64,000 bases of DNA, taken from the NCBI GenBank assembly GCA_965215275.1, contig OZ244044.1, positions 736,001 to 800,000 of the forward strand, in the 5' to 3' direction. Below the pieces are notes generated by a model. It had not been told where the DNA came from. It ran no database searches and worked only from the letters and a program-made list of their open reading frames with translations. Source of the DNA: Thermodesulfobacteriota bacterium. GTDB lineage: Bacteria > Desulfobacterota_D > UBA1144 > Nemesobacterales > JAJCZQ01. The position numbers were made by a program, and so were the translations under genes. Below, piece by piece: positions 1-64,000 of this stretch. The number at the start of each line of letters is the position of its first letter. Within the stretch, counting starts at the first letter, position 1.

Positions 1-2
1 CC

Positions 3-1427
3 TCTGACCACATTCTCTTTTGATATAACGTTCCCAGCTTGCATCGGGAGACTCTCGTCCTTATTCCCACCCGACAAAAAGGATAAACCTCTTTTGAGAA
101 CGTTATTAGCTGCGTTTAAGTCAGCATGGACTTTATAACCACAGGACATGCACTTAAATAACTTTCCTTTTCTGTTATTTTTAGCTACGTATCCGCATGC
201 AGAACAGGTCTGGCTTGTGTATTGGGATGGAACTCTTATTATCTTACCTCCAGTGCTCTCAACCTTGTAAGTAAGCTGACTAAGGACCTTTCCCAATCGC
301 TGTTCCTGTATAGACCTGTTCAATCCTGATTTCTGCTTTACGTTCTTACCTGGATCTTCCACGGTCCCCTTAGCGGACCTTGTCATATTCTTTAACTTTA
401 GATCTTCTACTATAAAATGATTACCATGACCCTTTACTATCCCTGTAGTTAATTCATGTATTTTATTATGTTCCCTTTCAGTGGTCCTTGCACGTTCTTT
501 GGCATAAGCTGTTTTCTTCTTGTTTCTGTTGTTAGATCCTTTTTCTGCTCTGCTTATTGCTCTTTGCTTTCTTTTAAGTTCCTTCCTGTCTATTTCTGTT
601 CCTTTATAGAAAGTTCCATCCGATAAGGTAATTCTGTTCTTCACTCCGAGATCTATCCCTATCGGTCTGTCTGACCCTCTGTCCACTCCTGCAACGGTTT
701 CATATACAAACTGTATCTCTACTCTTAAAGCAGTTCTTACTATCCTTATGTATTTAGTTCCTTCCGGTATCCTGCCTTTGAAACTCATCCTGCCTGCTCC
801 TCTTACCGACAAGGAAGTTCTTCTGTCTTGTTTCTTAACTCTACTCCATTGGTAAGTTTCAAAACTTTTTATCTTTCTGCTACTGTTCTTATATCTCGGA
901 CGACCACGTATCCCTTTTAGATATTCTTTATAAGCCTTATCCAGTCTTTTTAATGTCTTCTGTTGTGCTTGAGCGTCAACCTTACTAAACTCATCAGACA
1001 GTAAAAGGTCGTTCCTTATTTCCGTCAGTGATCTTGCCTGATCTTCGTAACTGATAGATTTCTTTCCTATTTCTTCTTCTGATAACTCTCTCCAGTTTAA
1101 CGGGTCGTTACAAGGTCGGACTTCACTTCTAACCCTGTTAAGAGCTATATATACCTTGTCTATATGTTTAACTGTATTACCTTTATTATAAGAAAGTCCA
1201 GACTTCCAGTGTGGATAGAAATACGTCTTAAATCTCTTTTCTGATAAACCCCATTTCATCAGTTTCTCATATTTATCATATGATCTTATCCTTTCTTCAC
1301 GAGCTCGGTTATAAAGGTAGGTAAGCTGGTTTAATGTATGTTCCAGCTTCTTATGAGCAGACGGGTCTAACTTAACCGCCCTGCGGTCTACTCTCGTTTT
1401 TCTGATCACACTTCCTTCACTATCCAT
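3..1427 (-). CDS. tnpB: RNA-guided endonuclease TnpB (3' end runs off the window; absent from ORF track)
   Basis: Hand translation from ATG 1427 (MDSEGSVIRKTRVDRR...) gives RuvC-I PIGIDLGV, RuvC-II IVEDLKL, zinc finger CSAC/CMSC and RuvC-III HADLNAA in one frame; clear paralogue of 36211..37602. Confidence 0.92.
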   Translation of the reverse strand, partial: MDSEGSVIRKTRVDRRAVKLDPSAHKKLEHTLNQLTYLYNRAREERIRSYDKYEKLMKWGLSEKRFKTYFYPHWKSGLSYNKGNTVKHIDKVYIALNRVRSEVRPCNDPLNWRELSEEEIGKKSISYEDQARSLTEIRNDLLLSDEFSKVDAQAQQKTLKRLDKAYKEYLKGIRGRPRYKNSSRKIKSFETYQWSRVKKQDRRTSLSVRGAGRMSFKGRIPEGTKYIRIVRTALRVEIQFVYETVAGVDRGSDRPIGIDLGVKNRITLSDGTFYKGTEIDRKELKRKQRAISRAEKGSNNRNKKKTAYAKERARTTEREHNKIHELTTGIVKGHGNHFIVEDLKLKNMTRSAKGTVEDPGKNVKQKSGLNRSIQEQRLGKVLSQLTYKVESTGGKIIRVPSQYTSQTCSACGYVAKNNRKGKLFKCMSCGYKVHADLNAANNVLKRGLSFLSGGNKDESLPMQAGNVISKENVVR

Positions 1428-1481
1428 ATCTATATAATTCCCTGATTTACAGCACTATCAAAGCTATTTGCTTGTCTTTGT

Positions 1482-1502
1482 CTAACAGAGTATATAATCC
1501 CC
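1482..1502. repeat. Cassette end motif (right-end orientation) 75 bp upstream of tnpB
   Basis: gagtatataatcccc at 1488-1502; same spacing from the tnpB ATG as the end at 37653-37674. Confidence 0.7.
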
Positions 1503-1770
1503 TAAACTTATATCAAACCGTTAACGTTCGGTCAACTTTTTTAACGGATCAGATCCTTATATTTTAACCTTTTATTCTCCACAGATTTACTCAAAGCAAC
1601 CATACGATCAAGTGTGTCAATGTTTTAAATAGTTATGATAGGCTTATTTAAAATTATTTAAAGTTTTATGTATTTTTGTACATAGTTTCCAGATTTTAGT
1701 AATGTCAACTGCACGGGTATATTTTCATATGAGAACTTATTAACTTAATAGATCTGCAAATTTCGATAAA

Positions 1771-2715
1771 ATGCGTATCTGCTCATTCCTACCAAGCACC
1801 ACGGAAATAATTTGCGCCTTAGGTTCGCAAAACGACCTTGTTGGCATAACCCACGAATGCGATTATCCAGAATCAATACTGAACAAAACCAGGGTTGTCA
1901 GCAGCAGTATTAACCTAAATGGTCTATCAAGCCGTGAGACAGATGAAATAGTTGCCAAGAATGCAAGGAAGGGAAAAAGCACGTATCTGGTGAATTTGGA
2001 ACAGTTAGAGGAAGCAGACCCGGACATAATATTCACGCAGGGACTTTGTGAGGTGTGTGCAGTATCAGAAAATCAGGTAATAGAAGCCACAGAAAAACTG
2101 AAAAAAAGACCGGAGATCATTTCCCTGGAACCCGGAACCGTAAATGAAGTACTGGAATCAATAGTTACAGTTGGCAAGGTTATAGGTAAGGCAAAGGAAG
2201 CCGATGAACTAAGAGCAGGTCTTCAAAAAAGAATCGATGACGTCCGGTCTGTAACACAGAGAAAGAGAGATTTTCCCAGAGTGCTTTGTCTGGAATGGCT
2301 CGACCCTGCCTATGTTGCCGGTCACTGGGTTCCTGATATGGTTCACATTGCCGGCGGAAAGAACGGGCTACGAGAAAAAGGAGAAGTTTCCGTAAAGATC
2401 GGATGGGAGCAGATAGTGGAATTTGCCCCGCAATACATATTTATTATGCCATGTGGGTTCAATATAGATAAAACTCTCGGGGAGATAGACGTAATTACTT
2501 CCAGACCCGAATGGTATCAAACTCCGGCATCACAAAATGGAAACGTCTATCTAGTTGATGCCAATTCTTACTTCAGCAGACCCGGGCCGAGATTGGTTTC
2601 AGGTATTGAAATTATTGCAAAAACAATACACCAAAACTCATTTAAACTGGAACTACCTCCGGATTCTATCCTAAACCTCAGAAACTTTATGCAAATAGAA
2701 TGCTTTCTGGGTTAA
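1771..2715 (+). CDS. BtuF-like cobalamin/iron ABC substrate-binding protein
   Basis: RICSFLPSTTEII, THECDYP, LEWLDP, FSRPGPRL motifs. Confidence 0.8.
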   Translation: MRICSFLPSTTEIICALGSQNDLVGITHECDYPESILNKTRVVSSSINLNGLSSRETDEIVAKNARKGKSTYLVNLEQLEEADPDIIFTQGLCEVCAVSENQVIEATEKLKKRPEIISLEPGTVNEVLESIVTVGKVIGKAKEADELRAGLQKRIDDVRSVTQRKRDFPRVLCLEWLDPAYVAGHWVPDMVHIAGGKNGLREKGEVSVKIGWEQIVEFAPQYIFIMPCGFNIDKTLGEIDVITSRPEWYQTPASQNGNVYLVDANSYFSRPGPRLVSGIEIIAKTIHQNSFKLELPPDSILNLRNFMQIECFLG

Positions 2716-2735
2716 CGGACGGCAACAATCCCAAT

Positions 2736-3002
2736 TTATGAAGGAGCTTTAAATGGATTAGGTGCGTCTTCTTCAACGTCAGGAGCAGAATCAGCAGAAG
2801 CCGGAGATTCTTCAGATGCCTCAGCGGATACAGCAGATTTAAATGGATCATCAACATTACTCGGAGTTGAACCTGAAGGTTCCTGCGTGGAAGCATCCTG
2901 ACCACTGTCCGAAGGTGTATCACTTGTATTCTTGTTAATTAAAATTACCACAAGAACAATGAAAACAACTATTACCGAAATTACAACAATATCTTGCGAC
3001 AT
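2736..3002 (-). CDS. Small membrane-anchored low-complexity protein
   Basis: Likely start MSQ at 3002 after GGAG; hydrophobic N-terminus, S/D/P/A-rich tail. Confidence 0.5.
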   Translation of the reverse strand: MSQDIVVISVIVVFIVLVVILINKNTSDTPSDSGQDASTQEPSGSTPSNVDDPFKSAVSAEASEESPASADSAPDVEEDAPNPFKAPS

Positions 3003-4223
3003 TTTCTCCTCCCAATTACCATTAAAATCTTGTAATAGAATCCAAAATGGTTTTATTACAATACATTTGTCCATATTATCAGTAAATTTATATTTTTTCC
3101 AGAAATTTTTACAATCTCTGTAAAATTATAAATATCTGATACTAACTCGTTCTTCAGTTTATTATACGAACAATAATGCAAGTTATATCACCAGTTAGTT
3201 CTAACACACTCGACTTTTCAAATGAACCACGCATTGAACTATCAGTGATCGGATCCGGCTTGATAGTTACCAAAGTCGGAACATCAGTTGTCTGTATTAT
3301 TCATGAACCAGTCCATTATAAGCGGAGTTTATCGCTGACTACTTTATATCAATAATAATAAAATCCCTTATTCCTCCGGGATATGAGCTTATTTCTGTCC
3401 TTAGAAAAGGTGGTGTATCAATAACAATAAACTCTCTTATTCCTTCGGGTGTTACCTGTATGTAGTCACCTATCTCCCTGCCGATCAGAGCCTGTGCCAA
3501 AGGAGTTTCAATATTAATCTTGCCATTTTTCGGGTCCACTTCACCAGCAACCACTTGAATTTTTCCTTTCTTTCCAGTCTCAATATCTTCAATCACCACA
3601 ATATCATTGATTGTTATACACTTAGGACTAGGCTTAATAGAAGTTATATCCTGGGCTTTTTTAACTTCGCGAAGGTGGTCATCCCTGCTTGTTATGAGAT
3701 TAGGTTTGGGCTTAGTGGAAGTTATATCTTGGACCTTTTTAACTTCACGAGGGTGACTATCTCTGCCTGCTATGTGATTAGGACTAGGTTTAGTGGAAAC
3801 ATCTTTATTATCATCCGAAGGTATATTACTTTTGTAAATCTTGTCTCTAAGCCTTCGTAAAAAAGAGCGAAGCATCAACTTTATTCTCATCCAAATATTA
3901 TTACTACCGCATTCATTAAATTTACTGCAAGAACAATGAAAGCGATTATTATCAAAATTATAACAATACTCGACATTTTCTCCTCACAATTACCATTAAA
4001 ACCTTGTAAAGTGAATATTTTACCAGAATTTTTATAATCTCTGTTAAACTTTAATAATCTGATATTAACTCGTTCTTCAGCTTTGTATACAGACAGTTAT
4101 GGAAATTATATCGCCATTTAGTTCTCATACGCTCGACTTTTCAAACGAACTACGCATTGAGCTATCAGTGATCGAATCCGGCTTGATAGTTACCAAAGCC
4201 GGAGACTCAGTTGTTCTTATTAT
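2950..4223. repeat. Diverged direct repeat pair (~2950-3301 and ~3930-4223)
   Basis: cgacattttctcctc(c/a)caattaccattaaaa and tcagtgatcg(g/a)atccggcttgatagttaccaaag occur in both copies. Confidence 0.85.
3339..3890 (-). CDS. Chimeric ORF: 26-aa repeats fused to a GreA C-terminal domain
   Basis: VVIEDIETG...TPEGIREFIVID closely matches the greA C-terminus at 26817..27293. Confidence 0.7.
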   Translation of the reverse strand: MRIKLMLRSFLRRLRDKIYKSNIPSDDNKDVSTKPSPNHIAGRDSHPREVKKVQDITSTKPKPNLITSRDDHLREVKKAQDITSIKPSPKCITINDIVVIEDIETGKKGKIQVVAGEVDPKNGKINIETPLAQALIGREIGDYIQVTPEGIREFIVIDTPPFLRTEISSYPGGIRDFIIIDIK

Positions 4224-4527
4224 TAAAGATTCTGAGCAGATGACCGAAAAACTTAATGATCTCGACTGTGCACTACTTAACTTCACAAAGATCCCCAGAC
4301 CTGAATTTCCAACGATTAACGCCGGACTTGAATTGAAAACAACAGGCGAGTTATCTTTTAAATATGATTACTTCTTCAACCCTGAATCGGAGTACGAACT
4401 CAGCCTTCTGCATTCAATCCTTGATCAAGTTCATATCGACCTGTACTTCCTGACCGGTACTTCCGAACTATGCCTCAGAACGAAAATGGAAAGAACGGAA
4501 ATTGAACAATTGAAAAATTGCCTCTGA
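4099..4527 (+). CDS. Hypothetical protein
   Basis: 142-aa ORF upstream of fabH; its 5' end is duplicated at ~3175-3301. Confidence 0.6.
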   Translation: MEIISPFSSHTLDFSNELRIELSVIESGLIVTKAGDSVVLIIKDSEQMTEKLNDLDCALLNFTKIPRPEFPTINAGLELKTTGELSFKYDYFFNPESEYELSLLHSILDQVHIDLYFLTGTSELCLRTKMERTEIEQLKNCL

Positions 4528-4596
4528 TAATAATTTGACATTACGCAGTTAGATTAGAATAATAAACAAAAAACTTTATAAAGGATTATATAAGAC

Positions 4597-5574
4597 TTGG
4601 AGTTCGCAAAAATATTAGGTACCGGATCGTGTGCACCAGACAGGGTTCTTTCTAACAAGCACCTTGAAGATATCATTGATACCTCTGATGAATGGATCAC
4701 AACGAGAACGGGTATACAGCAGAGACGAATAGCAGATGAAGGGGTTTATACCTCCGATATAGCTTACGAAGCGTCAGTAAAGGCCTTGGAAAACGCGAAC
4801 GTGTCCGCTTCTGAGCTGGACGGTATAATACTTGGAACGATATCCCCCGACTTCATTTTCCCCTCAACGGCGTGCATACTGCAAAACAGACTCGGCTGTG
4901 AGAACATCATGGCGTTCGACCTGCTTGCCGGATGCTCAGGCTTTCTGTATGCACTTCACGTTGGAAATGGAATGATATGCTCCAAGCACTCCAAAAAACT
5001 TTTAATAGTTGGTGCCGAGATATTATCAAGAATTATAGATTATGAGGACAGGACTACATGTATCTTATTTGGGGATGGCGCCGGGGCAGTGGTATTATCA
5101 CAGTCGGATGAACCGGGAATTTTATCTTCGTGTCTGAACTCCGACGGGAACAACTGGGAGTTCTTATATCTGCCGGGTGGAGGTTCAAGGATACCGGCAA
5201 CTGAAGAAAGCGTCAGGAATCGTGAACACTTCCTTAAGATGGCCGGTAAAGACGTGTTCAAGGTAGCTGTAAAATCACTTGAAACGGCCTCAATTGAAGC
5301 TATTGAAAGAGCAAACCTTTCACCTGAAGACATCGACCTGTTTGTTCCTCACCAGGCTAATATAAGGATTATTGACGCTGTGCGAAAAAGACTGGATATG
5401 CCCGAAGACAAGGTATATGTAAATCTGCACAAATACGGTAACACGTCTTCCGCATCGGTTCCTATAGCACTTGATGAAATGATACAGGATGGCAGTGCCA
5501 AGAAGGGAGATCTTATACTGATGTCGACTTTCGGTGCTGGATTCACGTGGGGTGCTACGCTGTTCAGATTATAG
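4597..5574 (+). CDS. fabH: 3-oxoacyl-ACP synthase III
   Basis: AGCSGF, PHQAN, YGNTSSAS catalytic motifs. Confidence 0.96.
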   Translation: MEFAKILGTGSCAPDRVLSNKHLEDIIDTSDEWITTRTGIQQRRIADEGVYTSDIAYEASVKALENANVSASELDGIILGTISPDFIFPSTACILQNRLGCENIMAFDLLAGCSGFLYALHVGNGMICSKHSKKLLIVGAEILSRIIDYEDRTTCILFGDGAGAVVLSQSDEPGILSSCLNSDGNNWEFLYLPGGGSRIPATEESVRNREHFLKMAGKDVFKVAVKSLETASIEAIERANLSPEDIDLFVPHQANIRIIDAVRKRLDMPEDKVYVNLHKYGNTSSASVPIALDEMIQDGSAKKGDLILMSTFGAGFTWGATLFRL

Positions 5575-5657
5575 GGAGAGTCCCTTTACGGTACACCGCT
5601 TTAATCTTCTTACCCCTGATCAGTTGTTGCCATCCAAGGCTTTTGTAGACGGGTATC

Positions 5658-6551
5658 ATGGAAATTTCAATTTACGCCGAGATCCTTAATATCGTCCTGC
5701 CCGTCTTTTTAGTAATTCTCACAGGTTATTTATTCAGCAAATATAAAAAGATCGACCTGAAGTCCATAAACGATCTTATCGTTTATATAACAACTCCATG
5801 CCTTGTGGTAAATTCTCTCTCCAGCTTCCCTATCGATCTGACCATTGCAGGAAAGATATTCCTGATCGCAGTTTCAGTACTGATAGTGTCGATGATCATA
5901 GGGGTCCTTATCACAAAACTGATCAAATTACCCTACGAAGTCTTTATACCTCCGATACTTTTTGGCAACACCGGGAGCATGGGACTGTCTCTCGCTTTTT
6001 TTGCTTTTGGTTACGCGGGATTTAACATTGCTATCATATGTTTTGTAGCAGTTACGATCTTTCATTACTCAATAGGGGTTTTAATATTGAGCCCGAAGAA
6101 GAACCTAACGGAGATATTTAAACTTCCGCTCATATATTCCGCGGTTATCGGGCTGTTAATAAGTATTTTCGAATACAAGATGCCCACGTCCATTGACAGA
6201 TCGGTTGAACTTCTGGGAGATATCAGCATCCCGGCAATGATGTTCTCTCTCGGATACAAGCTGTCAGAACTTCAGATAACTACGGCGAAGATCTCTCCCC
6301 TGTTTGGATTTTTAAAGATATTTCTGGGCTTTTGTGCAGGAGTTCTGTTCGTTGAAGTGTTTCAACTCGAAGGAGTTGCAGCCAGTGTAGTTATACTTCA
6401 ATGCTCCATGCCACCGGCAGTATTTAATTTCATTCTGGCGGAAAAATACAACAGGGACTCCAAGACGGTTGCATCAATTATAATGTCTGGAACGATCCTT
6501 TCCATAATTGCGGTCCCTTTAGTGCTGACCTATTTGCTTCATTATCGTTAG
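5658..6551 (+). CDS. AEC (auxin efflux carrier) family transporter
   Basis: Multi-TM protein with FGNTGSMG and SMPPAV motifs. Confidence 0.85.
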   Translation: MEISIYAEILNIVLPVFLVILTGYLFSKYKKIDLKSINDLIVYITTPCLVVNSLSSFPIDLTIAGKIFLIAVSVLIVSMIIGVLITKLIKLPYEVFIPPILFGNTGSMGLSLAFFAFGYAGFNIAIICFVAVTIFHYSIGVLILSPKKNLTEIFKLPLIYSAVIGLLISIFEYKMPTSIDRSVELLGDISIPAMMFSLGYKLSELQITTAKISPLFGFLKIFLGFCAGVLFVEVFQLEGVAASVVILQCSMPPAVFNFILAEKYNRDSKTVASIIMSGTILSIIAVPLVLTYLLHYR

Positions 6552-6705
6552 CTCGCCTATCCTGTTGAAAAATGATAGATTAGGTAATCCAATTAATTTG
6601 GATATTTCTTACGCTTAATATATCCGTTTACAATATACCCTTTGTGCGAACCCTTTTCGAGCACGATACCTTGACCATGTGCACGCAGGTGAGTGGTCCC
6701 TAAAA

Positions 6706-7191
6706 TCACCTCTTTAAAACACTGTCACCTTTGGTATATCTAGATTTTGCAATTTCCTTAAGAATTTTACTTGGAAATTCATTTTCGCCAATCTTGTGCT
6801 TCAATTTACCATCAGAACCTGATACTGCATATTTCTCACGTGGTCTACGAGACACGGAGACCCATTCAACTTTCTCGTGTTGCTCATCAAGAATTTTCTT
6901 GAGGTCTCTGAAATTTAATGTCACTACACCATCGTCGCCACAGACTAAAACCAAGAATACTTCATTAAATTTTTCTTTCATCTCTTGAATCTCATTTTGG
7001 TGTTTATTCTGAAAACTAAAACGCCACGGTGTCATCCTCTTGGTCGAGTGCTTGATATATAAGCCAACTGTTCCGTTGAGTACATAAGATGCGTTAGAAT
7101 CTGTAGGATATATGTGAATCTGCACAGGTAGACCTCCGTGAACTAGACGAGACAGAACAACCCCATGATAAAACTCAAACTCTCTAAGCAT
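6706..7191 (-). CDS. Hypothetical protein, last gene of MTase-Z1 operon (possible nuclease fold)
   Basis: 161-aa ORF 4 bp downstream of the Z1 gene; LYIKHS motif. Confidence 0.6.
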   Translation of the reverse strand: MLREFEFYHGVVLSRLVHGGLPVQIHIYPTDSNASYVLNGTVGLYIKHSTKRMTPWRFSFQNKHQNEIQEMKEKFNEVFLVLVCGDDGVVTLNFRDLKKILDEQHEKVEWVSVSRRPREKYAVSGSDGKLKHKIGENEFPSKILKEIAKSRYTKGDSVLKR

Positions 7192-7195
7192 GTTT

Positions 7196-9070
7196 CTATT
7201 TTGATGTTTTAAGAAATTTCACACTGTTCACACTGCCTTGATATTTATAAAATACTCGTGCCGAACCCGCATCATTAAACAGGATATTGATATGGTGTAT
7301 TGCGTTAGGGTATTTACCAACTTCCAATTCCCTCTTACCAATAAAACCACGTGTACGCACTATATTTTCTTTATCAATTGATTCGTTATCTCTATACCCG
7401 GATATACTTCTGGGTTCATGTATAGCAACTGACCCATCGGCACTTAATAAAAAGTTCCCTATGTAGTTAATTAAATATTGTGGGACTATTTTCTTTCCAA
7501 GAAGTTTTGAAAGTTCTCTAACTTTTTGTAAACTTGATGTTGTATTTTTATTTAAGATTTTTTTAATATCACCCTCAAAATATCCATAATCAAACAATTC
7601 AAAACTCATTTCACCACTATCAATCACAACGCGAGCCTTATCGACACTGCTACGTGCGGTGGCAGCAATTCTAGTACTCTCTAACCAGACGGGGGTGCCG
7701 TTGCCGTTGCGCCTAGAATCCAGAGATAGTCGATGAAAAATAAAACATTTTTGCCAATCAAGATAAAGTGCTTTGGGAATTGTTAATTCAAAATACTCCA
7801 AGTAATCTTTCCGAAACCCAAACATGCGTGCACGCTGTATATAAGTATCTTGTTGTATCTTATGTTTAACATCGCGTGTAAAGAACATTGCTAATAAGTT
7901 ATCAAAAGTAACACCTCTTGAGACAATGTTACCACCGATCACAACGGTAAATGGTGAAGTTGGATCGGTTGCGGTTCTGTTGTTGGCGGCGTTTTGCTCC
8001 TTGTCGCTGTTCATTACAACGATATTATTTCTGGCGTTGTTTTCAATTATATACCTTGTAATTTCGTGTGCTTTGTCAATATATCGTTCAGTAGCAATAT
8101 CAAAAATATATTTGTAATACTTTTCGTGTTGTTTGCTTGATTCGTCTCTTAGTATCTCAAAGGACTTAACGATTTCTTTTTTGTCCTTGGAGTGGTCTGC
8201 TTTCCTACCACTTGTGTGCACTAAAAAAGAATAATTGAGTTCTTTTTTATTTATTTGTGTATTGAGATACGCCACATTAACCATAAAACTAAACAGTGCC
8301 GTTCGCAGATATGCTGGGTCATCGCCCTCATCAGGTAACTTATGCAATCTAAAGGGAAAATCGGAGAGTGATGATGGAAAGAATTTTTCGTGTCCTGTGT
8401 AGTTTGAGTGTGGTGGAAAGTCTATCCATGACTCGTTCTGATTATCGTGAGTTTTATTTAAATCAAGACGAGCGGGAGTGGCAGTTACACCAATATACAC
8501 CCCATCATTACCAATGAGTTCACCGGTTAGTTCGTTAATCCTACTCCGTTTATCTTCATTAATTCTTGAATTCGGCGTAGCATAATCTGCTTCATCATCA
8601 ATAATTACTTTTTTCTGGCTGCACGAAGCAAGTTTATCAATCAATTTTTCCAAATCACGTGCGTTCTTTTTAGAAAAAATTACCCACTCTCCATCTTCGA
8701 TTTTTACAATTTCAGACAAAATCTCCTTGGATTTTTTTGGAGCAGGAGATAAACCAGATCGCTGAAAACGCTCTAAATTTTGACCAAGAAGTTGGACACT
8801 ATCATTGAGTAAAACAACAATAATTTTGAAACCTTCGTCGAGCAACTTGGCTGTTAAGGCAATCATCATCTCGGTTTTACCGCTTTGTGGCTCACCATAA
8901 ATAACGAAAGAACATTGCCCCTTATTTATATTTTCAACTGATTCCTCAACAACTTTTTTAATGCGATCAACTTCCTTATTATCAGAAGTCAATTGCCTTA
9001 GTCGTCGTTCATAACGACTGTCATCCACTATCTCTTCTTTTAATGCTTCCAAGTCAAATGTTGTACTCAT
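7196..9070 (-). CDS. SF2 helicase-like / Z1-domain protein
   Basis: GEPQSGKT Walker A, DDEADYA, TATP, GGNIVSRGVT, QRARMFG. Confidence 0.85.
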   Translation of the reverse strand: MSTTFDLEALKEEIVDDSRYERRLRQLTSDNKEVDRIKKVVEESVENINKGQCSFVIYGEPQSGKTEMMIALTAKLLDEGFKIIVVLLNDSVQLLGQNLERFQRSGLSPAPKKSKEILSEIVKIEDGEWVIFSKKNARDLEKLIDKLASCSQKKVIIDDEADYATPNSRINEDKRSRINELTGELIGNDGVYIGVTATPARLDLNKTHDNQNESWIDFPPHSNYTGHEKFFPSSLSDFPFRLHKLPDEGDDPAYLRTALFSFMVNVAYLNTQINKKELNYSFLVHTSGRKADHSKDKKEIVKSFEILRDESSKQHEKYYKYIFDIATERYIDKAHEITRYIIENNARNNIVVMNSDKEQNAANNRTATDPTSPFTVVIGGNIVSRGVTFDNLLAMFFTRDVKHKIQQDTYIQRARMFGFRKDYLEYFELTIPKALYLDWQKCFIFHRLSLDSRRNGNGTPVWLESTRIAATARSSVDKARVVIDSGEMSFELFDYGYFEGDIKKILNKNTTSSLQKVRELSKLLGKKIVPQYLINYIGNFLLSADGSVAIHEPRSISGYRDNESIDKENIVRTRGFIGKRELEVGKYPNAIHHINILFNDAGSARVFYKYQGSVNSVKFLKTSK

Positions 9071-10395
9071 GCTTTTTTCATTATCACAATATATTCGTAT
9101 TGGTATGCCATCTTTTTATTTGTGTTGGAATGACTAGTAAATTTTCCCGTCTTAATATCACGCCACGGAGTAATAGCTTTATTGTTTGCTGCTTCTCTTT
9201 TTATAAACTTTACCTTTTTAAATCCGAGATTGACCATTTGTTCCGCAGCAACCTCGGCGTTATGTATTTTTACATCCTTTAGATTCGTATTTCCAATAAC
9301 AATGCAGGCATGAGCACCTTTCTTTAAGACATTGTACATTTCGGTAAATGCCATATTCATATCGGAAAAATAATTTCCAACATTAGTAGCAAGTGGTTTT
9401 TTCTTTTTTGCTAACTTGCCGACAATGTTTTCAGCTAGCACGCTGTTGTAGTGAATCGCTGACTTGTTTTTATGTTTTGTCCCTATAAAATTTTTTCTAA
9501 ATTTTGAAAAATCTGATGCATGTTTATTCCAGTGCTTAAAATCAGGGTCATTACCAAACCACAGTAATGAAAGTTGGTGTAAATCAGCATATTCATAAGA
9601 TATAACATACGGTGGTGATGTTACTATCAAATTTATTGAATTCTGTGCAACAGGCAATTTTTTTGTTGCATTTCTACGATACATTTTTGCAGGAATATTA
9701 AGGTTGCCTCGTTGGTGTAATTCGTTGAAATATGCAGTATTTTTCTTAACCATTGACTTCACATGTTGCAAGAAGGTTTTTATAGGGAATTGTGGCACTT
9801 TTTTCTTGTCAATCGTTGGCTTGATACTCTTCATTAACCATCTGGAGGCGTTCTTTAAGTTATGCGAAAATGCCACCAAAAAGAACCTTCGCACTTTTCT
9901 CTCTTTTACATGCTTGATATTTGAATAAATATAATCAAGTTCATGAACGATATCCTCGTCAAACCAATAGTAGATACGCTCATTTCGTTTAATATGGTAG
10001 GAGTATTTTTTTTCGGGAGAATATCTTTTCAAATGTAACAGCAAATTTTTAAGTTCTCCATCTAAAATCTCTGGATTTATTGGTGTGACCTTAGCTTGAG
10101 TTATTAATTTTGCAATTGGGTTTACATCTATGCCCACACTTTTTCTACCCAGTAACTTAGATTCAACAAGCGTTGTACCACATCCACCAAATGGATCCAA
10201 AACCGTATCTCCGACATTTGTATATTCGGAAATTAACCTGTCTACTATTTGCGGGATAAATTTTGCCGGATAGCGATGATAGCTGTGCGTGTAAGCACTT
10301 GTGTTCGCTCTTGATTCGTTTGCAAAAGACCACTTTTTACTTGGCTTTAAACCGGAAAATTGTGTCACAATTTTTTTGGTAGTTAAGGTGGTCAT
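9067..10395 (-). CDS. DNA amino-methyltransferase (N4-C/N6-A)
   Basis: HRYPAKF, LDPFGGCGTT, TSPPY. Confidence 0.9.
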   Translation of the reverse strand: MTTLTTKKIVTQFSGLKPSKKWSFANESRANTSAYTHSYHRYPAKFIPQIVDRLISEYTNVGDTVLDPFGGCGTTLVESKLLGRKSVGIDVNPIAKLITQAKVTPINPEILDGELKNLLLHLKRYSPEKKYSYHIKRNERIYYWFDEDIVHELDYIYSNIKHVKERKVRRFFLVAFSHNLKNASRWLMKSIKPTIDKKKVPQFPIKTFLQHVKSMVKKNTAYFNELHQRGNLNIPAKMYRRNATKKLPVAQNSINLIVTSPPYVISYEYADLHQLSLLWFGNDPDFKHWNKHASDFSKFRKNFIGTKHKNKSAIHYNSVLAENIVGKLAKKKKPLATNVGNYFSDMNMAFTEMYNVLKKGAHACIVIGNTNLKDVKIHNAEVAAEQMVNLGFKKVKFIKREAANNKAITPWRDIKTGKFTSHSNTNKKMAYQYEYIVIMKKA

Positions 10396-10439
10396 ATTTT
10401 ATAATCTAAACAAGTTCGTTGATACTTACATTATACAAT

Positions 10440-10528
10440 CGGAGAGGGAGGGATTCGAACCCTCGAAGGGGGTTAAGCCCCTTACTCGCTTAGCAGGCGA
10501 GCGCCTTCGTCCACTCGGCCACCTCTCC
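10440..10528 (-). tRNA. tRNA-Ser(GCT)
   Basis: GGAGAGGTGGCCGAGTGG...GCT anticodon, long variable arm, GGTTCGAATCC. Confidence 0.95.
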
Positions 10529-10666
10529 TACATGAACAGGTAAAAATAACTTAACAGAAAAAGGGTGTCAATTTGCAGTTACTGGGGGTCATTACACCTC
10601 ACTGCCTCTGATGCTCATACCTTTCAGGATGTAACTCACCGACCATGGCGGCAACGTATCTGCCCT

Positions 10667-12052
10667 TCACAGCTGTTCTTTTTCGGTATCATCAAGAGTT
10701 GGACCAAATTGAACCTCTATAATATGAAGCTGGTCATCTGCTGTGTTCTCAACCCTGTGAACTCTTAATCCGGAAATGGTAATGGTGTCTTTTTCTTTTA
10801 AAATTTCGGTCAGATTACCGTTAGTCACTCTGGCAACGCCTTTTGATATAATCCAGCGTTTTAAGCAGTGATCACGTTCCTGCAGCGATAATCTGCACCC
10901 GGGATCCACAACCAGCCTCTTCACCCTGTATTCCCGTTCACTATGAAGGTCCGTAAAATAACCCCAAGGTTTATACACGGTCTTATGCTTCAGGACTTCG
11001 TTCTTACCGCTCTTTTTCAGATCTTCAACCACAGAGCTGATCCGAGAAGTGGAGCTCAGGTCGGATATTAAAACTGCATCACCTGTATCGACCACGGCCA
11101 GGTCGGATAGACCGCTGGCTACGACCAGTCTGCTTTCAGCCTTTATCAGGCAGTTCTTTGAGTTACTGACCAGAACGTTGCCTTCAAGAACGTTACCATC
11201 GCCTCCCTTAGGAAGATAATTATAAACCGACCGCCAGGAACCAACGTCGCTCCAGTTGAACAAAGCCGGTAAGACCGCTCCATTGTCCGTTGATTCCATA
11301 ATGGCCTTATCAACGGATATATCCGGCAGTGTTTCATAAAGCTGACGGGATAGATTATCCAGATCCATATCACCGAACGTATCAATGGTCTTCTTAAGTC
11401 GTTCCCTGCACTCACTGATAAAAACGGATGCCCTGAACGCAAAGATCCCGCTGTTCCAGAACCAGTTGCCCTTTTTAATGTATTTTCTGGCACTGGTCAG
11501 GTTCGGCTTTTCTACAAAACCGTTCATATAAAAAGCATGCTCGCTGATCTTTCTGCCCGCTTCGATATATCCGTAATCCGTTTCGGGACTTACCGGTTTA
11601 ATACCGAAAGTCACTATGAAACCATCCCTTGCCAGAGATTCTGCATTCTTTATGGAATCACGAAATCCATCGGGATTATCTATCACGTGGTCGGAAGGAA
11701 ATACAAAGATTACGGCATCATCTGCTTCCTTTAAGATCTTTAACGTACCGAGCAGGATCGCAGGAGCGGTATTTCGTCCAGCCGGTTCGGAAATGATCTG
11801 AGAACTTATCTCCGGATTGTACCTTCTCAGATGCCTCTGCACTTCTGTCTTATGATCTCTGCCCACAACGACCGATATCTGCTCACGACCGAACACGTCC
11901 AGAAGTCTTTTATAAGTAGACTGTATAAGTGACCCTGGACCGATGATCTCGGAGAACTGCTTGGGATGATACTTTCTTGAAAGCGGCCAAAGCCTTGTGC
12001 CCGAACCGCCTGCAAGTACAACAGCATAGACCTTTAATTTGTTTTCAGCCAT
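10667..12052 (-). CDS. manC: Mannose-1-phosphate guanylyltransferase / mannose-6-phosphate isomerase
   Basis: LAGGSGTRLWPLSR, FVEKP, WSDVGSW, C-terminal cupin. Confidence 0.93.
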   Translation of the reverse strand: MAENKLKVYAVVLAGGSGTRLWPLSRKYHPKQFSEIIGPGSLIQSTYKRLLDVFGREQISVVVGRDHKTEVQRHLRRYNPEISSQIISEPAGRNTAPAILLGTLKILKEADDAVIFVFPSDHVIDNPDGFRDSIKNAESLARDGFIVTFGIKPVSPETDYGYIEAGRKISEHAFYMNGFVEKPNLTSARKYIKKGNWFWNSGIFAFRASVFISECRERLKKTIDTFGDMDLDNLSRQLYETLPDISVDKAIMESTDNGAVLPALFNWSDVGSWRSVYNYLPKGGDGNVLEGNVLVSNSKNCLIKAESRLVVASGLSDLAVVDTGDAVLISDLSSTSRISSVVEDLKKSGKNEVLKHKTVYKPWGYFTDLHSEREYRVKRLVVDPGCRLSLQERDHCLKRWIISKGVARVTNGNLTEILKEKDTITISGLRVHRVENTADDQLHIIEVQFGPTLDDTEKEQL

Positions 12053-12087
12053 AAGATATCCAGACTACACTTACAATACTGCCAGTT

Positions 12088-13605
12088 TTAGTTTATATGC
12101 CTGCTTCTCAGAAGGTCAAAGATACTTTTCACGGGATTGAACGTGGCAAGTGGCACTTCCACTAAAACGGTCAGCCAGCCAGCCATTGCACCATTCCAAA
12201 GCCCTGGCAGCTCAAGGGCTTGAAACTCTTTTCCCCCGGCACTTTTTGAGGTAATTATTCCCGCGTCCGGATCAACGTAGTTTTTCAGGTCGAACTTCTT
12301 TCCCCTGTGGTCCCTGACCCAGCAGACAATATCCACGGGATTAAAGTGAGTGGACAGGCTCCATATGTCCGCCTGGGACTTTACAGAACTGTCGACCTGC
12401 GACGATTCCACGATCTGAAGCCACTCATGACGGTCACCATATTTAATCCAAAACGGCCCCCCGCCCGTTTCGCCTTCGTTCCTGACCACGCCGCAAACCC
12501 TTATAGGTCTGTTAAATATCTCTTTACAGACAGACATCCTCTCGTCCGGTACAATGTTCTGACCGATATCGATAAACAGATATTTTTTTAAAAACTCACC
12601 GACCTCGGAAAAAAACCGATCAGACGTGCCGCCTGAATCAATAACATTTAAAAAACCGTGAACCCTGTCCTTTACGAACATCAGACATCCCCCGAGAAGC
12701 TTTTTGAACTCAGTGGTTTCCCGCAGGTATTTCTCTTTGGTCACGTTATCAACGTTCTTTATATATATCATATCAGCCTCGACCGAGTTCAGGTTATGTA
12801 TGAGCGCTCCATGTCCCGCGGGACGAAGTTTTAATTTACCATCATCGTCGATAACGGGACTACCTTTCATATCCACCGCTATCGTGTCGGTCGATGGACT
12901 TTGAACGGAACAGGTCAGATCGTACCGCGTCTTATCATCCTCATATACGGAACGCATTGACGACAGGTGCCGCTCTATCATTGTTTTTGCGTCTTCAGAA
13001 ACAGTAAAATGCACCCTGCATACATTGTCCTTTGTCCTGATATACTGCTTTGCTTCCACCAGATGCTCTTCAAAGGCGGTTTTTTCCCTGTTGCCGTCTT
13101 TATGGAACTTTATCAGTCCTTTGGGGATATTCGAGTAGTTCAGCCCTTTATCAAAGAGCAGTTTTTCAACGACCTCCGGAAAATCTTTATTATCATCCAG
13201 GCTGCAGACGGACCGCAGGTCGTCATAGAAGGCAAACCTGTGAAGATTTTCCATAAGTCTGCCCGTCTGCTCGTAGTCGTTCAGATCAGAAGAGCGTTCA
13301 TCTTTATATTCATAATACTCCGATAACAGGCCTTTGAACATTCGTGAGGCAGCCCCTGACGCGGGGACGAACTTTATTACGTCAAGACCTTCTAAACCTT
13401 TATTGTAAATATCTACAAAATACCCGGTGCTCTGCTCGTCAATCCTGATGATCCCATCGCCGACCTTTGCCGGTCTTATCAGCTCGACCGATATATTTCC
13501 CCTTCTGAGCTGGGAAAGCTGCCTCAGGACGTCACTTTTCGAGATACTTCTGTCTTTTAACTGCTTCCTGACGGGGTCACCGTTCAGTAAACGCTCGATT
13601 TCCAT
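12088..13605 (-). CDS. DUF4301 family protein
   Basis: KFVPASGAASRMFK, GGGPFW, ELPGLWNGAMA motifs. Confidence 0.85.
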   Translation of the reverse strand: MEIERLLNGDPVRKQLKDRSISKSDVLRQLSQLRRGNISVELIRPAKVGDGIIRIDEQSTGYFVDIYNKGLEGLDVIKFVPASGAASRMFKGLLSEYYEYKDERSSDLNDYEQTGRLMENLHRFAFYDDLRSVCSLDDNKDFPEVVEKLLFDKGLNYSNIPKGLIKFHKDGNREKTAFEEHLVEAKQYIRTKDNVCRVHFTVSEDAKTMIERHLSSMRSVYEDDKTRYDLTCSVQSPSTDTIAVDMKGSPVIDDDGKLKLRPAGHGALIHNLNSVEADMIYIKNVDNVTKEKYLRETTEFKKLLGGCLMFVKDRVHGFLNVIDSGGTSDRFFSEVGEFLKKYLFIDIGQNIVPDERMSVCKEIFNRPIRVCGVVRNEGETGGGPFWIKYGDRHEWLQIVESSQVDSSVKSQADIWSLSTHFNPVDIVCWVRDHRGKKFDLKNYVDPDAGIITSKSAGGKEFQALELPGLWNGAMAGWLTVLVEVPLATFNPVKSIFDLLRSRHIN

Positions 13606-13669
13606 AACAAGATCTGAATGATTTTACACGATCTTTTGCAAAGGTTTATACCAGAAACGTATTTGTACA

Positions 13670-13747
13670 TGGCGGGACCGACGAGATTTGAACTCGCGAC
13701 CTCTGGCTTGACAGGCCAGCGTTCTAACCAGGCTGAACTACGGCCCC
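13670..13747 (-). tRNA. tRNA-Asp(GTC)
   Basis: Cloverleaf with GTC anticodon and encoded CCA. Confidence 0.95.
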
Positions 13748-13755
13748 ACCGAACA

Positions 13756-13830
13756 TGGTGGGCGGTACAGGATTTGAACCTGTGACATCTTGCTTGTAAG
13801 GCAAGCGCTCTCCCGCTGAGCTAACCGCCC
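13756..13830 (-). tRNA. tRNA-Val(TAC)
   Basis: Cloverleaf with TAC anticodon and encoded CCA. Confidence 0.95.
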
Positions 13831-13894
13831 GAATTTTTGGATGAACTTTATAACCGAACAAAGCACGCCTGTCTAACAAAAAGTTTGAAGGTCA

Positions 13895-15166
13895 CTAAGA
13901 TGCAAGTCGTTCTTTCCCGTCAAAAAAATACAGCGGGTCACCTACGTTCTTTACCAGATCTTCGGTTATAACGCAGCGTTTCAAACCGCCCATTGACGGA
14001 GTTTTATATGAAATATCAAGCATGATCGACTCGATTATAGCCCTAAGACCACGAGCACCGGTTTTTTTCTCTATGGTTTCCTGAGCTATGGCCTCCAGCG
14101 CCCCATCGGTTACCTCCAGCTTAACGCCTTCCATCTCCATCAGTTTCTGGAACTGTTTTATAATGGCGTTCTTGGGCTGGGTCAGGATACTTACAAGCGA
14201 TTCCTTATCAAGCTCGTCCAGGACCGCCGTGACCGGTATCCTGCCGACAAACTCCGGTATAAGTCCGAACTGTATCTTATCCTCCGGCTGCAGCATCTTT
14301 AACAGTGAACTTCTGTCCTTTTCATCCACTTCGTCTATCTTGGCCTCAAAACCGATCGCCGTCTGCCTGATCCTGTTCTTTATGATCTGATCAAGACCAC
14401 AGAACGAACCACCACATATAAACAGGATATTGGAAGTATCTATCTGAATAAATTCCTGATGAGGGTGCTTTCTGCCACCTTTTGGAGGAATATTCACCTT
14501 TGCCCCTTCGATTATCTTTAATAATGCCTGCTGAACCCCTTCACCTGATACATCCCTTGTTATAGATGGATTATCCCCGGATTTCCTTGCCAGTTTATCT
14601 ATCTCGTCAATATAGATAATTCCCTTTGAGGCCCTTTCCACGTCATAATCGGCGGCGTGTAAAAGGCTGACTATTATATTCTCGACGTCTTCACCAACGT
14701 AACCGGCCTCGGTATAACAGGTCGCATCAACGATAGCGAACGGGACATCAAGCATTTCCGCCAGGGTCTGTGCTAAAAGGGTCTTTCCCGAACCAGTTGG
14801 ACCGATCAGCATAATATTGCTTTTCTGTACCTCTACCCCGTCTTTAATACCTATGGCCGCGTTCAGCCCGACCCTTTTGTAGTGATTGTAAACTGCAACT
14901 GAAAGGACCTTTTTTGCGTAATCCTGACTTATAACGTATTCATCAAGGAACGCTTTTATATCGGACGGGATCGGGAGGGACATATTAGGCGACCCATGAG
15001 AACACTGTCTTTTTTCGTCATCGATTATTATTTCATTGCAGAGCTTTATACACTCGTTGCATATATAAGCACTGGGACCCGCGACCAGCTTTACCACTTC
15101 CTTCTGGTCCTTACCGCAGAACGAGCAGTTTAAAACCCCTTCTTTACCTGTTCTACCCTTTTTCAT
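13895..15166 (-). CDS. clpX: ATP-dependent Clp protease ATP-binding subunit
   Basis: CSFC/CNEC zinc finger, [11 protein letters not shown] loop. Confidence 0.98.
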
Positions 15167-15340
15167 TTTTGAGAATACTCTCTTTTTTCGTCATCAATTA
15201 TTATTTCATTGCAGAGCTTTATACACTCGTTGCATATATAAGCGCTGGGACCCGCTACCAGTTTTTTCACGTCCTTCTGGTCCTTACTGCAGAACGAGCA
15301 ACTTAAACCCCTTTCTTTACCTGTTCTACCCTTTTTTCAT
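15163..15340 (-). pseudogene. Tandem duplicate of the clpX N-terminal zinc-binding domain
   Basis: 174-bp offset copy encoding [16 protein letters not shown]...CNECIKLC...EYSQK*; A6 instead of A5 after its ATG. Confidence 0.85.
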
Positions 15341-16002
15341 TTTACAGTAACCTCTTGATCAAGGGTTATAGAATCATCAACGGAACCTTCCTTGTCAAGT
15401 TCACCTTTTACCACCTCTTCTCTGTTACTGATTATAGTATCAGCCACCCCGTAGTCCACGGCATTCTGGGCGGTCATAAAGAAGTCCCTGTCCGTGTCTT
15501 TTTCGATCTTTTCCAGTGTCTGACCCGTGTGCAGTTCCAGTATCCTGTTCAGATTCTCTCTTATCCGGAGTATTTCCTTTGCATGTATCTGAATATCACT
15601 TGCCTGCCCCTGTATACCGGCAAGTACCTGGTGCAGCATTACCCTGGCATGGGGAAGGACGTACCTTTTCCCTTTTTTACCGGCAGCAAGAAGTACCGCT
15701 GCCATACTTGCGGCCTGACCGATGCATATCGTACAGACATCCGATCGTATGTACTGCATCGTGTCATAGATCGCCAGTCCCGAAGTTACGTTACCTCCAG
15801 GGGAGTTTATGTAAATGTAAAGGGGTTTCTGGGGATTTTCGGACTCCAGAAAAAGAAGCTGGGCGATCACCAGATCGGCAACGCTGTCGTTTATCGCCGA
15901 CCCTATGAATATTATCCTGTCCTTGAGCAGGCGGGAAAATATATCATAAGCCCTCTCCCCCTTGCTCGTCTGCTCAACCACTATCGGGACGTAACTTGAC
16001 AT
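15337..16002 (-). CDS. clpP: ATP-dependent Clp protease proteolytic subunit
   Basis: YINSPGG, AASM, MLHQ, DRD motifs. Confidence 0.97.
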
Positions 16003-16056
16003 AGCCCTCTGATACTACCTGAAATCAGTGCCGTTGTCAATCCTTAAGCCGATGGG

Positions 16057-17343
16057 TTAACCGTCAGACCCGCCGTCTGGTCCTTCTGTGATACTGGCCT
16101 TTTGCTTTATAAGTTCAACGACCTTGTCCTGCACGATCGATGCCTTGAGGTCCGCCAGCATGTTCGCATCTTTATAAACCTCTGCCACTTTGTCCATCGG
16201 CACCTGCATCGACGTCGCCAGTTCCTGTATCTTATCGTACGTTTCCTGGTCCGAAGCCGTTAAGTTCTCCTTTCTGGCGATCTCTGCAAATATAAGGGAA
16301 CTCTTGACGTTACTGACGGCGATCTCCCTGAACTTGGCCTGACCTCCTTCATCGATCTGCGGCGGTGACGACACGTTCTGAAAATTGGCATTGAACTCTC
16401 TTTTTAACCTGTCTTCCTCACCTTTTATCAAGCTCTCGGGTATTTCCATACTTACGCTTTTATTACAGATCTCAACTACCTGCTCTTTCAGCCTGTTCTG
16501 TTCCACGCTCTCACGCTGAGATGCAATTCTTTTTCTGATCTCACCCTTCAGTTCTTCCTCACCTTTAAGTCCTATCATCTTTGCGAACTCTTCCACCTCC
16601 GGGAACGTCCTGTCATATAGTTCAACCAGTTTTAAAACGTAACTCACGGTCTTACCGGCAGTTTCCTTGTACTGAAAGTCTTCTTCGTATTCAACGTCAA
16701 ACGTTGCCTTTTCACCTTTTTTCAGACCAATTATATTATCTTCAAATTCCTGGAGCAGATGTCCTTTTCCGAGAATGAACTTCTTGCTTTTCTGATCCGT
16801 ATCAGGAACTGGCTCACCACCGATCCTCCCTTCAAAATCGATCTCAACGACGTCCCCTTCCTTAGCTGCCCTGCCGTCTTCAACCACTTTATCCTGTGCG
16901 TTCCTTTCCATTAAGTTGTTCAGTGCCTTATCGACTTCCTCACCGGTAACTTCGACCCTGGACCTTTTTAACTCCAGTCCCTCATAGCTGGCAACCTCGA
17001 ACTTTGGAATTATCTCAAATACCGCCGAATAATGGAACTCTTCACCTTTTTTTATCTTTCCCGGAGTTACGTCCGGCTTGTTCACGGGCACAAGGTCAAC
17101 CTCCTTAAGTGCATCCTTAAATGATCCCGAAATGAGCTCTGAGATTATTTCACCGTCTATATCCTTTGCATACATTGATCTGACCAGGTTATCCGGTGCC
17201 TTGCCTTTACGAAATCCCTTGATATTGGCACTACGTTTGAACTCATTGAATATTGATGACATCTTCAGTTCAACTACGTCAGAAGGAACGTAAACGTCAA
17301 GTTTCTTCTCGGTCTCTTTCAGATCTTCTAAACTTACTTTCAT
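16057..17343 (-). CDS. tig: Trigger factor
   Basis: GFRKGKAP signature, FKBP domain, tig-clpP-clpX order. Confidence 0.96.
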   Translation of the reverse strand: MKVSLEDLKETEKKLDVYVPSDVVELKMSSIFNEFKRSANIKGFRKGKAPDNLVRSMYAKDIDGEIISELISGSFKDALKEVDLVPVNKPDVTPGKIKKGEEFHYSAVFEIIPKFEVASYEGLELKRSRVEVTGEEVDKALNNLMERNAQDKVVEDGRAAKEGDVVEIDFEGRIGGEPVPDTDQKSKKFILGKGHLLQEFEDNIIGLKKGEKATFDVEYEEDFQYKETAGKTVSYVLKLVELYDRTFPEVEEFAKMIGLKGEEELKGEIRKRIASQRESVEQNRLKEQVVEICNKSVSMEIPESLIKGEEDRLKREFNANFQNVSSPPQIDEGGQAKFREIAVSNVKSSLIFAEIARKENLTASDQETYDKIQELATSMQVPMDKVAEVYKDANMLADLKASIVQDKVVELIKQKASITEGPDGGSDG

Positions 17344-17450
17344 AACAGTTACTCCAGTAGCGAGGTTTAAAAATTAAGGTAATCTGATAATATACTTCTA
17401 AGTCGGTAAATTGTAAACATAGCCCTGTGGCAGTATTTTTGGAGGTTCAG

Positions 17451-17723
17451 ATGAAAGTCATACTATACTTATGCTTTATTCTTCTTGCCAGCGGATGCGG
17501 GATCGCAAAAGAGACGTCAAAAGGGCTGGAAGAGATCAGATCAAGTCTGAAAAGAGCAAATGAAAAACAGGAACTCCTGAGAGCCAGGGAACGGGTAAAG
17601 AGATCAAAATCCAAATATAATAAATGCCTCGGCAGCAGTTCAGACAGAAAACCGCACTGTGAAGACCTCAGACTGGAATATGAACAGATGGCTGAAGAAT
17701 ATATAAAACTTCAGCAGCAATAA
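17451..17723 (+). CDS. Small lipoprotein
   Basis: GGAGG RBS before ATG 17451; lipobox LASGC. Confidence 0.6.
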   Translation: MKVILYLCFILLASGCGIAKETSKGLEEIRSSLKRANEKQELLRARERVKRSKSKYNKCLGSSSDRKPHCEDLRLEYEQMAEEYIKLQQQ

Positions 17724-17730
17724 AATATAA

Positions 17731-19986
17731 GGGAAGTATATATTTAACCATGCTAAAATAAAATATAGCCTTTGTATATTGATAGTTATTAACTAAGTAA
17801 GAGATATTATTTATCCATTTGACGTTCAGGCATGATAAAAAGTCAAATAAAAAGAGTTATGAACATGAACATCTTATTTAGAATAATACCCCCCCCCATT
17901 AAGTCAGTAATTCCCTTTTTCTTTCTTCTGTGTTTTGTATCCATTGAGACATATGGACAGATCGATAACTGTGACACCAGTACTACCGGTTTCAATGATC
18001 CCTTATACGGCTGTCAGTGGCATCTGAAAAATACAGGACAGCTTGGGGCTGTAACTACCTCTGGAGAAGATATAAACGTAGAAGGGGTCTGGGATAATGG
18101 CACGTTAGGTGCTGGAATTAACGTGGCGGTGGTAGATGACGGTATGCAGACGGGTCATGCGGACCTTACGGACAATGTAAATACCAGACTGAACCATAAT
18201 TATTCAGGAAGCGGTAATGTATACGACCCTTCAAAAGCTCGTGGTACACGTGTATCGGGAGTTATAGCAGCAGCGGGTGATAACAGCCTTGGAGTAAGAG
18301 GTGTAGCACCACAGGCAAGTATCTATGCTTATAACTTAGCTGGTAACTTCAGCGGTACCAACGCAAAGGATGCCATGGTCCGTAACAGAGATATAACGGC
18401 TGTATCCGTCAACAACTGGGGACCGGATGACACGGCTGTTCTTATAGAGGCTTCATCAGAGTGGGAAGAAGGAGTGAGAACTGGTATAAGAGAAGGGTTT
18501 GGTGGTAAAGGGGTGTTTTACGTATGGGCGGCAGGGGACGGATATGAAGGATCAGATCAGGCTAATCTTGACGAGTACTCCAACTACTACGCTGTAACTG
18601 CGGTATGTTCGGTAGATGGAGAAGGGAACAAGAGTTCTTTTTCAGAAGAAGGAGTAAATCTGTGGGTATGTGCTCCAGGTGAAGATATTACAACTACTGA
18701 TAATAACGATGGATATATTTATGATGCGAGTGGAACGGCATATTCAGCAGCGCAGGTTGCAGGTGTGGCGGCACTGATGAGAGAGGTAAACGGTGACCTT
18801 GGCTGGAGGGACATAAAGCTGATACTTGCAGCTTCAGCCCGTAAGAACGACGCTTCCGACACGGGCTGGGAGACAGGAGCACATAAATACGGTTCTGATA
18901 CAGAGAGTTATAATTATAATACTAAGTACGGTTTTGGTGTGACAGATGCTGATGCGGCAGCAGGACTTGCCGGAAGCTGGACCACTGTTCCACTGATGAG
19001 AACCCTTACTGCTTCCTCGGGTTCCATTGATACGGCAATCCCCGACCGCGATAACGAAAACAGAGTAGACGGAGAAGTTACTGACAGACTGACCATACCA
19101 GATACTTCTCTTTTTTTTACAGAGTTTGTAGAGGTTGAGCTTAATTTCTCTCACACGTTCTTACCAGAACTGGAAATACAGATAACGTCTCCTGACGGTA
19201 CTGTGTCGAAGTTTACTGAGGAATATGTAACAGCAGCTTTCAAAATTATAGACGACACTTCACTCATTATGGATGACTTTAGCTACACGAACAAAACTTA
19301 TCGTTTTGGTTCAGCTAGGCACCTTGGAGAAGCCCCTTCCGGAGAATGGGTTTTGAAGATATCTGACACTTCTCCTGACGATACAGGGACTTTACATTCC
19401 TGGAGCATTAACGTTTACGGGCATAAGGCCGTAGAAGGTACGGCACCAGGCTTTGAAGGTGAGACGATAGATAATAAGAATTATGTGACGGGCAGAGCAA
19501 TAACACCAGAGACGCTGCCTTTGGCAGCGGGAGGGGAGGGAATATTAACTTACAGCCTGTCCCCTCGTTTACCTGCTGGACTTACTTTCAGATCAGCTGA
19601 CAGAACGCTGAGCGGAACACCAACTGCTGCATCTTCTGGCAGGTATATGTATGCAGCGACGGATGAAGATGGAGATAAGGATGAGCTGAGTTTTACGATC
19701 AGGGTAAGAACCCCAGCTGGTCGGACGTCAGGTACTGACGCAGGTGGAGGAGGATGTGTGCTCTCCGATCAGAACGAAGCTATTTCTGATCTGTCCGGAG
19801 CAGTGGCATCTCTGATGCTGATACCTGTATCTGTAGCGATCAGAAGAAGGATAAGGTCTCTCGGATAAAGACCTAGTAATTCACTCCTTTCCAGGACACT
19901 TAACTAACTGATATCTTTCCGTCAGATCTGATGTTGTTAAAAAACATCGTCTTTGTTCATTCAGCATAGCTGCCTGTATAATTTCC
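17731..19986. mobile_element. Degenerate TIR-bounded cassette carrying S8 paralogue 1
   Basis: Left end gggaagtatatatttaaccatgc, right end gcatagctgcctgtataatttcc (15/23 inverted match); flanks aaatataa / aaagacaa. Confidence 0.45.
17832..19868 (+). CDS. Kexin-like S8 protease homologue (catalytically dead) with P domain, Ig-like repeat and GGGGC-TM tail
   Basis: DPLYGCQWHL, VAVVDDG; catalytic His->Arg (ARGT) and Ser->Ala (GTAYS). Confidence 0.88.
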   Translation: MIKSQIKRVMNMNILFRIIPPPIKSVIPFFFLLCFVSIETYGQIDNCDTSTTGFNDPLYGCQWHLKNTGQLGAVTTSGEDINVEGVWDNGTLGAGINVAVVDDGMQTGHADLTDNVNTRLNHNYSGSGNVYDPSKARGTRVSGVIAAAGDNSLGVRGVAPQASIYAYNLAGNFSGTNAKDAMVRNRDITAVSVNNWGPDDTAVLIEASSEWEEGVRTGIREGFGGKGVFYVWAAGDGYEGSDQANLDEYSNYYAVTAVCSVDGEGNKSSFSEEGVNLWVCAPGEDITTTDNNDGYIYDASGTAYSAAQVAGVAALMREVNGDLGWRDIKLILAASARKNDASDTGWETGAHKYGSDTESYNYNTKYGFGVTDADAAAGLAGSWTTVPLMRTLTASSGSIDTAIPDRDNENRVDGEVTDRLTIPDTSLFFTEFVEVELNFSHTFLPELEIQITSPDGTVSKFTEEYVTAAFKIIDDTSLIMDDFSYTNKTYRFGSARHLGEAPSGEWVLKISDTSPDDTGTLHSWSINVYGHKAVEGTAPGFEGETIDNKNYVTGRAITPETLPLAAGGEGILTYSLSPRLPAGLTFRSADRTLSGTPTAASSGRYMYAATDEDGDKDELSFTIRVRTPAGRTSGTDAGGGGCVLSDQNEAISDLSGAVASLMLIPVSVAIRRRIRSLG

Positions 19987-20006
19987 AAAGACAAAGGTCC
20001 TGTAGA

Positions 20007-20678
20007 TCATTTCGTTATTTCAAATAAGATCGGGAGCGTTACCCATCCCGATATGACTGGTCTGTTCCCTGTCTTCTTCGTGACACTTTTACATCTTTTA
20101 ATAGCACGAACGGCAAACCGGTCAAGGGAATAATGTCCAGACGACCGTACGACCCTGACCTCACTTGCCTTACCGGAACTCAGTATATTGATGTTCAGTA
20201 CCACTCTGCCTTCATAATTCCTGCGCTCTAAAAACCTGATATACCTATTTTCTATTTTCTTTTTGCAGTGCTTACTGAGGTTCCCATGATACGTTATACG
20301 TCTGGGTTGAGTACTGACTTTTGTATTACTTGTTTTAACTTTTTTAGGCTTGTATTTAACAGTTCTTTTTGGCTTGGGCTTAACGGTTTTTTTCGGTTTG
20401 GGTTTTACAACCTGTTTTGGTTTTGTCTCTACGATGGTTTTATCAACCTCTGCCGGAACCACTGGGATCTCTTCCACGACCGGTTCTGGTTCGGGTTCGG
20501 GTTCCGGCTCGGGTTCTGGTTCAATTTCTGATATTGTCACGGGTTCACTAAAATCGGTCAGTGGAATATACCTTATAGTCTTCTTTTGCCAGACAGACAT
20601 TATCAGAACGACAGATGCGGTATTAATTATCAGTGAACACAAGAGAGATAAAGTAAATATTGATTTTATAATACTCAT
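20007..20678 (-). CDS. Energy transducer TonB family protein
   Basis: N-terminal TM, (EP)n and KP repeats, C-terminal EGRVVL...SSGHYSLD; start moved to ATG 20678 because the tracked start lies inside tRNA-Leu. Confidence 0.8.
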   Translation of the reverse strand: MSIIKSIFTLSLLCSLIINTASVVLIMSVWQKKTIRYIPLTDFSEPVTISEIEPEPEPEPEPEPEPVVEEIPVVPAEVDKTIVETKPKQVVKPKPKKTVKPKPKRTVKYKPKKVKTSNTKVSTQPRRITYHGNLSKHCKKKIENRYIRFLERRNYEGRVVLNINILSSGKASEVRVVRSSGHYSLDRFAVRAIKRCKSVTKKTGNRPVISGWVTLPILFEITK

Positions 20679-20700
20679 TATAAAAGCCAGTAACACAACG

Positions 20701-20782
20701 TGCGAGAGGGGAGACTTGAACTCCCACACCTTGCGGTACTAGATCCTAAGTCTAGCGCGTCTGCCAATTCCGCCACTCTCGC
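20701..20782 (-). tRNA. tRNA-Leu(TAG)
   Basis: GCGAGAGTGGCGGAATTGGCAGACGCGC...TAG anticodon, variable arm. Confidence 0.95.
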
Positions 20783-20845
20783 AATTCACAAAGCATTTAC
20801 AGATAAAACCATTATATCTTAAAATAACCAGTTTTATCTTACGAA

Positions 20846-20919
20846 TGGGCTGTGTAGGATTCGAACCTACGACCGACTGATTAAGAGTCAGCTGCTCTAC
20901 CGGACTGAGCTAACAGCCC
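20846..20919 (-). tRNA. tRNA-Lys(CTT)
   Basis: Cloverleaf with CTT anticodon. Confidence 0.95.
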
Positions 20920-21004
20920 TTCAGACTTTGTGAAAGTATAAGATAAAGAAATCCCTTTACAAATACAAATAAATGCTTACTTTGATTTATGTGAGGATAC
21001 GACA

Positions 21005-21235
21005 ATGGAGAAACACAGTACATTTACGGCAGTTCAGACAAACGAAGGTTTTCAGGTCATGCTCAACGGTTCTGAAAAAAAGACGCTTGAGTTAACTTTT
21101 GACGATGTAAATCAATTTGCCTACAAGTATGGATTAGCCCAGCTCAACGGTAAAGAGATTGAAATGAACGAAAAGAACCAGCTTATGCTTTCAATATTAT
21201 CAATGCTCATGATCTCTGACCAAACGGTGCATTGA
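21005..21235 (+). CDS. Hypothetical protein
   Basis: 76-aa ORF with GAGGA RBS. Confidence 0.55.
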   Translation: MEKHSTFTAVQTNEGFQVMLNGSEKKTLELTFDDVNQFAYKYGLAQLNGKEIEMNEKNQLMLSILSMLMISDQTVH

Positions 21236-21567
21236 AACTGGTCTTGATGATTTACAGATAAAGGGTAAAGACAGTAATCACTACCTTAACACAGCAACTT
21301 TGGGAACTCTTTACATCTTTTGTTTACGTGTTAGCGTGGTCTTTTGCAAGCTACGGTCTCCTGAAGTATTGCTTACTGGGAACAGATCACTAAGCAATAT
21401 AACCAGAAAAGATAATAATATGGGGAGCTGGACTTGTCAGTTCGCAAAATTTCGTATATCTACTGTTTAAGAACAGAGGACTATGGAAAGACGGCTGAGC
21501 TGAACTTCAGGGTTGATCTAAATCTACAAAAAAGAACATACTGGTTTCTGAAGGTTTAAAAGAAGTT

Positions 21568-22335
21568 ATGTTGATAAGAAAGTTTTTTTGTGCAGCACTC
21601 ATGTTGTTTTTATTCTCCTTACCTGAGTCAAGTTATTCAGCCAGCTATAAGCCCGAAAAAAAAGTCCCTAAAAACTGGGAAATTTCTGCAGGTGTTTCCT
21701 TTTCAGGTTCCCAGGGCAACACTGACAAAACCGATATCGGAGCAGATCTTGATTACAGATTTGATGACGTTAAAAACAAACTTGAAAATAAAAACGAGTA
21801 CAGGTTCAGCAAGACCGATGGAGAAACAGATCAGGATTTCTGGAACTCCACACTGTATTACTTTCGCCAGATCAACAACAACGACCCTCAATTACCAATT
21901 TTCCTGGATCTCGGTGCTTTTGTGGAGAGAGATGAAATTGAACAGATATCACTTAAATACGGACTCGGAAGTGGACTTTCAACTACCTTCCCTGTTTTTA
22001 CAAGTCTGGAAGCGCTTCCAAGCTTTGAAGTTGCCTGGGAAAGAGAAGACGGAATTGGCACTCCACCGGAGGATTTTATCACTCTGCGTTTCGGTGTCGG
22101 TATTAACACTAAAATCGGGACGGACCCGAAATTAGGTTTTTCATCGGTTTTCATTCTTCCGGCAAACGAGACGAGCAATTATCGCAGCGAATCCAGATTT
22201 TCGCTGGAATTTCCCGTCTATAAAGCTGCCAGTCTGAAACTCTCTCTTGCTCTTGATTTTGACAACCAGCCAATAAGTGAGGAGGTCAAAAAGACCGATC
22301 TCAGATATAAGACTTCTCTGAACGTTTCTTTCTGA
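21568..22335 (+). CDS. DUF481-like outer-membrane beta-barrel protein
   Basis: Signal peptide, SQGNT motif, alternating beta strands, terminal Phe. Confidence 0.75.
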   Translation: MLIRKFFCAALMLFLFSLPESSYSASYKPEKKVPKNWEISAGVSFSGSQGNTDKTDIGADLDYRFDDVKNKLENKNEYRFSKTDGETDQDFWNSTLYYFRQINNNDPQLPIFLDLGAFVERDEIEQISLKYGLGSGLSTTFPVFTSLEALPSFEVAWEREDGIGTPPEDFITLRFGVGINTKIGTDPKLGFSSVFILPANETSNYRSESRFSLEFPVYKAASLKLSLALDFDNQPISEEVKKTDLRYKTSLNVSF

Positions 22336-22534
22336 TAACCGTTGTTAATCCTCCATTTAGTAGTAAATCCACCAAATATCATCATTTCACAGTCCTACAT
22401 GTAAAAGAAAGAGTAAGCAGCATAAACTGAACAATCAGTTATTGATTGAATACTGAAAAGATGTTAATTTATATTAGATTAATGCACTAATTCTACGCTG
22501 TTTGTAGCTGGCGCTTCACAGGACAGGAACAATA

Positions 22535-23923
22535 ATGATAGCTGAAAGCAATACAACTAAAGAAATAGGAGAACCACCTTATTGCTATGAAGAATCACAG
22601 ACCCCTCTTCTGAAGGAGCTATCGGAGCGCGTGAAAAAGATGCGACAGGCAGGAAGTCTGACATCAGAAGCGCTAGACAAAATAAGAAAATTTTTTCGGA
22701 TCAAGAGTATCTACCACTCAAATGCCATTGAAGGAAATATACTCAATGTTGGAGAAACGAGACAAGTAGTTGAACACGGCTTAACCATAACGGGAAAACC
22801 ACTAAAAGATCAAGCAGAAGCAAAGAACCTCAAGGAGGCGCTTGATTTCCTGGAAGATCTAGCAGCATCTCCTGATAAATCTATTATTGAATATGACATA
22901 AGACAAATACACCGTCTAGTACTTAAAGGAATAGATGATGAAAACGCGGGAAAATATAGAAACGTTACAGTAGAGATCTCAGGTTCGGAGTTTAAACCAC
23001 CTTCTCCAGAATCTGTCCCACCGCAAATGGAGGAGTTTGGAAAGTGGTTGTCGTCTGTTTCTTGCGTAAATAACAATTATGGGATACTTGATGCAATTAT
23101 CTATGCTGCCGCTGCACACACATGGTTTGTTTCTATCCATCCGTTCATAGATGGAAACGGACGAGTAGCAAGACTAATAATGAATCTTTTTCTGATGCGA
23201 TATGGCTATCCCATTGCAATTATCACAAAGGAAGACCGATTAAGATATTATGATGCCTTGGAAATTTCGCAATCATCAGATTTGTCTCCTTTTATCGCTC
23301 TTGTCGCGGAGTGCATAAATGAAAGTCTGGACGAATATGAAGAAGCAGTCAAAGAACAAAGGGAACAACAAGAATGGGCAGCAGTATTAGCGGCGAGATT
23401 GTCACAAAAAGAAACAATCCAAGCCAAGAACGAATATGAAGTCTGGAAAAGTGCAATGGAACTGCTTCGGAGTTACTTTCGTCAAACAGCAGAGTTGATT
23501 AACAAGGCAGGAGCAATCGTACGAATATCTTTTAGAGATTTTGGTGTCTTGGAGTATGAAAAATACCTTAGCCTAAAACTCGGCGAATCTGCCAAGAAAA
23601 CATGGTTTTTTCGAGTTGACTTTGTCAGTGGTGAAAGATCGGTTCGTTATCTCTTCTTCTTTAACTCAAGGAGTTGGAGACTTAAAGATAAAGCGAATGT
23701 GACACTTCACTTGTCCCGTGAAGAACCACCAAAGTCATTTAATTATGAAAGGCTTGAGAACATTACTGCTCCAAACGTTCCAAGCATAGTTGAGATAGGG
23801 TATCTGACCGACGCGGAACGATTTATTGCAAGGGGAAAAAATGGCAGGGCAAAACGGGATAAAATAGAAAATATCGGGAAGAAATTTTATGAAGATGTTG
23901 TTTCCCGGCACTTCCAAGAGTAG
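22535..23923 (+). CDS. Fic family protein with C-terminal extension
   Basis: SNAIEGN and HPFIDGNGRVAR. Confidence 0.92.
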   Translation: MIAESNTTKEIGEPPYCYEESQTPLLKELSERVKKMRQAGSLTSEALDKIRKFFRIKSIYHSNAIEGNILNVGETRQVVEHGLTITGKPLKDQAEAKNLKEALDFLEDLAASPDKSIIEYDIRQIHRLVLKGIDDENAGKYRNVTVEISGSEFKPPSPESVPPQMEEFGKWLSSVSCVNNNYGILDAIIYAAAAHTWFVSIHPFIDGNGRVARLIMNLFLMRYGYPIAIITKEDRLRYYDALEISQSSDLSPFIALVAECINESLDEYEEAVKEQREQQEWAAVLAARLSQKETIQAKNEYEVWKSAMELLRSYFRQTAELINKAGAIVRISFRDFGVLEYEKYLSLKLGESAKKTWFFRVDFVSGERSVRYLFFFNSRSWRLKDKANVTLHLSREEPPKSFNYERLENITAPNVPSIVEIGYLTDAERFIARGKNGRAKRDKIENIGKKFYEDVVSRHFQE

Positions 23924-24319
23924 TTGTTAAACGCTACGCCTACAATGCTTTAATGATGACGACGCCGAGGAATTTTACCGGTCCATATCGGTCACCTTTG
24001 CCGACAAGAAAAAGTTCAGTTTTTATGAAGTCAAAACGCCCAAAACCCTAACTGCACCACAACCGCGTGCAAATATATAAAAAGAAAATATCATCAGAGA
24101 AGAAAGTACTCAAGAACGATACACCTATATTATAGGCGAAAGCGCCAAGGTTAAGAATTGAGAAAAGAAGTCAAACGGTCTACACGACACATCCAAGCTG
24201 ATACAAGTTTCAGTAATGAAGCGATAAAACTCATTCCAAAAAGACCACTCAAGCGCTGCGGTCTTTGAGGAAAAAACAGTAAGATATACACTATAGAAAA
24301 TCAGCCGAGAGCATCCACC

Positions 24320-25036
24320 ATGCAGCCATACGACATCATTGGAAAATTTTACGATGAAATAATGGGCGATCAGTCAGAGACCGCAAAACTGATAGGAAAG
24401 CTCATAGAAAACCGCAATAAAAACGCCCGTTCCCTCCTTGAAGTCGCGTGTGGTACCGGCACTCTGATGAAGCACCTATGTAAACGCTATGAAGTCGTGG
24501 GTGTGGATATTTCCCCAAACATGCTGGCAATGGCACACCACAAGTTCCGCCACGTTACGCTGTATCAGAACAGTATGACGGACTTCGCCCTGGATCAGAA
24601 ATTTGACGTGATAATCTGCATGAACGATTCCATAAATCATCTTTTAAAATTCTCCGAGTGGAAAAGAACGTTCTCAAACGTAAAAAGGCATTTAAACAAA
24701 AAAGGTATATTCATATTCGATATAAACACGGAACATAAACTAAACACGCTGTCAAAGCAGCCTCCAATAGTTCATGAATTTGGAAAGAACTTGCTGGTAA
24801 CGAGCGTCGTCCGGTCAAGGTCAATATATAACTGGCATCTGAGGATATTTGAGCACTTAAGAAAGGACAGGTACATAGAGCATGAGGAAACGCTTTATGA
24901 AAGGTCGTTCCCGACCCGGAAGATAAAAGATTCCCTTCGTAACTGGTTCAGGGACATAAAGGTCTTTGATCTGACAAGGTCTGGTGTTTCCCAAAAATCC
25001 GAAAGGCTTTATATAGTTGCAACAGGAAGAAATTAA
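24320..25036 (+). CDS. Class I SAM-dependent methyltransferase
   Basis: LEVACGTG, GVDISPNML. Confidence 0.9.
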   Translation: MQPYDIIGKFYDEIMGDQSETAKLIGKLIENRNKNARSLLEVACGTGTLMKHLCKRYEVVGVDISPNMLAMAHHKFRHVTLYQNSMTDFALDQKFDVIICMNDSINHLLKFSEWKRTFSNVKRHLNKKGIFIFDINTEHKLNTLSKQPPIVHEFGKNLLVTSVVRSRSIYNWHLRIFEHLRKDRYIEHEETLYERSFPTRKIKDSLRNWFRDIKVFDLTRSGVSQKSERLYIVATGRN

Positions 25037-25059
25037 CGTTGATCCCGCCATGACCGGTC

Positions 25060-26256
25060 TTAATCCCTGTACGGATCAAACTCATTTTCACCAGCCATTA
25101 CAACTCCGAGCGGCTTTAATGTGTGAAGTATCTTTATAGTATTTTTATGTTCATTCAGAACGTCGCTCAGCCTTCTGTAAACGTGAGGTGATTCATCTCT
25201 TCCTCCACCTCTGAGCTTTACCTTCTTCTGCTTTAGCCAATCTTCCATCATCTCCCAGGTAACTTTTCCCTCTCCTGCGGCCTCTTTATAATACTTCTTC
25301 GTACGCGGGTGCTTTTTCCTTCTATACTTCCCTTTTGCCTCCATTCTTCCCATAACGCGGCCCGCTCCGTGCACCGTTGAATACAAGGTACGTGAACTTT
25401 CCTCGGATTCGGTTCCCTCAACGATAACCGAGTTATCACCCATACTGCCTCCCACAAATCCCTTCTGGCCCGGAAAAGCAGGCGTTGCACCCTTTCTTAC
25501 GACCATATATTTCTTTCCTCCGTGCATCTCCTCCCACGCATAGTTATGATGGTTATGCACTTCAAACACGGGTCCTGCTCCAAGACGTCCCGTTACCTTG
25601 CTGATCACCCACTTTCTTCCCGCGTAGGCATACTCCCCCGCGAGCTTCATTGCAGTATAGTACCTCTCCCCCAGATCGGACCTGATATCCAGCAGGACCT
25701 CCTTTTCTCCCGCTCTTCTGTCCCATTTGCCGTTCAGCGCAAGGTTCATAAACCCGGTCGCGGTCCTGTGACCCAAGCCGCGACTTCCAAAATGCACACC
25801 TATCCAGACGTTTTCCTTCTCATCTTCAAATATATCAACATAGTGGTTTCCGCCGCCAACCGTACCAAGCTGGTCCCTTGCCAGCATGCGCAGGTCCTCA
25901 CGAACGCTTCTATCATAAGCCAGCCATGGGCCGCGGTCGTCAAATATCTCATGGTCGACCTTGTCCCTGTTCTTTTTTCCTATTCCAAATGAAATACTGC
26001 TCTGTATCCAGTCAAGAACGTTATCAAGGTCACCCTTTATTTCCTCACTTTTCATATCGAGCATTACCGCCATGTTCCCGCAGGCTATATCATAGCCTAC
26101 CCCCGACGGTGTAATAACGCCTTCATAAGCCGCCACTCCACCGATCGGCATTACGTATCCGACGTGACCATCGGCCATCAGGACCCCTTTTTCTGCGTTT
26201 TCCATGACCCTGCCGAACTGATCTATCGTTTTCTGAGCGTGCTTACCGTAAATCAT
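25060..26256 (-). CDS. rtcB: RtcB family RNA ligase
   Basis: VGYDIACG, GGGNHY, HFGSRG, HNHHN, HGAGR. Confidence 0.93.
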   Translation of the reverse strand: MIYGKHAQKTIDQFGRVMENAEKGVLMADGHVGYVMPIGGVAAYEGVITPSGVGYDIACGNMAVMLDMKSEEIKGDLDNVLDWIQSSISFGIGKKNRDKVDHEIFDDRGPWLAYDRSVREDLRMLARDQLGTVGGGNHYVDIFEDEKENVWIGVHFGSRGLGHRTATGFMNLALNGKWDRRAGEKEVLLDIRSDLGERYYTAMKLAGEYAYAGRKWVISKVTGRLGAGPVFEVHNHHNYAWEEMHGGKKYMVVRKGATPAFPGQKGFVGGSMGDNSVIVEGTESEESSRTLYSTVHGAGRVMGRMEAKGKYRRKKHPRTKKYYKEAAGEGKVTWEMMEDWLKQKKVKLRGGGRDESPHVYRRLSDVLNEHKNTIKILHTLKPLGVVMAGENEFDPYRD

Positions 26257-26326
26257 CTCTGTATTTTAAGACCGTTAATGATATAATTTACCCTTCATAA
26301 TAACATTCTGTACAGGAGGTCGTAAA

Positions 26327-26626
26327 ATGGCATTATGGTTTGACGAAAAAGCACCTAAAATGGCAAAAGGATGGTGGGAGTTCTACAATGCATGCGAGGG
26401 AGAAGGCAAATTAGACCAGAAATCAAAAGCGATGATAGCCCTTGCCGTTGCAATTCACGGCAGATGTACCCACTGCACCGGTTCGAGGATAAAAAAAGCC
26501 CTGGCCGCGGGTTTCAGTAAAGAAGAGATCGCTGAAGCGATAATGGAAGTGGCACTTGTGGCATCCGGCACCGAAATGTTCTGGGCAAAGGACGTTTACG
26601 ATAAATATCTGCTTGAAGAAGGCTAA
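26327..26626 (+). CDS. Carboxymuconolactone decarboxylase / AhpD family protein
   Basis: IALAVA...CTHC...ALAAGFSKEEI. Confidence 0.85.
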   Translation: MALWFDEKAPKMAKGWWEFYNACEGEGKLDQKSKAMIALAVAIHGRCTHCTGSRIKKALAAGFSKEEIAEAIMEVALVASGTEMFWAKDVYDKYLLEEG

Positions 26627-26816
26627 GCAGAAAACCCGGTGACCGTCCGTATCAGGTAAAAACAGGTCAAAGACCTCAAGAACGTTCACGGGTAAGTACT
26701 TTTTTAAGTGATCAGTTTATGGTCCGGCCTGCAAGACCCATAACGGGAGTTTTGCAGCTCGTTCCGATAACCGGTCTGAAAGAACCAGCCCATCAAAAGC
26801 GGGAGTCTGTCGTTAT

Positions 26817-27293
26817 CTACTCTATATCGACAACAATAAATTCCCTTATTCCTCCGGGAGTTCTTACCTGTACGTCGTCATCTATTTCCTTACCGATCAG
26901 AGACCGTCCTAAGGGGGACGTAATGGATATCCTGCCGGCGTTCGGGTCCGATTCGTCAGCACCCACCAGCTGATATTTGCTCTTCTCTCCTGTCTCAATA
27001 TCCTCGATCACCACGCTCAGACCGAACACGACCCTGTCCCTGCTTGCTATGCGCTTGGGATCAATGACCTCCGCCAGTGCCAGTTTCGTTTCGATCTCCC
27101 GTATCCTGCCTTCTATAAAGGACTGCTTGTCCTTGGCCGTTTCGTACTCCGCGTTCTCGGAAAGGTCTCCCAGCGACCTGGCGTATTCTATCGATTTGAT
27201 GACCTCATGTCTGTCAACCGTTTTCAGTTTCTGCAGTTCGGTCTGCAGGTTCTTGTAACCCTCTGGCGTCATTGGCACTCTACTTCCCGACAT
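26817..27293 (-). CDS. greA: Transcription elongation factor GreA
   Basis: GDLSENAEY, ISITSPLG. Confidence 0.97.
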   Translation of the reverse strand: MSGSRVPMTPEGYKNLQTELQKLKTVDRHEVIKSIEYARSLGDLSENAEYETAKDKQSFIEGRIREIETKLALAEVIDPKRIASRDRVVFGLSVVIEDIETGEKSKYQLVGADESDPNAGRISITSPLGRSLIGKEIDDDVQVRTPGGIREFIVVDIE

Positions 27294-27307
27294 AACCCTG
27301 TCCTCCG

Positions 27308-30300
27308 TTAACTGGATTTATAGTCCTGTATCGCTTTTACTTTAAAACCACGGTCCTTTAAGACCTCTATTGCTCCCACTCCTGCCTTGGCAGCTGCCAC
27401 GGTGGTAAAGTACGGCACGTTATACATAAGAGCGGCCCTTCTGATCGACAGTGACTGAGCCACTTCCTTTTCTCCAAATGTCGTATTGACCACCAGCTGA
27501 ATGTCCCCGTTCTTCAGATGGTCCGTAACGTCAGGTCTGCCCTCTATTACCTTGTTTATCTTTTCATTCTCAATGGCGTTGCTCATAAGAAAGTCAGATG
27601 TACCTTTTGTACACATGAGCTTAAAGCCCATCCTGGACAACCTTCTTGACATATCCAGCACGGAATCGTTCTTATCGTCGTCCTTAACGCTTACGAACGC
27701 CGAACCGGCAAGGGGAAGGGTATTTCCAGCGGCCATCTGGGACTTTGAGAAAGCTCCGTTCAGATCATCGTCAATACCCATGACTTCACCTGTGGACACC
27801 ATCTCTGGACCCAGGATCGAGTCAACCTTTGGAAATCTTACAAAAGGAAACACCGACTCCTTGACCGAGTAGTGCTTCGGTACGATCTCCTTTGTAAACC
27901 CGAGATCTTCCAGGGATCTGCCCATCATGACCTTTGTTCCTATATTTACGAGCGGGACCCCTATTGCCTTGCTTATGAACGGTATGGTCCTGCTCGCCCT
28001 CGGATTTGCTTCTATCAGATAAACACGGTCGTTCTTTATTGCAAACTGCACGTTAACGAGCCCTTTGACGTTCAGTGCAAGGGCAAGTTTCTTTGTCTGT
28101 TTTCTGATCTCTTCAAGTATCTTATTTTCGATCGAGAACGGCGGCAGTACCATTGCACTGTCCCCCGAGTGTATACCGACCTCCTCGATGTGCTCCAGTA
28201 TACCTCCGATAACAACGACCTTACCGTCCGATACCGCGTCCACGTCCACCTCTTTGGCACCACTTAAGAACTCATCTATAAGCACTGGATGGTTCTGCGA
28301 CACCTGAACCGCCTCTTTTATATACCTTTTAAGAGCATCCAGTCCATAAACGACCTCCATTGCCCTTCCTCCAAGTACATAAGACGGTCTGACGATCACC
28401 GGGTACCCGATATTTTCGGCTATCTCCACGGCCTCCTCTTCACTTCTTGCTATTCCGTTCCGGGGCTGCCTCAATCCCAGCTTCTGAACCACCTCTCTGA
28501 ACCTCTCACGGTCCTCTGCAAGGTCTATACTGTCGGGTGGCGTGCCGACGATCTTTACTCCGCTTTCCTCAAGGGACAGGGCAAGCTTCAGAGGCGTCTG
28601 ACCTCCAAGCTGTACTATAACTCCCTCGGGCCTTTCCCTGTTCATGATCTCAAGGGTGTCTTCAAGCGTGAGAGGTTCGAAGTAAAGCCTGTCGGACGTA
28701 TCATAGTCCGTGCTTACGGTCTCCGGATTGCAGTTCACCATTATCGACTCGTACCCCTCCTCCTTAAGTGCAAAGGAAGCATGCACGCAGCAGTAGTCAA
28801 ACTCTATACCCTGCCCTATCCGGTTGGGACCGCAACCCAGTATTGCCACGCTCTTCCTGTCCGTCGGCACGGCTTCGCTCTCAGACTCGTACGTGGAATA
28901 AAGATATGGAGTGTACGCTTCAAATTCAGCAGCACAGGTATCCACCATCTTATAAACCGGCTTGATACCTAAATGCTCTCTTTTTTCCCTTACTTCATCT
29001 TCCGGGCAGCCTATAAGGTCAGCTATATGGAAATCCGAGAAGCCCATACGCTTGGCCTCTCTCAACGGCTCCTCTTCCAGACCGCCGACCCCCACTCCCC
29101 TTATCCCTGCCTCAAAATCGATTATCTGCTTTATATTGTATAAAAACCACCGGTCTATCCTGCTGAGGTCATATATCTCTTCGAGCTTCATGCCCCGTCT
29201 GAAGGCATCAGCTATGAACCACAGCCTTTCGGCGTTCGGGACCCTTATTTTTTTCCTTATCAAGTCCGGATCTGAGTACCTGGGTTCAAGACCGTAGGAA
29301 TCTATCTCAAGTGACCTTATCGCCTTGTGAAATGATTCCTTGAAGGTCCTTCCGATGGACATGACCTCTCCAACCGATTTCATCATGGTGGTAAGCGTCG
29401 GGTCTGCCTGCGGGAACTTTTCAAATGCGAACCTCGGCACCTTTACCACTACATAATCTATTGTCGGTTCAAATGAAGCCGGAGTATATTTTGTAATATC
29501 GTTCGATATTTCATCAAGTGTATAGCCAACTGCCAGTTTAGCCGCTATCTTGGCTATCGGAAAACCCGTGGCTTTTGAAGCAAGAGCGGAACTGCGGGAT
29601 ACCCTGGGATTCATCTCGATCACCACTACATCTCCATTTTCAGGGTCAATGGCAAACTGTATGTTAGACCCTCCCGTATCCACCCCTATCTCCCTGATTA
29701 TTGACACGGAAGCGTCCCTTAATACCTGATACTCCTTGTCGGTAAGGGTCTGAGCAGGTGCAACTGTTATACTGTCGCCCGTGTGAACTCCCATGGGGTC
29801 GAGGTTCTCGATCGAGCATATTATCACCACGTTGTCCTTACAGTCCCTCATCACCTCGTATTCAAACTCCTTCCAGCCTATCACGGACTGCTCCACCAAG
29901 ATCTCGGACACAGGACTCATATCCAGGCCTGACTTTGCCTGATCCTCAAACTCCTCTATATTGTAGGCGATGCTCCCTCCCGTACCTCCAAGGGTAAAAG
30001 ACGGCCTTATTATGATCGGATATCCTATCTCCTTTGATATCTCCCAGGCTTCGTCCATGTTATGGGCAACTCCGCTCCTTGGAACGTTCAGTCCGATCTT
30101 CAGCATCGCGTCTTTGAAAAGCTCTCTGTTCTCCGCTTTTTTTATAGCGTCTAACTTCGCTCCGATGAGTTCAACGCCGTTCTTCTCCAGTACGCCGGAC
30201 TCTGCCAGTGCAACTGCAACGTTCAAAGCCGTCTGTCCTCCGAGGGTGGGAAGAAGTACATCGGGTTTCTCGATCTCTATTATCTTCTCGACCACCTCCG

Positions 30301-30511
30301 GTACAATAGGCTCAATGTAGGTCCTGTCAGCAATGCTCGGGTCGGTCATTATCGTGGCAGGGTTGCTGTTTACAAGTATTACCTTGTACCCTTCGTCCTT
30401 AAGGGCCTTGCACGCCTGGGTTCCCGAGTAGTCAAATTCACACGCCTGACCGATCACGATCGGTCCGGAACCTATGATCAATACGCTGCTTATATCTTTT
30501 CTTTTTGGCAT
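27308..30511 (-). CDS. carB: Carbamoyl-phosphate synthase large subunit
   Basis: [10 protein letters not shown], two ATP-grasp domains, MGS domain. Confidence 0.99.
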
Positions 30512-30604
30512 TGCATAAATTACTTTAAGAACTGGAGAGAAAATAAAAATTTATAGATAGTTAATTTTACACCTGCAAACAGGTAGAACAGCAACTATGT
30601 CAGG

Positions 30605-31318
30605 TCACAATATTGAAATATTAATCGGTTTCCTGTTGTTATAATGGTCTTCAATCTCAGAATAATCCATAAAATGACAACGGTTCTTTATATCTTTAAA
30701 TATAGATCTTCCAACTTCCTTATTGTATTTAGTTTTCCTTCCATTAGGAGCAACTAATATAAACTGAGTATTAAAATCCTGTAATTCAAACAACCTTAAA
30801 AGCGAGTCATTAAAATCCGAGGTGTGTTCAACTTCAAATGCTACTTGTGGAAATTCTCTATCATTAAACCAAATAACGTCAATATATTTTGACTTATTAA
30901 TTATTGTTTCTTTGGTGGTAAAGACGGGAATTGTTTCCATTGTAATTATTTTACCCAGTTGCTTATTACCAAAAAAATGTTTTTTATCAGGAGTATAGGT
31001 ATCAAAACTCTGCATATTGCCAATTTCAATTAACATGCCTTGAATATCAGCATGTTTTTGTCCCATAGATGTACTTGCTTTTTTTGGTCGCGGCACTTTA
31101 GCCAGTTGTTTTGTAAGTGCATAAACTCCATACCCAATACAAGTAAATCGGTCCTCGCGTTGAAGTCGCTCTCGGATTGTTGCATCGGGGTCTTTGCCAG
31201 TACGCGGGCGATAATTGTCAAGATTTTTATAGATCAATTTCAACGGTGCATAACCACCGTTGTCACGCAATACCATTTCTATCGCCTTTGAATATGTTAT
31301 CTCCTTGCGAGTGGTCAT
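30605..31318 (-). CDS. Winged-HTH plus PD-(D/E)XK restriction-endonuclease-like protein
   Basis: N-terminal HTH-like segment (TGKDPDATIR), IDVIWF...AFEVEH; probable start MTTRK at 31318. Confidence 0.7.
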   Translation of the reverse strand: MTTRKEITYSKAIEMVLRDNGGYAPLKLIYKNLDNYRPRTGKDPDATIRERLQREDRFTCIGYGVYALTKQLAKVPRPKKASTSMGQKHADIQGMLIEIGNMQSFDTYTPDKKHFFGNKQLGKIITMETIPVFTTKETIINKSKYIDVIWFNDREFPQVAFEVEHTSDFNDSLLRLFELQDFNTQFILVAPNGRKTKYNKEVGRSIFKDIKNRCHFMDYSEIEDHYNNRKPINISIL

Positions 31319-31427
31319 AATTATATTTACCTCCGATATAACAATTTCTGGTATCGGTTTAACATCAAGACCATACACCGACCTAATACACCTGAAATTT
31401 ATAACTTATTGAATATTTATCAACTGC

Positions 31428-31545
31428 TTACGCCACTTTCCCACAGATTTTCGTTCATTTCTCCTTAAATTCTTCTGCTTTTTCATCAAGTCCTCTCTGG
31501 ATCGCATCTATATCGATAGACAGGTTGAACTGGTCCTTCCATCTG
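31428..31545 (-). pseudogene. Duplicated, internally deleted 3' fragment of thiC
   Basis: Matches 33755-33844 joined to 33992-34025. Confidence 0.85.
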
Positions 31546-31576
31546 TAAATAAAGGGGAAATCAAGATTTATTTTTA

Positions 31577-31594
31577 TTTATGTATATAATTCCC
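31577..31594. repeat. Cassette end motif (right-end orientation), no partner found
   Basis: tttatgtatataattccc; 17-bp exact reverse complement of 63318-63334. Confidence 0.65.
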
Positions 31595-31643
31595 AAAGTT
31601 AAAATGGAAAAAACACTTCCGGTGGTGCTACGGGTATTTTAAG

Positions 31644-31702
31644 ATCAGAAGAGCAAGAAGAACTCTGCAATCAGAAGAGCAAGAAGAACTCTGCAATCAG
31701 AA
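31644..31702. repeat. 26-bp tandem repeat x2.3
   Basis: atcagaagagcaagaagaactctgca twice plus atcagaa. Confidence 0.9.
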
Positions 31703-31748
31703 CAGTAAGGATATTGTTGTCAAACGATATTTATAGTTTCCACAAACA

Positions 31749-32384
31749 TCATTCATTTTCCAACCGTTTTATTTCATTCTTTATCTGATCTATCACTTCA
31801 GGATTTTGTATAATCTTTTGATCTCCACTTTTTATTGAAAAAATATAAAAAACCTCCCCACCATACTTTTTTTTGAACTTCTCGTGGCTTTTCTTTTGAA
31901 AAGAACGCTCTTTAAATATCTGCTCTATATGTGAAACATCGTTCACGGGTTTAACCTGTAAACCAATATATTTATCTGAAACTTTTATAAAAAAATCAAC
32001 GTTAAATAATCTGTCCCACTCATCCGGAGACGGTTCAATCTTAATTCCCAGTTTTTGCTCCAATTGACCGTATATAGTTGTTCTTTCCGTCTCATATCCA
32101 TCAAAAGTTCTGTTGATAACCATATCAAACATATACTTAATACAGTCTTCTTCGGTTATATCTCGAACTTCTGCTGAAATAACTTCGGTAATTTTCACAT
32201 ATAGCCTTCTTCCCAAAGATTCAATGTGTTCCTTATCATAAACATTCTCAAAATAGTATTTCTCCCAATCTTCAAGAATTTTCGGACTGCATTTTCTAAT
32301 TTCTTCCGAAACAGCACCAACGTTCCGTTTAAAATTCAATTGAAAACGGTTCATCACACTGTTTAAAATCCATTCTTTAGGCAA
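31749..32384 (-). CDS. MjaI family type II restriction endonuclease
   Basis: KEWILN...NVG, VDFFI...GLQVKP; adjacent to an MTase. Confidence 0.8.
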   Translation of the reverse strand: MPKEWILNSVMNRFQLNFKRNVGAVSEEIRKCSPKILEDWEKYYFENVYDKEHIESLGRRLYVKITEVISAEVRDITEEDCIKYMFDMVINRTFDGYETERTTIYGQLEQKLGIKIEPSPDEWDRLFNVDFFIKVSDKYIGLQVKPVNDVSHIEQIFKERSFQKKSHEKFKKKYGGEVFYIFSIKSGDQKIIQNPEVIDQIKNEIKRLENE

Positions 32385-32388
32385 TTAT

Positions 32389-33702
32389 TCATACCCCTTT
32401 TTTCATGTTTTCATAATTCAGGAATTTTTCATAATATTTATACTTAAATCTATCGTCCGTTGAAGCAAGTCCATTTTTTATCAGATGAGCGTTAATGAAA
32501 GTTTTATTCTTCAAATACATATAACAAAGCAGTTTATCCTCGTCGTTGTACTTTACTTCATCAAACTTTAAAAATACTTTCTGACCGGTGGTTTTTTCTT
32601 TAAGGAAATCTTTTGCGGTGGATATCTTCTCCTTAATTGGCTTAACTCCAATAAGTTTAACTTTCAAACCAGTGTTCATTATCATTTCGTTTGGGGAACA
32701 AATTTCCCTGACCGAAAAATATTCTTTTTCAGTATTTGGATCATTATTGATCTTTGATCCGAATTGTAAATCTCTCGGATCAACCCTTTTATCAATTTTT
32801 ACAGTATCTCTAAAAATATAAGGCAGTTTATCTATCTCATCTCTGTAATCTTTAATTTTCTTGCCTGCTTTAGTGGTTCTGACCATCGCCTTTTGAAAGA
32901 CCTCCGGTTCGGATACGCCGAGCTTATTATTGATAACTGGAAGAAACTCATCGTTTATCTCATACCCGACCGAGTTTCTATTTAAATTGATCGCACTTAA
33001 ACACGTTGTTCCACTACCTAAAAAAGGGTCTAACACTGTATCGCCAACAAAAGAGAACATCTTTATTAATCGGTTGGGTAACTCCAGGGGAAACATCGCA
33101 AGATGCTTGTCCTGCTTCTCACCTGAAAAATTCCAATGCCCGCAGAAGTATTTATTCCACTCTTCTTTTGTCATTCTGGAACTTTCCCTGATCTCTTTTT
33201 TAACCTTTCTTGCTCGTCCCAGCTTCTTAAATAACAGGATAAATTCATAATCGATCTTTATAACCCCATTATTAGGATAGGGATAAGAACCCATTACAGT
33301 TGCTCCGCCGGTGGTATTGGACGTAATGACTTTCTGCCAGATAACAGCTCCCATATAATCAAAACCGATCGTCTCACAAAACTTAATTATTTCCGTTCTT
33401 ATCGGAATGACCTTATACCGCCCATAATAAACAGAACGGGCAAACTGGTCTCCTATATTTATACAAAGCCGACATCCGCTGTCTAAAACACGGTAGCATT
33501 CCTTCCAGACAAGGTTTAAATTATTGATGTAATCCTGATATGAATCGTCAAATCCTATTTGATCACCACTTCCATAATCTTTGAGTTGCCAATACGGTGG
33601 AGAAGTAATTACAAGATGAACCGATGAATCTTCAACGAGTTCCATGTTCCTCGAATCACCTATTATGATCTCATGGTTCGTTTTCATAAAATTAATTTCC
33701 AA
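32389..33702 (-). CDS. DNA amino-methyltransferase with C-terminal thermonuclease(SNase)-like domain
   Basis: TSPPY, LDPFLGSGTT; C-terminal VKLIGV...LLCYMYL...FINAHLIKNGLA. Confidence 0.88.
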   Translation of the reverse strand: MEINFMKTNHEIIIGDSRNMELVEDSSVHLVITSPPYWQLKDYGSGDQIGFDDSYQDYINNLNLVWKECYRVLDSGCRLCINIGDQFARSVYYGRYKVIPIRTEIIKFCETIGFDYMGAVIWQKVITSNTTGGATVMGSYPYPNNGVIKIDYEFILLFKKLGRARKVKKEIRESSRMTKEEWNKYFCGHWNFSGEKQDKHLAMFPLELPNRLIKMFSFVGDTVLDPFLGSGTTCLSAINLNRNSVGYEINDEFLPVINNKLGVSEPEVFQKAMVRTTKAGKKIKDYRDEIDKLPYIFRDTVKIDKRVDPRDLQFGSKINNDPNTEKEYFSVREICSPNEMIMNTGLKVKLIGVKPIKEKISTAKDFLKEKTTGQKVFLKFDEVKYNDEDKLLCYMYLKNKTFINAHLIKNGLASTDDRFKYKYYEKFLNYENMKKGV

Positions 33703-33754
33703 GCAACAATCTATTTGGGTTTAAAAACTTAAACTCACCAATAATTGTCTTATC

Positions 33755-35635
<1,881 letters not shown>

Positions 35636-35686
35636 CTAATATACCCACATAATTATCTGACTATAAGTATACCGGTCTGGAATATC

Positions 35687-36106
35687 TTAAGCTTCTCTTG
35701 AGGTCATATAGCTGCGAATGGCCTCCCAGTATTTCCACCAATAGGAGTTTTCAGGATGATTTGCCTTTTGCTGCTCCGTCCAGATCATTGCCTGCTCCTT
35801 GTCCTGATAAAGAAGGAACTTCTCTGCCGCGTCCTTTATCTCATCCTGATCTATCTCGATCTTGTTAAGGTCCTCTGATATAGCCGTGCTTATCTCGTCC
35901 AGAGAACGGTGGATCTTATCACACGCCTCCACGATACTTTCCGATTGACCACTGGTATCCTGACCGATAAGGTCCGCGTTGCCTTTGATCAGATCGACAA
36001 AATCAAGCAGGTGATCAGATGATCTTTTTGCTTTTTTAACCTCTTCTATAATTCTTGTATAGTCTTTTGCTGTCGGTGGCATTTTTTCCTCCTTGTTCTT
36101 TATCAA
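35687..36106 (-). CDS. Hypothetical helical protein
   Basis: ORF in host-like codon usage; probable start MPPTAK after GGAGG. Confidence 0.6.
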   Translation of the reverse strand: MIKNKEEKMPPTAKDYTRIIEEVKKAKRSSDHLLDFVDLIKGNADLIGQDTSGQSESIVEACDKIHRSLDEISTAISEDLNKIEIDQDEIKDAAEKFLLYQDKEQAMIWTEQQKANHPENSYWWKYWEAIRSYMTSREA

Positions 36107-36120
36107 CTACTTTAACTTAA

Positions 36121-36260
36121 GGGACTTATATACTTTAGTACATAAGTACTAAACATACTGTTCTGCAAGCAGAGTCCCTCTTAATTCCCCGTTCTCTTTT
36201 GATAAAACATTTACAGCCTGCATCGGGAACTCAAGTCTGGCTGTCCCACCCGACATAGTG
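36121..36260 (-). ncRNA. Putative omegaRNA scaffold overlapping the tnpB 3' end
   Basis: Conserved with 1-76 and 58417-58545; perfect hairpin tttagtac-ttat-gtactaaa; tcggg/cccga stem. Confidence 0.6.
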
Positions 36261-37602
36261 TCTTTTCACTATTGCAAATGTTTATAGCTGCATTCGTGTC
36301 TGCATGGTCTTTATGACCGCAATACACACACTTAAATACTTCTCCTTTTCTGTTCCTTTTATCTCTGTATCCGCACTCAGAACAGGTCTGTGACGTCCAT
36401 TGAGCCGGGTTCCTGATCAGCTTGCCACCAGTGCTTTTAACCTTGTATTCAAGCTGATTTAATACCTTGCCCAATTGCTGTTCCCGTAAGGACCTGTTTA
36501 ATCCAGATTTCTGCTTTACTTTCTTACCCGGATCTCCCACGGTCCCCTTTGCCGATCTGCTCATATCCCTTAATCTCAGATCTTCTGATATAACAAAATT
36601 ATACGCTCTTGACAGTTCTGTAGTTAACCTGTGTATTTTGTTATGTTCCTTTATTGCTGTTCTTGCTCGTTCCTTCCCAAGCAGTTTTACCTTCTTCTTT
36701 CTCCCGTTGGAACCTTTTTCAGCTCTTGAAACTGCTCTTTGCTTTCTTTTGTCTTTCTTTCTGCTTACTTCAGTTCCCTTGTAAAACGACCCATCTGATA
36801 AAGCAATCCTGTTCCTTACTCCAAGGTCTATTCCTATCGCTCTGTCCAGTCCTCTGTCCTCTCCAGCTATTGTTTCGTAAATAAACTGGATCTCTACTCT
36901 TAAAGCTGTTCTTAATATCCTGATGTATTTTGTTCCTTCCGGTATGCTTCCTCTGAATGAGATCCTGCCTGCTCCCTTTACCGTTAAATATGTCCTTCTC
37001 TCTCCTTTCTTTACATTTCCCCATGTATATGTTTCAAAACTTCTTACCTTCCTGCTGCTGTTCTTATATCTAGGACTGCCTCTCAATCCTTTAAGATGTT
37101 CACTGTATGCCTTATCCACTCTCTTTAACGTCCTTTGCTGTCCCTGAACGCCTGCCTTGCTGAATTCTTTCAATAAAACATCATTCCTTATCTCAGTCAG
37201 TGACTTCGCCTGATCTTCGTAACTTACTGACTTCTTCTTTATCTCCTGTTTTGTTAACTCTCTCCAGTTAACTGGATCTTCGCAAGGTCTTATAGTACTT
37301 ACAAACCTGTTAACTGCTTCATAAACTGTATCCAGATATTTAACTCTGTTCTTCTTGTTGTAAGAAGTACCAAACTCCCATTGTGGGTAGAAATACATCT
37401 GTAATCTTTCTTCTGACAAACCCCACTTCTTCAGCTTCTTGTATTTTTTGTACGCTTCTTTCCTTTCTTCCAGAGCGCTGTTATACAGATAGGTAAGCTG
37501 GTCCAAAGTCCTTTCCAAACCCTTATGAGTTGAAGGGTGATTCAATCCAGCCACTCTGCGTTCCGTCCTCGTCTGCTTAATTATCCTGTTTTCTCTATAC
37601 AT
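36211..37602 (-). CDS. tnpB: RNA-guided endonuclease TnpB
   Basis: AIGIDLGV, ISEDL, CSEC/CVYC, HADTNAA: RuvC D-E-D intact. Confidence 0.95.
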   Translation of the reverse strand: MYRENRIIKQTRTERRVAGLNHPSTHKGLERTLDQLTYLYNSALEERKEAYKKYKKLKKWGLSEERLQMYFYPQWEFGTSYNKKNRVKYLDTVYEAVNRFVSTIRPCEDPVNWRELTKQEIKKKSVSYEDQAKSLTEIRNDVLLKEFSKAGVQGQQRTLKRVDKAYSEHLKGLRGSPRYKNSSRKVRSFETYTWGNVKKGERRTYLTVKGAGRISFRGSIPEGTKYIRILRTALRVEIQFIYETIAGEDRGLDRAIGIDLGVRNRIALSDGSFYKGTEVSRKKDKRKQRAVSRAEKGSNGRKKKVKLLGKERARTAIKEHNKIHRLTTELSRAYNFVISEDLRLRDMSRSAKGTVGDPGKKVKQKSGLNRSLREQQLGKVLNQLEYKVKSTGGKLIRNPAQWTSQTCSECGYRDKRNRKGEVFKCVYCGHKDHADTNAAINICNSEKTLCRVGQPDLSSRCRL

Positions 37603-37730
37603 TCCTCTGTAATTATACCACGATCACACTTAGCTATTAAGTCCTTTGTTGGGTACTTAAGTATATAAGTCCCCAATTTTTTATTATGTTTATCCAACTC
37701 GTGATTTGTTTAAAGAATAAAGGTTAAGAT

Positions 37731-37868
37731 ATGGGTAGGAAACAAAAGATAATTCCCCCATTAGATGCAACATTTGATGAAGCAATAAAAATAATGTTTG
37801 CTCCCCAAATAGAACTATCTAAAAAATATAGAACTCAAAGAAAATTAAAAGAAAATGAAAAAAGTTAA
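37731..37868 (+). CDS. 45-aa micro-ORF between stacked cassette ends
   Basis: MGRKQKIIPPLDATFDEAIKIMFAPQ...; similar peptide at 45345-45476. Confidence 0.55.
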   Translation: MGRKQKIIPPLDATFDEAIKIMFAPQIELSKKYRTQRKLKENEKS

Positions 37869-37895
37869 GTAAATCAAAAGATTAAATTATCTTGG

Positions 37896-37940
37896 GTACT
37901 AAAGTATATAGTCCCCTTTTTTATTAAAGTATATAAGTCC
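37896..37940. repeat. Two further right-end motif copies
   Basis: gtactaaagtatatagtcccc (37896-37916) and ttaaagtatataagtcc (37924-37940). Confidence 0.8.
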
Positions 37941-37954
37941 GTCAATTAATGATC

Positions 37955-38749
37955 CTATAAAGGTCTGTAAACGACTATTCCGGGCTTGTCCTTCAGATAA
38001 ACCAGCAGTTCCTCGTCCAGGACCCTTCTGGTATCCTTCCTTGAGGAAGCGTTACGCAGATAAACCTTACCGCCCTTTCTGATCAATATCCCTGTGTGCG
38101 AAACGTCAAGTCCGTCCTCGTCCGAATATATCCCCACGTAATCACCCGTCTTTAACTTATCGGTAACCGATCTGCTCAGCCGGGCAGAAGGGATATATGT
38201 CACTTCCCTTATAAACACCGGTATACCGTTTAAATAATTAGTGCCGTCCTTCTTTGCATTAAGTAACTTGGTCACCGAAACGGCGGACCTGCCTCCAACG
38301 GCCCTGGTCACGTCCCTGATCCTGTCCGCATCAGAACTTGGCCAGTCGGAAAAGAAATGCTTTCTGGCAGCGTATGAGACCCTTCCTCCCTTGTACCTTA
38401 CTCTGATCAGGTTATCTCTGAACTCACCGTAATCAGAAGACAGTCTGAGGGCATCCACGTAGTCAAGATAGGTAAAGCAGTCAAGTCCAGCAAGGTTAAT
38501 GGTCAAGGTCTCTCTGCTCTTATAACTGCCGATCAGCGTCAGAGGCAGATACGGAACACCAATAAAATGACCTGATATGAAGTCGATCTTTTCGCCGCTC
38601 GTCTCGTATTTAAAAGACTGCTTTATCATCTTCGACAGCCTGCTCTCTGTAAATCCTCCAAGATCAACGTACTCGTCTGCGGCGGCGTCACATGAGGCCA
38701 CTTGCAGCAGAAAGGCAAAAAGTATGAGCGACAGCGGGCTACGTTTCAT
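37955..38749 (-). CDS. DUF1460 / NlpC-P60-fold amidase-like protein
   Basis: LDCFTY, RKHFFSDW, LDVSHTG; signal-like MKRSPLSLILF start at 38749. Confidence 0.85.
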   Translation of the reverse strand: MKRSPLSLILFAFLLQVASCDAAADEYVDLGGFTESRLSKMIKQSFKYETSGEKIDFISGHFIGVPYLPLTLIGSYKSRETLTINLAGLDCFTYLDYVDALRLSSDYGEFRDNLIRVRYKGGRVSYAARKHFFSDWPSSDADRIRDVTRAVGGRSAVSVTKLLNAKKDGTNYLNGIPVFIREVTYIPSARLSRSVTDKLKTGDYVGIYSDEDGLDVSHTGILIRKGGKVYLRNASSRKDTRRVLDEELLVYLKDKPGIVVYRPL

Positions 38750-38822
38750 CAAAACTGTAATATAACTGACAGCTTGCGTAATTACTGCCCGTTTTCTCCC
38801 CGGCTGAAAACACCCACCGGCA

Positions 38823-39668
38823 TCAAAACCAGAAATAAAACCCATCGGCAAAGATGAACAGTATGGCACCAAGTGATAAAAAAGGGCCATAAGGAAGTGC
38901 GAACTGAAAATCACCTCTTTTCATCAGTATCACTATGATCCCGACGACCGAACCGATAAGAGAGCTTACAAACAGTGTAAATAACACGCCTTTAACTCCA
39001 AGAAAGGCGCCAAGCATTGCAAGCAGTTTTACGTCACCCATCCCCATACCGTCGGCCTTTCTTATCAGCTTATAGACGATGGCAATAAAAAAGAGCGACC
39101 CTCCACCGATCATAATGCCTAAAAAGGAATTTACCGCCGGGACCTGAACCGCCGAGTAAACAGCCCATGACAGGTCCATATATTCGGTACCAGCGATAAG
39201 TAAGCTCCAGTCGGTTATAAACAGGTTATACAGAAACCCGATCACTATTCCAGGCAGCGTGATCACGTCCGGGATGATCATATACTTCAGGTCCACGAAC
39301 GTTACGGCGATCAGAGAAAAAGCCAGAAGTATATAGACGGCAGTTACCACCGCGACCCCGAACTTATGAAAAATAAGGACGGTAAGCAACGCGGTCAGAA
39401 GTTCCACAACGGGGTACAGAACCGATATACCCGAGCGGCAGTAAGCACACCTTCCCTTTAACAGTACATAGCTGATTACGGGAATATTATGATAGAACAT
39501 CAGATACGAATCACATATTGTGCAGCGCGACCCTGGATAGACGATCGATTCCCCTCTGGGAAATCTGTAAATAAATACGTTTATAAAGCTCCCGAACATC
39601 AGGCCTGTGATGAAAATAAACGTATAAAACACGTACGGGTAGGTCGTTAAAGTATTTATTATATCCAA
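38823..39668 (-). CDS. pilD: Prepilin peptidase
   Basis: GSFINV, two CxxC, GMGMGDVKL, PYGPFL. Confidence 0.93.
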   Translation of the reverse strand: MDIINTLTTYPYVFYTFIFITGLMFGSFINVFIYRFPRGESIVYPGSRCTICDSYLMFYHNIPVISYVLLKGRCAYCRSGISVLYPVVELLTALLTVLIFHKFGVAVVTAVYILLAFSLIAVTFVDLKYMIIPDVITLPGIVIGFLYNLFITDWSLLIAGTEYMDLSWAVYSAVQVPAVNSFLGIMIGGGSLFFIAIVYKLIRKADGMGMGDVKLLAMLGAFLGVKGVLFTLFVSSLIGSVVGIIVILMKRGDFQFALPYGPFLSLGAILFIFADGFYFWF

Positions 39669-39681
39669 AGTTTTTCCGGTC

Positions 39682-41799
39682 TCAGTTCTTAGCCCTTACG
39701 GTGCTCTTGAACTCTCTTATGGACTTGTTAAAGTGCTTATTTGCAATAGTTAAAACCCCTTTTCTGCCCGCCAGGTGATCTTTTATCGCCAGAATGGCAG
39801 AACGTTTACATATGAGTTCTATGTCCGCACCGCTTAGCCTTGAAAGTTTAGACGCTATTTTTTTCAGATCCACGTCTTTGTTCAGAGGCTTATCGCTCGT
39901 ATGTATCTTTAATATCTCGTAGATCTCGTCAGCACCTGGGTACGGCACCTCAAGGATCAGGTCGAACCTTCCGGCACGCAGTATTGCCGGGTCCACCATA
40001 TCTATCCTGTTGGTCGAGGCAAGAACGAAGACGTCAACTAATTCCTCAATACCATCGATCTCCGTCAGGAACTGACTTACCACCCTTTCTGATACCCTGT
40101 TGGAGTTTATACTTCTGTGCGGAGCTATCGCATCGATCTCATCAAAGAAGATTATGGAAGGCGATACCTGTCTGGCCTTTCTGAATACCTCTATCACGGC
40201 CTTTTCAGACTCCCCAACGTACTTGGAAAGTAGTTCGGCACCTTTTACCGAAATAAAGTTCACGTTGCTCTGGTTGGCAAGTGCCTTTGCAAGCAACGTC
40301 TTGCCGGTGCCCGGTGGACCTGAGAACAGGATCCCCTTTATAGGCTTGACCTTTGCGCTCTTGAACAGTTCCTTGTGCTTAAGAGGCAGGATCACGGACT
40401 CGGTGAGCTTCTCCTTTATCCCCTCCAGTCCTCCCACGTCGTCCCAGGTTATCTTCGGTATATCAATGAGTATCTCCCTGAGTGCGGAGGGACTTACTTT
40501 TTTCAAAGCCTCAAGAAAATCGTCCATTGTCACTGTGAAGGATTCAAGGTCCTTAAATTCGAACAGTTCATCGTAGAACTCCAGATCGGGCAGGACCCTT
40601 CTGATGGTTATCATAGCCGCTTCCTTACAGAGGCTTTCTATATCGGCTCCCACAAATCCCTGGGTCCTTTCTGATATCTCGTTGAAGTCAACATCAGAAC
40701 TGAGCGGTATCCCTCCTGAATGCACCTGCAGTATCTCGTACCTGGAGTTCCTGTCCGGAACGTCAAGATGTACCTCTCTGTCGAACCTGCCGGGTCTCCT
40801 TAATGCGGGGTCGACCGCGTCCGGAAGGTTGGTTGCACCGATCACCACCACGTTATCCCTTTCCTTCAGTCCGTCCATAAGGGTCAGGAGCTGCGAAACC
40901 ACTCTTTTTTCAACGTCTCCCGTCACCTTGTCCCTTCTGGGTGCGATCGCGTCAAGTTCATCAAGAAAGATTATGGAGGGCTGATGCCTTGAGGCATTAT
41001 CAAAAAGGTTCCTGATCTTTGCTTCACTTTCACCATAGTGCTTCTGCATGATCTCCGGACCGTTAACGACCTGAAAGTTCACGTTCGCCTCATTTGCCAC
41101 CGCTCTTGCCAGAACGGTCTTTCCACTGCCTGGCTGACCAGTTAAAAGCACTCCCCTTGGCGGGTCGATCCCCAGCCTGGAGAACAGCTTGGGGAACTTC
41201 AGCGGAAGTTCTATCATATCACGTATCTTTTTTATCTGATCCGACAGCCCTCCCAGGTCATCATAGCAGACGTTGCGGGTCTCCGATCTTCCCGTCGGTT
41301 TTTTGCGCACGTCGACCCTGGTGCGGCTGCTGACCACCACGCAGTGGGACGGCATGGTGTTTAAAACGTCAAAGTTCTCGTTCTTTGCTCCCGGGATCTT
41401 CACCGGGATAGTATCACCCGCCGACAGAGGCAGACCTTCAAGGCAGCTTGATATAAACCTTAACTTTTCAGGATTGAACAGAAGATCGTTGTTGTGTGGA
41501 CACAGGATGACCCTGCTCGCGCTTTTTGAATTGGCTTTCTTCACCATCACGAACTCGTCCACGTTCGCCCTGGCGTTCTCCCTGGTGTGCAGGTCTATCT
41601 CTATTACCGATTCCGTTTCGTATTTATCATAATCGCCCGGATCAAGGGGCATGACCCTGACGAAGGTCTTTCTTCTCCCGCCGACCTCTATCGTGTCCCA
41701 GGAGGTTATACCAAGGTCCATCATGCTGCGCTCGCTCATACGAGCGTAGCCTTTTCCTGAATCACTGGGGCTTATTTCTGAAATCCTTAATGATATCAT
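39682..41799 (-). CDS. CDC48/VCP family AAA+ ATPase
   Basis: N domain plus two AAA modules (GQPGSGKT, GPPGTGKT), RPGRFDRE. Confidence 0.93.
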   Translation of the reverse strand: MISLRISEISPSDSGKGYARMSERSMMDLGITSWDTIEVGGRRKTFVRVMPLDPGDYDKYETESVIEIDLHTRENARANVDEFVMVKKANSKSASRVILCPHNNDLLFNPEKLRFISSCLEGLPLSAGDTIPVKIPGAKNENFDVLNTMPSHCVVVSSRTRVDVRKKPTGRSETRNVCYDDLGGLSDQIKKIRDMIELPLKFPKLFSRLGIDPPRGVLLTGQPGSGKTVLARAVANEANVNFQVVNGPEIMQKHYGESEAKIRNLFDNASRHQPSIIFLDELDAIAPRRDKVTGDVEKRVVSQLLTLMDGLKERDNVVVIGATNLPDAVDPALRRPGRFDREVHLDVPDRNSRYEILQVHSGGIPLSSDVDFNEISERTQGFVGADIESLCKEAAMITIRRVLPDLEFYDELFEFKDLESFTVTMDDFLEALKKVSPSALREILIDIPKITWDDVGGLEGIKEKLTESVILPLKHKELFKSAKVKPIKGILFSGPPGTGKTLLAKALANQSNVNFISVKGAELLSKYVGESEKAVIEVFRKARQVSPSIIFFDEIDAIAPHRSINSNRVSERVVSQFLTEIDGIEELVDVFVLASTNRIDMVDPAILRAGRFDLILEVPYPGADEIYEILKIHTSDKPLNKDVDLKKIASKLSRLSGADIELICKRSAILAIKDHLAGRKGVLTIANKHFNKSIREFKSTVRAKN

Positions 41800-41913
41800 C
41801 GCTCTTTACTGAATTTTTACAGACAGTTATTTTCAGGTCAAGAAGTATATATTGAAGTCGAAAAACTTTTTCTCTATAATTGTTATAATTATCCCGGTTT
41901 TACACTGACCCGC

Positions 41914-43005
41914 GTGAGATTAACTTCTTTAAATCTGAGGAATTTCAGGACTTATGAAAAGCTCAATGTATCTTTTCATGACAAGTTCAACCTCATCTAC
42001 GGGGACAACGCCCAGGGAAAGACCAACCTTCTCGAAGCCATCTACCACATCTGTTCCGCCAGACCTTTCAAGGCGGTAAAGAACGAGGAACTGATAAAAT
42101 TCGGACAGGAAGACTCCAGTATAAAGGGAGAGATAATCTCTGACCGCGGACTTGATGAGATCAATATCTATATAAGTAAGGAGAAAAAGACCTTAAAACT
42201 GAACGGCAAGATAGTCCGCAGGCTCAGCAGCAATCTGGGAAAATTCAGCATCGTGCTTTTTTTACCAAAGGACCTGGAGATCATTAAAGGTTCACCAAGC
42301 GTAAGAAGACGTTACCTTGACGCCCTTATATGCAACCTGAACCCAGACTATCTGCGGGACTTCAAGGACTACCAGAAAAACATCAATCACAGGAACAAGA
42401 TCCTTTCCGGAGCAAACCGCTTCAGTAATGCAGTGCTTGAAGTATGGGACTCCAAAGTCGCGGAAATAGGTTCAAAACTTACCAAGAAAAGGGAAGAAAC
42501 AATAACGAAGATCGCAGATAAGGTCAGTGAGCTTTACAACTCCACCTCCGGCGTTAATGCAAAGATCGAGGTCACGTACAGAACGTCCTACCAAAAAGAC
42601 GCAGACATACATGGTTCGCTCCTGAGGGCGTTAAAGGGAAACCTGGACAGGGACAGAGAAAAGGGACACACCACGGTCGGACCTCACAGGGACTATATAA
42701 GTTTTATGATAAACGGTAAGGACACGACAAAGTACGCTTCTCAGGGAGAATCCAAGAACTTCGTGCTTGCACTGAAGGCCACTGAAATATACATGTATAA
42801 CTTAATAAAAGGACAAAATCCCATTTTACTGCTTGACGACATTACAAGCGAACTCGACAGGAACCGAAGAGGTTTCCTGTTCAAACTCCTGCAGGACTAC
42901 GACGGTCAGGTGTTCGTCACCTCCACGGGTATTGAGGAAATTCCCTACGCAGGTGATAAAAAAATACTTAACGTAGTAAAAGGCACGGCAAGAGCAATTA
43001 ACTGA
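41914..43005 (+). CDS. recF: DNA replication and repair protein RecF
   Basis: GDNAQGKTN, GPHRD, SQGE, LLDD. Confidence 0.95.
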   Translation: MRLTSLNLRNFRTYEKLNVSFHDKFNLIYGDNAQGKTNLLEAIYHICSARPFKAVKNEELIKFGQEDSSIKGEIISDRGLDEINIYISKEKKTLKLNGKIVRRLSSNLGKFSIVLFLPKDLEIIKGSPSVRRRYLDALICNLNPDYLRDFKDYQKNINHRNKILSGANRFSNAVLEVWDSKVAEIGSKLTKKREETITKIADKVSELYNSTSGVNAKIEVTYRTSYQKDADIHGSLLRALKGNLDRDREKGHTTVGPHRDYISFMINGKDTTKYASQGESKNFVLALKATEIYMYNLIKGQNPILLLDDITSELDRNRRGFLFKLLQDYDGQVFVTSTGIEEIPYAGDKKILNVVKGTARAIN

Positions 43006-43048
43006 TCTTCAGTTATAATAGCTGTAATATCAACATTCGGAGACCTAA

Positions 43049-43939
43049 ATGAACGTAAAGATCATAGACTTGAAATTCTTTGGAAGTGAGACCATAGGGT
43101 CCTATCTCGTGGAAACGAAAGATGGACCTTTTATCATAGAGACCGGACCTGATTCCACTTTTTCCAACCTTGAAAAAGGACTATCAGAAAGCGGTTACGC
43201 GGTGGGGGATATAAAGAACGTTTTTGTCACCCACATACACCTTGACCACTCCGGAGCCGCGTGGAGATTTGCAAAGGAAGGTGCAACGGTCTACGTGCAT
43301 CCAAGAGGTGCACCACACCTTGTCAACCCTGAAAGGCTTATGGCGTCCGCAGCGATGATATATGGAGATAAAATGCAGGAGCTCTGGGGTACTGTCGAAG
43401 GAATAGATGAAGATAAAGTGGTCGCTGCTGAGGACGGACAGGTAATAAACATCGGAGAGTTTGAAATACAGGTGCATGAAACTACAGGACACGCCAATCA
43501 TCATAACGCCTACCTTGTGGAAGACGGACTTTTTACCGGTGACGTGGCAGGATGCCGAATCAGCAACGGACCTCCGATACCACCAACTCCCCCACCGGAC
43601 ATACACGTTGAAAGATGGCACAGCTCCGTGGATAAGATACGCAAGCTCGATCCAAAGTCCCTGTATCTCACGCATTTTGGAAAATTCACGGACGTGCACG
43701 AGCATCTGGACGCCGTGATGAAGACACTTGACGAATGGTCAGAGTGGATAGGTGAAAGAGTAAAGGAAGGAAGATCGGACAAGGAGATCATACCCGATTT
43801 TCTGAAGTTCTACAGAACGTACTTTGATAAAGCCGGCACGGAGAATTCCGAGTTCGATAAATATGAATCTGCCGACCCTCACTGGATGAACGTCGGGGGA
43901 CTTGTACGGTACTGGAACAAGTATAAACTCGCTGAATAA
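43049..43939 (+). CDS. MBL-fold metallo-hydrolase
   Basis: THIHLDH, GHANHH, TGD, THFG. Confidence 0.9.
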   Translation: MNVKIIDLKFFGSETIGSYLVETKDGPFIIETGPDSTFSNLEKGLSESGYAVGDIKNVFVTHIHLDHSGAAWRFAKEGATVYVHPRGAPHLVNPERLMASAAMIYGDKMQELWGTVEGIDEDKVVAAEDGQVINIGEFEIQVHETTGHANHHNAYLVEDGLFTGDVAGCRISNGPPIPPTPPPDIHVERWHSSVDKIRKLDPKSLYLTHFGKFTDVHEHLDAVMKTLDEWSEWIGERVKEGRSDKEIIPDFLKFYRTYFDKAGTENSEFDKYESADPHWMNVGGLVRYWNKYKLAE

Positions 43940-44116
43940 TGTACCACGGCTTAATGGGTTGTTGTTTTAAAATCAGGGAACTATATACTTTATTCACCAG
44001 AAAACGAGTAAGGAGTTAGTACAATAATCAAATTAAATTCAGACATAGAATTAGAAAAAAATAAGGAAACAGACATAAATATTTCCTGTGGAGATACCAA
44101 TACTTTAATTAAGAAA

Positions 44117-44782
44117 GTGCAGGATAATTCCATTGATCTGATCGCTACCGACCCTCCATATCAGATTAATTTTGAAAATAATAACTGGGATAAGAAAGAC
44201 GGACTGAATTGGAACTTTTTAGCAAGTGAGTTCGCAAGGGTTTTAAAACCAAGCGGGAGTTTAATTATTTTTCAAGGATGGTCTCACGTTGCTGATACCA
44301 AGGTTATTCTGGATAAATACTTTACATTAAAAAACTGGATCATCTACGACAGAGTAAAAGGACGAGGTGCCAAGACCAACCTGGTCTCAACACGGGAAGA
44401 TATACTTTGGTATGTAGTGGATGAAGATAATTATACGTTTAACAAGGTCAGTTCCAGCATTAAAAAGAAGACAAAGGGGATGGGATTAAAGAACGGCAAT
44501 GAATTCAGGGCATTATCAAACGTCTGGTCCGACATTCCTCCACTTGTTCCCTGGAGCCAGGAAAGAGTGGATCATCCTACTCAAAAACCGCTGTATTTAA
44601 TGGATAGAATAATCAGAATATATTCAAATGAACATGATACGGTATTAGATCCTTTTTTAGGAAGCGGAACTACATCGGTTGCCTGTAAACTACTGAACAG
44701 AAACTGTATTGGTTTTGAATCAGAAAAAGAATACTTTCAGATAAACAAGGAAAGAATTAGCCATTATGGAAGACTTATTTAG
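44117..44782 (+). CDS. DNA amino-methyltransferase (beta class); true start probably upstream
   Basis: TDPPY, HPTQKP, LDPFLGSGTT. Confidence 0.92.
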   Translation: MQDNSIDLIATDPPYQINFENNNWDKKDGLNWNFLASEFARVLKPSGSLIIFQGWSHVADTKVILDKYFTLKNWIIYDRVKGRGAKTNLVSTREDILWYVVDEDNYTFNKVSSSIKKKTKGMGLKNGNEFRALSNVWSDIPPLVPWSQERVDHPTQKPLYLMDRIIRIYSNEHDTVLDPFLGSGTTSVACKLLNRNCIGFESEKEYFQINKERISHYGRLI

Positions 44783-45344
44783 AGATGGCATACTCAATTT
44801 AAATACTCGCCAGTTTGGAACTGCTGTAGAGCTTATTGTTGTACTGTTAAAACGTTATAGGAAAAGCAATCAGCTTGATTGTGATTTAATTGATCCAGAA
44901 ACCAATAAAAAAATAGAAGTAAAATCTTCAAGAGTTTATAAAAAGCAGTCTTTAAATTTTACTTTGGATAATCTATACGATTTAATTGTTAATAACACAA
45001 ACAGAAATCGTTTGTTAAGGCAGGATCAGGCAACACAAGAAAAGTTTGATTGCAATATACAACAGGTCAAAACAGATCTATTTGATACACTTTATTATTT
45101 ATTATTTTTCTATGATGTTATTGAAGTGTTTAAAATTGAAAATGAAGAAATACAAAAAGATGTGAATTTGAATTATAGTAATAGGCAACATAGAGGAAAC
45201 GAAGGAGAAGGTCAGTTTCACATAACACAAAAAAATTATAAATATCATAGAAATAAATACTTTATTCAGTCAATAACATATGAAGAGATTAAAAAACTAT
45301 TATTAAATAAGGAGTATTTTAATATAAAAAGAAGATCAAAATGA
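44766..45344 (+). CDS. Putative type II restriction endonuclease
   Basis: DLID...IEVKSS PD-(D/E)XK motif; overlaps the MTase stop. Confidence 0.75.
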   Translation: MEDLFRDGILNLNTRQFGTAVELIVVLLKRYRKSNQLDCDLIDPETNKKIEVKSSRVYKKQSLNFTLDNLYDLIVNNTNRNRLLRQDQATQEKFDCNIQQVKTDLFDTLYYLLFFYDVIEVFKIENEEIQKDVNLNYSNRQHRGNEGEGQFHITQKNYKYHRNKYFIQSITYEEIKKLLLNKEYFNIKRRSK

Positions 45345-45556
45345 CAGAAAAAGAGAACTTATACAAATATATTTAATCCTCATATAACAGCAATGATGGA
45401 AGAGGTAGCTAAAGCTATATTCAGACCTAATGCTGAATTTAAAGAGAAATCTTTAAGAATGAAAACAAAAAACTAATAAAACTAAATAATAACTTTGGCG
45501 AACAAAGTATTTAGTTCCCAAAAATTATTGTTATTATATTTTCCTTTTTTTCTGAA

Positions 45557-45633
45557 CGGGGCGTGGCGCAGTTGGCTAGCGCGCAGCATTTGGGATGCTG
45601 AGGTCGGAGGTTCAAGTCCTCTCGCCCCGACCA
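45557..45633 (+). tRNA. tRNA-Pro(TGG)
   Basis: Cloverleaf with TGG anticodon and CCA. Confidence 0.95.
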
Positions 45634-45938
45634 ACACAAAACTGAACGAACCAGCGTTTGATTGAATCCTAGGGGTATTACTTAGAACTTCTCCCATATA
45701 TTCAGCTGTGATACCTTGTAGAGAGACAATTTTTTCTTAAAAAGCAAACAAGCGAATTAACCCCCTAAACAATAATAAAAACCATTAGAAACAAAAAGAG
45801 AGTATGGCAACTAAAGACAAGTAACTAAAACTAAGGGACTAAAATTGTCTTGAAATAATTTGTGATTATTTACTGTTAAAAACTCTATAGGGGCTCTGGA
45901 ACATTGCTTTTCCAGTTCATCTCTACCACATTTAGCTA

Positions 45939-46544
45939 TCAGTTATTATTTCTCTTCATTGGTCTGCTTAAATCATATACAGAATATTTTCTATCACGAA
46001 AAGTAACATCAATAAGATATTCTAAAAAATCAATGCATTCTATATTATCCCACTTTGTTACAGAAATTTTTCCGTATGGTTCAGGTAAATTATCAATAAT
46101 TCTAGCTGGCAAATAGGGATTCTCTTTTTCATACTCTTCTCTTGTGCCTGTTATCCAATTAGGAATCTCTGGATAATACTTTTTTTCATATTCTCTGTGA
46201 GCTGCATGAATGCTACCCTCCTTTACCTCTGGAAGGGTTATTACTAAAATACCAGATTTCTTATTCACTTTTCCATCATACATACTTGAATAAAGTTCCC
46301 AATCTATATGTTTTCGGGATTTAGTCTCTTCTCCTACAAGTAAAATTGTTACTGTAGAATCTTTTAAGTAATCATCTCTTATTTTTTCACGTATTTGCTG
46401 ATCGGTTAAATCTTCTTTTATATCCCCAGTATCAACAGAAGCATCTATAAAAATGTCATATTTTTCATTCATTTTAAGTAGTTCTTCCTTATAATATTGG
46501 TCATTTTCATGATGGTAACTAATAAAAACTTTATGCTTTCTCAT
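45939..46544 (-). CDS. ThsB-like TIR-domain protein (MTH538/DUF1863 type)
   Basis: HKVFISYHH, STVTILLVG, HIDWELYSS with catalytic Glu. Confidence 0.88.
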   Translation of the reverse strand: MRKHKVFISYHHENDQYYKEELLKMNEKYDIFIDASVDTGDIKEDLTDQQIREKIRDDYLKDSTVTILLVGEETKSRKHIDWELYSSMYDGKVNKKSGILVITLPEVKEGSIHAAHREYEKKYYPEIPNWITGTREEYEKENPYLPARIIDNLPEPYGKISVTKWDNIECIDFLEYLIDVTFRDRKYSVYDLSRPMKRNNN

Positions 46545-47031
46545 TATACTCTCCTTTGTAATCTTCTATTTCTGTTAAATCCTCTACGCCTGCCATATCA
46601 GCAAGTAGCTTTGTATATTTACTAAGGTCCTTTTGAAGTTGAGAAAGTTCTTTTCTAAACTCATTACATTTATTTGGACAACTAAAAGCACCTGCCATAG
46701 ACTCTCTATGCCACTTTGCAGTAAAAGGCCTAATAATTTGGTTAAGAACGACAATTGCTATTTTGGTAAATGAAATGCATTTCTTCCCATGCTTTTTTAT
46801 GATTTTTCTTGTTAGAGGAAATATAGTATAAATGCTTTCAAGTGCTGTTTTTTCATCTCCATGTTCGTTTTGCAAAGCTTGCGTTGTCGTTCTAGTTAAA
46901 AGTTCAATATAAAGAGACCAAGCAGCATCTTTGTCTACATCATTTAAATCAAATTCTGCCTCAAGAACCGATATCTTTATTTTTAACTTAGACAATCCAA
47001 ATTTTTGAAGTTGTTCTCTAAAGTTCATCAC
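46531..47031 (-). CDS. Hypothetical helical protein coupled to the TIR gene
   Basis: 166-aa ORF overlapping the TIR gene start; AAWSLYIELLTR, IRPFTAKWH. Confidence 0.7.
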   Translation of the reverse strand: MMNFREQLQKFGLSKLKIKISVLEAEFDLNDVDKDAAWSLYIELLTRTTTQALQNEHGDEKTALESIYTIFPLTRKIIKKHGKKCISFTKIAIVVLNQIIRPFTAKWHRESMAGAFSCPNKCNEFRKELSQLQKDLSKYTKLLADMAGVEDLTEIEDYKGEYNEKA

Positions 47032-47057
47032 AGTTATATACCATACACCTCCTTGAT

Positions 47058-48518
47058 TTAAGAACTAATTCGTGAAAAATCTTTTAAAATTCTATTAAAT
47101 TCTTTTCTATTATGTCTTCTAGAAATTTCTTCCAAAAAACTTTGATCATAAAATTCTATTTTCTTAAATTTTTTGTACTTTTCATTTATTGACTTGACCC
47201 AATCCTTATTTCTAAAAGAAACAATAAAGTAAATTTTTATCTCCTTTGAATCTCTTTTAGAGTTGCTCCAACGACCAAAAAAATAATATTTTTCTTCGAT
47301 CCACTTTTTTATCTCTCCATCTTTATTTCTAATGTTTGACCATGCCTTAGTTTCAATAATATAGCGATAGTTTTCATCTTCAAAATAGACATCTATTTCT
47401 CTTTTTACAGATTCTAATTTAACAATCTTTTCCATTCTAACCCCCGTATAATCCAGATCAAATAAAACTTTAGCCATCAAGTTAAAGAGATGCCCTCTAA
47501 TGTTATTGTCAATGCCTAGTTTTAAATCTATAAGTTTTTTAAAAGTCTCTTCTGCTTTTCCTATATTGATATTGTTTTTTATGTCGTTGTACAAACTCCT
47601 TAATTCTTCTAAAGCTATAAGGAGTTCATCACCCCCAAAGGTTTTTGCAGAAATAGTCATAAAGCCTTTAGAACGTAACTCATATAAAAGAGGCTCTGCC
47701 ATGCTTTGAAAGAATATAGCAGGAATAAATCTTGTACTTCTTTTCTGGAACTTAGTTAATTCAAACTTTTTTAAAACCGGTTTGATGTTGTGTTCGTTTA
47801 TTCTACTTCCTAAAAGAATATCGCAACAAATAAATCCATTCAATTTACCCCTCTTTACTCCATCAAGATAAGTAGGTCCAACCAAACTCCAATGACAGCT
47901 TCCATACTTAGGAATTTCATTATCTGTTCTAACTTTAATTGCACCTTTCGAGGAAAAATTTAGATTAACAAATAAGATCTTTAGTTGTTCTAAAATTCTA
48001 TCTTCTATAGCAAGATAAAATTTTGATTCTGAATAAGATGACAAAGTTTTATCATACAAGTAGTAAAATGTTTTTTCTGACTCGTCATCTTTATCTTTCT
48101 TTATCATTTCAACTTTCTCTAACGACTCCACCGCATCCTGAAAAAGTTTTCGATTCTGTGCATTGTTAGTTGGAAGTCCTGAGGCTATAGGCAGATACTT
48201 TGCTAAACATATTCCCCCTCTACTTTCTAAAGCGTTTAAAATGAGAACTTCTGCCATACTGTACTTATCACAATATTGGTGAAACTTCTGTTTATTTTGA
48301 CAATCTAATTCATACAAATAAAAAAACTTTTGATTATGTTTAAAGTTAAAACCTTCTATTTTTTTTACAGGAACAGATATTCTGTCAAGGGCTTTTGGGG
48401 CAGAGGTAGATGTCATATTGTATCTAGTTTTAAGTTCTTCTATAATTTCACCAGATAGTAATGGACCATTTGCCAAAATGTTTGCTATTTTTTCGTTATT
48501 AGTATTTGTCATAACCAA
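47058..48518 (-). CDS. Hypothetical protein with C-terminal PD-(D/E)XK-like motif
   Basis: EIDVYFE...IIETKAW; AT-rich. Confidence 0.65.
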   Translation of the reverse strand: MVMTNTNNEKIANILANGPLLSGEIIEELKTRYNMTSTSAPKALDRISVPVKKIEGFNFKHNQKFFYLYELDCQNKQKFHQYCDKYSMAEVLILNALESRGGICLAKYLPIASGLPTNNAQNRKLFQDAVESLEKVEMIKKDKDDESEKTFYYLYDKTLSSYSESKFYLAIEDRILEQLKILFVNLNFSSKGAIKVRTDNEIPKYGSCHWSLVGPTYLDGVKRGKLNGFICCDILLGSRINEHNIKPVLKKFELTKFQKRSTRFIPAIFFQSMAEPLLYELRSKGFMTISAKTFGGDELLIALEELRSLYNDIKNNINIGKAEETFKKLIDLKLGIDNNIRGHLFNLMAKVLFDLDYTGVRMEKIVKLESVKREIDVYFEDENYRYIIETKAWSNIRNKDGEIKKWIEEKYYFFGRWSNSKRDSKEIKIYFIVSFRNKDWVKSINEKYKKFKKIEFYDQSFLEEISRRHNRKEFNRILKDFSRISS

Positions 48519-48995
48519 AAATGTCCTTCTCCTATGTTTGTATTTGGATTAATAATAAGTGTCAAGAAAATAAAAATTTAACTAATAAAATCAACAAGTT
48601 ATATCTTTATTTGATTCATGTTGTTGTCCATCTGATTTTTGAAGCGATTATCAGCATCACTGGTCATCACATGATACTCCTTCTCTGATGGGTAGAGGTG
48701 GATTACAGTTTTTTGGTTTTCCTACACCATAAAAGCTTCAGAGAATTGGCGTTTTTGCTTTTAGATCCTGCTACTGAATCAAGTAAAAATACAAAAATCA
48801 ACAAGATAGAAATTTTCGTGCGTATCTTTGTTTTCTTGACCATTTCAAAATTTTTTCTGAAAGGAACCTGTACATCCTGCCAGAAAATATCAAGGCCATT
48901 AAATTAAAAAAAGCCCTTCACGTATATCTTTGTAGCCTTGCTAAATTCCTCAAACCGGTAAAAACCATACCAAGTTAAGGTATTATTATAGGAAT

Positions 48996-50024
48996 ATGGA
49001 ATTTTACGTACTGGGGATAGAATCATCGTGTGACGAAACGGCAGCCGCTGTTGTAAAGAACGGCAGGGATATAGTTTCAAACGTGGTCGCTTCACAGGAA
49101 TCGGTTCATACAAAGTACGGTGGGGTGGTCCCGGAGGTAGCATCCAGAATGCACCTTGAGTCAATTCTGCCAGTTGTTGACAGTGCACTGAACGAAGCAA
49201 AGCTAAGTTTTACCGACCTTGGCGGAATAGCCGTTACGCAAGGTCCTGGGCTCATCGGTTCGCTTCTTGTCGGACTTGCCGCTGCAAAAACGCTTGCATT
49301 TGCACGTGATAAACCCCTGATCGGAGTAAATCACCTTGAAGCTCACATATCGGCAGTTCATCTGGAAAATAAGGTCGATTTCCCATTTACGGCACTGATA
49401 GCGTCAGGGGGACACACGAACCTGTTTTATGTTAACGGCTATACGGACTTTGAACCGATCAGCAGAACAAGGGACGATGCCGCAGGAGAGGCTTTTGATA
49501 AAGCCGCCAAACTAATGGGACTGGGCTATCCCGGTGGAGTGATAATCGATAAGATGGCTGCACTTGGCGACCCTGAAAGATACAAGTTCCCGATCCCTCT
49601 GAACAAAAAAGACTCCTTTGACTTCAGCTTCAGCGGGATCAAGACCTCTTTATCCAACTTTATAAAAAAGAACGATATTAAAAGCGAGAACGACCTCAGG
49701 GACGTCTGTGCGGGATATCAGGAAGCAATAGTAAAAAGCCTGACAGGCAAGACGTTTAAAGCCGCGGAAAAGTATAAAACAGATAAAATAGTTATCTGCG
49801 GCGGTGTGGCATGTAACTCAAGACTGAGATACCTGGCAGATGAATCAGGTAAGAAACTCGGAATTGAAGTCCTTTACCCTTCCCTGCCCTTATGCACCGA
49901 TAACGCCTCAATGATAGCGTCAATGGGATACTTCAGACTTACAGAGGGTGAATCGTCCAGCCTGCGTATTTCTCCCTACTCCACTTCCAGACCGAAAATA
50001 ATCCGCGGACAAGCGAGTTTCTGA
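48996..50024 (+). CDS. tsaD: tRNA N6-adenosine threonylcarbamoyltransferase
   Basis: GIESSCDET, HLEAH, SGGHT, DNASMI. Confidence 0.97.
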   Translation: MEFYVLGIESSCDETAAAVVKNGRDIVSNVVASQESVHTKYGGVVPEVASRMHLESILPVVDSALNEAKLSFTDLGGIAVTQGPGLIGSLLVGLAAAKTLAFARDKPLIGVNHLEAHISAVHLENKVDFPFTALIASGGHTNLFYVNGYTDFEPISRTRDDAAGEAFDKAAKLMGLGYPGGVIIDKMAALGDPERYKFPIPLNKKDSFDFSFSGIKTSLSNFIKKNDIKSENDLRDVCAGYQEAIVKSLTGKTFKAAEKYKTDKIVICGGVACNSRLRYLADESGKKLGIEVLYPSLPLCTDNASMIASMGYFRLTEGESSSLRISPYSTSRPKIIRGQASF

Positions 50025-50031
50025 CCGGCTT

Positions 50032-50349
50032 TCAATCGTTATAATCGACCACCCTTCTCTCGGTCCTTATCTGCGAAACAAGTTCTGCTACCTTAACGTG
50101 ATCGGGATGCTTCTGATAGATCTCCAGGTCTTCCTTCGTATCGAAAGATGAATAAAGGACCACGTCGCAGGCTGCTTCTGACCCGCTGAAGTTGATCCCG
50201 ACCTCCATCGTTCTTATCTGACCGATCTTTCCCTTGAGACCTTCAAGTGCTTCCTTTAACTTTAACGATAATTCGCTCTTATTCAGCCCATCATGACCGT
50301 CCTTTATCTTCCACATAACAACGTGCTTGACCATCTCTGAAACCTCCAA
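50032..50349 (-). CDS. Dabb family stress-responsive A/B barrel protein
   Basis: VKHVVMWK...YQKHPDH...VDY. Confidence 0.9.
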   Translation of the reverse strand: MEVSEMVKHVVMWKIKDGHDGLNKSELSLKLKEALEGLKGKIGQIRTMEVGINFSGSEAACDVVLYSSFDTKEDLEIYQKHPDHVKVAELVSQIRTERRVVDYND

Positions 50350-50487
50350 GTTTATTTTTTCATTTATATTACCTACGGCGAAAGGTGGTGCAACGCAGCA
50401 GGGTTTTTCTTTCCGGCACTGAACGTTTTTGCTCTCACTTAAATGCCGCGTGCCAGTGGTACGAAAACACAGAACAGGAACAGATCA

Positions 50488-50838
50488 TCAGGACGTGATC
50501 AAAGTCCACATCTTTCTTTCCGTCTTCATTCCCCAGCTGGGTATCAGCAGAACGAATTCATCCACGCTCAAACCCGTCCGCACCGGGCTGAAAACGATCT
50601 TTCTTCGGCTCATATACCTTACCTCAACGTCCCCTTTTTCAATTAATGACAGATGTCCACCTGGTTCTCGCTGGTCCTGACCCTCTTCACTTGACATCTC
50701 TATTGCCAGTCTTTTAAGGTTCTTTCTTACTGAATTGGAGTTCGGTATGACCCAGTTCATTACCTTCCCCGAGATCTTCAGGGTTAACTCCAAGTGCGGC
50801 TTGCCGGACTGACACCGGTAAAGACTGAAGCTATCCAT
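50488..50838 (-). CDS. Degenerate LigD 3'-phosphoesterase-domain-like protein
   Basis: HLELTL...NWVIP...KRLAIE...W pattern resembles the PE domain; overlaps coaX stop. Confidence 0.45.
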   Translation of the reverse strand: MDSFSLYRCQSGKPHLELTLKISGKVMNWVIPNSNSVRKNLKRLAIEMSSEEGQDQREPGGHLSLIEKGDVEVRYMSRRKIVFSPVRTGLSVDEFVLLIPSWGMKTERKMWTLITS

Positions 50839-51595
50839 TTATCTTGTACAAATACAGGAGGCCTTTCAGGGTGAGGTCATTATCCACCTCTTCTATCCTT
50901 TCCGACTCTTGCGCGATCAGACCTGCAAGTCCCCCCGTGGCAATGACTTTTGGCTTATCACCTAAACTCCTGCTTATCTTGTCTATCAAGCCGTCAACTA
51001 ACGCAGCATAGCCATAAACTATGCCGGACTGAATGCTCTCAACCGTATTTCTTCCAATAAGGTTTGCGGGTTTTATAAATTCGACCCTGGGAAGTTTGGA
51101 CGCTCTATGAAAAAGCGCGTCCGAAGATATAGTTATTCCCGGTGAGATAACACCTCCAAGATATTCACCTTTTTCCGATACGCAGTCAAAGGTCGTGGCA
51201 GTTCCGAAGTCAACTATTATCAAGCTCTTTTTATACTCCTGAAACGCTGCAACCGAATTGGCGATCCTGTCCGCTCCCACCTCGTCAGGATTATCGTACA
51301 AGATATTCAGTCCCGTTCTTATATCATTACCGACCATCAGAGGCTGCATATTAAAATACCTTCTGACCGTCTCTATAAAAACGTCATAAAGCTGAGGAAC
51401 CACACAGGAAATAATAGATGCGCTCAGGCTGTCTGCCTTAATACCGTTCTTTTCTATCAGATCTGATAAAAGAACGGCGTATTCATCTGCGGTTTTGTTC
51501 TTATCCGTACTTATCCTGAACGTTAACAGCGGAACTTCGTCCTTATAAATTCCCGCAACTATATTTGTATTACCAACGTCTATGGCCAACAGCAT
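50831..51595 (-). CDS. coaX: Type III pantothenate kinase
   Basis: IDVGNTN, GADR, DFGTATT, ATGG. Confidence 0.96.
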   Translation of the reverse strand: MLLAIDVGNTNIVAGIYKDEVPLLTFRISTDKNKTADEYAVLLSDLIEKNGIKADSLSASIISCVVPQLYDVFIETVRRYFNMQPLMVGNDIRTGLNILYDNPDEVGADRIANSVAAFQEYKKSLIIVDFGTATTFDCVSEKGEYLGGVISPGITISSDALFHRASKLPRVEFIKPANLIGRNTVESIQSGIVYGYAALVDGLIDKISRSLGDKPKVIATGGLAGLIAQESERIEEVDNDLTLKGLLYLYKING

Positions 51596-51774
51596 GGACT
51601 TTTATTATTCTCTATTTTTACCATAAATTAAAGAACGGTCTTTAAAAAGCTGCGAATTTCCTGTCATTCTTTTTCCCGTAAAACTTTAATGATAATTGGA
51701 CTGTTCCCTTACTCTCAAACAGGAATCAAAAATACAACTACAGATTTTTTCAGTATGAGATATCATTCATCCAC

Positions 51775-51804
51775 TTGACATTCGTTCATAATACCTGGTA
51801 AAAT
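51775..51804 (+). promoter_or_regulatory. Sigma70-type promoter for S8 paralogue 2
   Basis: TTGACA-18 bp-TAAAAT with extended TG; homologous sequence precedes paralogue 1 (~17800-17860). Confidence 0.5.
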
Positions 51805-51909
51805 AAAAGAGTTATGAAAAATCCAAATATAAAAAATGTAGTTCCATTACCCCACCCCCCCCCGTGTATACCTGAACTTTCAGTTATATATAAGTATTTT
51901 GTAAGAACA

Positions 51910-54571
51910 ATGTTTAAGATAATACCCCCCCCCATCTAAGTCATTACTAACTTTAGTCTTTATTCTTCTGTTTATACTGGTAATAGCTGCAAAAGGGCAG
52001 AGCAGCCTGGAAGAAACATTATCTGAATGCAGAGATATCAGTGCAGGAACGGAAGATCCGTTATACGGATGTCAGTGGCATCTGAAGAACACAGGACAGT
52101 TAATTTATTCAGGTAAGAGAATAACATCAGGAGAAGATATAAACATAGAGGGAGTGTGGAACGAAGACGTATACGGTGCCGGAATTAACGTAGCAGTAGT
52201 AAGTGACGGCATAGACCTTTCACACGAGGACCTTTCTGCTAACGTCCGTTCCGGACCGAACTATGATCTTTCTGAAAGAAACAATTCAGAAGAGAACAGT
52301 TCAGAAAAAGATAATTCAGAAAGAGATGATCTTTCAGACGGTTCATCCTTTACCGGAACACGAGCGGCAGGAGTAACAGCAGCAACTGGATATAACGGAC
52401 TGGGAGTAAGAGGAACAGCACCTGGTGCGAGTATATACAGTTACAGGTTATCCGGTGATCTCAGTGAAGCGGACGCGGTGGTCCGTAATAAGGAAATAAC
52501 GGCAGTATCGGTTAACGGCCGGGGATCTGAGGACGGAGCTTTTTTTCAGGAGGCTTTATCTTCCTGGGAAGAAGGAGTGGAACTTGGTATAAGTAAAGGG
52601 TTTTATGGTAAAGGAGTGTTTTACGTCCGGGGAGCAGGGGACGGGCATGAGAATAACGATCAGGCTAATTTTTCTGAATATTCTAATTACTACGGCGTAA
52701 CTGCCGTGTGTTCAACAGACGGCTTTGGAAAAAAGAGTATATTTTCAGAAGAGGGAGTAAATCTATGGGTATGTGCACCTGGTTCTGATATTGTAACTAC
52801 TGATAACAATAACGATTACGTTGTAACATCCGGAACTGTCCTATCAGCTTCACAGGCTGGAGGAGTGGCAGCACTGCTGAGAGAGGTGAATGGAAATCTG
52901 AGCTGGAGGGATATAAAGCTTATACTTGCGGGTTCAGCACGGCAGAACGACGTTTCTGACCTTATCTGGGAGACTGGAGCATTTAAATACGGCTCTGACG
53001 TGGAAAGATATAAATATAATCCTAAGTATGGTTTTGGAGTGGTAGACGCGGAAGCAGCGGCAGAGCTTGCAGAAAGCTGGAAAGGCGTTGGTGAGATGAG
53101 GACCGTTACAGCCTTTTCAGATAATGAGATAACAATTCCTTATGGAGAAGGGAATGGAGAAGGAGAGGCAGACGGGGTCGCTGTCTCAGGACTTATTATC
53201 CCTGACCTTGAAGAAACAACGTTTACGGAGTTCGTTGAAGTTGAACTTGTTCTCTCGTGTGACTGCTTACAGGACCTCAATATAAATATAACCTCTCCTT
53301 CCGGGACAGTATCTGAACTTGTGCGGGAGGTTGTAAGTGGACCTTCGGATGAAAAAGAAAAGAACTGCGTCAGTTACCTGAGAAGAACACATCGTTTCGG
53401 GTCGGCAAGACACCTCGGAGAAGACCCTTCCGGAGAATGGATCCTTCATATAACTGATACTGCTTATGGAGATGAAGAAAATGAAGAAAACACCGTTACC
53501 CTGCACTCATGGAGCGTTAAGGTGTATGGACATTTTTATCAGGGATCTGGCAGTGAGATCACTCCTAAAGCTTTAACCTTCGGCGGTGCGACGATCCCAA
53601 CCCAGAATTATTTTGTAGGAGAAGCAATAACACCAGTAATGCTGCCTGAGGCAACCGGGGCAAGCGACATAACATACAGTTTTAATCCTGCTTTAGCAAG
53701 AGGATTGGAATTTGATCAGGATACCCGAACTATAAGCGGAACACCAGCTATTACTCATGTGTCAGGTCGTTTGTATTCATATGTTGCAAGAGGTGGCGGA
53801 CGGATTGTAACTATACCTTTTACTATTAGAATTAGCCCTCGACGAGTGCCGACCTTCGGCAGTGAGACCATAGATAATAAAGTGTATATAAACGGCATTA
53901 CAGCAGTAAATGAAACACTGCCTGAAGCAACGGGAGGGAATGCTCCATTAACTTACAGTTTAAGCGGTACTTTACCTATTGGAGTAATTTTTACCGCAAA
54001 CACCAGAGAGTTAAGTGGAACACCCAATGTTGATAATAATCTAAGTATACTTCCTTTAACTTTGTCTTACACATATAAAGTAACAGACAATGATGGAGAT
54101 ACAGAAGAGATAACGTTCAGTATCACTACAGAAGAAGACAGCGACCCGGACTTCAGCGGTGTGACAATACCTGCTCAGGTGTACAGGGGGAGAACAATAA
54201 GTCTGCCTGAAGCAACGGGAGGGAATGCACCGTTAAGATACAGTATAGATCCTCGTTTACCGACGGGAATGAGATTGAACGAAGACACAGGGGTAATAAG
54301 CGGGACGCCCGCGAGTGCGTCGTCTGAGAGGACCTACACGTACACGGTAACGGACAGGAATGGAGGTACGGACGAGTTGACTTTCATGCTCAGTGTAGCG
54401 GCACCTCCACCGACATCAACGGGCAGTGGTTCAGGCGGAGGTGGAGGAGGATGTGCGATATCAGATCAGAGCAGCACTGCTTCTGATATTCTCGGAGTAA
54501 TGATATGTCTGATGCTCATACCTGTGTCAGTAGTGATTAGAAGGAAGAGAAGAGATCAGGTAAAGAATTAG
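51910..54571 (+). pseudogene. Kexin-like S8 homologue 2 (catalytically dead), signal peptide out of frame at a C9 tract
   Basis: ATG 51910 hits TAA 51937; removing one C gives signal peptide plus DPLYGCQWHL in frame with 52154..54571; D->S, H->T, S->V. Confidence 0.8.
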
Positions 54572-54821
54572 CAATGAGATTATTTTCCAAAACACTGAAC
54601 GAATTAAAATCTCTCAGCCAGAATAAAGGAATAATAGTGGAAAGACTAAATATAGATCTATCGGCAAATGGGTACCTTGATGGTATTGATGCTTGTTTTT
54701 TTAATCTCGGACAATACAGTATATAATGCCCAAAGAAAAACATCTAGAAAGTAAATTAAATTACCTTATTCTTGTCTTTCTAATTGAAACAATAGTCACA
54801 ACTTATAACTTTAATCTCAGG

Positions 54822-56168
54822 TTAAACACATATGTCGGATAAAGTATCAACATGGGGCAACTGGTTATTGTCTGTGAAACTCTGAAGATGTATAACTTCT
54901 GTTTTTTGTTTTTGTAGTTTTATTTGTTTGACAATATTACTGACTACTCTTGTATTTACAGCATTGCCTAATGCTCCAAAGGCAAAAGATTCCATGTCGG
55001 GCAGGCTGATATCCTTAAATCCTTGTAATTCTTGAGCTTCCCTTAGGCTTAAATAACGCTTCTCCCAGGAAATAATCGGCGTTTGAGTTCTTGTTAAAAC
55101 TAAAGAAGGAATTGACGCACGACTTTTTACACGAATGCCAGACGACCTAAACTGTAGTAAGTATTTAAAAATATCTCTTTCTCCATCACCAGCGTTCCAT
55201 TCCAATTTCTGCCAACTATTAGGATAAATCCTTACTTCATTTATTATAGATTTAATATATGTTTTGTTCTTCTGCCAAAAATCTCTATTTTTTTGAATAT
55301 ATTTAATTTTCCATTTTGGAAATTCTTTTTGTTTATATGTAGCGTAAACAGGTAGTTTTTCCAACTGCACTTTTTTTGGAAGTCCTTTTAAACTTCGACC
55401 AAATGCTCCCTTGTAATTTGATAATTCTTCTTGAGTCATATAAAAAGGACATTTACCATCTATAGGATAGTTGGCTCCAAACTCCATTGACCATACTGGA
55501 AATTTAGGTAAGGGTTTGTTTTTAGGCAAACATGCTATAAACCTTTGCCAGAAACTTAGACATTTTAACTGCTGATTAGAAAGTTTTTTGGCGTTTGTAG
55601 GATTGTTTTTTAAAAAATTTTTTATGTCATCAATTTCTTTTTCTTCTTGTTTAAAATCAAACATAACACTTCTTTCTTTTTTATGTGTTCCTACAATAAA
55701 CACCCTATTCCTATTATTAGGTATACCGAAGTGATGTGGGGAGAGAATAAAATCTTTCACTATATAGTGACAATCTTCTAACAAGTTCTGGATGATTTCC
55801 CATGTCTTTCCATGGTCATGTGATTTAAGATTTGGAACATTCTCCAGAATGAAGTATTCGGGTTGGTGATATTTTAGAACTCTTATAATCTCATAAATCA
55901 TTTCACCCGACTTAACATCACTAAACCCCTTTTGGTTTCCAGCTTTAGAAAAAGGTTGGCATGGAAATCCTGCACACAGTATATTATGTTCTGGGATTTT
56001 GGTTTCATGTATTTGAGTAATATCTCCATGACATTGCATCCCAAAGTTTTTCTTGTATAAGGATCTGAGTTTAGTATCAATCTCTGAAGCAAAAACACAT
56101 TCTAGTCCTTCATCTTTTAAAGCAATATGAAAACCTCCTAACCCTGCAAAAAGATCTATAAATTTCAT
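54822..56168 (-). CDS. DNA (cytosine-5)-methyltransferase
   Basis: DLFAGLGG, GFPCQPFS, ENV, LGNAV. Confidence 0.95.
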   Translation of the reverse strand: MKFIDLFAGLGGFHIALKDEGLECVFASEIDTKLRSLYKKNFGMQCHGDITQIHETKIPEHNILCAGFPCQPFSKAGNQKGFSDVKSGEMIYEIIRVLKYHQPEYFILENVPNLKSHDHGKTWEIIQNLLEDCHYIVKDFILSPHHFGIPNNRNRVFIVGTHKKERSVMFDFKQEEKEIDDIKNFLKNNPTNAKKLSNQQLKCLSFWQRFIACLPKNKPLPKFPVWSMEFGANYPIDGKCPFYMTQEELSNYKGAFGRSLKGLPKKVQLEKLPVYATYKQKEFPKWKIKYIQKNRDFWQKNKTYIKSIINEVRIYPNSWQKLEWNAGDGERDIFKYLLQFRSSGIRVKSRASIPSLVLTRTQTPIISWEKRYLSLREAQELQGFKDISLPDMESFAFGALGNAVNTRVVSNIVKQIKLQKQKTEVIHLQSFTDNNQLPHVDTLSDICV

Positions 56169-56986
56169 ACTTGGATTCTATCTTCAAGTTTAAGTTTTTT
56201 TATATCTGAACGAATAGATTCGATTTCTTTATTATTAGAATTGGCTAAAAGCCTAATCAGTCTAACGCGGTCCAGAATAAATCCTTTCTCACTCGATTCA
56301 CCAAGAGTTTCCTGGCTATTGTCCACAAGTAAATCTGCTATAGCAAAAACCTTTATCGGTTGTGCTCCAAACTCAATAAGGTTTTTCCACATATCAATAT
56401 TAACAGGAAAACCCTTTTTCCATTTTTGACCTGATTTACATTCTACCAAGAGAATAATTTTGCCTCCTACTTGATCCAAGGGTTTCCATACAATTATATC
56501 AGATCTTATATTGTCAGAATGTCGAAAAGTTTTATTAGCATCATGTCGAGGTTTTTCATGAAGTTCTTCATTGCAAAACCTTTCAAAATCACACGACTTT
56601 TTGAGAATATCAATAAATTTATATTTGGTATTGTCCCCTAAATAACTCTTAATCGCCTCAGCGGTTATCTTTTCAAAATATTCTGATATATGATAACCAT
56701 CGTTTATTAGTATAGCAGAAATACAAAGCAAATATTCTTCCCTAGCTCTAAATTTTTTATCAAATTCTATCAATTCAGAATCTTCATCATAACAGAATAC
56801 GGCTTCCCCGTATAACCCAACTAAATCTTTACACCTGTTAAACTTATCATTTAGTTCATTCTCAACATTACAACCTTCAATATCATAATCTTCGTTGGTA
56901 TTTTCTTCAATTTCACTCCGTAATTTATGTTTAGACACTGAATTACGCAAAAGTAAATATTTTTCCACATCTATTAAGTCACTCAT
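56165..56986 (-). CDS. Hypothetical protein with PD-(D/E)XK-like motif
   Basis: SDIIVWKP...LVECKSG; overlaps both neighbours. Confidence 0.65.
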   Translation of the reverse strand: MSDLIDVEKYLLLRNSVSKHKLRSEIEENTNEDYDIEGCNVENELNDKFNRCKDLVGLYGEAVFCYDEDSELIEFDKKFRAREEYLLCISAILINDGYHISEYFEKITAEAIKSYLGDNTKYKFIDILKKSCDFERFCNEELHEKPRHDANKTFRHSDNIRSDIIVWKPLDQVGGKIILLVECKSGQKWKKGFPVNIDMWKNLIEFGAQPIKVFAIADLLVDNSQETLGESSEKGFILDRVRLIRLLANSNNKEIESIRSDIKKLKLEDRIQV

Positions 56987-58097
56987 TACTAAACTTCTTA
57001 TTGATATCCTCTGTAATATATAGAATTGACTCTATATTTTTCTTTAACTCTGTCCCGACATCGTGGAATAAAACGTTTTCTATTTTCATTCCAGATAACT
57101 TGCCGTTGATTTTTTCCAAATTATCTCGTGCTGATTTAGAATACTTTGCCAAGGCATGAAATTCGCCTCCAATCATATCGAATGAACTATTTATGTTTTC
57201 ACCTTGTTCTAGATCTGCTGTAGCTTCAGCATCTGCAAATATAAGGTTTAATTTGTTTGTTATATCTCTTGATTCTTTTATTAACGAGTTTCCATATTTT
57301 TTAGAATCAAACAAACATCGGAACAAGAATTTCAACTTCTCTTTTTTATCGGTTGGTATTGGGTCGTCCCAATCTTTTATATCTTTCCAAGCAGGCAATC
57401 CAATATAATCTTTTATTGGTCCTTGCCCAGTAGCCAATTGCAAAAATGAAAAATTACTTTTAGCATCTTTAGTGTCAAGACTCTCATCGTACTCTTCAAT
57501 TATCTCTATCAGACGATAGCAAGCATATGTCTTTTTTGATGAATTTTTCCTATCCCCGATTATTTTTTGAATATCTTCAAGGGTATAGCCTTTATCCCTT
57601 TTAAGTTGAACAATGTATCTAGCTCTCTCATAAACATCCCATTTCCTAACCCCAGCTAAGTGATGGACTCCCAAAAAACGCAAAACTTCATCTCTGCTTG
57701 GATAAAACAAAACCGGCAAATCAGTAAATTCACTTATAAGGTTAGGCGAGGCAGGTATGCCGGGAAATTCATTGTTCTTTAGTCCAATTATTGTAGCGAG
57801 CCTTCTGTTACCTTCCGCTACAATAAACTTATTTGTTTGATCTTCGTGATAGTTTTCATAGTCTTGTTTGGTTTTAATATCTCCTTTTTCGGGAATTACC
57901 ACTAAAGGTTCTGCTTCAAAATACCCATTTTCTACCATAGAAAACGCTAACTCTTCCAAGTCATAAGCCTTCTTCATATGATTTTGTATTTGTTTCTGCT
58001 CTCCTTTTGCAATACTCTCAGGCAGTCTTGGATTTTTACTATCCAAAATTAGTCTGTCTGAATTCACTCTAATAATTCTAGGTTTTATTTTTCCCAT
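56979..58097 (-). CDS. ParB/Srx N-terminal domain protein
   Basis: LDSKNPRL, EPLVV, VAEGNRRLA. Confidence 0.75.
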   Translation of the reverse strand: MGKIKPRIIRVNSDRLILDSKNPRLPESIAKGEQKQIQNHMKKAYDLEELAFSMVENGYFEAEPLVVIPEKGDIKTKQDYENYHEDQTNKFIVAEGNRRLATIIGLKNNEFPGIPASPNLISEFTDLPVLFYPSRDEVLRFLGVHHLAGVRKWDVYERARYIVQLKRDKGYTLEDIQKIIGDRKNSSKKTYACYRLIEIIEEYDESLDTKDAKSNFSFLQLATGQGPIKDYIGLPAWKDIKDWDDPIPTDKKEKLKFLFRCLFDSKKYGNSLIKESRDITNKLNLIFADAEATADLEQGENINSSFDMIGGEFHALAKYSKSARDNLEKINGKLSGMKIENVLFHDVGTELKKNIESILYITEDINKKFSNE

Positions 58098-58416
58098 GAT
58101 ATTTTTAGAAAATTATATAGATAATATGACAAAAGTATAAAGATCTTTCCATTTTCTTTATACGTTCTGAAAATATGTAAAAATTTTTGCGATTTTTTTA
58201 CATATTAACTCTTCATTGCTTTACTAAATATGATAATTTAAGTACTATATTCTTCTGTTTTTTTACTCCTTTCTATTTTACCATAAAAGTCTTGGAAACC
58301 CTGTGAATTCTTGTTTTATGATTATTTCATCTTCTTCATCTCTGGCTTTTAACACTCTTGTGTTGGCATAATTGATATAGTCCCACTCCTTGTATTATAA
58401 TTCCTAAACAGCCAAA

Positions 58417-58545
58417 GGAAATAATATATTTTAGCACCAAAGCACTAACTACACTGTTTTACGAGCAGGTATCCTCTGTCCCTGAAACCTTTTGAGTTAA
58501 AACATTCCCAGTTCGTATCGGGAGACTCTCGTTTTTCTCACAGGT
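58417..58545 (-). ncRNA. Orphan omegaRNA-like sequence without tnpB
   Basis: Collinear with 36121-36230 and 1-58 (atcgggagactctcgt identical to 43-58). Confidence 0.6.
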
Positions 58546-58671
58546 TTTCTGTCAATAAGGGTGTATATTTTTTTCCATTGAAGACACAAACTGCAGATAC
58601 AATGTCATCATTTGACAGATATGCTGACGGAAAATTTCAGTCCGTTCAATGCCTTCGAAATATAGACTGCA

Positions 58672-61002
58672 TTAATACATCTTTATATGAGGCCTTATCT
58701 TCCTTCTGATCACTACTGATACAGGTATCAGCATCAGACATGCAATTACTCCAAGCAGATCAGAAACAACATCGTTCTGATCGGAGATCGTACATCCTCC
58801 TCCACCGCCGGCATCAGTATCTGGCGTCCGGTCTTCTATTGGACTATTTACCCTGATCGCAAAACTCAACGAAGCCATATCTCCATCTGCGTCTGTTACC
58901 GTATATGTGTAAGTAGTTCTTCTCATTGCACTGGTGAGTGTTCCACTTATCACTCGAGTGGTTTTATTAAAACTCAATTCAGCAGGTAAAGCAGGAGTTA
59001 AACTGTAAGTTAATGGAGCATTCCCTCCTGTTGCAGCAGGTAACGTTTCTGTTACTGCTGTACCCCACATATACTCCTTATCAGTTATCATCTCATTGCC
59101 AAAGGTCAGTGCTGTATGACCATGAACTTGAACGCTCCACGAGTGTAAAGTCCCTATACCATTTCCAGAACGAGTGTCAGATATCTTCAAAGTCCATTCT
59201 CCAGAAGGGTCTTCTTCGAGATGCTTAGCTGAACCAAAGCGATGAGTGTGGTTGGTGTATGCAAAATCCCCGCGTAAGATCTGAGAGACATATATAACCG
59301 ATCCCGCTACATATTCCTCGGTAAGTTGCGACACAGTACCCTCAGGGGACGTTATCTGTATCTCTAACTCCGGAAAGAAAGTGTGAGTGAACGTGAGAAC
59401 TATCTGTACAAATTCTGTAAAAAGATCAGTATCAGTTATGGTCAGGGTGCTTGTAATTCCAAGTGGGTCATTATCAGGAATTGCCTCCTCGACACTCTCA
59501 TAAGCAATCAGAGTTCTCATCTGTGGAACCCTGTTCCAACTTCTGGAAAGTTCTACTGCAGCCTCAGCATCCACTACGCCAAAACCGTACTTTGGATTGT
59601 AATTATAACTGTCTGTATCAGAACGGTATTTAAGTGCTCCCATCTCCCAGCCCGGATCGGTCGGGTCGGTCTTGCGGGCTGAAGCTGCCAGTATCAGTTT
59701 CAGGTCCCTCCAGCTAAGATCACCGTTTACCTCCCGCATCAGTGCTGCAACCCCCGAAACGATCGGAGCAGAAAGTGACGTTCCGTTAACTCCAATACGA
59801 TAACGGTCTTTATTAGTGGTCGTTGTAATAAGCGAACCTGGAGCACATACCCACAGATTTACTCCCTCTTCCGAAAAGGAACTTTTCCTGCCACTGCCAT
59901 CTACAGAACAGATGGAAGTTACAGCGTAGTGGTTAGAATACTCTTCAAAATTAGCCTGGTCGTATAAAGTATGTCCATTTCCAGCTGCCCAGCTGTAAAA
60001 AACTCCTTTGCCACCAAACCCTTCCCTGATACCTGTTTCCACTGCCATTTCCCAAGCACTGTCAGCAGGGTGAAGAACGGCAGTATCCGGTGCTCCCCAG
60101 CTGTTGTTGGATACTGCAGTTGTAGTTCGGTTACGGGTCATAGCATCCGCCCTGTTAGCCCTAGTAAAATTACCCCCTCCTATCAAGTTATAATTATAGA
60201 TACTTGCCTGAGGTGCCACTCCTCTTATACCAATCCCATTATCACCCACCGCTGCTAAAATGCCCGATACATTTGTACCATGAGCATCTAAAGGATTAAA
60301 TACATTTCTGTTTCCAGAGTAATCATGATTCAGGCTGGGATTTACATTGGCAGCCAGGTCCTCATGATCGGGGTCCATACCACTATCTACCACCGCCACG
60401 TTAATTCCATTCCCAAATACTGCATCATTCCAGACCCCCTCCACGTTTATATCTTCTCCAGCAGTTATTCTCTGCCCGTTGAACTCCAACTGCCCCGTAT
60501 TTTTCAGATGATACTGACAGCCATATAAGGGATCGTTAAAATTAGTGGCAATGTTCCCACAATCAGATAACAGATCATTATAATCAGTATCCGTTGCAAC
60601 TGTAATCTGGTAATCAACAGCTCCACTGCTTCCCACAACGATATAGTACGTTCCAGGTCTGAGACGAGCTGGAATTCCGAGGCGAGCTATAAGACTGTTA
60701 GTCCTATTTGCTATCAGATTATAGTTGCTGTCACAAAGCTGTAAACTGTAATCTAAATTATTATGGGTGAAGGTTGTCTCTATATTTACGTTAACGTCAG
60801 ATGCCGGGTCTATCTGAAAATATTCCAGTCCACCGGCACTTTCAAAACTTCCATCGTGTGCTGCTCCGTCCACTGTCAACGTGGCTTCAACCGTTTCACT
60901 GGAGTCGCAATTATTATCACTGGTCTGACCATATGCACCTATGGACACAAAACACATGAATGCAGATACAAAACACAGCAGATAAAATGATGGGAATTGC
61001 AT
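58672..61002 (-). CDS. Kexin-like S8 serine protease (intact triad) with PPC-like N domain, P domain, Ig-like repeat and GGGGC-TM tail
   Basis: VAVVDSG, AHGT, AAGNG, NGTSLSAP. Confidence 0.92.
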   Translation of the reverse strand: MQFPSFYLLCFVSAFMCFVSIGAYGQTSDNNCDSSETVEATLTVDGAAHDGSFESAGGLEYFQIDPASDVNVNIETTFTHNNLDYSLQLCDSNYNLIANRTNSLIARLGIPARLRPGTYYIVVGSSGAVDYQITVATDTDYNDLLSDCGNIATNFNDPLYGCQYHLKNTGQLEFNGQRITAGEDINVEGVWNDAVFGNGINVAVVDSGMDPDHEDLAANVNPSLNHDYSGNRNVFNPLDAHGTNVSGILAAVGDNGIGIRGVAPQASIYNYNLIGGGNFTRANRADAMTRNRTTTAVSNNSWGAPDTAVLHPADSAWEMAVETGIREGFGGKGVFYSWAAGNGHTLYDQANFEEYSNHYAVTSICSVDGSGRKSSFSEEGVNLWVCAPGSLITTTTNKDRYRIGVNGTSLSAPIVSGVAALMREVNGDLSWRDLKLILAASARKTDPTDPGWEMGALKYRSDTDSYNYNPKYGFGVVDAEAAVELSRSWNRVPQMRTLIAYESVEEAIPDNDPLGITSTLTITDTDLFTEFVQIVLTFTHTFFPELEIQITSPEGTVSQLTEEYVAGSVIYVSQILRGDFAYTNHTHRFGSAKHLEEDPSGEWTLKISDTRSGNGIGTLHSWSVQVHGHTALTFGNEMITDKEYMWGTAVTETLPAATGGNAPLTYSLTPALPAELSFNKTTRVISGTLTSAMRRTTYTYTVTDADGDMASLSFAIRVNSPIEDRTPDTDAGGGGGCTISDQNDVVSDLLGVIACLMLIPVSVVIRRKIRPHIKMY

Positions 61003-61634
61003 GTTTATAACTTCTGTTTGTAATTACCTGATCGCAACCTCACGCCATCAGTTGTAATTTGATAATACCATACTACTGTAAAAAAGAATTTTGGTCTTTT
61101 TAGTTGCTGAGGATATTTGCATCTTTAATGACTCTGATAAGGTAATTGCACTTGGTTTTAACAAACTGTTTATCCTCAATCTTCTCGACATCGAATGCAA
61201 TCTAAACTTACCTATTTTTATAAATAAACCTCTGATCTTTGACTATGAACATCTGAAAGTTATAAGAGCAACATTTACTTTAAAGTGCGGGCAGATGGGT
61301 TATAATACACAACGGATCTAATATATCATGGGATGTATAAAGGATATGAATTATTTCCTTTTATGTCTCGCAGGATATGATAATAAATATAAACTCAAAG
61401 GAATGTGTCCTGTGTTCGGGTTAGATGGTTATACTAATCATAAGAATGATGTTGATTTTATGATCAAAGATTTCAAAGGTATTACAGACGATACTGTTTA
61501 CTAGATCACAGAAGGAATATTTAGTAAAGTATATTTTAGTCCATTCCCAGGAAGAGATATTAACGTTTACATATGTAGTTTTTTAATTATTTCTTGTTTA
61601 CTAAAGTATATCATTCCGAAAAATCCAATAGAGG

Positions 61635-61853
61635 TTGATCATGCAGAAAAGCACTAACGTGAGAAATGGTAAAGATACCGCGCAGGATTATCATTTTCTT
61701 ATAACTAAAGCGTGGAAAAGAAGTAGAAAAAGAGATGCCAAAAAGTCCCTTGATGAGGGTGTCCTGGAATACAAACAAATGGTAAACGAACCACCTTGTG
61801 AGCGTGATGAGGACCGTGGATGTGTAAATATCAGTGAGCCAACCTGTCAATGA
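61635..61853 (+). CDS. Hypothetical protein
   Basis: 72-aa ORF with GAGG RBS and ATGA overlap with the epimerase. Confidence 0.4.
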   Translation: MIMQKSTNVRNGKDTAQDYHFLITKAWKRSRKRDAKKSLDEGVLEYKQMVNEPPCERDEDRGCVNISEPTCQ

Positions 61854-62779
61854 GAATAATACTAACAGGTGGTGCAGGGTTTATAGGGTCCTGGGTTGCA
61901 GACCACTACTTAAAAAACGGCCACGAAGTACTAATCATAGATAACTTGTCCAGTGGCAAGAGAGAGAACGTTCCATCAGGTGCCGAACTTGTTGAAGCGG
62001 ACATCAGGGACGCAGATGCCATGGAGAGGATATTTAAACAGTTCAAGCCGGAAGTTGTCAACCACCACGCCGCACAGACGAACGTCAGGGTATCGGTTGA
62101 CGACCCTCAGTTTGACGCTGCAGTTAATGTGACCGGCACACTTAACGTTCTTGAAAATTCCAGAAAGGCCGGAGTTAAGAAGTTCATCTTTGCTTCAACG
62201 GGCGGAGCGATATACGGGGAGCCGGAGATATTACCCGCAGATGAATCGGTAAAGGAAGAACCCCTGTCTCCTTACGGAGTTTCAAAACTCTGTACCGAAT
62301 CCTACCTTGATTATTATAAGAAAGTACACGGGCTGAGCTATGTAGCACTCAGGTACGCAAACGTTTACGGACAGAGACAGAACCCGCACGGCGGAGCAGG
62401 TATAGTGGCAATTTTCTGTACTAACATGCTCAACGGGACCGACTGTAAGATCTTTGGCAACGGTGAGCAGACAAGGGACTATATACACTGTGAGGACGTA
62501 GCAATGGCAAATACCCTGTGCCTTACGGCACCCGATGGGGTGTATAACATCGGAACGTCAGTTGAAACCTCTATAAATTCAGTGTTTAACGGTCTGAAGG
62601 AGATATCTGGAAGTGATTGCAATGTTCAGTACTTACCGGGGAAACTGGGTGATGTTAAAAGGATCTCACTAAGCAGTTCACTGGCGAACCGGGAATTTCA
62701 ATGGGTGCCTCGTGTAACTTTCCATGAAGGTCTGAAAAAAACATGGGAATGGTTCAGTAAAAACAGCCACTCGGAATAA
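61850..62779 (+). CDS. NAD-dependent epimerase (UDP-glucose 4-epimerase-like)
   Basis: TGGAGFIG, YGVSK, LRYANVYG. Confidence 0.92.
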   Translation: MRIILTGGAGFIGSWVADHYLKNGHEVLIIDNLSSGKRENVPSGAELVEADIRDADAMERIFKQFKPEVVNHHAAQTNVRVSVDDPQFDAAVNVTGTLNVLENSRKAGVKKFIFASTGGAIYGEPEILPADESVKEEPLSPYGVSKLCTESYLDYYKKVHGLSYVALRYANVYGQRQNPHGGAGIVAIFCTNMLNGTDCKIFGNGEQTRDYIHCEDVAMANTLCLTAPDGVYNIGTSVETSINSVFNGLKEISGSDCNVQYLPGKLGDVKRISLSSSLANREFQWVPRVTFHEGLKKTWEWFSKNSHSE

Positions 62780-62845
62780 TACTGTCGTTCTTTGATTGAT
62801 AACTGCTTTATAAATCGTTATCATAGAAGGTCTCGGAGGTAAAAA

Positions 62846-63064
62846 ATGTCCAAGAAGAATGAAAAATTTTATGATGTAAGGGTTTCTGAAAGGTATATAA
62901 AAGAAGGTGTTATAAGTAAAAAACAGTATGAAGATCATATAAAAGGTCTTTCGGACGCTGAAGACAAAAGTGAAGTTCTTGTCATAGAGGAAGGAACGGA
63001 AGAGGAAGGAACGGAAGAGGAAAACGCAGAGGTAGACGAAGATGATGGCAAAGAAACAGAATAA
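62846..63064 (+). CDS. Small protein with acidic tail
   Basis: GGAGG RBS; DVRVSER motif; E/D-rich C-terminus. Confidence 0.7.
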   Translation: MSKKNEKFYDVRVSERYIKEGVISKKQYEDHIKGLSDAEDKSEVLVIEEGTEEEGTEEENAEVDEDDGKETE

Positions 63065-63278
63065 CAATTCAAAATGGGAATATAAAGTTGTTACGAGTGA
63101 TTATCTGACAAAAGAAGCTCAAAGCCATGATATTGCAGTTTCACGCGAAGCTTCAACCGCAATAAAGGAAACGGTCAGGGGAAATTTGGAGTCATCCCTG
63201 AGTAATCTGGGAAAGAACGGCTGGGAATTTACAGCCGTTATGGGTGAATTTGTAATATTTAAAAGACCTAAAGACTGA
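63042..63278 (+). CDS. DUF4177-like protein
   Basis: WEYKVV...LGKNGWE...IFKRP. Confidence 0.75.
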   Translation: MMAKKQNNNSKWEYKVVTSDYLTKEAQSHDIAVSREASTAIKETVRGNLESSLSNLGKNGWEFTAVMGEFVIFKRPKD

Positions 63279-63316
63279 TCTGATAGACACTCTCTGTTTC
63301 TCATATATTGTCTAAA

Positions 63317-63360
63317 AGGAATTATATACATAAATTGAGGAAGTTATATACGTAATTTGA
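63317..63360. repeat. Two tandem left-end motif copies
   Basis: aggaattatatacataaattga followed by ggaagttatatacgtaatttga. Confidence 0.7.
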
Positions 63361-63395
63361 CAAGCCAATTACAAGAAAACGAAGAGGAGTTGATT

Positions 63396-64000
63396 ATGGC
63401 TATTTTTGAATTACAGGACGGGAAATTTAATAGTCTTAAAAAAATTGATTTTGGTACAGAGAATATCCTTGAAACAAATATCCAAGATGCCGTAAAGGAT
63501 AATATTGATGTCATAGCCTCAGATTGTATTATAATTGCCAAAGAATTCTCACAATGGAACGATTCAAATCGTAGAATTGATCTCCTTGCTGTTGACAAAA
63601 AGGCAAATCTTGTTGTCATTGAGTTAAAGCGTAAAGATGGTAGAGATATGGAACTTCAGTCATTGCGGTATGCTGCAATGGTTTCAACTCTTACCTATGA
63701 AGATGCTGTAAAAACTTATGAAAAGTATCTTGAATCAATAGGTAGTAATTCTAATGATGCTGAAAACAACCTTCTTAATCATTTTGGATGGGAAGATACA
63801 CCTAAAGAAGATAAGTTTGCATTAAATGTTCGTATTATCCTTGTATCAGAGGATTTTTCCTCCGAACTGGCAACAACTGTCCTGTGGCTAAATGAGATAA
63901 CAAGTGAGACCATACCAAAAATCACCTGCATTCGTTTAATTCCTTATAAATATGAGGATAAGATATTTATAGCTCCTCAACAGATAATCCCATTACCCGA
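63396..64000 (+). CDS. NucS/DUF91-like PD-(D/E)XK endonuclease (partial, runs off window; absent from ORF track)
   Basis: MAIFELQ...RRIDLLAVDKKANLVVIELKR...LQSLRYAA; GAGGAG RBS. Confidence 0.8.
   Translation, partial: MAIFELQDGKFNSLKKIDFGTENILETNIQDAVKDNIDVIASDCIIIAKEFSQWNDSNRRIDLLAVDKKANLVVIELKRKDGRDMELQSLRYAAMVSTLTYEDAVKTYEKYLESIGSNSNDAENNLLNHFGWEDTPKEDKFALNVRIILVSEDFSSELATTVLWLNEITSETIPKITCIRLIPYKYEDKIFIAPQQIIPLP

Follow-up and report, generated by a model that had tools for sequence, protein, structure and literature searches.

In the TnpB elements that have been studied, excision is scarless, and the transposase and the nuclease read one motif. TnpB has also been linked to DDE transposases. 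In the DDE-1 to DDE-6 branches described by Altae-Tran et al. (2023, PMC10691335), the 3' end of TnpB lies near an inverted terminal repeat, and solo TnpB genes occur between ends common to transposase-bearing elements, for which movement in trans was proposed. According to a 2026 review, TnpB-DDE pairings are rare in prokaryotes (PMC13565253). The IS1595 family of DDE transposons, as outlined in PMC5704250 and PMC12561309, has terminal repeats of 14 to 25 bp and A+T-rich target duplications of 8 bp; an IS1595-TnpB partnership was not found named in the literature searched. Here, we analysed a 64,000-nucleotide stretch of a Thermodesulfobacteriota genome (the window) that resembles the DDE-1 to DDE-6 branches in both respects and in which TnpB lies between ends of the IS1595 type.

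A 25-bp end motif of the IS1595 type

The first-pass annotation had described a motif of ~21 bp at the borders of accessory blocks. A sequence logo revealed a terminal inverted repeat of 25 bp, in which conservation begins sharply at the terminal GGG. All six left ends listed (17731, 36121, 43976, 58417, 63317, and 63339) and all eight right ends (near 1488, 19964, 31577, 37653, 37896, 37924, 45498, and 61598) were present at or near those places. The left ends scored 16.5 to 29.4 bits, and the right ends terminate at 1502, 19986, 31594, 37673, 37916, 37941, 45519, and 61618. The right end at 19986 is weak by the general matrix (6.9 bits) and belongs to a variant type found at other subtilase-like (S8) genes. 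Among the copies called weaker, the one at 1430 stood as an internal duplicate (13 bits), but those at 58373 (0.5 bits) and 58391 (-13 bits) did not; copies at 1690, 31741, 54731, and 58108 had been overlooked. With a matrix refined on the genome itself, the motif occurred far above chance, with 231 copies at ≥15 bits, where three locally shuffled versions gave 4, 8, and 7, and 198 copies at ≥18 bits, where shuffling gave 0. A matrix made from the window copies alone found 163 genome copies at ≥18 bits, 14 of them inside the window. Of the 231 copies, 210 lay outside ORFs by a crude call under which 13% of the genome is noncoding.

Facing pairs of ends (n = 301) were bordered by 19 exact 8-bp duplications (0.13 expected) and 26 near-exact ones (2.4 expected), at offset 0 only, and these duplications are A+T rich. 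A Pfam search of 54 window ORFs, checked for transposases, returned TnpB domains alone. The genome's 28 matches to PF12762 (IS1595 transposase) all lie elsewhere, in agreement with the earlier remark that the window has no transposase. Thirteen of the genome's IS1595 transposases are full length, with D, D, and E aligned in most. The anticipated element combining these ends with an IS1595 DDE transposase was found elsewhere in the genome: intact transposases (PF12762 plus zinc ribbon; two examples lie at genome 1002122 and 1306361) are flanked by the same 25-bp ends with exact 8-bp duplications. Eight transposase elements have a duplication with at most one mismatch, several have methylase passengers, and zinc-ribbon plus DDE transposases between such ends also occur in relatives. 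Empty sites, which had been suggested as a check, were found in relatives at three window cassettes and match the repeat ends. From these sequence features, we identify the motif as the terminal inverted repeat of IS1595-family transposons, as the first-pass annotation had held, and the transposase-less window cassettes were likely moved in trans by IS1595 transposases encoded elsewhere. The presence of several copies in differing flanks, together with the empty sites, points indirectly to such movement. The ends may be of the ISNwi1 subgroup, whose consensus they resemble.

No element with both a transposase and tnpB was found in this genome, at 20 transposase loci, or at 137 TnpB loci, a search that covered flanks of 1 to 3 kb (1 to 2.5 kb for the TnpB loci) and that longer elements could escape. 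The cognate transposase is therefore assigned through end similarity only. An IS200/IS605, IS1341, or IS607 identity was ruled out: repeats and duplications are present, no serine resolvase was found in any of the five genomes searched, and the one weak, single-copy Y1-like match per genome (five genomes; a frame of 274 to 308 aa) lies, in this genome, far from any tnpB.

Features of the window, with positions counted from its first base
Feature	Position	Strand	Observations
TnpB-only element	1..1502 (starts 55 bases ahead of window; genome 735945-737502, 1558 bp)	-	484-aa TnpB, D-E-D kept; exact 8-bp duplication
Left terminal repeat of this element	1478..1502	-	weaker internal duplicate at 1418-1442
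Lone degenerate end	1666..1690	-	15 bits in matrix scan; partner not found
Single-gene subtilase-like cassette	17731..19986	+	duplication with 2 mismatches; absent from relative G001
Subtilase-like gene of this cassette	17832-19868		S8, P-domain, and Ig; catalytic His replaced by Arg
Unpaired right-facing end	31570..31594	-	adjoins duplicated thiC 3' fragment (31436-31514) and restriction-enzyme-like ORF (30605-31378)
Relic of TnpB right end (scaffold remnant and repeat)	31606..31741	+	scaffold match, E 9e-4
TnpB-only element, 1553 bp	36121..37673	-	one of four copies, 93-95% identical; duplication lost (4 mismatches)
Predicted omegaRNA scaffold	36121..36270	-	from covariation; overlaps tnpB 3' end and right terminal repeat
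tnpB, 463 aa	36211..37602	-	D259, E340, D435, C4 zinc finger; ~70-aa N-terminal insertion relative to 407-aa group
Relic with two tandem end repeats (37892-37916, 37917-37941)	37731..37941	-	92% copy at genome 889015-889218
Type II restriction-modification cassette	43976..45519	+	methylase 44117-44782; restriction-enzyme-like 44766-45344; duplication with 2 mismatches
Subtilase-like gene, then right end (54707-54731)	52154..54731	+	gene to 54571; catalytic Asp and His lost; left end not found
Lone left-facing end	58108..58132	+	17.6 bits; adjoins C5-methylase block 54822-58097
Subtilase cassette	58417..61618	-	gene 58672-61002, D-H-S kept; duplication not kept
Two tandem ends	63317..63363	+	end matches; ahead of NucS-like/PDC-S11 nuclease gene (from 63357, 349 aa)

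TnpB is the commonest single cargo of these transposase-less members. Window duplications are exact in one element, have two mismatches in two, and are lost in two (36121-37673 and 58417-61618). A strain contig departs exactly at 36120, the edge of the TnpB element at 36121-37673; contig joints gave no clean excision or circle of this element. At 58417, the subtilase cassette has a right end of the TnpB type, accompanied by a scaffold remnant at 58444-58532 (E 2.5e-11). Relative G001 has the target of the cassette at 43976-45519 in single copy and wholly lacks the block 51642-61849. The MjaI-type restriction-modification pair at 31749-33702 lies outside the adjacent relic and is unbracketed by ends, and both ends neighbouring the C5-methylase block point away from it. 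For the tandem ends ahead of the nuclease gene, no partner end with a duplication was found.

The claim that the motif lies at accessory blocks holds for the cassettes but not for two islands (6553-10439 and 45634-48970), which adjoin tRNA genes and have no end above 5 bits; an Rfam search returned tRNAs only. These tRNA-anchored islands use another route than IS1595 ends. Calling the ends a general gene-delivery system is slightly overstated, given the unpaired relic ends, the two window pairs without a duplication, and these islands.

Enrichment of ends at accessory genes, as had been proposed, was seen at the S8 genes, a lineage-specific family of ~60 members, most without a catalytic triad, that covers ~9% of the 2-Mb chromosome. 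A facing end was present at 32/61 S8 genes versus 41/721 other ORFs. Both ends were found at 16 S8 genes, 7 of which have a duplication with at most one mismatch (0.27 expected), and 29/61 have no end nearby. The P-domain has 57 matches in this genome and 0 in four genomes of the same family. These data suggest that a single set of transposon ends contributed to the growth of a gene family and mobilised restriction-modification genes: the ends have carried methylase and restriction genes, and they likely helped expand the subtilase-like family.

TnpB elements, predicted omegaRNA, and left flank

All 19 full-size TnpB elements in the genome lie singly between both ends, with 9 exact and 3 one-mismatch duplications. 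In relatives, end pairs were found at 46/56 clade A loci (24 exact duplications) and at 24/28 clade B loci (15 exact), and three Caldilineaceae copies at two sites match them in ends, duplication, and flank. The TnpB proteins match NF040570 above cut-off and have a C4 zinc finger. The RuvC D-E-D is present in 27/27 aligned rows and is retained across proteins that are 24 to 50% identical. Distant loci came from an alignment scan, the single-protein scan of named genomes having given nothing, and 22 of these 25 loci lacked a repeat-plus-duplication. Among 57 metagenome loci, there is one in which the ends are perfect and the duplication exact, and three more have similar ends; other inverted repeats there look like chance. 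In a quick tree of 19 rows, a single clade of repeat-bounded TnpBs plus L015 was rejected (p-AU 0.026), which is modest support since the groups had been seen ahead of the test. TnpB probably came to lie between these ends twice, in two independent lineages.

A covarying RNA scaffold passes through the right terminal repeat of the TnpB elements. Of 25 base pairs, 11 were changed on both sides. One helix joins subterminal bases to the repeat, and two of its pairs show 20 and 10 double changes. Covariation was 0.358 versus 0.203 in shuffles (0/500) and ≤0.134 when the structure was slid, in an alignment of related sequences from which the structure itself was derived. When folded singly, the sequences did not outperform shuffles (z -0.6 to -1.6), and the scaffold had no Rfam match. 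Together, the data suggest that the TnpB right end carries a structured, predicted omegaRNA. For the element at 36121-37673, the guide would begin at 36120 and read leftwards.

Does the flank of these elements also bear a mark of TnpB? In the 407/L013 TnpB group, position -9, just outside the left duplication, is G at 27/28 sites with an intact duplication, from 14 genomes (38/46 when all end pairs are counted), versus 7/28 on the right of the same 28 sites. In this genome, G occupies -9 in 7/8 of the group versus 13% of 199 other ends. A by-eye count of transposase elements from the same genus gave G at -9 in 7/20 on the left (Fisher, 5e-6 against the 27/28 TnpB sites) and 4/16 on the right; we rely on 7/20, an earlier count of 1/15 left ends having been restricted to elements paired within 4 kb. 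The window's own 463/484-aa TnpB group lacks the G; at -9, A was seen in 8/8, against a background of 45%. Clade B TnpBs have a purine bias at the left flank, and the flank motif varies with the TnpB clade. If the guide starts at the duplication, the base just outside the left duplication is where a target-adjacent motif (TAM) is expected. We regard this base or bases as the candidate TAM, predicted to be very short, ~KG. The first-pass annotation took TnpB as one cargo among many; the scaffold at the right end and the biased left flank suggest a functional component of the element instead.

Predicted role of TnpB and rival explanations

We consider it probable that the TnpB elements are transposase-less IS1595 members, likely moved in trans, in which TnpB is predicted to be an RNA-guided nuclease that cuts the insertion site when it is empty. 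A transposase supplied in trans would bind any pair of ends, insert the unit, and make the 8-bp duplication. Transcription through a TnpB element's right end would then yield an omegaRNA with its last hairpin built from the repeat itself, and the guide would consist of the duplication and the host DNA beyond it. With the TAM placed immediately outside the left duplication, TAM and full target would stand together in the element-free allele only; the filled allele would have the TAM with just 8 matching bases on its left side and a full match without TAM on its right. Empty alleles would be cut and repaired from the filled copy, keeping or spreading the insertion, and TAM-adjacent insertions would thereby persist. 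The steps from omegaRNA to repair have precedent in IS200/IS605 (Meers et al., bioRxiv 2023.03.14.532601). IS1595 excision may, according to PMC5704250, be replicative, which would leave no empty donor for recutting and counts against this model.

Alternatively, the ends are IS1595 but TnpB is carried passively, as the methylases are; the left G would then stem from the site choice of one helper transposase, and the scaffold would be an inherited leftover. The left G in 35% of the transposase elements (7/20) and its absence from the window's own TnpB group are consistent with this. However, transposase elements with clade A repeat variants lack the G (L121 and L124; 2/18 same-type ends in this genome), the flank motif differs among TnpB clades, the scaffold covaries with the repeat, and D-E-D persists across proteins of 24 to 50% identity, and we regard passive carriage as unlikely. 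TnpB and its RNA might instead steer insertion by binding TAM-bearing DNA and biasing the helper transposase, with no later selection. The bias is one-sided and nearly absolute (27/28), beyond what simple retention might yield; yet no physical link or fusion was seen, and the guide of one copy matches its own site only. Such steering strikes us as very unlikely. Under a further reading, the motif would be a promoter box or a recombinase site of the dif-like 11-6-11 kind, and the cassettes would be chance neighbours or modules for site-specific recombination. Although the copy at 37649-37676 is a near-perfect 11-6-11 palindrome (10/11) and the motif core is TATA-like, arm symmetry is merely 2 to 8/11 in the other window copies, conservation starts at the terminal GGG, 8-bp duplications lie exactly outside, and IS1595 transposases have the same ends. 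Because of the duplications, this reading is effectively refuted, and we give it almost no credence.

The preferred reading, in which TnpB would cut empty sites, can be extended to three tiers: IS1595 ends that would confer mobility, TnpB-only elements that would give the nuclease in trans, and cargo with a TnpB-type right end that would make its own guide RNA. Beyond the full TnpB elements, 13 scaffold remnants were found, of which 8 are followed by the repeat and 6 adjoin S8 genes, including the remnant at 58417-58532. If the extension were true, host genes, including subtilase-like members, would be held or spread by an RNA-guided drive. We think it quite unlikely; the remnants may equally be decaying relics.

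Comparison with known systems

Described IS1595 tIS with passengers (MTnSag1/tISSag10 and tISCpe8, PMC5704250; ISApl4, PMC12561309) are like the elements here in repeats, duplications, the PF12762/NF033547 zinc-ribbon transposase, and the carriage of passengers. They differ in that the units here mostly lack a transposase and carry TnpB, restriction-modification, and subtilase-like genes, not resistance genes.

The TnpBs of IS605/IS1341 and IS607, as described by Meers et al. (bioRxiv 2023.03.14.532601), share with ours the RuvC D-E-D, the zinc finger, and the right-end scaffold and, by inference for the elements here, the flank-derived guide and left-flank TAM. Those elements have no inverted repeats or duplication and use one motif for transposase and nuclease. 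In contrast, the elements here have repeats and an 8-bp duplication, and their helper transposases lack a strong preference that would match. In eukaryotic DDE transposons, Fanzor1 (PMC13565253) is likewise an RNA-guided nuclease within a repeat-bounded, duplication-making transposon. With Fanzor1, the TAM includes the 5' duplication, and the 3' duplication falls within the scaffold; here, the duplication varies and is directly bordered by the conserved base, so that the duplication would be the guide seed.

TnpB here rides, probably after two separate captures, on the ends of a transposase with loose A+T-rich sites and an 8-bp duplication, which makes its role for a DDE transposon testable; flank statistics predict a ~KG TAM for a compact 400-aa nuclease. 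IS1595 appears 0 times in the main text of PMC10691335 and once in its supplementary HMM list, and Additional Files 10-11/Table S1 of that paper may include the pairing. DDE-linked TnpBs are already published, with IS630 as the partner in the main text of PMC10691335 and ISL2, IS630, and IS1031 in the 2026 review (PMC13565253).

Terminal repeats of the IS1595 family

The window (736001-800000 on a complete bacterial chromosome of 1.99 Mb) had been described in a first-pass annotation as holding a family of cassettes with a shared end motif. Matrix scoring confirmed all 14 main copies and one of three weaker copies; the other two were not supported. The motif is real, but it spans 25 bp rather than ~21 bp, and the motif logo of the genome copies shows conservation beginning sharply at a terminal GGG. 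A genome-wide matrix scan revealed 231 copies scoring at least 15 bits, compared to 4 to 8 in shuffles, and 16 of these fall inside the window. A dif site (11-6-11 palindrome) was considered and rejected: one copy looks like it and the other copies do not.

Among 301 facing pairs in the genome (ends less than 15 kb apart), we observed 19 exact and 26 near-exact 8-bp direct repeats directly outside the GGG. Only 0.13 exact repeats were expected, and any other offset gave at most one. The genome contains 28 matches to PF12762, none of them in the window, in agreement with the annotation. Thirteen full-length transposases align with the zinc ribbon, most with the D-D-E residues. Several lie between these same ends with exact 8-bp duplications outside, as the proposed IS1595 membership predicted, and a DNA methylase is the passenger in five of the six passenger-carrying transposase elements scanned. 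The ends are almost certainly IS1595 family ends.

Elsewhere in the source genome, locus L299 (G000:C1:17470-21955), with an exact outer 8-bp duplication, has two 420-bp short elements flanking an ABC ATPase and two TPR genes; it is a composite unit assembled from non-autonomous ends. In relatives, IS1595 elements are nested or joined end-to-end at two loci (L118 and L123), and the near-identical 8-bp targets of L116 and L117 hint at preferred targets.

TnpB as solo cargo

Each of the 19 full-size TnpB elements in the genome has an end on either side and no second gene, with duplications that are exact in nine and carry one mismatch in three. TnpB is the main solo cargo of the ends. The TnpB groups of the genome are mutually 24-66% identical, and all proteins have the RuvC residues D-E-D, with broken frames in two. 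A search of five genomes found no serine resolvase and one weak Y1-like match in each; in this genome, that match was distant from tnpB.

The closest TnpB relatives belong to Candidatus Dadabacteria or Thermodesulfobacteriota records, and an alignment search gave matches in 34 of the 101 genomes in the order, with one other genus giving 30 of 36. Among the best 80 of the relatives' loci listed, together with earlier loci, end pairs were present at 46 of 56 loci in clade A and 24 of 28 in clade B. Of 25 distant loci checked, three copies in Caldilineaceae carry these ends too. Repeat-bounded TnpBs formed two well-supported groups in a tree, one of which takes in L015, a protein that lacks these ends. 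A quick 19-row tree rejected a single clade (p-AU 0.026). These data suggest that the ends likely, although not certainly, captured TnpB twice.

RNAalifold analysis of 49 aligned right ends revealed hairpins overlapping the tnpB 3' end. In the predicted scaffold, 95.5% of cells pair and both sides are changed in 11 of 25 pairs. Its covariation score was reached by none of 500 shuffles, and slid controls drop to 0.07-0.13, for related sequences and a structure derived from the same alignment as tested. Single right-end sequences folded no better than shuffles. In the last predicted helix, subterminal bases pair with the repeat, and its two sides change in concert from one repeat variant to another. 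The terminal CCC can also pair with a GGG ~130 bases upstream; that helix is invariant and uninformative. On these alignments, the right end encodes a putative guide-RNA scaffold that uses the repeat.

A guide starting right after the repeat would begin with the 8-bp duplication, and a TAM would then have to lie just outside the left duplication. In relatives, clade A sites with intact duplications (14 genomes, unrelated flanks) have G at the base just outside it (-9) in 27 of 28 cases and T or G at the preceding base in 25 of 28, compared to G in 7 of 28 at the mirrored right position; across all 46 end pairs, duplication intact or not, left G occurs in 38. The 407-aa group of this genome has G in seven of eight, compared to 13% of other ends. 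The bias differs in clade B, where -9 is a purine at all 15 sites and -10 is G at 12 of them. The 463/484-aa group, which includes the window's own TnpBs, has A in eight of eight, uninformative at a background of 45%. Transposase elements of relatives, scored by eye, have G at -9 in 7 of 20 left and 4 of 16 right flanks (p ~5e-6 for the left side against clade A), and those of this genome in none of eight. The bias tracks the TnpB clade and not the repeat variant, as expected of a nuclease TAM, which makes this base a candidate TAM. A modest transposase preference may contribute.

In IS200/IS605, TnpB is reported to cut the religated donor joint, raising retention (Meers et al., bioRxiv 2023.03.14.532601). 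By analogy, the TnpB of these elements would cleave the allele that lacks the element, and the filled allele would escape. Empty alleles could form when an element is excised and the site rejoined across the duplication; alternatively, TnpB could encounter them in sister chromosomes or in incoming DNA. Should excision of IS1595 be replicative, as suggested in PMC5704250, only the latter source would apply. We predict, with reasonable confidence, that TnpB is active and site-guarding.

Other cargo and blocks without ends

The view that every copy borders an accessory block, with inverted pairs bracketing cargo, held for the restriction-modification (R-M) and S8 (subtilase-like) cassettes and failed for the MjaI-type pair and the C5-methylase block, beside both of which the ends face away. 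To call the ends a general delivery system goes slightly too far, since two tRNA-adjoining blocks lack the motif. The 166-aa and 486-aa ORFs of one had no match in Pfam, NCBIfam or PADLOC; this block is possibly an undescribed defence module.

Features of the window
Feature	Positions	Remarks
Three 78-bp repeats within GreA/GreB-like gene	3602-3798	Extra unit apparently in runs X8, X10
Type II methylase, Z1/ResIII helicase, unassigned ORF; tRNA-anchored island	6553-10439	No end motif; runs X8 and X10 skip it
clpP-clpX junction, 173-bp tandem duplication (90%)	14997-15342	
S8 cassette	17731-19986	
C runs near S8 gene starts	17890-17900; 51860-51935	
Second, normal greA	26817-27293	
Duplicated thiC 3' end (89%)	31436-31514; 33766-33844	Across MjaI-type R-M pair
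Block with shorter allele in relatives	36121-37941	
CDC48-like AAA ATPase	39682-41799	Archaeal/eukaryotic type in a bacterium; also in G001 and G002
R-M cassette	43976-45519	
Low-GC block directly after tRNA gene: ThsB-like TIR gene, 166-aa ORF, 486-aa ORF	45634-48970	Without ends
C5 methylase, 273-aa ORF of unassigned kind, 372-aa ORF	54822-58097	Ends on both sides facing outward; 372-aa ORF resembles PD-Lambda-5_A / PDC-M38A
S8 gene with triad	58672-61002	

The empty-site comparison revealed shorter or diverging alleles in G001 (same genus), G002 (same family) and strain contigs. G001 and G002 hold 47-48 bases in place of the block starting at 36121, at a divergence too great to locate the break. 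A 14.8-kb contig of sequencing run X8 matches the window up to 36120 and diverges there, and loose contig ends fall at 36120/36121 and at 37673, in three runs each. By eye, G001 has one target copy at the place of the R-M cassette and a spacer of fitting length at that of the S8 cassette.

S8 genes number 61 in the genome (178 kb in total), and the P-domain has 57 matches here, compared to zero in four genomes from the same family that are 80-99% complete. A facing end lies within 600 bp of 32 of the 61, compared to 41 of 721 other long ORFs; 16 have both ends, seven of these with a duplication that has no more than one mismatch (0.27 expected). Some of the family probably spread by transposition, and tandem duplication or conversion may account for the remainder. 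The annotated "proteases" were mostly mislabeled, since only one window S8 gene has the triad; D-H-S is kept in only 7 of 61 proteins by alignment. A run of at least eight C occurs near the start of 51 of the 61 genes, and all three window S8 proteins have a glycine-rich, cysteine-containing hydrophobic C-terminal tail. Six of 13 stray scaffold remnants, that of the end at 58417 among them, adjoin S8 genes; this suggests that cargo took tnpB's place inside an element.

Comparison with known systems

In the literature searched, we found no description of IS1595 or ISXO2 paired with TnpB; a 2026 review names ISL2, IS630 and IS1031 as TnpB partners (PMC13565253). Altae-Tran et al. (2023) distinguish six branches of DDE-linked TnpB, which have inverted repeats and include solo TnpBs for which movement in trans is proposed (PMC10691335); its main text leaves IS1595 unnamed and one supplement lists it only among HMMs, the comparison covering these two parts. 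IS1595 elements with passengers are already known. The account of MTnSag1 and tISCpe8, two IS1595 elements, in PMC5704250 gives 25-bp repeats and 8-bp duplications, as at the ends here, and that of ISApl4 in PMC12561309 gives a circular form and A+T-rich 8-bp repeats, a length shared with the repeats observed here.

Follow-up and report, generated by a model that had tools for sequence, protein, structure and literature searches.

Probable omega RNA scaffolds of TnpB in tnpB-only cassettes with IS1595-type ends

Introduction

Repeated sequences at the 3' ends of tnpB genes raise two questions: whether they encode a guide RNA, and what kind of mobile element they belong to. The case considered here is a 64,000-nucleotide stretch of a Thermodesulfobacteriota bacterium genome (assembly GCA_965215275.1, contig OZ244044.1, positions 736,001 to 800,000), hereafter the window. 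A sequence-only reading had described one omegaRNA-like scaffold at three loci, in the tnpB sense and under structural selection. That description held for loci 1 and 2, where stems covary, covariance models match and the right ends fold, and probably fails for locus 3, which has no tnpB. The repeats are probably omega RNA scaffolds of TnpB, carried by tnpB-only cassettes that have IS1595-type terminal inverted repeats (TIRs) and 8-bp target-site duplications (TSDs) and were likely moved by IS1595 transposases.

Repeats and hairpins in the window

The similarity between the three loci is well above chance in whole-genome blastn searches. With the query extended into the bases left of the window, locus 1 matches locus 2 at 81% over 143 nt (E 2e-29) and locus 3 at 70% over 117 nt (E 1e-7). 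The minus-strand hairpins are as previously described, UUUAGUAC-uuau-GUACUAAA at 36134-36153 (locus 2) and UUAGUGC-uuug-GUGCUAA at 58431-58448 (locus 3), and the two stem differences between them are indeed A to G changes opposite U. The hairpin is not terminal, as had been supposed: at locus 2 a further 13 nt of inverted repeat (36121-36133) lie beyond it, and its 3' arm is the inner part of the TIR. The locus 1 hairpin falls just outside the window (genome 735945-735985) and has a weakened upper stem, at -5.2 kcal/mol versus -10.6 at locus 2. A fourth, weaker copy had been overlooked, and Rfam at its gathering threshold returned only tRNAs from the window. The predicted scaffold features are:

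1..76, minus strand: locus 1, 5' portion, comprising stem 1, the pseudoknot loop and the 5' strand of stem 2; covariance-model match, E 3e-4
Genome 735937-736000, left of the window: remainder of locus 1, with the right TIR and right TSD
36121..36254, minus strand: locus 2, scaffold predicted in full; a relatives-only model matches at E 5e-4
36249-36254/36222-36227, minus strand: locus 2, stem 1
36243-36247 with 36121-36125, minus strand: locus 2, pseudoknot between loop and tip
36216-36221/36165-36170, minus strand: locus 2, stem 2
About 36130-36158, minus strand: locus 2, stem 4, containing the hairpin 36134-36153
31635..31741, plus strand: fourth scaffold, a degenerate orphan with a TIR-like tip at its end; covariance model E 0.04, nhmmer E 4e-5

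tnpB cassettes with IS1595-type ends

Loci 1 and 2 each lie at the right end of an element that carries a tnpB gene:

3..1427, minus strand: tnpB copy 1, 484 aa including its part beyond the window, with intact D-E-D columns, above the NF040570 cut-off
1477..1502, minus strand: left TIR of element 1, 23/26 match to the right TIR
1503..1510, minus strand: left copy of the element 1 TSD, 8 bp, 8/8 identical to the right copy
36211..37602, minus strand: tnpB copy 2, 463 aa, D258/E339/D434 (0-based numbering)
36121..36146, plus strand: right TIR of element 2; its minus-strand sequence forms the 3' arm of stem 4 and likely the 3' strand of the pseudoknot
37648..37673, minus strand: left TIR of element 2, 22/26 match to the right TIR
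36105..36120, minus strand: predicted 16-nt guide of element 2, the first bases beyond the right TIR, placed by the pseudoknot register
37896..37941, minus strand: two more TIR-like sites upstream of element 2, in the same orientation, taken as the remnant of a nested or adjacent IS1595-type element

The two window proteins score 163 and 177 bits against NF040570 (cut-off 100) and match PF07282 and PF01385. An intact RuvC D-E-D triad and a zinc finger are present at loci 1 and 2 and lacking at locus 3; across the genome, all 19 TnpB copies have the D/E/D columns. The catalytic E sits in its canonical place, about 95 residues before the third catalytic D, and the TnpBs of loci 1 and 2 have 60-odd extra residues near the N-terminus compared with ISDra2. 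A promoter scan gave six sites against 4.2+/-2.0 expected by chance, which is uninformative; 10 nt upstream of tnpB2 there is one extended -10 site.

TIR pairs of about 26 bp, identical at 16-26 of 26 positions, flank all 19 tnpB elements examined in the genome. Twelve of these have a TSD of at least 7/8, nine of them perfect, while the controls gave 3 of 342 for mismatched pairings and 8 of 15 for autonomous IS1595 elements; the other seven, locus 2 included, have no clean TSD. Among the window loci the match is 8/8 at locus 1, 4/8 at locus 2, where the duplication is not preserved, and absent at locus 3. Elsewhere, an 8-bp TSD was found at 29 of 57 parsed loci of one lineage (y) and 8 of 11 loci of another (x). 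The duplications are A/T-rich, as is typical of the IS1595 family, and the cassette TIRs match those of transposase-bearing elements at 16-24 of 24 positions (best of 15 autonomous elements). The genome contains 28 IS1595 transposase matches (PF12762), of which 13 went unused as fragments or for want of clear ends. None lies inside a cassette, the nearest being 2.3-124 kb from each of the 19 elements, and no element combines an IS1595 transposase with tnpB among these 19 or among 23 transposase loci of relatives.

Elements of the IS200/IS605 and IS1341 groups have neither TIR nor TSD and rely on a Y1 TnpA in cis or in trans. IS607 elements use a serine recombinase TnpA and also lack TIRs and TSDs, and Fanzors occur in eukaryotic or viral hosts and have a rearranged RuvC-II glutamate near the zinc finger. 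The boundary found here, an IS1595-type TIR followed by an 8-bp TSD, does not correspond to the standard IS200/IS605 end. IS200/IS605 or IS1341 identity was rejected on the TIRs (19/19), the TSDs (12/19) and the single weak Y1 match in the genome, for which the sole NCBIfam match, to a REP-associated tyrosine transposase, was below cut-off. IS607 was set aside as no serine recombinase was found (no PF00239 match in the 99.87% complete genome; NF038280 below cut-off). No recognisable transposase of either family was present in the genome. The cassettes are not autonomous IS1595 elements, as they have no DDE transposase gene, nor Fanzors, the genome being prokaryotic and the catalytic E canonical. 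From their shared ends and many insertion sites, mobilization in trans is inferred: the cassettes are likely non-autonomous IS1595 derivatives moved by transposases encoded elsewhere in the genome. Contigs over loci 1 and 2 (four runs each) contained no joint that skips the element; coverage was patchy, so that the missing empty-allele joint counts neither way.

A covarying scaffold at the 3' end of tnpB

The stems covary across 20 copies from the genome itself (including four hand-picked orphans of about 16) and 56 copies from relatives, one duplicate RNA having been removed. In the own-genome alignment, 86.6% of cells are paired, with double changes in 13 of 30 pairs; in the relatives' alignment, the values are 90.9% and 16 of 36. 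None of 500 shuffles reached the observed pairing in either alignment, and slid controls gave 33-49%. A tree-aware count found 54 coincident changes against a null of 14.5+/-3.5 (0/5000) and, in a second set, 15 against 7.6+/-2.3 (8/5000); at one stem 4 pair whose 3' base lies in the TIR, all seven changes were coincident. These figures come from structures drawn after seeing the alignments, from related and recombining copies, and from an approximate tree null that is not R-scape.

The model built from relatives only had 16 matches in the genome, all on the sense strand at tnpB 3' ends. Unprompted, RNAalifold recovered stem 2 and the helix between loop and TIR tip from the own-genome alignment; on the relatives' alignment it predicted neither stem 4 nor the pseudoknot. 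Folded singly, the sense strand gives z-scores of only -0.6 to -2.0. For right-end 45-mers the folding energy is -9.3 kcal/mol versus -3.0 at left ends (stronger in 15/16) and -4.4 at autonomous right ends, and in relatives the right end folds more strongly in 43 of 44 cases, 13 of 57 lineage-y loci with a weak TIR match being left out. The hairpin is much commoner at the right ends of tnpB cassettes than at their left ends or in autonomous elements.

The predicted pseudoknot is indicated mostly by conservation. In the relatives' alignment, its four core pairs are 96-100% paired with a single double change. The fifth is compensated in three of four clade-2 copies and unpaired in 15 of 56 relatives, and the sixth is unpaired in 29 of 56. 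Part of the conservation may be protein-coding, since in most clades the scaffold lies largely within the tnpB frame, with the stop 17-29 nt from the tip. The loop motif is, however, kept in two reading frames, and clade 2 preserves the fold in another frame and beyond the stop codon. The strand-specific G-U pairing previously proposed reaches significance, counted by pairs, in the relatives' alignment (G-U over A-C in 18 versus 6 pairs, p 0.02) and not among the genome's own copies (10 versus 8).

A conserved, structured scaffold is present at the tnpB 3' end on the sense strand, and the repeats at loci 1 and 2 are likely guide-RNA scaffolds of TnpB. A tnpB2 search of genome contigs for distant loci found none. 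Eighty metagenome loci added nothing to the alignment, being distant (26-40%) and lacking an IS1595-type TIR pair of at least 18/24 (0/80).

Predicted guide start and TAM

In ISDra2, the pseudoknot strand lies at about positions -6 to -2 before the guide (PMC10097598). The TIR tip likely closes the pseudoknot in the same register, in which case the guide would start at the TSD. With at most one mismatch allowed, 18 of the 19 guides predicted in this way have no match outside their own flank.

A one-sided G directly 5' of the TSD looks like the TAM. It precedes 27 of 28 unique lineage-y sites, and the mirror position has G in 5 of 28 (Fisher 1e-9). From this count 5 of 62 loci were missing as unparsed, 28 of 57 had been dropped for a TSD below 7/8 and one duplicate site had been removed. 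The same G is found at 7 of 7 clade-3 sites with a TSD of at least 6/8 (34/35 combined, mixing thresholds of at least 7 and at least 6) and at 1 of 14 autonomous IS1595 elements, a small control for which 6 of 25 relatives' loci were parsed and 19 left out. In the clades of loci 1 and 2, the base is A at 4 of 4 sites with a TSD of at least 6, not distinguishable from autonomous elements (A in 4/8). A TAM at the left end with a variable guide at the right is seen as a sequence signature only.

Locus 3 and other orphans

Locus 3 differs from the other two:

58417..58545, minus strand: decayed orphan scaffold with right TIR (58417-58442); model E 1.3
58672..61002, minus strand: secreted S8 subtilase/P-domain/Ig-like gene, upstream of the locus 3 scaffold in the usual place of tnpB
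61593..61618, minus strand: TIR-like site upstream of the S8 gene, without a TSD match; possibly the left end of the locus 3 cassette

Stems 2 and 4 are kept, while degeneration has affected the pseudoknot loop and the 5' strand of stem 1. With these broken and no tnpB, locus 3 is probably not a working scaffold, and the two G-U substitutions offered earlier as evidence of selection belong to it. Most likely it represents a right end in decay that remained when tnpB was lost or a protease gene took its place. That this and similar orphans are maintained as trans-acting omegaRNAs, lending guides to TnpB from other loci, is decidedly unlikely. The genome does hold about 16 orphans or fragments, stem 2 of locus 3 shows two compensatory double changes relative to loci 1 and 2, and its stem 4 stays paired despite the two G-U changes. 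These compensations may, however, be inherited from an intact ancestor; orphans decay in differing ways, and locus 3 scores at noise level with its degenerate stem 1 strand and loop.

Proposed mechanism and alternatives

In the proposed model, the tnpB-sense transcript would cross the right TIR and fold like the ISDra2 scaffold, with stems 1-4 and a pseudoknot. An internal arm would have co-evolved to pair with the inner TIR as stem 4, and the 6 terminal nt of the TIR would be left for pairing with the stem 1 loop, which is of GGGAA type. The TIR tip would occupy the -6 to -1 register as at the ISDra2 right end, so that the first base of the right TSD would also be the first of the guide. The motif immediately preceding the left TSD would serve as the TAM; it reads (T)G in lineage y and clade 3, and in the clades to which loci 1 and 2 belong it probably ends in A. 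TnpB would then cut empty alleles (TAM, one TSD and flank), driving re-copying of the element, while a filled locus would present only a TAM with some 8 matching bases at its left junction and would have no TAM at its right one. An IS1595-family element has been described to form a circle joined by one 8-bp repeat (PMC12561309).

The register could be shifted if the first one or two TSD bases belonged to both TAM and scaffold, so that the guide began at base 2 or 3, as in Fanzors and IS607 TnpBs, whose scaffolds take in bases from the flank (PMC10711439). All 16 elements of clades 1-3 have T as TSD base 1, versus 3 of 14 autonomous ones, and their mirror base is A in 8 of 16; in lineage x, base 1 is A in all 11 elements. 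The lineage-x bias is, however, partly symmetric (T at base 8 in 8/11), base 1 is not fixed in lineage y (A17/T10/C1) and the TIR tip already fills ISDra2 positions -6 to -1; this shift is unlikely, and a TAM that always includes TSD base 1 was dropped as the main model on account of the lineage-y variation. By eye, pairing of TSD base 1 with the base preceding the pseudoknot loop followed no consistent rule in either alignment.

Two further readings differ more radically. The guide might begin right after the upper hairpin, which stops 13 nt short of the tip, so that the last 13 TIR nt were the guide and TnpB targeted IS1595 ends in host-transposon control or competition, with about 280 TIR-like sites in the genome as potential targets. 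This is extremely improbable: compensatory changes (columns 112-117/139-144) show stem 4 extending into those 13 nt, the stem 1 loop and the tip are complementary, a motif beyond the TSD is understandable only if the flank is targeted, and the element would attack its own ends. The hairpin could also be a DNA-level feature, either a partially duplicated TIR for the transposase or a product of template switching, with coding conservation upstream and no structured RNA. Its 3' arm is TIR and would be conserved for DNA reasons, and the region overlaps the tnpB frame over much of its length. Against a DNA-level origin, stems 1-3 covary outside the TIR, left ends and autonomous elements have a much weaker hairpin, and G-U cells outnumber A-C cells by 173 to 22 in the relatives' alignment; the clade-2 fold in its other frame and past the stop codon argues against coding alone, making this reading very improbable.

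On top of the omega RNA model, a rather unlikely extension is that the TnpB RNP steers insertion by the borrowed IS1595 transposase, that the TIR tip was pre-adapted to complete the pseudoknot and that the RNA-bearing shells came to transport secreted protease genes. Steering, if true, would explain the G before 27/28 insertions against 1/14 in autonomous IS1595, and pre-adaptation would have enabled at least two TnpB lineages to capture IS1595 ends separately.

Relation to known systems

The cassettes resemble ISDra2 (PMC10097598) in the intact RuvC triad, in a predicted RNA that overlaps the gene 3' end and reaches the element end, and in its four predicted stems, with a putative pseudoknot that would join the stem 1 loop to about -6 to -2. 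Unlike in ISDra2, the right end is a TIR with an 8-bp TSD and not an end recognised by Y1, the TIR goes into stem 4, and there is no associated Y1 TnpA.

Closer in architecture are the DDE-1 to DDE-6 and solo TnpBs (PMC10691335), with a prokaryotic tnpB between inverted terminal repeats. The DDE-associated group has the tnpB 3' end within 250 bp of the element end, and the solo TnpBs share ends with transposase-bearing elements and are mobilised in trans. In the available text of that paper, IS630 is named for the DDE-TnpB branches, IS1595 figures only in a list of comparison families, and no RNA structure or TAM position was found for these branches. A 2026 review (PMC13565253) names ISL2, IS630 and IS1031 as TnpB-associated, and PMC12507524 concerns IS607 TnpB; no report of an IS1595-TnpB association was found among literature titles and abstract openings. 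ISApl4, of the IS1595 family, has terminal inverted repeats and A/T-rich 8-bp direct repeats (PMC12561309), and PF12762 DDE transposases with matching ends are present in the same genome; the cassettes differ from such elements in having only tnpB and its RNA and no transposase.

Fanzor1 and Fanzor2* (PMC10711439, PMC13565253) also have the TIR in the guide-RNA scaffold and represent nucleases captured by cut-and-paste-type elements, but they are eukaryotic, their TSD enters TAM and scaffold, and Fanzor1 has lost the pseudoknot, whereas the cassettes apparently retain it and have their main one-sided motif outside the TSD. TnpB in TIR elements and the TIR as scaffold being already published, this is a variant rather than a new class.

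Section 6.2 of the same review leaves open why OMEGA nucleases rarely pair with prokaryotic DDE transposons and how they cope with TSDs. The cassettes offer a testable answer to the TSD problem that is unlike Fanzor's: the pseudoknot would be kept with the TIR tip as its 3' strand, the internal arm would co-evolve with whichever TIR is present, and the TAM would lie outside the duplication. The 19 elements of the genome, together with about 60 from relatives, make it possible to predict from sequence where the scaffold begins and ends, where the guide starts and a short TAM ending in G, which may be useful in mining for compact nucleases with relaxed TAMs.

tnpB Cassettes with IS1595-Type Ends

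The window carries two tnpB genes and three stretches that the sequence-only reading had aligned as copies of one omegaRNA-like scaffold, here called loci 1, 2 and 3. The homology holds for all three: locus 1 matches locus 2 at 81% over 143 nt (E 2e-29) and locus 3 at 70% over 117 nt (E 1e-7).

1-76, minus: locus 1, predicted scaffold
3-1427, continuing beyond the window, minus: tnpB copy 1, 484 aa; 3' end overlapped by locus 1
36121-36260, minus: locus 2, aligned stretch holding the predicted scaffold (36121-36254)
36211-37602, minus: tnpB copy 2, 463 aa; 3' end overlapped by locus 2
58417-58545, minus: locus 3, scaffold remnant

Both TnpB proteins score above the NCBIfam TnpB cut-off and retain D-E-D. 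The scaffold had been placed over the 3' end of tnpB, which is correct for loci 1 and 2 but not for locus 3, where no tnpB was found in the 1.8 kb upstream. Taken together, the evidence makes it quite probable that loci 1 and 2 carry the omegaRNA scaffold of a TnpB-system variant with IS1595-type ends, decayed at locus 3.

The genome is a single contig of 1.99 Mb (99.87% complete) with 23 TnpB zinc-finger matches. Analysis was confined to the 19 near-full-length elements, which fall into four clades. All 19 are flanked by inverted repeats of about 26 bp that start with GGG. A target site duplication (TSD) matching at 7 or more of its 8 positions accompanies 12 of the 19 (9 perfect, locus 1 among them), compared with 3 of 342 mismatched pairings; 8-bp repeats rich in A/T are typical of the IS1595 family (PMC12561309). 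There are 28 IS1595 transposase matches in the genome, and 15 autonomous elements that carry a transposase share this type of terminal inverted repeat (TIR; best match 16-24/24), with a TSD in 8. None of the tnpB elements contains a transposase, the nearest being 2.3 kb away. Genome-wide, no resolvase was found, and the single weak Y1 match resembles a REP-associated tyrosine transposase. Since their ends are common with those of transposase-bearing elements and there is no internal transposase, the tnpB elements can be regarded as non-autonomous IS1595-type cassettes, which IS1595 transposases would mobilize in trans.

At genome positions 1616480-1619604, cassettes with tnpB genes from two different subclades meet left TIR to left TIR, with only their two 8-bp TSD copies between them. 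In the autonomous IS1595 element at 675417-678070, whose TSD is perfect, a second gene of 342 aa is present; by eye it resembles a DNA methyltransferase with a fused HNH-type domain. A long inverted duplication at 29758-32486 is made of two IS1595 transposase remnants.

A Structured RNA at the Right End

MAFFT alignments of 20 copies from this genome and of 56 copies from relatives (lineage y, a related TnpB group) served as the basis for drawing the RNA fold by eye, after which pairs were counted. In the own-genome copies, 86.6% of positions are paired as drawn and 13 of 30 pairs show double changes; the lineage-y figures are 90.9% and 16 of 36. None of 500 shuffles attained the observed paired percentage, and slid structures gave 33-49%. 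Because the copies are related, coincident changes were also counted on a tree, against an approximate null: 54 were found in lineage y versus 14.5±3.5 expected (0/5000), and 15 in the own-genome copies versus 7.6±2.3 (8/5000). Four of the six pairs of stem 2 are compensated among the own-genome copies, as are four of six in lower stem 4 in lineage y, where the internal arm thus follows changes in the TIR. A covariance model built from relatives only finds locus 2 in the window (E 5e-4) and 16 sites in the genome, all on the sense strand and all at tnpB 3' ends. Rfam has no model matching this RNA. The proposal of a functional omegaRNA under structural selection thus finds good support at loci 1 and 2, with their covarying stems, but not at locus 3.

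Against this, single-sequence folding z-scores are modest, RNAalifold does not predict stem 4 on the lineage-y alignment, and the tnpB reading frame covers much of the scaffold. Clade 2, to which locus 2 belongs, nevertheless retains the scaffold in a different frame, with a stop codon 90 nt before the TIR tip. The G-U pairing that had been offered as a strand-specific signal favors the tnpB sense strand in lineage y (G-U to A-C cells 173:22; 18:6 pairs, p 0.02) but not significantly in the own-genome copies (64:16; 10:8 pairs). The minus-strand hairpins reported at loci 2 and 3 are exact in sequence, but they are not terminal, as 13 further TIR bases lie beyond, and the 3' arm is the inner half of the right TIR. 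This location would also suit a DNA feature bound by the transposase; the terminal 45 nt, however, fold more stably at cassette right ends (-9.3 kcal/mol) than at left ends (-3.0) or autonomous right ends (-4.4), which argues against it.

The stem 1 loop, GGGAAU, and the TIR tip, AUUCCC, are complementary. In clade 2 the partners are GGGAC and GUCCC, with a compensated pair in three of four copies, and RNAalifold on the own-genome alignment picks this long-range helix. In ISDra2, -5U to -3C pair with -103A to -105G, while -6G and -2A pair non-canonically with -102U and -106G, as described in PMC10097598. With the tip here taken as -1, U falls at -5 and C at -3, the same pseudoknot register. 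There is little variation in the core pairs, however, and 15 of 56 relatives lack the fifth pair, so a pseudoknot between loop and tip is likely rather than established. With such a pseudoknot, the guide would begin at TSD base 1.

Target Site Signature

At 27 of 28 unique sites in lineage y, the left TSD is directly preceded by a G, versus 5 of 28 mirror positions (Fisher 1e-9; background 20%), and the same holds at all seven clade-3 sites with a TSD of at least 6/8. Only 1 of 14 autonomous IS1595 elements, two of which have y-like TIRs, has a G there. This one-sided G probably belongs to the target-adjacent motif (TAM). Loci 1 and 2 come from clades with A at this position (4/4), which is indistinguishable from background. 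All 16 clade 1-3 elements have T as the first TSD base, whereas lineage y is mixed at that base; a TAM that extends into the TSD is a less likely alternative. Relative to clade 3, the TnpBs encoded at loci 1 and 2 are longer by about 65 residues in the N-terminal region, coinciding with the lost G signature; the TAM-recognition region is possibly altered.

Between the filled left junction and the predicted 16-nt guide only 2-12 positions agree, and at the right junction the -1 base is the C of the TIR. Both are consistent with self-protection of the filled locus. ISApl4, of the IS1595 family, makes a circle joined by one repeat (PMC12561309); the same here would leave a donor site with one TSD. 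No empty allele was seen in contigs covering loci 1 and 2, where coverage is patchy.

Relatives and Possible Repeated Capture

Lineage y is present in 22 of 36 genomes of genus g10, in the same order; 57 of 62 loci could be parsed, with a TSD of at least 7/8 in 29. The four other genomes in the window's own family gave no match at E ≤ 1e-30. In a FastTree tree, lineage x, sister to clade 4, stands apart as a clade of its own with good support. It has a different RNA, and it too has IS1595-type ends (TSD at least 7/8 in 8 of 11), which suggests that TnpB captured such ends at least twice. One lineage-x protein is labelled ‘Candidatus Dadabacteria bacterium’ at NCBI. At one further locus (G019 contig 4), what comes after an x-related tnpB is not a TIR but a set of short direct repeats that looks like a CRISPR-like array.

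PMC10691335 describes six branches of DDE-associated TnpBs that have inverted repeats, along with solo TnpBs mobilized in trans; its running text mentions IS1595 solely as a comparison family. A review (PMC13565253) names ISL2, IS630 and IS1031, and Fanzor scaffolds are predicted to contain TIR and TSD (PMC10711439). A literature search, with subscription papers mostly outside its reach, found no report of an IS1595-TnpB pairing.

Locus 3 and the S8 Protease Genes

Locus 3 retains stem 2, with two compensatory changes and one mismatch, and stem 4, with two G-U changes. The 5' strand and loop of stem 1 are lost, and the covariance model scores the locus no better than noise (E 1.3). A secreted S8 protease gene lies about 125 nt upstream of it; a TIR-like site precedes that gene (61618), and there is no TSD. 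We take locus 3 to be the decaying right end of a cassette whose tnpB was replaced or lost; that the retained stems belong to an RNA acting in trans is a lesser alternative. A fourth copy of the scaffold, degenerate and with a tandem duplication inside it, lies at 31635-31741 (plus strand), adjoined at 31594 by an oppositely oriented TIR-like site.

The protease gene belongs to a family of secreted S8 subtilase/P-domain/Ig-like genes, about 57 genome-wide (58672-61002 and 52154-54571 in the window), that share a glycine-rich C-terminal tail. Scaffold remnants occur within 800 nt downstream of 6 of 60 S8-family C-termini, versus 7 of 600 random windows. Of 57 genes, 21 have a TIR-like site upstream and 17 have one downstream, versus 9% and 3.6% for random windows that were not matched for intergenic position. 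In the five genes with sites on both sides, TSDs are not preserved. The enriched TIR sites and the remnants suggest that the family may have spread as cassette cargo.

Two further conserved sequences of 100-200 nt, each with a TIR-tip end, lie 3' of several S8 genes (for example at genome 1355579, 1680492, 1507927 and 1614482). They do not match the scaffold profile and could mark the right ends of further cassette or RNA families. Just past locus 3, behind a TIR-like sequence near 58380, a C5 DNA methylase gene and two Pfam-less genes (54822-58097, minus strand) possibly form a restriction-modification cassette with IS1595-type ends.

Follow-up and report, generated by a model that had tools for sequence, protein, structure and literature searches.

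A tnpB gene carried between IS1595-type ends, with a predicted guide RNA that runs through the right terminal repeat

The window analysed here, a 64,000-nt stretch of contig OZ244044.1 from a Thermodesulfobacteriota bacterium, carries an IS1595-ended element whose cargo is an intact tnpB gene and a predicted guide RNA (Table 1). The reading we favour, with a probability of roughly 0.75, is that the element is moved in trans and that its TnpB cuts empty insertion sites. The cassette is 1,553 bp long and is bounded by two 21-nt arms that are complementary at 20 positions (95%), with tnpB as the sole long ORF between them; re-reading the arms and the ORF content bore out an earlier note on this DNA, which had described a 20/21 inverted repeat pair enclosing tnpB only. 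The putative tnpB promoter is a consensus match and nothing further (seven matches in the region against 4.5 expected). Two additional end sequences to the left of the cassette (37892-37916 and 37917-37941) were absent from that earlier account, as was the state of the target duplication, which in the window copy does not match (4/8). Since this copy lies against the 3' remnant of an IS1595-type element, followed by a 25-bp end stub, its left flank has probably been rearranged. The remnant is 92% identical to C1:889015-889218 and has weaker matches to IS1595 3' ends. Further IS1595-type end matches lie at 31574, 43976, 58417 and 61598 of the window, some beside restriction-modification-like genes.

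Table 1. Features of the tnpB cassette and its flanks (positions in the window)
Feature	Position	Strand	Remarks
Predicted 16-nt guide (host flank, leader of next gene)	36105..36120	-	Matches ISDra2 register; start uncertain by 1 nt
Right TIR; last 4-5 bases are the predicted pseudoknot 3' strand	36121..36141	+	
Predicted omegaRNA scaffold	36121..36258	-	5' boundary putative; topology compared with ISDra2
tnpB, 463 aa, RuvC triad and C4 zinc finger intact	36211..37602	-	
Insertion of ~68 residues (residues ~55-122)	37237..37440	-	Within the window's genome, in the A/B sub-branch only
Putative sigma-70-like promoter upstream of tnpB	37612..37640	-	10/12, extended -10
Left TIR, IS1595 type, cassette 5' end	37653..37673	-	18/21 identity with ends of intact IS1595 element C1:675417-678070
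IS1595-type element 3' remnant, adjoining the cassette and outside it	37674..37916	+	45-aa ORF 37731-37868; TIR copy 37892-37916
25-bp stub, variant end type that closes tnpB-less omegaRNA ends elsewhere	37917..37941	+	
Candidate 5' target duplication, decayed, for the composite insert as a whole	37942..37949	-	6/8 to 36113-36120; weak, A+T-rich

The protein carries the Pfam domains OrfB_IS605 and Cas12f1-like_TNB, and scores over the cut-off of the NCBIfam model guided_TnpB and far under that of IS607_TnpB. Its catalytic residues (D259, E340, D435) and zinc-finger cysteines (C407, C410, C425, C428) are invariant across four near-identical copies, which suggests, at the level of sequence, that the nuclease is catalytically intact, as had been claimed. 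An OrfB/RuvC fold, a D-E-D triad and a C4 zinc finger are all present, and place it among the TnpB RNA-guided nucleases. A rough count gave pN/pS values of 0.26-0.41 among the four close copies. The best natural relative of the clade with a solved structure is ISDra2 TnpB (E 7e-57). The AlphaFold model of the window protein is modest (pLDDT 64.8, pTM 0.42), with pLDDT below 50 for residues 66-114.

The window's genome, a single contig of 1.99 Mb (C1), contains three more copies of the cassette with 95-96% DNA identity, all of which match the window copy up to the repeat tips and no further. Altogether there are 23 TnpB-domain matches, 19 of them near full length; both IS1595-type ends flank every one of the 19, and 12 have an 8-bp duplication conserved at 7 or more positions, while the window copy and its three close sisters lack a matching one (1-6 of 8). 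A weight matrix built from the repeat finds 185 genomic sites, compared with 1-5 in five local shuffles, and these sites also bound most IS1595 transposase genes; given this excess, and copies that end at the tips, the repeat is not a chance resemblance. Two of the tnpB cassettes stand back to back, 16 bp apart, at C1 1616480-1619604, where one adjoins the other's duplication. Contigs from other sequencing runs, belonging to three studies, have loose ends at 36118-36121 in four of four runs and at 37673 in three of four. In three other genomes (G001-G003), the 130-aa gene found downstream of the cassette is present, and the interval between the two genes that flank the insert here is without it; an amidase-like gene lies directly upstream of the 130-aa gene in G001 and G002, and G003 aligns likewise. 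An empty allele was not seen in the four runs searched (of 24 listed), which is uninformative, as contigs drop rare variants; the listing of runs contained none of RNA.

Matches to the IS1595 transposase profile (PF12762) number 28 in the genome, and the one tested against NF033547 scored over the cut-off. The closest intact transposase element, whose transposase gene is at C1:677079-678053, has 18 of 21 bases in common with the cassette at each end. The cassette therefore shares its terminal repeats with transposase-bearing members of the IS1595 family, and a transposase is available to it in trans only. No element was found to hold both tnpB and a transposase: four pairs are neighbours within 3 kb, never inside one repeat pair, and a cis-linked arrangement was rejected on that ground. 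As no element contains both genes, the cassette is likely moved by IS1595 transposases encoded elsewhere. At four further places in the genome (C1 17470-21955, 1028600-1033127, 1496306-1500591 and 1897941-1900957), IS1595-type repeats and 8-bp duplications enclose large passenger ORFs of up to 1,183 aa, and no transposase was detected there.

The earlier note had proposed that a DDE-type TIR element recruited TnpB, and that homologous tnpB loci be surveyed for TIRs and linked transposases. We examined 149 near-full-length tnpB genes, of which 137 belong to two clades, T1 and T2 (the latter including the window's); the survey of these clades took in most, not all, of the listed loci. Both ends were called for 116 of the 137, one end for 18 and neither for three, and none had a transposase in the same element. 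The proposal is supported, and the family can be named as IS1595 from the ends, the transposases and the matrix. Among 36 genomes of a related genus (g10), TnpB is present in 29 and IS1595 matches in 31, and weak, single-copy Y1 matches occur in about 34-35. The protein behind the last is 270-310 aa long, one per genome, and looks domesticated. Titled records that contain relatives are mostly from Dadabacteria, together with two gammaproteobacteria and one labelled Spirochaetia. Two T2 cassettes of the same end type, in Arenicellales and Azotimanducaceae records (L087 and L105), group with the T2 genes of the window's genome and likely reflect transfer between phyla.

Elements of the IS1341 group make no target duplication and are served by a Y1 TnpA in cis or in trans, and those of IS607 have a serine recombinase partner, no TIR and no duplication. 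The window's genome has one weak Y1 match (C1 1883440-1883715, within a 274-aa frame) and no match to the resolvase profile PF00239. With TIRs and sister duplications present, and PF00239 absent from this genome, the cassette does not fit IS607; nor does it fit IS200/IS605 (IS1341 group), as no subterminal hairpin ends were seen, TIRs are present and sister cassettes have 8-bp duplications. The available part of a 2026 review describes IS200/IS605 elements of this group as having subterminal hairpin ends and no terminal inverted repeats (PMC13565253). It might still be imagined that a classical IS1341-type element, hairpin ends included, lies nested inside an IS1595 miniature element, particularly as one sister clade of T1 has classical right ends (hairpin-...GTCAA) and the genes descend from such elements. 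We regard this as extremely improbable, and on the aligned sequences it is largely refuted: the 3' regions contain no classical end inside the repeats, the copies match up to the repeat tips, none of the 19 genomic copies is without repeats, and IS200-type TnpA is limited to one weak single-copy match per genome. The earlier note had named nested hairpin ends, with conservation stopping before the TIR, as the pattern that would overturn its view; conservation instead reaches the tip.

Comparative evidence alone points to a structured RNA that overlaps the 3' end of tnpB and the right end of the element. In the predicted fold, stem 1 spans about 36255-36221 and carries a GGGAC loop at 36247-36243; there are central stems, and the TIR supplies the 3' arm of a terminal hairpin at 36158-36128. 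Of 72 T2 RNAs, 70 could be parsed, and in these a conserved GURYA segment pairs with repeat positions -8 to -12, with 95.7% of cells paired for four pairs against 3-66% when the segments are slid; the GGGA of the stem-1 loop pairs with the terminal UCCC in 68, 70, 69 and 68 of the 70. Over a 46-row alignment, the hairpin and pseudoknot helices are paired in 93.3% of 460 cells, a level reached by none of 500 shuffles and by no slid register (34-62%), and include 29 two-sided changes. Twenty-seven of these fall in the hairpin, where the covariation reflects a few subfamily switches and not 29 independent events; the five pairs of the pseudoknot contribute two cells, are mostly invariant apart from pair 5 (broken in 11 of 46 rows), and draw their support mainly from conservation. 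Minimum-energy folds of the 3' region cannot show pseudoknots, and the pairing they give between the repeat tip and a nearer GGGAC was rejected, that segment being unconserved as a partner and forming a small covarying hairpin. A pair between the base preceding the loop GGG and the +1 flank base fails in T2. A search of Rfam with the RNA region gave no match at E values up to 1. On these alignments, the RNA would run through the right repeat, which would supply both the terminal hairpin and one strand of the pseudoknot. As the loop and the tip fit the ISDra2 register, the guide is predicted to start at the first flank base, that is, at the end of the element (±1 nt).

Right ends that resemble the omegaRNA region and lack tnpB occur in the window's genome at C1 292708, 522451, 376692, 890742 and 1790331-1790429; two have a nearly full scaffold, four end in GTCCG, and some are found immediately 3' of genes that belong to a large repeated family. 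These ends could represent either remnants or guides that act in trans. In one locus (L012, G019:C4, 380-540), a T1-clade TnpB precedes two copies of a 39-nt repeat and a third, degenerate copy, separated by 27-nt spacers; the repeat terminates in TATTCCCAAG, resembling the IS1595 end, and the locus may be a CRISPR array that arose from the RNA end of the element. Tandem 36-nt CRISPR-like repeats are also present downstream of a T2-related tnpB (L228).

Two sources of the guide had been put forward in the earlier note, the host flank and the TIR itself. Flank guides taken from 19 elements each match their own flank, always preceded by CCC, and one has a second site at one mismatch; that of the window copy matches only its own flank in the genome at up to one mismatch, again after CCC. 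The left junction matches the guide for 8 nt at most before the repeat begins. The filled allele would escape cutting, since CCC stands before the full guide match and the similarity on the TAM side is limited to these 8 nt. In the other model the hairpin marks the end of the scaffold, and the TIR serves as a fixed guide against the ends of sibling elements, for which the ~185 copies of the repeat in the genome would offer targets. This is very improbable: the proposed seed (TIR -12 to -8) forms part of the hairpin stem, where compensatory changes are seen (A-U 28/G-C 14; U-A 30/G-C 13), the TIR tip fits the pseudoknot, and two 16-nt TIR-derived candidates have 4-5 perfect and 16-18 near genomic sites, the element's own ends included. 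It would also leave unexplained a purine outside the 5' duplication, described below. The RNA pairing, the register, the purine bias and the pattern of self-matches favour the flank as guide.

Insertion sites were compared for elements with a duplication of at least 7/8 after removal of orthologous sites (98 rows reduced to 94). Immediately 5' of the 5' duplication, the base is a purine in 65 of 66 tnpB elements, drawn from 25 source labels of which several may denote one genome, compared with 13 of 28 transposase elements. This control set is small, and a few of its rows may be orthologous sites missed by de-duplication. In G078, one IS has copies with shuffled flanks, likely assembly artefacts, and these were kept as controls only with a duplication of at least 7/8; the tnpB copy at C1:82022 is not among the 66. 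The subfamilies counted are kin. At the mirror position of the tnpB elements, a purine is found in 30 of 66. Within the window's own end class (TATATA), the figures are 36/36 for tnpB and 3/13 for transposase elements. The base in question is G in 35 of 39 T2 elements, and A in all eight A/B copies of the window's genome, five of which are without a good duplication; the ~68-residue N-terminal-lobe insertion of the A/B sub-branch coincides with this A. The first duplicated base is also biased (A in 27/27 T1, T in 16/16 T2 flanks of the window's genome), so the guide boundary may lie 1 nt further out. As the window copy has no matching duplication, its own TAM is not directly readable.

The purine just outside the 5' duplication is likely the TAM. 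That TnpB is instead passive cargo, and the purine a preference of certain transposase subfamilies or end sequences, is decidedly unlikely. IS1595 elements do show flank preferences (A/T inside the duplication), and in the TATAGC end class all four transposase elements have the purine, within a control set of just 28; a transposase preference should, however, be mirrored on the other side, so that a symmetric preference does not suffice for the asymmetry seen, for which a TAM would account. The contrast within the matched end class also speaks against it, and pN/pS near 0.3 together with the conserved RNA structure indicates selection on function. It is unlikely, too, that TnpB and its RNA steer the IS1595 transposase to TAM-bearing sites, in which case targeting at insertion, and not homing at a later stage, would produce the bias. 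In favour of steering, the bias is close to absolute and oriented with tnpB, transposase elements with the same ends lack it, and selection by itself would have to make the fixation of TAM-less insertions rarer by a factor of tens. Against steering, the RuvC triad is intact and conserved, the element has no adaptor gene, and the donor guide mismatches a new site, leaving TAM scanning alone usable. The site bias is compatible with homing or with TnpB-directed site choice, and the data do not separate the two.

Under the reading preferred here, cutting of empty sites, the guide would start with base 1 (or 2) of the 3' duplication, and the TAM would lie just outside the 5' duplication, as G in most of the T2 clade and as A in the A/B sub-branch to which the window's copy belongs. 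At an empty allele the order would then be TAM, duplication, flank; TnpB would cut it, and a filled copy would serve as the template for repair (homing or restoration). Such cutting likely helps the element to persist, and with repair it would leave nearly all fixed copies at purine sites.

The predicted RNA resembles that of the ISDra2 TnpB/omegaRNA complex (PDB 8H1J, 8EXA), in which, according to the part of the report available, pairing between -106..-102 and -6..-2 forms a pseudoknot and the guide begins after -1 (PMC10097598): in both, the stem-1 loop pairs with the last bases of the element, a terminal hairpin is present, and the guide comes from the right flank (by prediction here). ISDra2 differs in its Y1 transposase, hairpin ends, lack of a duplication, and a TAM that is the insertion motif; here the ends are inverted repeats, sister cassettes have an 8-bp duplication, and the likely TAM lies outside it. 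As far as the source on the IS1595 family goes (PMC8101967), its features are an 8-bp duplication, a zinc finger and a DDE domain. Like non-autonomous or passenger elements of that family, the present ones have GG-starting inverted repeats, 8-bp duplications on sister cassettes and zinc-finger/DDE transposases in the same genome, but their cargo is an RNA-guided nuclease, the scaffold is predicted to use the repeat, and the site skew is one-sided. Fanzor-bearing eukaryotic DDE transposons also place a TnpB-family nuclease in TIR elements that duplicate their target, and there, in the portion of the review available, the TAM includes the 5' duplication and the scaffold includes the 3' one (PMC13565253); here, by contrast, the guide is predicted to take up most or all of the 8 duplicated bp, and the RuvC-II glutamate is canonical (E340).

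The caution in the earlier note that novelty needs checking was warranted. In the sections available, Altae-Tran 2023 (PMC10691335) describes inverted repeats in six DDE branches (DDE-1 to DDE-6), solo TnpBs moved in trans, and RNA hairpins containing the element end; the main text, to that extent, leaves IS1595 unnamed and the supplementary information mentions it only in a profile list. The review (PMC13565253), in the part available, names ISL2, IS630 and IS1031 as TnpB partners and calls prokaryotic TnpB-DDE pairings rare and of uncertain benefit. Literature searches returned no description of a TnpB pairing with IS1595 or its subgroups in the titles and opening lines of abstracts. The present class may be DDE-5, which as described there has a TA motif 8 bp upstream of the end and is plasmid-rich (PMC10691335). 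The TA motif is found in three of three T1 and two of three duplication-bearing B/B2 copies of the window's genome, most T2 having G or TG; in contrast to the plasmid-rich DDE-5 branch, a T2 protein had no close plasmid relative among 10 records (best 30-39%).

T1 and T2 fall in separate branches of quick trees, and an AU test on 29 rows of a quick tree rejected a single clade (p=0.012). TnpB was likely captured by IS1595-type ends at least twice, a count that is tentative because the branches are long. Two tnpB genes near T2 have other inverted repeats, GGCTATTCGG... with an 8-bp duplication (L139) and GGTAGTGTCC... (L229), which suggests further captures. A bolder reading, rather unlikely in our estimate, is that TnpB and its RNA act on IS1595 transposition itself, selecting TAM sites for the borrowed transposase or driving new insertions to fixation with such strength that those lacking a TAM are hardly ever retained. 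Such a two-part nuclease-transposase partnership would have arisen at least twice because the IS1595 repeat tip can take the place of the IS605 pseudoknot strand.

The concept of a DDE-borne TnpB is already in print, and the surprise is limited accordingly. Insertion sites here yield TAM predictions (a short, purine-containing motif) for two clades of compact TnpBs, of possible interest for tool development. The elements also bear on the question of what use an RNA-guided nuclease is to a transposon whose insertion duplicates the target and follows no fixed motif, and offer a testable answer in which the repeat would be scaffold, the duplication would be guide, and the TAM would lie outside the duplication.

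Follow-up and report, generated by a model that had tools for sequence, protein, structure and literature searches.

A predicted restriction-modification pair within a transposase-less IS1595-type element upstream of tRNA-Pro in a Thermodesulfobacteriota genome

Results

A predicted restriction-modification pair lies between inverted ends

We analyzed a window of 64,000 nucleotides from a Thermodesulfobacteriota genome (contig OZ244044.1; the genome is called G000 here, and coordinates with this prefix are those of the genome, all others those of the window). Between a host hydrolase gene and the gene for tRNA-Pro(TGG) lies a unit of 1544 bp (Table 1) with a GC content of 31%, as compared to 48% in the hydrolase gene on its left. 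The unit carries genes for an amino-methyltransferase (MTase) and for a predicted restriction endonuclease, which are separate and adjacent and whose ORFs overlap, followed by a short third ORF. A first-pass annotation had described inverted ends matching at 19/22 positions around MTase, endonuclease and a 'micro-peptide', and this was confirmed by comparing the ends (43976-43997 with the reverse complement of 45498-45519) and by the ORFs; over longer ends the match is 21/24. The 6/8 agreement which it reported for the flanking 8-mers was also reproduced. Taken alone this agreement is weak and within chance, as 6/8 is reached by 176 of 2756 mismatched flank pairs (6.4%) and, using the unit's own two flanks, in 6/52 and 7/52 comparisons.

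Table 1. Features of the unit and its surroundings (window coordinates)
Feature	Position	Strand	Evidence
Host metallo-beta-lactamase-fold hydrolase, left neighbour, outside the unit	43049..43939	+	PF00753, E 2.9e-21
Predicted -35 half of the host tRNA-Pro promoter	43962..43967	+	predicted from a pattern in relatives
Left target-duplication copy, degenerate	43968..43975	+	6/8 with right copy; one copy in the G001 empty site
Left terminal inverted repeat, IS1595 family	43976..43999	+	21/24 with right end; weight matrix score 31
Beta-class amino-methyltransferase, 252 aa from likely ATA start	44024..44782	+	PF01555, PADLOC
Predicted type II restriction endonuclease, 192 aa, PD-(D/E)xK fold	44766..45344	+	homologs, AlphaFold2, PADLOC
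Frameshifted copy of the 45-57-aa IS1595 backbone ORF	45341..45476	+	HMM, E 3.8e-15
Right terminal inverted repeat	45496..45519	-	end subtype as right end of the intact transporter IS G000:1002026-1005187
Right target-duplication copy	45520..45527	+	7/8 with the single 8-mer of the G001 empty site
Host tRNA-Pro(TGG), intact	45557..45633	+	ARAGORN

The ends belong to the IS1595 family

Starting from the left end of the unit, we grew a weight matrix that found 187 end sites in the 1.99-Mb genome at a score of at least 16, as opposed to 2-3 in each of three block shuffles, which leaves a family of about 180 ends. The end consensus resembles the motif of the ISNwi group of IS1595, to which the ends may belong. 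Neighbouring inward-facing ends less than 8 kb apart were paired, which gave 53 units and used only 106/187 ends. Perfect flank duplications were found at 8 bp in 17/53 units, at 5, 6 or 7 bp in none (0/53) and at 9 bp in one (1/53). Matches to the IS1595 transposase (PF12762) number 28 in the genome, with none inside the unit. Such a match is present in 21 paired units (7 with perfect 8-bp duplications) and absent from 32 (10 perfect), and most of these 10 carry TnpB-type cargo. IS1595 elements are characterized by ends of about 25 bp that start with GG and by 8-bp duplications (PMC8101967, PMC5704250, in their accessible text), and the 21/24 ends of the unit conform to this length and start. 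The ends are thus those of the IS1595 family and are specific neither to the unit nor to TnpB. A TnpB-specific nature was rejected since the same ends bound IS1595 transposases and many cargos, which bears out the earlier statement that the ends are not TnpB-specific.

The unit has no transposase of its own. With 13 transposases of the genome as tblastn queries, 0 matches were obtained within it at E<1, and thus no transposase remnant. An intact relative is found at G000:1002026-1005187, with 24/24 ends, an 8/8 duplication, a C5-MTase as cargo and an intact 317-aa transposase (G000:1002122-1003075); its end subtype is shared with the unit. The last 180 bp or so of the unit are 79% identical to G000:1004999-1005187 (E 5e-43), with 27/30 over the terminal bases, and the left end has no close match past about 30 nt. 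Including this element, 7 sister elements combine a transposase with MTase cargo, one of the transposases being only a fragment. Their order is end, transposase, cargo, peptide, end, with the cargo placed between the transposase stop and a short backbone ORF. The unit consists of IS ends and passenger genes without a transposase and has a cognate intact IS, G000:1002026-1005187, in the same genome, as described for mobile insertion cassettes (MIC).

The third ORF of the unit is this backbone ORF. It encodes a basic peptide of 45-57 aa (the one member scanned had no Pfam match), and an HMM found 25 matches in the genome at E<0.01, 18 of which stop no more than 60 nt away from an IS end; simple IS copies that carry no cargo have it as well. 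The stop of the nuclease gene overlaps the start of the ORF, just as cargo abuts it in the sister elements. In the unit, it stops after 11 codons and the homologous text resumes in the next frame, and the related strain described below shows no indel that repairs the frameshift. The enclosed 'micro-peptide' therefore exists as an ORF (ATG 45341), but it is IS backbone, broken here, and a role as R-M controller was rejected. In these IS1595 elements, the position of the cargo slot is marked by a backbone peptide so far unannotated. A further backbone-peptide ORF with two IS ends lies at 37728-37941, right after a TnpB unit, as a relic right end.

The survey of ends brought up several other units. 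TnpB genes between IS1595-type ends without a DDE transposase are numerous in the genome, several with perfect 8-bp duplications; within the window they include 36121-37673 (G000:772121-773673; 463 aa, NF040570) and, with a similar 484-aa ORF, 1-1502 (G000:735945-737502). A possible second transposase-less R-M unit (G000:801236-804893, L140) carries a C5-MTase-Vsr fusion and an EcoRII-type nuclease; its ends match only at 18/24 and its flanks at 6/8. In the transporter IS at G000:1304051-1307389 (L134), the cargo MTase has a nine-G run just past a start codon and is now out of frame, the run being a candidate phase-variable switch. Units bounded by IS ends also hold a SocA/Panacea antitoxin gene (G000:939047-940403) and a HicA-like gene next to an MTase-HNH fusion (G000:1812584-1815955). 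Three related long ORFs (17832-19868, 52154-54571 and 58672-61002; DNA 73-83% alike) have IS ends near two of them, and a 173-bp tandem duplication with 90% identity is found at 14997-15342.

Relatives show the site without the unit

The first-pass annotation had placed the unit beside tRNA-Pro. The two are adjacent, but the unit lies 37 bp upstream of the tRNA gene and not at its 3' end. This tRNA-Pro gene is the sole one with its anticodon among the 44 tRNA genes of the genome. Integration at a tRNA att site was rejected, as 37 bp separate the right end of the unit from the 5' end of the tRNA gene, which is intact and present once, and the unit has no integrase ORF. Only 4/187 ends have a tRNA within 150 bp; a general preference for tRNAs is thus not apparent.

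We searched 40 relatives and examined 11 loci where the hydrolase gene adjoins tRNA-Pro. At the hydrolase-tRNA junction, 0/11 relatives carry either end motif or R-M genes. The empty-site search that had been proposed between the two genes therefore came out in favor of an insertion, the relatives that lack the R-M pair also lacking both ends. In G001, a member of the same genus, the gap measures 77 bp, everything between the flanks of the unit is absent, and a single 8-mer remains. This empty site is clean, and an insertion is better backed by it than by the 6/8 duplication.

The unit was also found in a related strain. A 12-kb contig from run X8 of another study spans 42900-45633 with 83 differences and has the cassette at the same site; as this strain is about 97% alike, the insertion is older than a divergence of about 3%. 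In the contig the left A-run is longer by one A, which gives the register of G001, and the flank copies then agree at 7/8 if the right 8-mer is unchanged. No joint across the unit was detected in runs X5-X8, which does not prove that empty alleles are lacking. The X8 contig ceases to match at the 3' end of the tRNA, suggesting that a low-GC island past tRNA-Pro (45939-48518) may be strain-specific. The island contains a TIR gene similar to Thoeris ThsB (PF08937, E 5.5e-21) and two ORFs, 166 and 486 aa long, that matched no family.

Upstream of tRNA-Pro, 9/11 relatives share a TTG-N3 / 16-17 nt / TA-N3-T pattern, and the target 8-mer lies in the spacer of the tRNA-Pro promoter that this pattern predicts. 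From the predicted -35 element, a -10-like hexamer in the left IS end (43984-43989) is 16 nt away (17 nt in X8), and a hybrid promoter made of the host -35 and a -10 within the IS end is possible. A consensus scan of 43850-45750 found no plus-strand promoter and no terminator.

The methyltransferase has a likely ATA start

The MTase matches PF01555 (E 6e-47) and, over residues 13-247, the PADLOC model MTase_II (E 6e-60). Its motifs stand in beta-class order (DPPY at residue 43, FLGSG at 209), and its relatives in the PDB are beta-class. Gene callers place the start at GTG 44117, which omits a conserved GD segment; about 31 more codons are needed upstream. All 38 other top homologs aligned (best 40 of 891 matches) have the segment. 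The MTase frame is open from 44012 and contains no ATG, GTG or TTG before the GD segment. Of the 'complete type II RM pair' annotated at first, the MTase family and the 192-aa ORF proved real, whereas completeness is qualified by this lack of a canonical start.

The likely start is an ATA at 44024, which follows an AGGAG at a distance of 8 nt and is in rough register with Met1 of the proteins P0148 and P0151. In two other lineages, P0121 (97%) and P0122 (89%), the gene is likewise called from the internal codon, an indication that the odd start is old. In a screen of starts led by AGGAG, 136/140 were canonical and 4/140 were not. One of these 4 is the first cargo gene of a sister element (G000:1003139, L133), which apparently has an ATT start behind an AGGAG, some 90 codons ahead of the first ATG.

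We compared the unit with X8 over 40 of 87 difference rows, reaching 44386. Synonymous changes make up 8/9 of those in 44117-44386 and 14/19 of those in the neighbouring host gene; in 44024-44116, 3/4 changes are non-synonymous. The frames of both MTase and nuclease are intact, and X8 shows no indels in them.

The nuclease belongs to an unnamed family that is paired with methyltransferases

We found 318 homologs of the nuclease. It has no Pfam or NCBIfam match and is recognized by PADLOC (REase_II, E 3.9e-8). In 94 aligned sequences E22, E51 and K53 are invariant and D40 is nearly so. The AlphaFold2 model (pLDDT 93.4) resembles the PD-(D/E)xK nucleases NhoI (Z 10.7, rmsd 2.9, 122 aligned), I-Ssp6803I (Z 8.3), Eco15I (Z 8.2) and PvuII (Z 6.1) at 11-19% sequence identity. 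A profile search of the PDB gave one match (E 0.61) and Foldseek none at E<=0.001; structures of AseI and VspI are absent from the match lists, an absence that excludes nothing. The plasmid search returned one hypothetical protein, the top Atlas clusters are unnamed, and the clusters of the partner MTases are named only 'TaqI-like C-terminal' or 'N-6 DNA methylase'. A metagenome scan yielded only 4 nuclease loci, all distant. The literature searched (main texts, with queries not aimed at these two alone and most subscription papers outside) contained no description of this nuclease family or of the backbone peptide.

An amino-MTase adjoins the nuclease gene at 71 of the best 80 of 170 loci in other genomes, 39 of these MTases being of the gamma/TaqI_C class and 32 of the beta class. 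For this count, 79/113 neighbouring ORFs were scanned, and some of the 9 unpaired loci are cut off by a contig edge. Since the partners come from two MTase classes, a conventional type II nuclease is more plausible than a modification-dependent enzyme, and the MTase and nuclease of the unit very likely form a type II R-M pair. A longer paralogue (315-350 aa) lies directly upstream of the nuclease homolog at L075, L077, L079, L103, L105 and G043. The family occurs in 3/120 genomes of the class, and this patchiness argues for horizontal acquisition. The 97% relative P0001 differs at 6/192 residues, including the nearly invariant S34 (S34N).

Site avoidance in distant carriers suggests ATTAAT as a candidate site

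Hosts tend to avoid the sites of R-M systems that they have held for long (PMC4687349, in its accessible text). Of the 64 palindromic hexamers, ATTAAT shows the strongest depletion across the 80 homolog loci, with 149 sites observed and 380 expected. It falls below expectation in 50/53 loci with at least 2 expected, and is depleted in the outer flanks too. In a matched test, we compared 20-kb pieces away from the nuclease locus between carriers and 10 non-carriers sampled per family, in two families. In carriers, observed/expected ratios were 0.66 (1 genome) and 0.41 (4 genomes); in the corresponding non-carriers the ratio was 0.95 in both families. Three of the pieces were short contigs, and one non-carrier piece also had 0 sites where 8.9 were expected.

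Eight carriers of the close clade show no avoidance of ATTAAT (84 observed, 100 expected, rank 25), and the ratio in G000, which holds 625 ATTAAT sites, is 0.82. The MTase of the unit lies outside the subfamily found at ATTAAT-poor loci and is similar to it only over residues 184-250. Nucleases of the close and the distant clade have about 45% identity, with 44 conserved positions in common and a single difference. TTTAAA is low in close-clade carriers (36 observed vs 122 expected) and, less so, in their non-carrier relatives; it is not low in G000 (0.92) or in the distant clade (595 observed, 640 expected). We consider ATTAAT somewhat more likely than not to be the site of the nuclease, and TTTAAA a poor candidate. 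This gives a testable site prediction for a nuclease family that counts at least 318 proteins and has no Pfam match.

Discussion

Origin and mobility of the unit

The unit is almost certainly an IS1595 derivative. We read it, with a probability of roughly 0.7, as a transposase-less IS1595 element with an M-R cargo that stems from a transporter IS, was inserted once, became fixed and acts on ATTAAT. A transporter IS with R-M cargo would have lost its transposase by internal deletion, before or after insertion. The DDE transposase would cut at the GG ends and leave an 8-bp duplication in an A/T-rich target; a single insertion into the predicted spacer of the tRNA-Pro promoter would have been followed by fixation. 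The MTase would then methylate the ATTAAT sites of the host, and the nuclease would cut unmethylated incoming DNA. That the pair is still expressed through the ATA start seems reasonably probable to us from the sequence.

Intermediates of such a path may be present elsewhere. We examined 12 close M-R loci in other taxa. In one of them (L058), the MTase gene is immediately preceded by an IS1595-like end and a fragment of a transposase (E 2.5e-12); the core of this end scores 15.7, with a null 99th percentile of 10.0 and a maximum of 19.7 among 400. Another (L057) has an IS end 33 nt after the nuclease gene, and also a short segment similar to the C-terminus of a transposase, left unscored by the HMM. 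The other 10/12 have neither IS1595 end nor transposase fragment, indicating that the M-R pair also spreads or survives without such ends.

The first-pass annotation had called the unit a trans-mobilised defence cassette. In this account, an active mobile insertion cassette lost its transposase first, reached the site through an IS1595 transposase acting in trans and can still be moved. In favor of this, 10 of the 32 transposase-less paired units have perfect 8-bp duplications, most of them with TnpB-type cargo, and the intact 317-aa transposase belongs to an element of the same end subtype. Movement in trans thus probably occurs in this genome. The unit itself speaks against it, being single-copy in G000, with an A at position 9 of its right end where T is found in 182/187 ends, a decayed duplication, the same site in the ~97% strain and no joint across it in four runs. 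Trans-mobilisation of this unit therefore stays a proposal, and we consider a still movable cassette unlikely; the unit is now probably immobile. As to its origin, loss of the transposase after insertion explains the unit equally well as movement in trans.

Alternatively, the unit could be a decaying relic, in which the MTase start mutated to ATA, coupled translation of both genes fell and the system became silent. This would agree with the missing ATG, GTG or TTG ahead of the GD segment, the rarity of non-canonical starts behind AGGAG (136/140 being canonical), the frameshifted backbone ORF, S34N in P0001 and the slight avoidance of ATTAAT in G000. Both frames are intact, however, X8 has no indels, the MTase core shows an excess of synonymous changes, the odd start seems old given P0121 and P0122, and the sister element at G000:1003139 has an ATT-led cargo gene with an AGGAG of its own. 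Silencing therefore appears about as unlikely as continued mobility.

A more far-reaching combination is somewhat less likely still. It would see an IS1595 gene-capture chassis with a fixed cargo slot between transposase and backbone peptide, whose ATTAAT R-M operon took over the tRNA-Pro promoter after loss of the transposase. The host -35 would pair with the -10 in the IS end, the ATA start would throttle the MTase, and the sole tRNA-Pro(TGG) would be transcribed through the cassette, locking the defence genes in place.

It is very improbable that two unrelated solo IS ends bracket an R-M pair which came by another route: simple pairs include only 106/187 ends, the left end is unmatched past about 30 nt and most close homolog pairs lack ends, but the G001 empty site lacks all between the flanks and keeps one 8-mer, the ends agree at 21/24, the nuclease stop overlaps the backbone ORF start, and L057 and L058 link the same pair to remnants of IS1595. 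Just as remote is a modification-dependent nuclease of the BisI/NhoI type for which the MTase is no protective partner, a view to which the top fold matches NhoI (Z 10.7) and Eco15I (Z 8.2) lend themselves, but with identities of just 14-19%, an amino-MTase of one of two classes at 71/80 homolog loci and carriers that avoid an all-A/T palindrome.

Comparison with known systems

We return to the reading of the unit as a fixed, transposase-less IS1595 element. VspI is a type II system specific for ATTAAT. AseI and M.Hpy99XIX, also ATTAAT systems, have the site that we predict here and an adenine-type MTase partner; the link to them runs through site avoidance in distant carriers only. AseI serves to test ATTAAT methylation (PMC12239561, in its accessible text). 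With NhoI and Eco15I of the BisI family, I-Ssp6803I and PvuII, the nuclease shares the predicted fold and the E...D...ExK pattern. NhoI and Eco15I bind methylated targets, whereas the nuclease family of the unit is paired with MTases.

Transporter IS (tIS) and MIC have been defined before (PMC3129680, PMC3281130, PMC5704250, PMC8101967, PMC7986276). As far as the accessible parts of these sources describe them, the likeness covers GG ends of about 25 bp, passenger genes, a duplication of 8 bp (degenerate in the unit) and a form lacking the transposase, which a cognate IS could activate. The cargo of MTnSag1/tISCpe8 is a resistance gene, whereas that of the unit is an R-M pair between the transposase position and the 45-57-aa ORF.

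R-M genes in a transposase-less IS shell are already known as an architecture and as a route by which such genes spread. Furuta, Abe and Kobayashi (2010) found type II R-M genes flanked by imperfect inverted repeats, together with an 8-bp duplication and a relative with an empty site; the accessible text reports no active transposase, and the authors raised a transposase acting in trans (PMC2853133). Our unit resembles theirs in having R-M genes within imperfect inverted ends, an empty site in a relative and no active transposase. In the accessible text, their Xanthomonas repeats (60/65) are unique in the genome and the mobiliser is unnamed, whereas the unit described here shares its genome with about 180 IS1595 ends, intact transposases and sister elements. 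What we add is an insertion that splits a predicted tRNA promoter, a probable ATA start and an identification of the mobilising family that Furuta et al. left unnamed, together with its parents, an intermediate (L058) and empty sites.

Follow-up and report, generated by a model that had tools for sequence, protein, structure and literature searches.

A truncated TnpB scaffold end of IS1595 type behind an S8 protease gene is likely a relic

The 3' part of a TnpB guide-RNA (omegaRNA) scaffold, fused to an IS1595-type inverted repeat, lies behind an S8 protease gene with no effector gene in cis. We consider it likely, with good confidence, that this orphan end is a relic chimera that makes no guide. 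As to its origin, we lean towards a truncated right end of a TnpB element having been joined to the 3' region of the S8 gene by deletion or recombination, likely leaving no working guide. An A2/A3-like TnpB element would have inserted next to an S8 gene, one of about 57, and would then have lost its left end, its tnpB and the first 10-15 nt of its scaffold. The remainder would be a transposase end with an incomplete RNA, drifting since, and the same joining would have taken place independently at other S8 genes.

The window, that is, the whole stretch of 64,000 nucleotides that was analysed, corresponds to C1:736001-800000 of a 1.99-Mb single-contig genome; positions below refer to the window unless given as genome positions. 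The orphan end and the S8 cassette are the right part of an island. As read from the sequence, panK directly adjoins the epimerase gene in a genome of the same genus (G001) and one of the same family (G002); here the two genes are about 10 kb apart, and the gap is filled by two S8 genes, a C5 methylase that is accompanied by two ORFs, and the orphan end. The C5 DNA methylase and the two ORFs of 273 and 372 aa (54822-58097, minus strand) probably form a restriction-modification cassette; neither ORF matched an entry in Pfam or NCBIfam. The S8 query had no match at 1e-30 in G001-G004 and G048, and therefore these genomes have no orthologous locus. Contigs of four sequencing runs (at most three samples from one study, possibly the genome's own source) covered 54628-58727 with zero differences. 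In these contigs, which drop rare variants, there was no joint across the cassette, nor across the TnpB element at 36 kb.

The TnpB elements of this genome have IS1595-type inverted repeats and 8-bp target duplications. An end motif starting GGGAATTATATAC occurred 191 times above 16 bits, compared to 3 times in a shuffled genome, and a perfect 8-bp duplication flanked 20 of 149 inward-facing end pairs within 9 kb (0.6% for random pairing). A cluster of 23 ORFs adjoining these ends was identified as IS1595 transposase (Pfam DDE_Tnp_IS1595, 5.5e-36); an 8-bp target duplication is typical of the IS1595 family. The genome has 21 TnpB loci, with 17 intact ORFs falling in clades A1, A2/A3, B and C, two split ORFs and two remnants; RuvC motifs are present in the one copy checked. 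Most of these loci stand alone between IS1595-type ends and would be moved by a transposase acting in trans. The duplication was kept in none of the four clade-A1 elements (best 5/8). Beside the A1 element in the window, at 37673-37941, three inverted-repeat ends lie stacked, together with a short AT-rich module that recurs elsewhere in the genome. The same layout, a solo tnpB between ends, was found in 31 of 123 external loci, and 21 of these 31 have a duplication of at least 7/8 (two rows being one element). The loci with this layout come from Thermodesulfobacteriota/Ca. Dadabacteria, Caldilineaceae, Rhodothermales, Gammaproteobacteria, Acidobacteriota and Dehalococcoidia. A literature search, mostly beyond subscription journals, returned no paper on TnpB within IS1595 ends or on orphans of this kind.

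Several of these elements have been rearranged. A clade-B element is inserted in a clade-A2 element (L011 region, left neighbour 1624475), and in one external locus (L179, G053) tnpB is split by what appears, by eye from the translation, to be a reverse-transcriptase-like ORF. In another (L202, G021) tnpB is internally deleted and the scaffold kept; plain tnpB-deletion derivatives of this sort were also seen at genome positions 1953215-1953763 and 1743059.

The TnpB elements' 3' end, about 135 nt common to clades A and B, holds a conserved RNA with two stems, P1 and P2, and a 3' hairpin. P1 (UCGGG/CCCGA) is invariant in clades A and B of the genome though it is read in different tnpB frames, and its pair types are changed in seven external scaffolds of genus g10, which were located by anchors; the constraint is therefore one on RNA. 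In P2, three of the seven pairs are changed on both sides, and 100% of cells pair, compared to 37-54% in slid controls (nine related sequences). All 13 P1 and P2 pairs are present in 15/15 scaffolds of intact tnpB copies. In the same 15 copies the stretch from AACA to the last six bases of the repeat forms a hairpin, which was better than the mean of swapped halves in 13. The GGGA of the P1 loop is complementary to the terminal UCCC in 42 of 45 elements overall, and this core is fully Watson-Crick in 16/16 tnpB-linked copies of the genome. Covariation at a fifth pair is weak; it was found 28 times versus 21.8 in shuffles (p 0.0045), a value to be read with kin that are not independent and external rows chosen by a GG[GA]A pattern. 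If ISDra2 is taken as a model (PMC10097598), a pseudoknot from loop to end would set the guide start at the last base of the repeat; complementarity is what suggests this pseudoknot, and the role given to P1 is equally putative. Ensemble probabilities in nine tnpB-linked copies were 0.17-0.96 for P1 and 0.47-0.92 for P2. With the HMMs of G000, none of the 123 external loci gave a credible scaffold (one match, E 0.45); external scaffolds were read by anchors.

Bases just outside the element ends are biased in a manner that resembles a TAM. Clade-B elements have TG|T before the 5' end in 6/8 cases, versus 1/112 for other ends and 0/8 at their own 3' ends. On the 3' side, 16/16 clade A/B elements have T as their first flank base, against a background of 53/112. 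Among external elements, G precedes the duplication wherever there is one (13/13, nine of them TG), versus 1/13 on the other side; this count leaves out 5 of 18 elements that have no duplication. Clade-specific bases of this kind are also seen outside the 5' ends of both intact TnpB elements in the window (1-1502 and 36121-37673). The predicted TAMs are TG|T for clade B, an A|T type for clade A2, and G or TG for genus g10. TnpB would cut empty sites that bear a TAM, and the flank bias is indirect evidence, drawn from sequence, for TAM-dependent, flank-guided retention of these elements. It agrees with the view in the first-pass annotation that the guide would be the flank. A guide inside the element, right after AACAGU, had also been considered; two observations led to this reading being discarded: the stretch in question forms a hairpin with the repeat, and the flank carries the TAM-like bias.

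The features of the orphan end, its neighbours and the reference elements are collected in Table 1.

Table 1. Coordinates of the scaffold end, the S8 gene and related features (window positions unless marked as genome)
Feature	Position	Strand	Evidence or remark
Relic right end: 5'-truncated omegaRNA scaffold with terminal inverted repeat, clade-A2/A3-like	58417..58543	-	blastn, HMM, CM
IS1595-type terminal inverted repeat	58417..58441	-	19.2 bits, end profile
Putative 3' pseudoknot strand AUUUCC, last 6 nt of repeat	58422-58417	-	UCCC in 16/16 tnpB-linked copies
3' hairpin of scaffold, intact, 12 bp	58423..58454	-	-7.4 kcal/mol (intact-tnpB copies -3.3 to -10.9)
P2 3' arm GCUCGUA	58460..58466	-	
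P2 5' arm UACGAAC	58511..58517	-	6/7 pairs possible, two changed on both sides relative to clade A
P1 3' arm CCCGA	58518..58522	-	5' partner missing
Damaged pseudoknot loop strand GAGAA, junction zone	58535..58539	-	GGGAA/GGGAC in tnpB-linked copies
Flank that would be the guide	58397..58416	-	no near match elsewhere in genome
S8 3' untranslated module, 128 nt	58544..58671	-	72-90% to genome 633728, 424036, 424985, 665621, 397707
S8 subtilase, 776 aa; P-domain, Ig domain, poly-Gly/hydrophobic/basic tail; one of 57 paralogs	58672..61002	-	Pfam
Second IS1595-type inverted repeat, facing the 58417 end	61594..61618	.	25.2 bits
Intact TnpB element, clade A1, 463 aa, reference copy	36121..37673	-	Pfam, end profile
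Intact TnpB element, clade A2, 484 aa	1..1502, begins 56 nt before window	-	perfect 8-bp duplication
S8 tails with antisense 5' half of scaffold-like sequence	genome 1508110, 1106246, 1086059, 268382, 1276583, 1614696, 1748597, 1339251, 704161		

The first-pass annotation had reported that the first 130 bp or so of the cassette are collinear with the end of the TnpB elements, and blastn, an HMM and a covariance model all recovered this similarity, over about 127 bp. The blastn match was 72% over 118 nt to a TnpB end at genome 1619492-1619606. An HMM of 17 tnpB-derived ends gave E 5.2e-10, the best match on the reversed genome having E 9.1, and a covariance model of nine tnpB-linked scaffolds scored 43.7 bits at 58452-58548. 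The nearest tnpB-linked scaffold, from clade A2, is 74% identical over 94 nt; the 3' part of the orphan is A3-like. Two further statements of that annotation were confirmed: the cassette has no tblastn match to TnpB, and the gene upstream on the scaffold strand encodes an S8 protease (Pfam Peptidase_S8, P_proprotein and He_PIG; triad motifs D206/H241/S409, from which peptidase activity is predicted). The 5' arm of the scaffold had been described there as eroded. It has instead been replaced by S8 3' sequence: the module shared with S8 paralogs runs to about 58544 and scaffold similarity begins at 58543-58539, and therefore the 5' arm of P1 was cut away.

What remains fits the suspicion, already voiced in the first-pass annotation, that the end may be a relic. 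Three of six P1 pairs and six of seven P2 pairs are kept; the anchors for these counts were set by an automatic procedure, whose placement may be wrong where a copy is heavily decayed, and two anchorless rows were left out. Ensemble probability is 0.00 for both P1 and P2, and the pseudoknot core has one mismatch and one wobble. P1, P2 and the pseudoknot strands thus depart from a complete scaffold fold. The 3' hairpin is present and lies within about 10 nt of the putative guide, as in ISDra2-like TnpB omegaRNAs; in a swap control, 6 of 15 swaps folded equally well. P2 has two double changes, one of them from A-U to G-C, which may predate the truncation and derive from a subfamily now missing. 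This P2 variant was not found in any intact element, either in metagenome contigs (degenerate pattern, 0 matches) or in the 123 external loci. Methylation-driven decay at TGCA and AGCT may account for the double changes, but these words are only mildly depleted (0.84 and 0.93). Rfam returned nothing near the gathering score on 58300-58700. The flank reads UUUGGCUGUUUAGG, as originally given, and its first base is T. As a guide it has no target in the genome at one mismatch or fewer over 14 nt, and its longest perfect seed is 12 nt, versus 10-14 for 16 tnpB ends. Just beyond the end, at 58364-58405, there are two degenerate end-like motifs, seen by eye and under the profile threshold. The same interval has an 11/12 sigma-70-like promoter on the plus strand that would read antisense into the relic; promoter prediction found 5 versus 3.5 expected, and none was predicted on the sense strand between the S8 gene and the scaffold.

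A right end near 61598 had also been proposed, and an inverted repeat is indeed found there, but no evidence was found that it pairs with the 58417 end. Both repeats at the cassette are of the type that bounds the IS1595 transposases of the genome. However, there is no 8-bp duplication between them in the expected register (CAGCCAAA versus AAAAATCC), and they are identical at 17/25 positions, a value reached by 58% of random pairs; in 19 of 20 duplicated end pairs there are 22-25 identities. A sign that these are two cognate ends mobilised together is thus absent. At 23/25 positions the 61618 end agrees with the left end of the A2 element at genome 1618044-1619604, which carries the nearest tnpB-linked scaffold and whose own ends are 16/25 alike, but it is equally close to a non-TnpB end. 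The resemblance to the A2 left end extends over no more than 27 nt, and the longer matches are non-TnpB ends. A 10-nt repeat at 51817 and 61619 was considered as an island-wide duplication and rejected; it sits in a start module common to many S8 genes. This module has a poly-C run just after the ATG (for example at 51760-51940), and a C8+ or G8+ tract lies at most 700 nt upstream of the catalytic domain in 50 of 57 S8 loci, with 139 such tracts genome-wide; the sequence pattern of these modules suggests phase variation.

The orphan end is not unique in the genome. With 150 of 292 candidates scored, the covariance model gave at least 31 matches at E<0.002, 16 of them tnpB-linked and 15 tnpB-less, and the HMM added two tnpB-less scaffolds for a total of 17. 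All 13 pairs are kept in 2 of 16 scored orphans, one of them doubtful, and 14 have broken pairs; four other orphans that were folded had a P1 probability of at most 0.14. Five of the 17 lie at most 300 nt behind one of 60 S8 tails, compared to 0.9% for the genome as a whole and 12/191 for strong ends. A sense scaffold match within 300 nt is absent at the other 55 tails, and the five junctions are of three types. At nine further S8 tails there is a left end with only an antisense 5' half of scaffold-like sequence (three of these were HMM seeds). Repeated end capture and decay account for this pattern better than a guide system that is being maintained. The window contains a second orphan scaffold, in a more decayed state, at 31589-31681 (plus strand, 32.2 bits), right after an inverted repeat and with an internal duplication. 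Duplication of the downstream gene explains why an orphan flank at genome 1886979 and 1903327 is matched perfectly over 17 nt at another place.

Two tnpB-less scaffolds are small elements in their own right. The first (L194:1332-1588, G048:C1:1922216-1922472) is a scaffold-only element of 257 bp that has both repeats and is flanked by a 7/8 duplication preceded by TG; it has no tnpB match, P1 is 6/6, P2 7/7 and the pseudoknot match 5/5. One full copy was found across the 36 genomes searched. Judged by its sequence, it is the strongest candidate among natural elements for a TnpB guide that acts in trans in IS1595 ends. The second (L232, genome 1484743-1484963) is 221 bp long and scaffold-only, with 13/13 pairs, eroded ends and a 6/8 duplication.

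Against this background, the truncated-end reading draws on the junction inside the scaffold with S8-paralog sequence running up to it, on the contrast between 15/15 intact-tnpB copies and 2/16 orphans with complete P1 and P2, and on the missing duplication with 61618 where 20/149 nearby pairs have a perfect one. The intact hairpin, the two P2 double changes, the T in the flank, the enrichment of orphans behind S8 tails and the A2-like sequence of the 61618 end count against it. Some of the same observations would suit a true cargo exchange that has since decayed, in which the S8 gene replaced tnpB between the 61618 and 58417 ends, the unit moved whole, and duplication and scaffold eroded later, leaving no working guide. 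The 61618 end resembles the left end of the very element with the nearest scaffold, the two ends of that element are themselves only 16/25 alike, and other S8 genes do lie between ends with 7/8 or 8/8 duplications (genome 1156380-1159188 and 1532715-1540173). Such an exchange is nevertheless rather unlikely here, given the lack of a duplication in register, the short reach of the A2 similarity and a closest S8 paralog that has a different scaffold at the opposite end. The exchange proposed in the first-pass annotation thus survives in that the end derives from a TnpB element, whereas the junction, which cuts the scaffold, and the missing duplication speak against a clean swap.

The same annotation had suggested that the RNA might load TnpB in trans, so that one nuclease guards many cassettes. 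Under this proposal S8 mRNA would run through the scaffold, and a clade-A TnpB would trim and load it and cut cassette-less alleles. The hairpin and most of P2 are kept on the S8 strand, the genome has 17 intact tnpB ORFs, TnpB processes the 5' end of longer RNAs (PMC10278001), and standalone omegaRNAs are described as working in trans (PMC10691335). We regard a working guide at 58417 as improbable, with the P1 arm replaced, the inferred pseudoknot strands mismatched, misfolding predicted and only 74% identity to any tnpB-linked scaffold; moreover, no empty site with TAM and guide can be reconstructed where a cognate left end is lacking. The wider idea of one guardian nuclease is weakened by the damage in most other orphans and by the antisense halves. 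Less probable still is that the hairpins were kept as a stabilising or terminating structure at the 3' end of the protease mRNA: sense orphans are enriched behind S8 tails and the 3' hairpin is intact, but a sense scaffold is missing behind most S8 tails, the region shows no folding advantage over shuffles (z -0.36) and there is no terminator-like site at the hairpin.

A bolder proposal is that IS1595 transposons recruited TnpB, that the inverted repeat is the 3' core of the guide RNA, and that any IS1595 cassette with a scaffold-bearing end, whatever its cargo, directs TnpB in trans to the empty site of that cassette. That this holds at any locus is doubtful; for the 58417 locus it is improbable, and for intact mini-elements such as L194 it is a tentative possibility, still on the unlikely side. 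If true, cargo like the 57 S8 proteases would have spread through a shared RNA-guided retention service. The 58417 locus by itself is most likely debris and matters little. The family comparison, in turn, yields a testable model of TnpB in a cut-and-paste transposon with target duplications, with a predicted scaffold, guide start and TAMs, and with natural scaffold-only elements. If the latter work in trans, cargo cassettes could gain RNA-guided retention while encoding no nuclease, and the PATE idea would extend to DDE elements.

IS1595-family elements with passenger genes (transporter IS, or mobile cassettes) exist. The S8 cassette resembles them in having unrelated cargo between IS1595 ends, and some S8 genes have matching duplications; it differs in that one end is TnpB-derived and the 58417/61618 pair has no duplication. 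The closest parallels on the RNA side are the standalone omegaRNAs, or PATEs, of IS200/IS605 (PMC10691335; bioRxiv 10.1101/2023.03.14.532601), which act in trans. Like these, the orphan combines a scaffold with an element end, lacks a nuclease gene and occurs where intact tnpB copies are present in the genome; unlike them, it is of IS1595 type, truncated, fused behind a protease gene and with no sign of moving as a unit. Because trans-acting standalone omegaRNAs are already known, the intact scaffold-only mini-elements would be the IS1595 version of a known kind. The TnpB elements themselves resemble the DDE-1 to DDE-6 branches of PMC10691335 in having a solo tnpB between inverted repeats, with its 3' end near the element end, and in presumably being mobilised in trans; there, IS630 is named for DDE-6, and IS1595 is absent from the main text, with a profile entry in one supplement. 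As in the omegaRNA of ISDra2 TnpB (PMC10097598), the scaffold overlaps the 3' end of tnpB and has stems, a 3' hairpin and, here as a putative feature, a pseudoknot from the last bases to a 5' loop, and the hairpin is singled out in PMC10278001 as the most conserved feature of TnpB scaffolds and the sole one to be conserved consistently. Unlike in ISDra2, the 3' arm of the hairpin and the pseudoknot strand, the latter proposed from complementarity, would here be the inverted repeat of the transposase.
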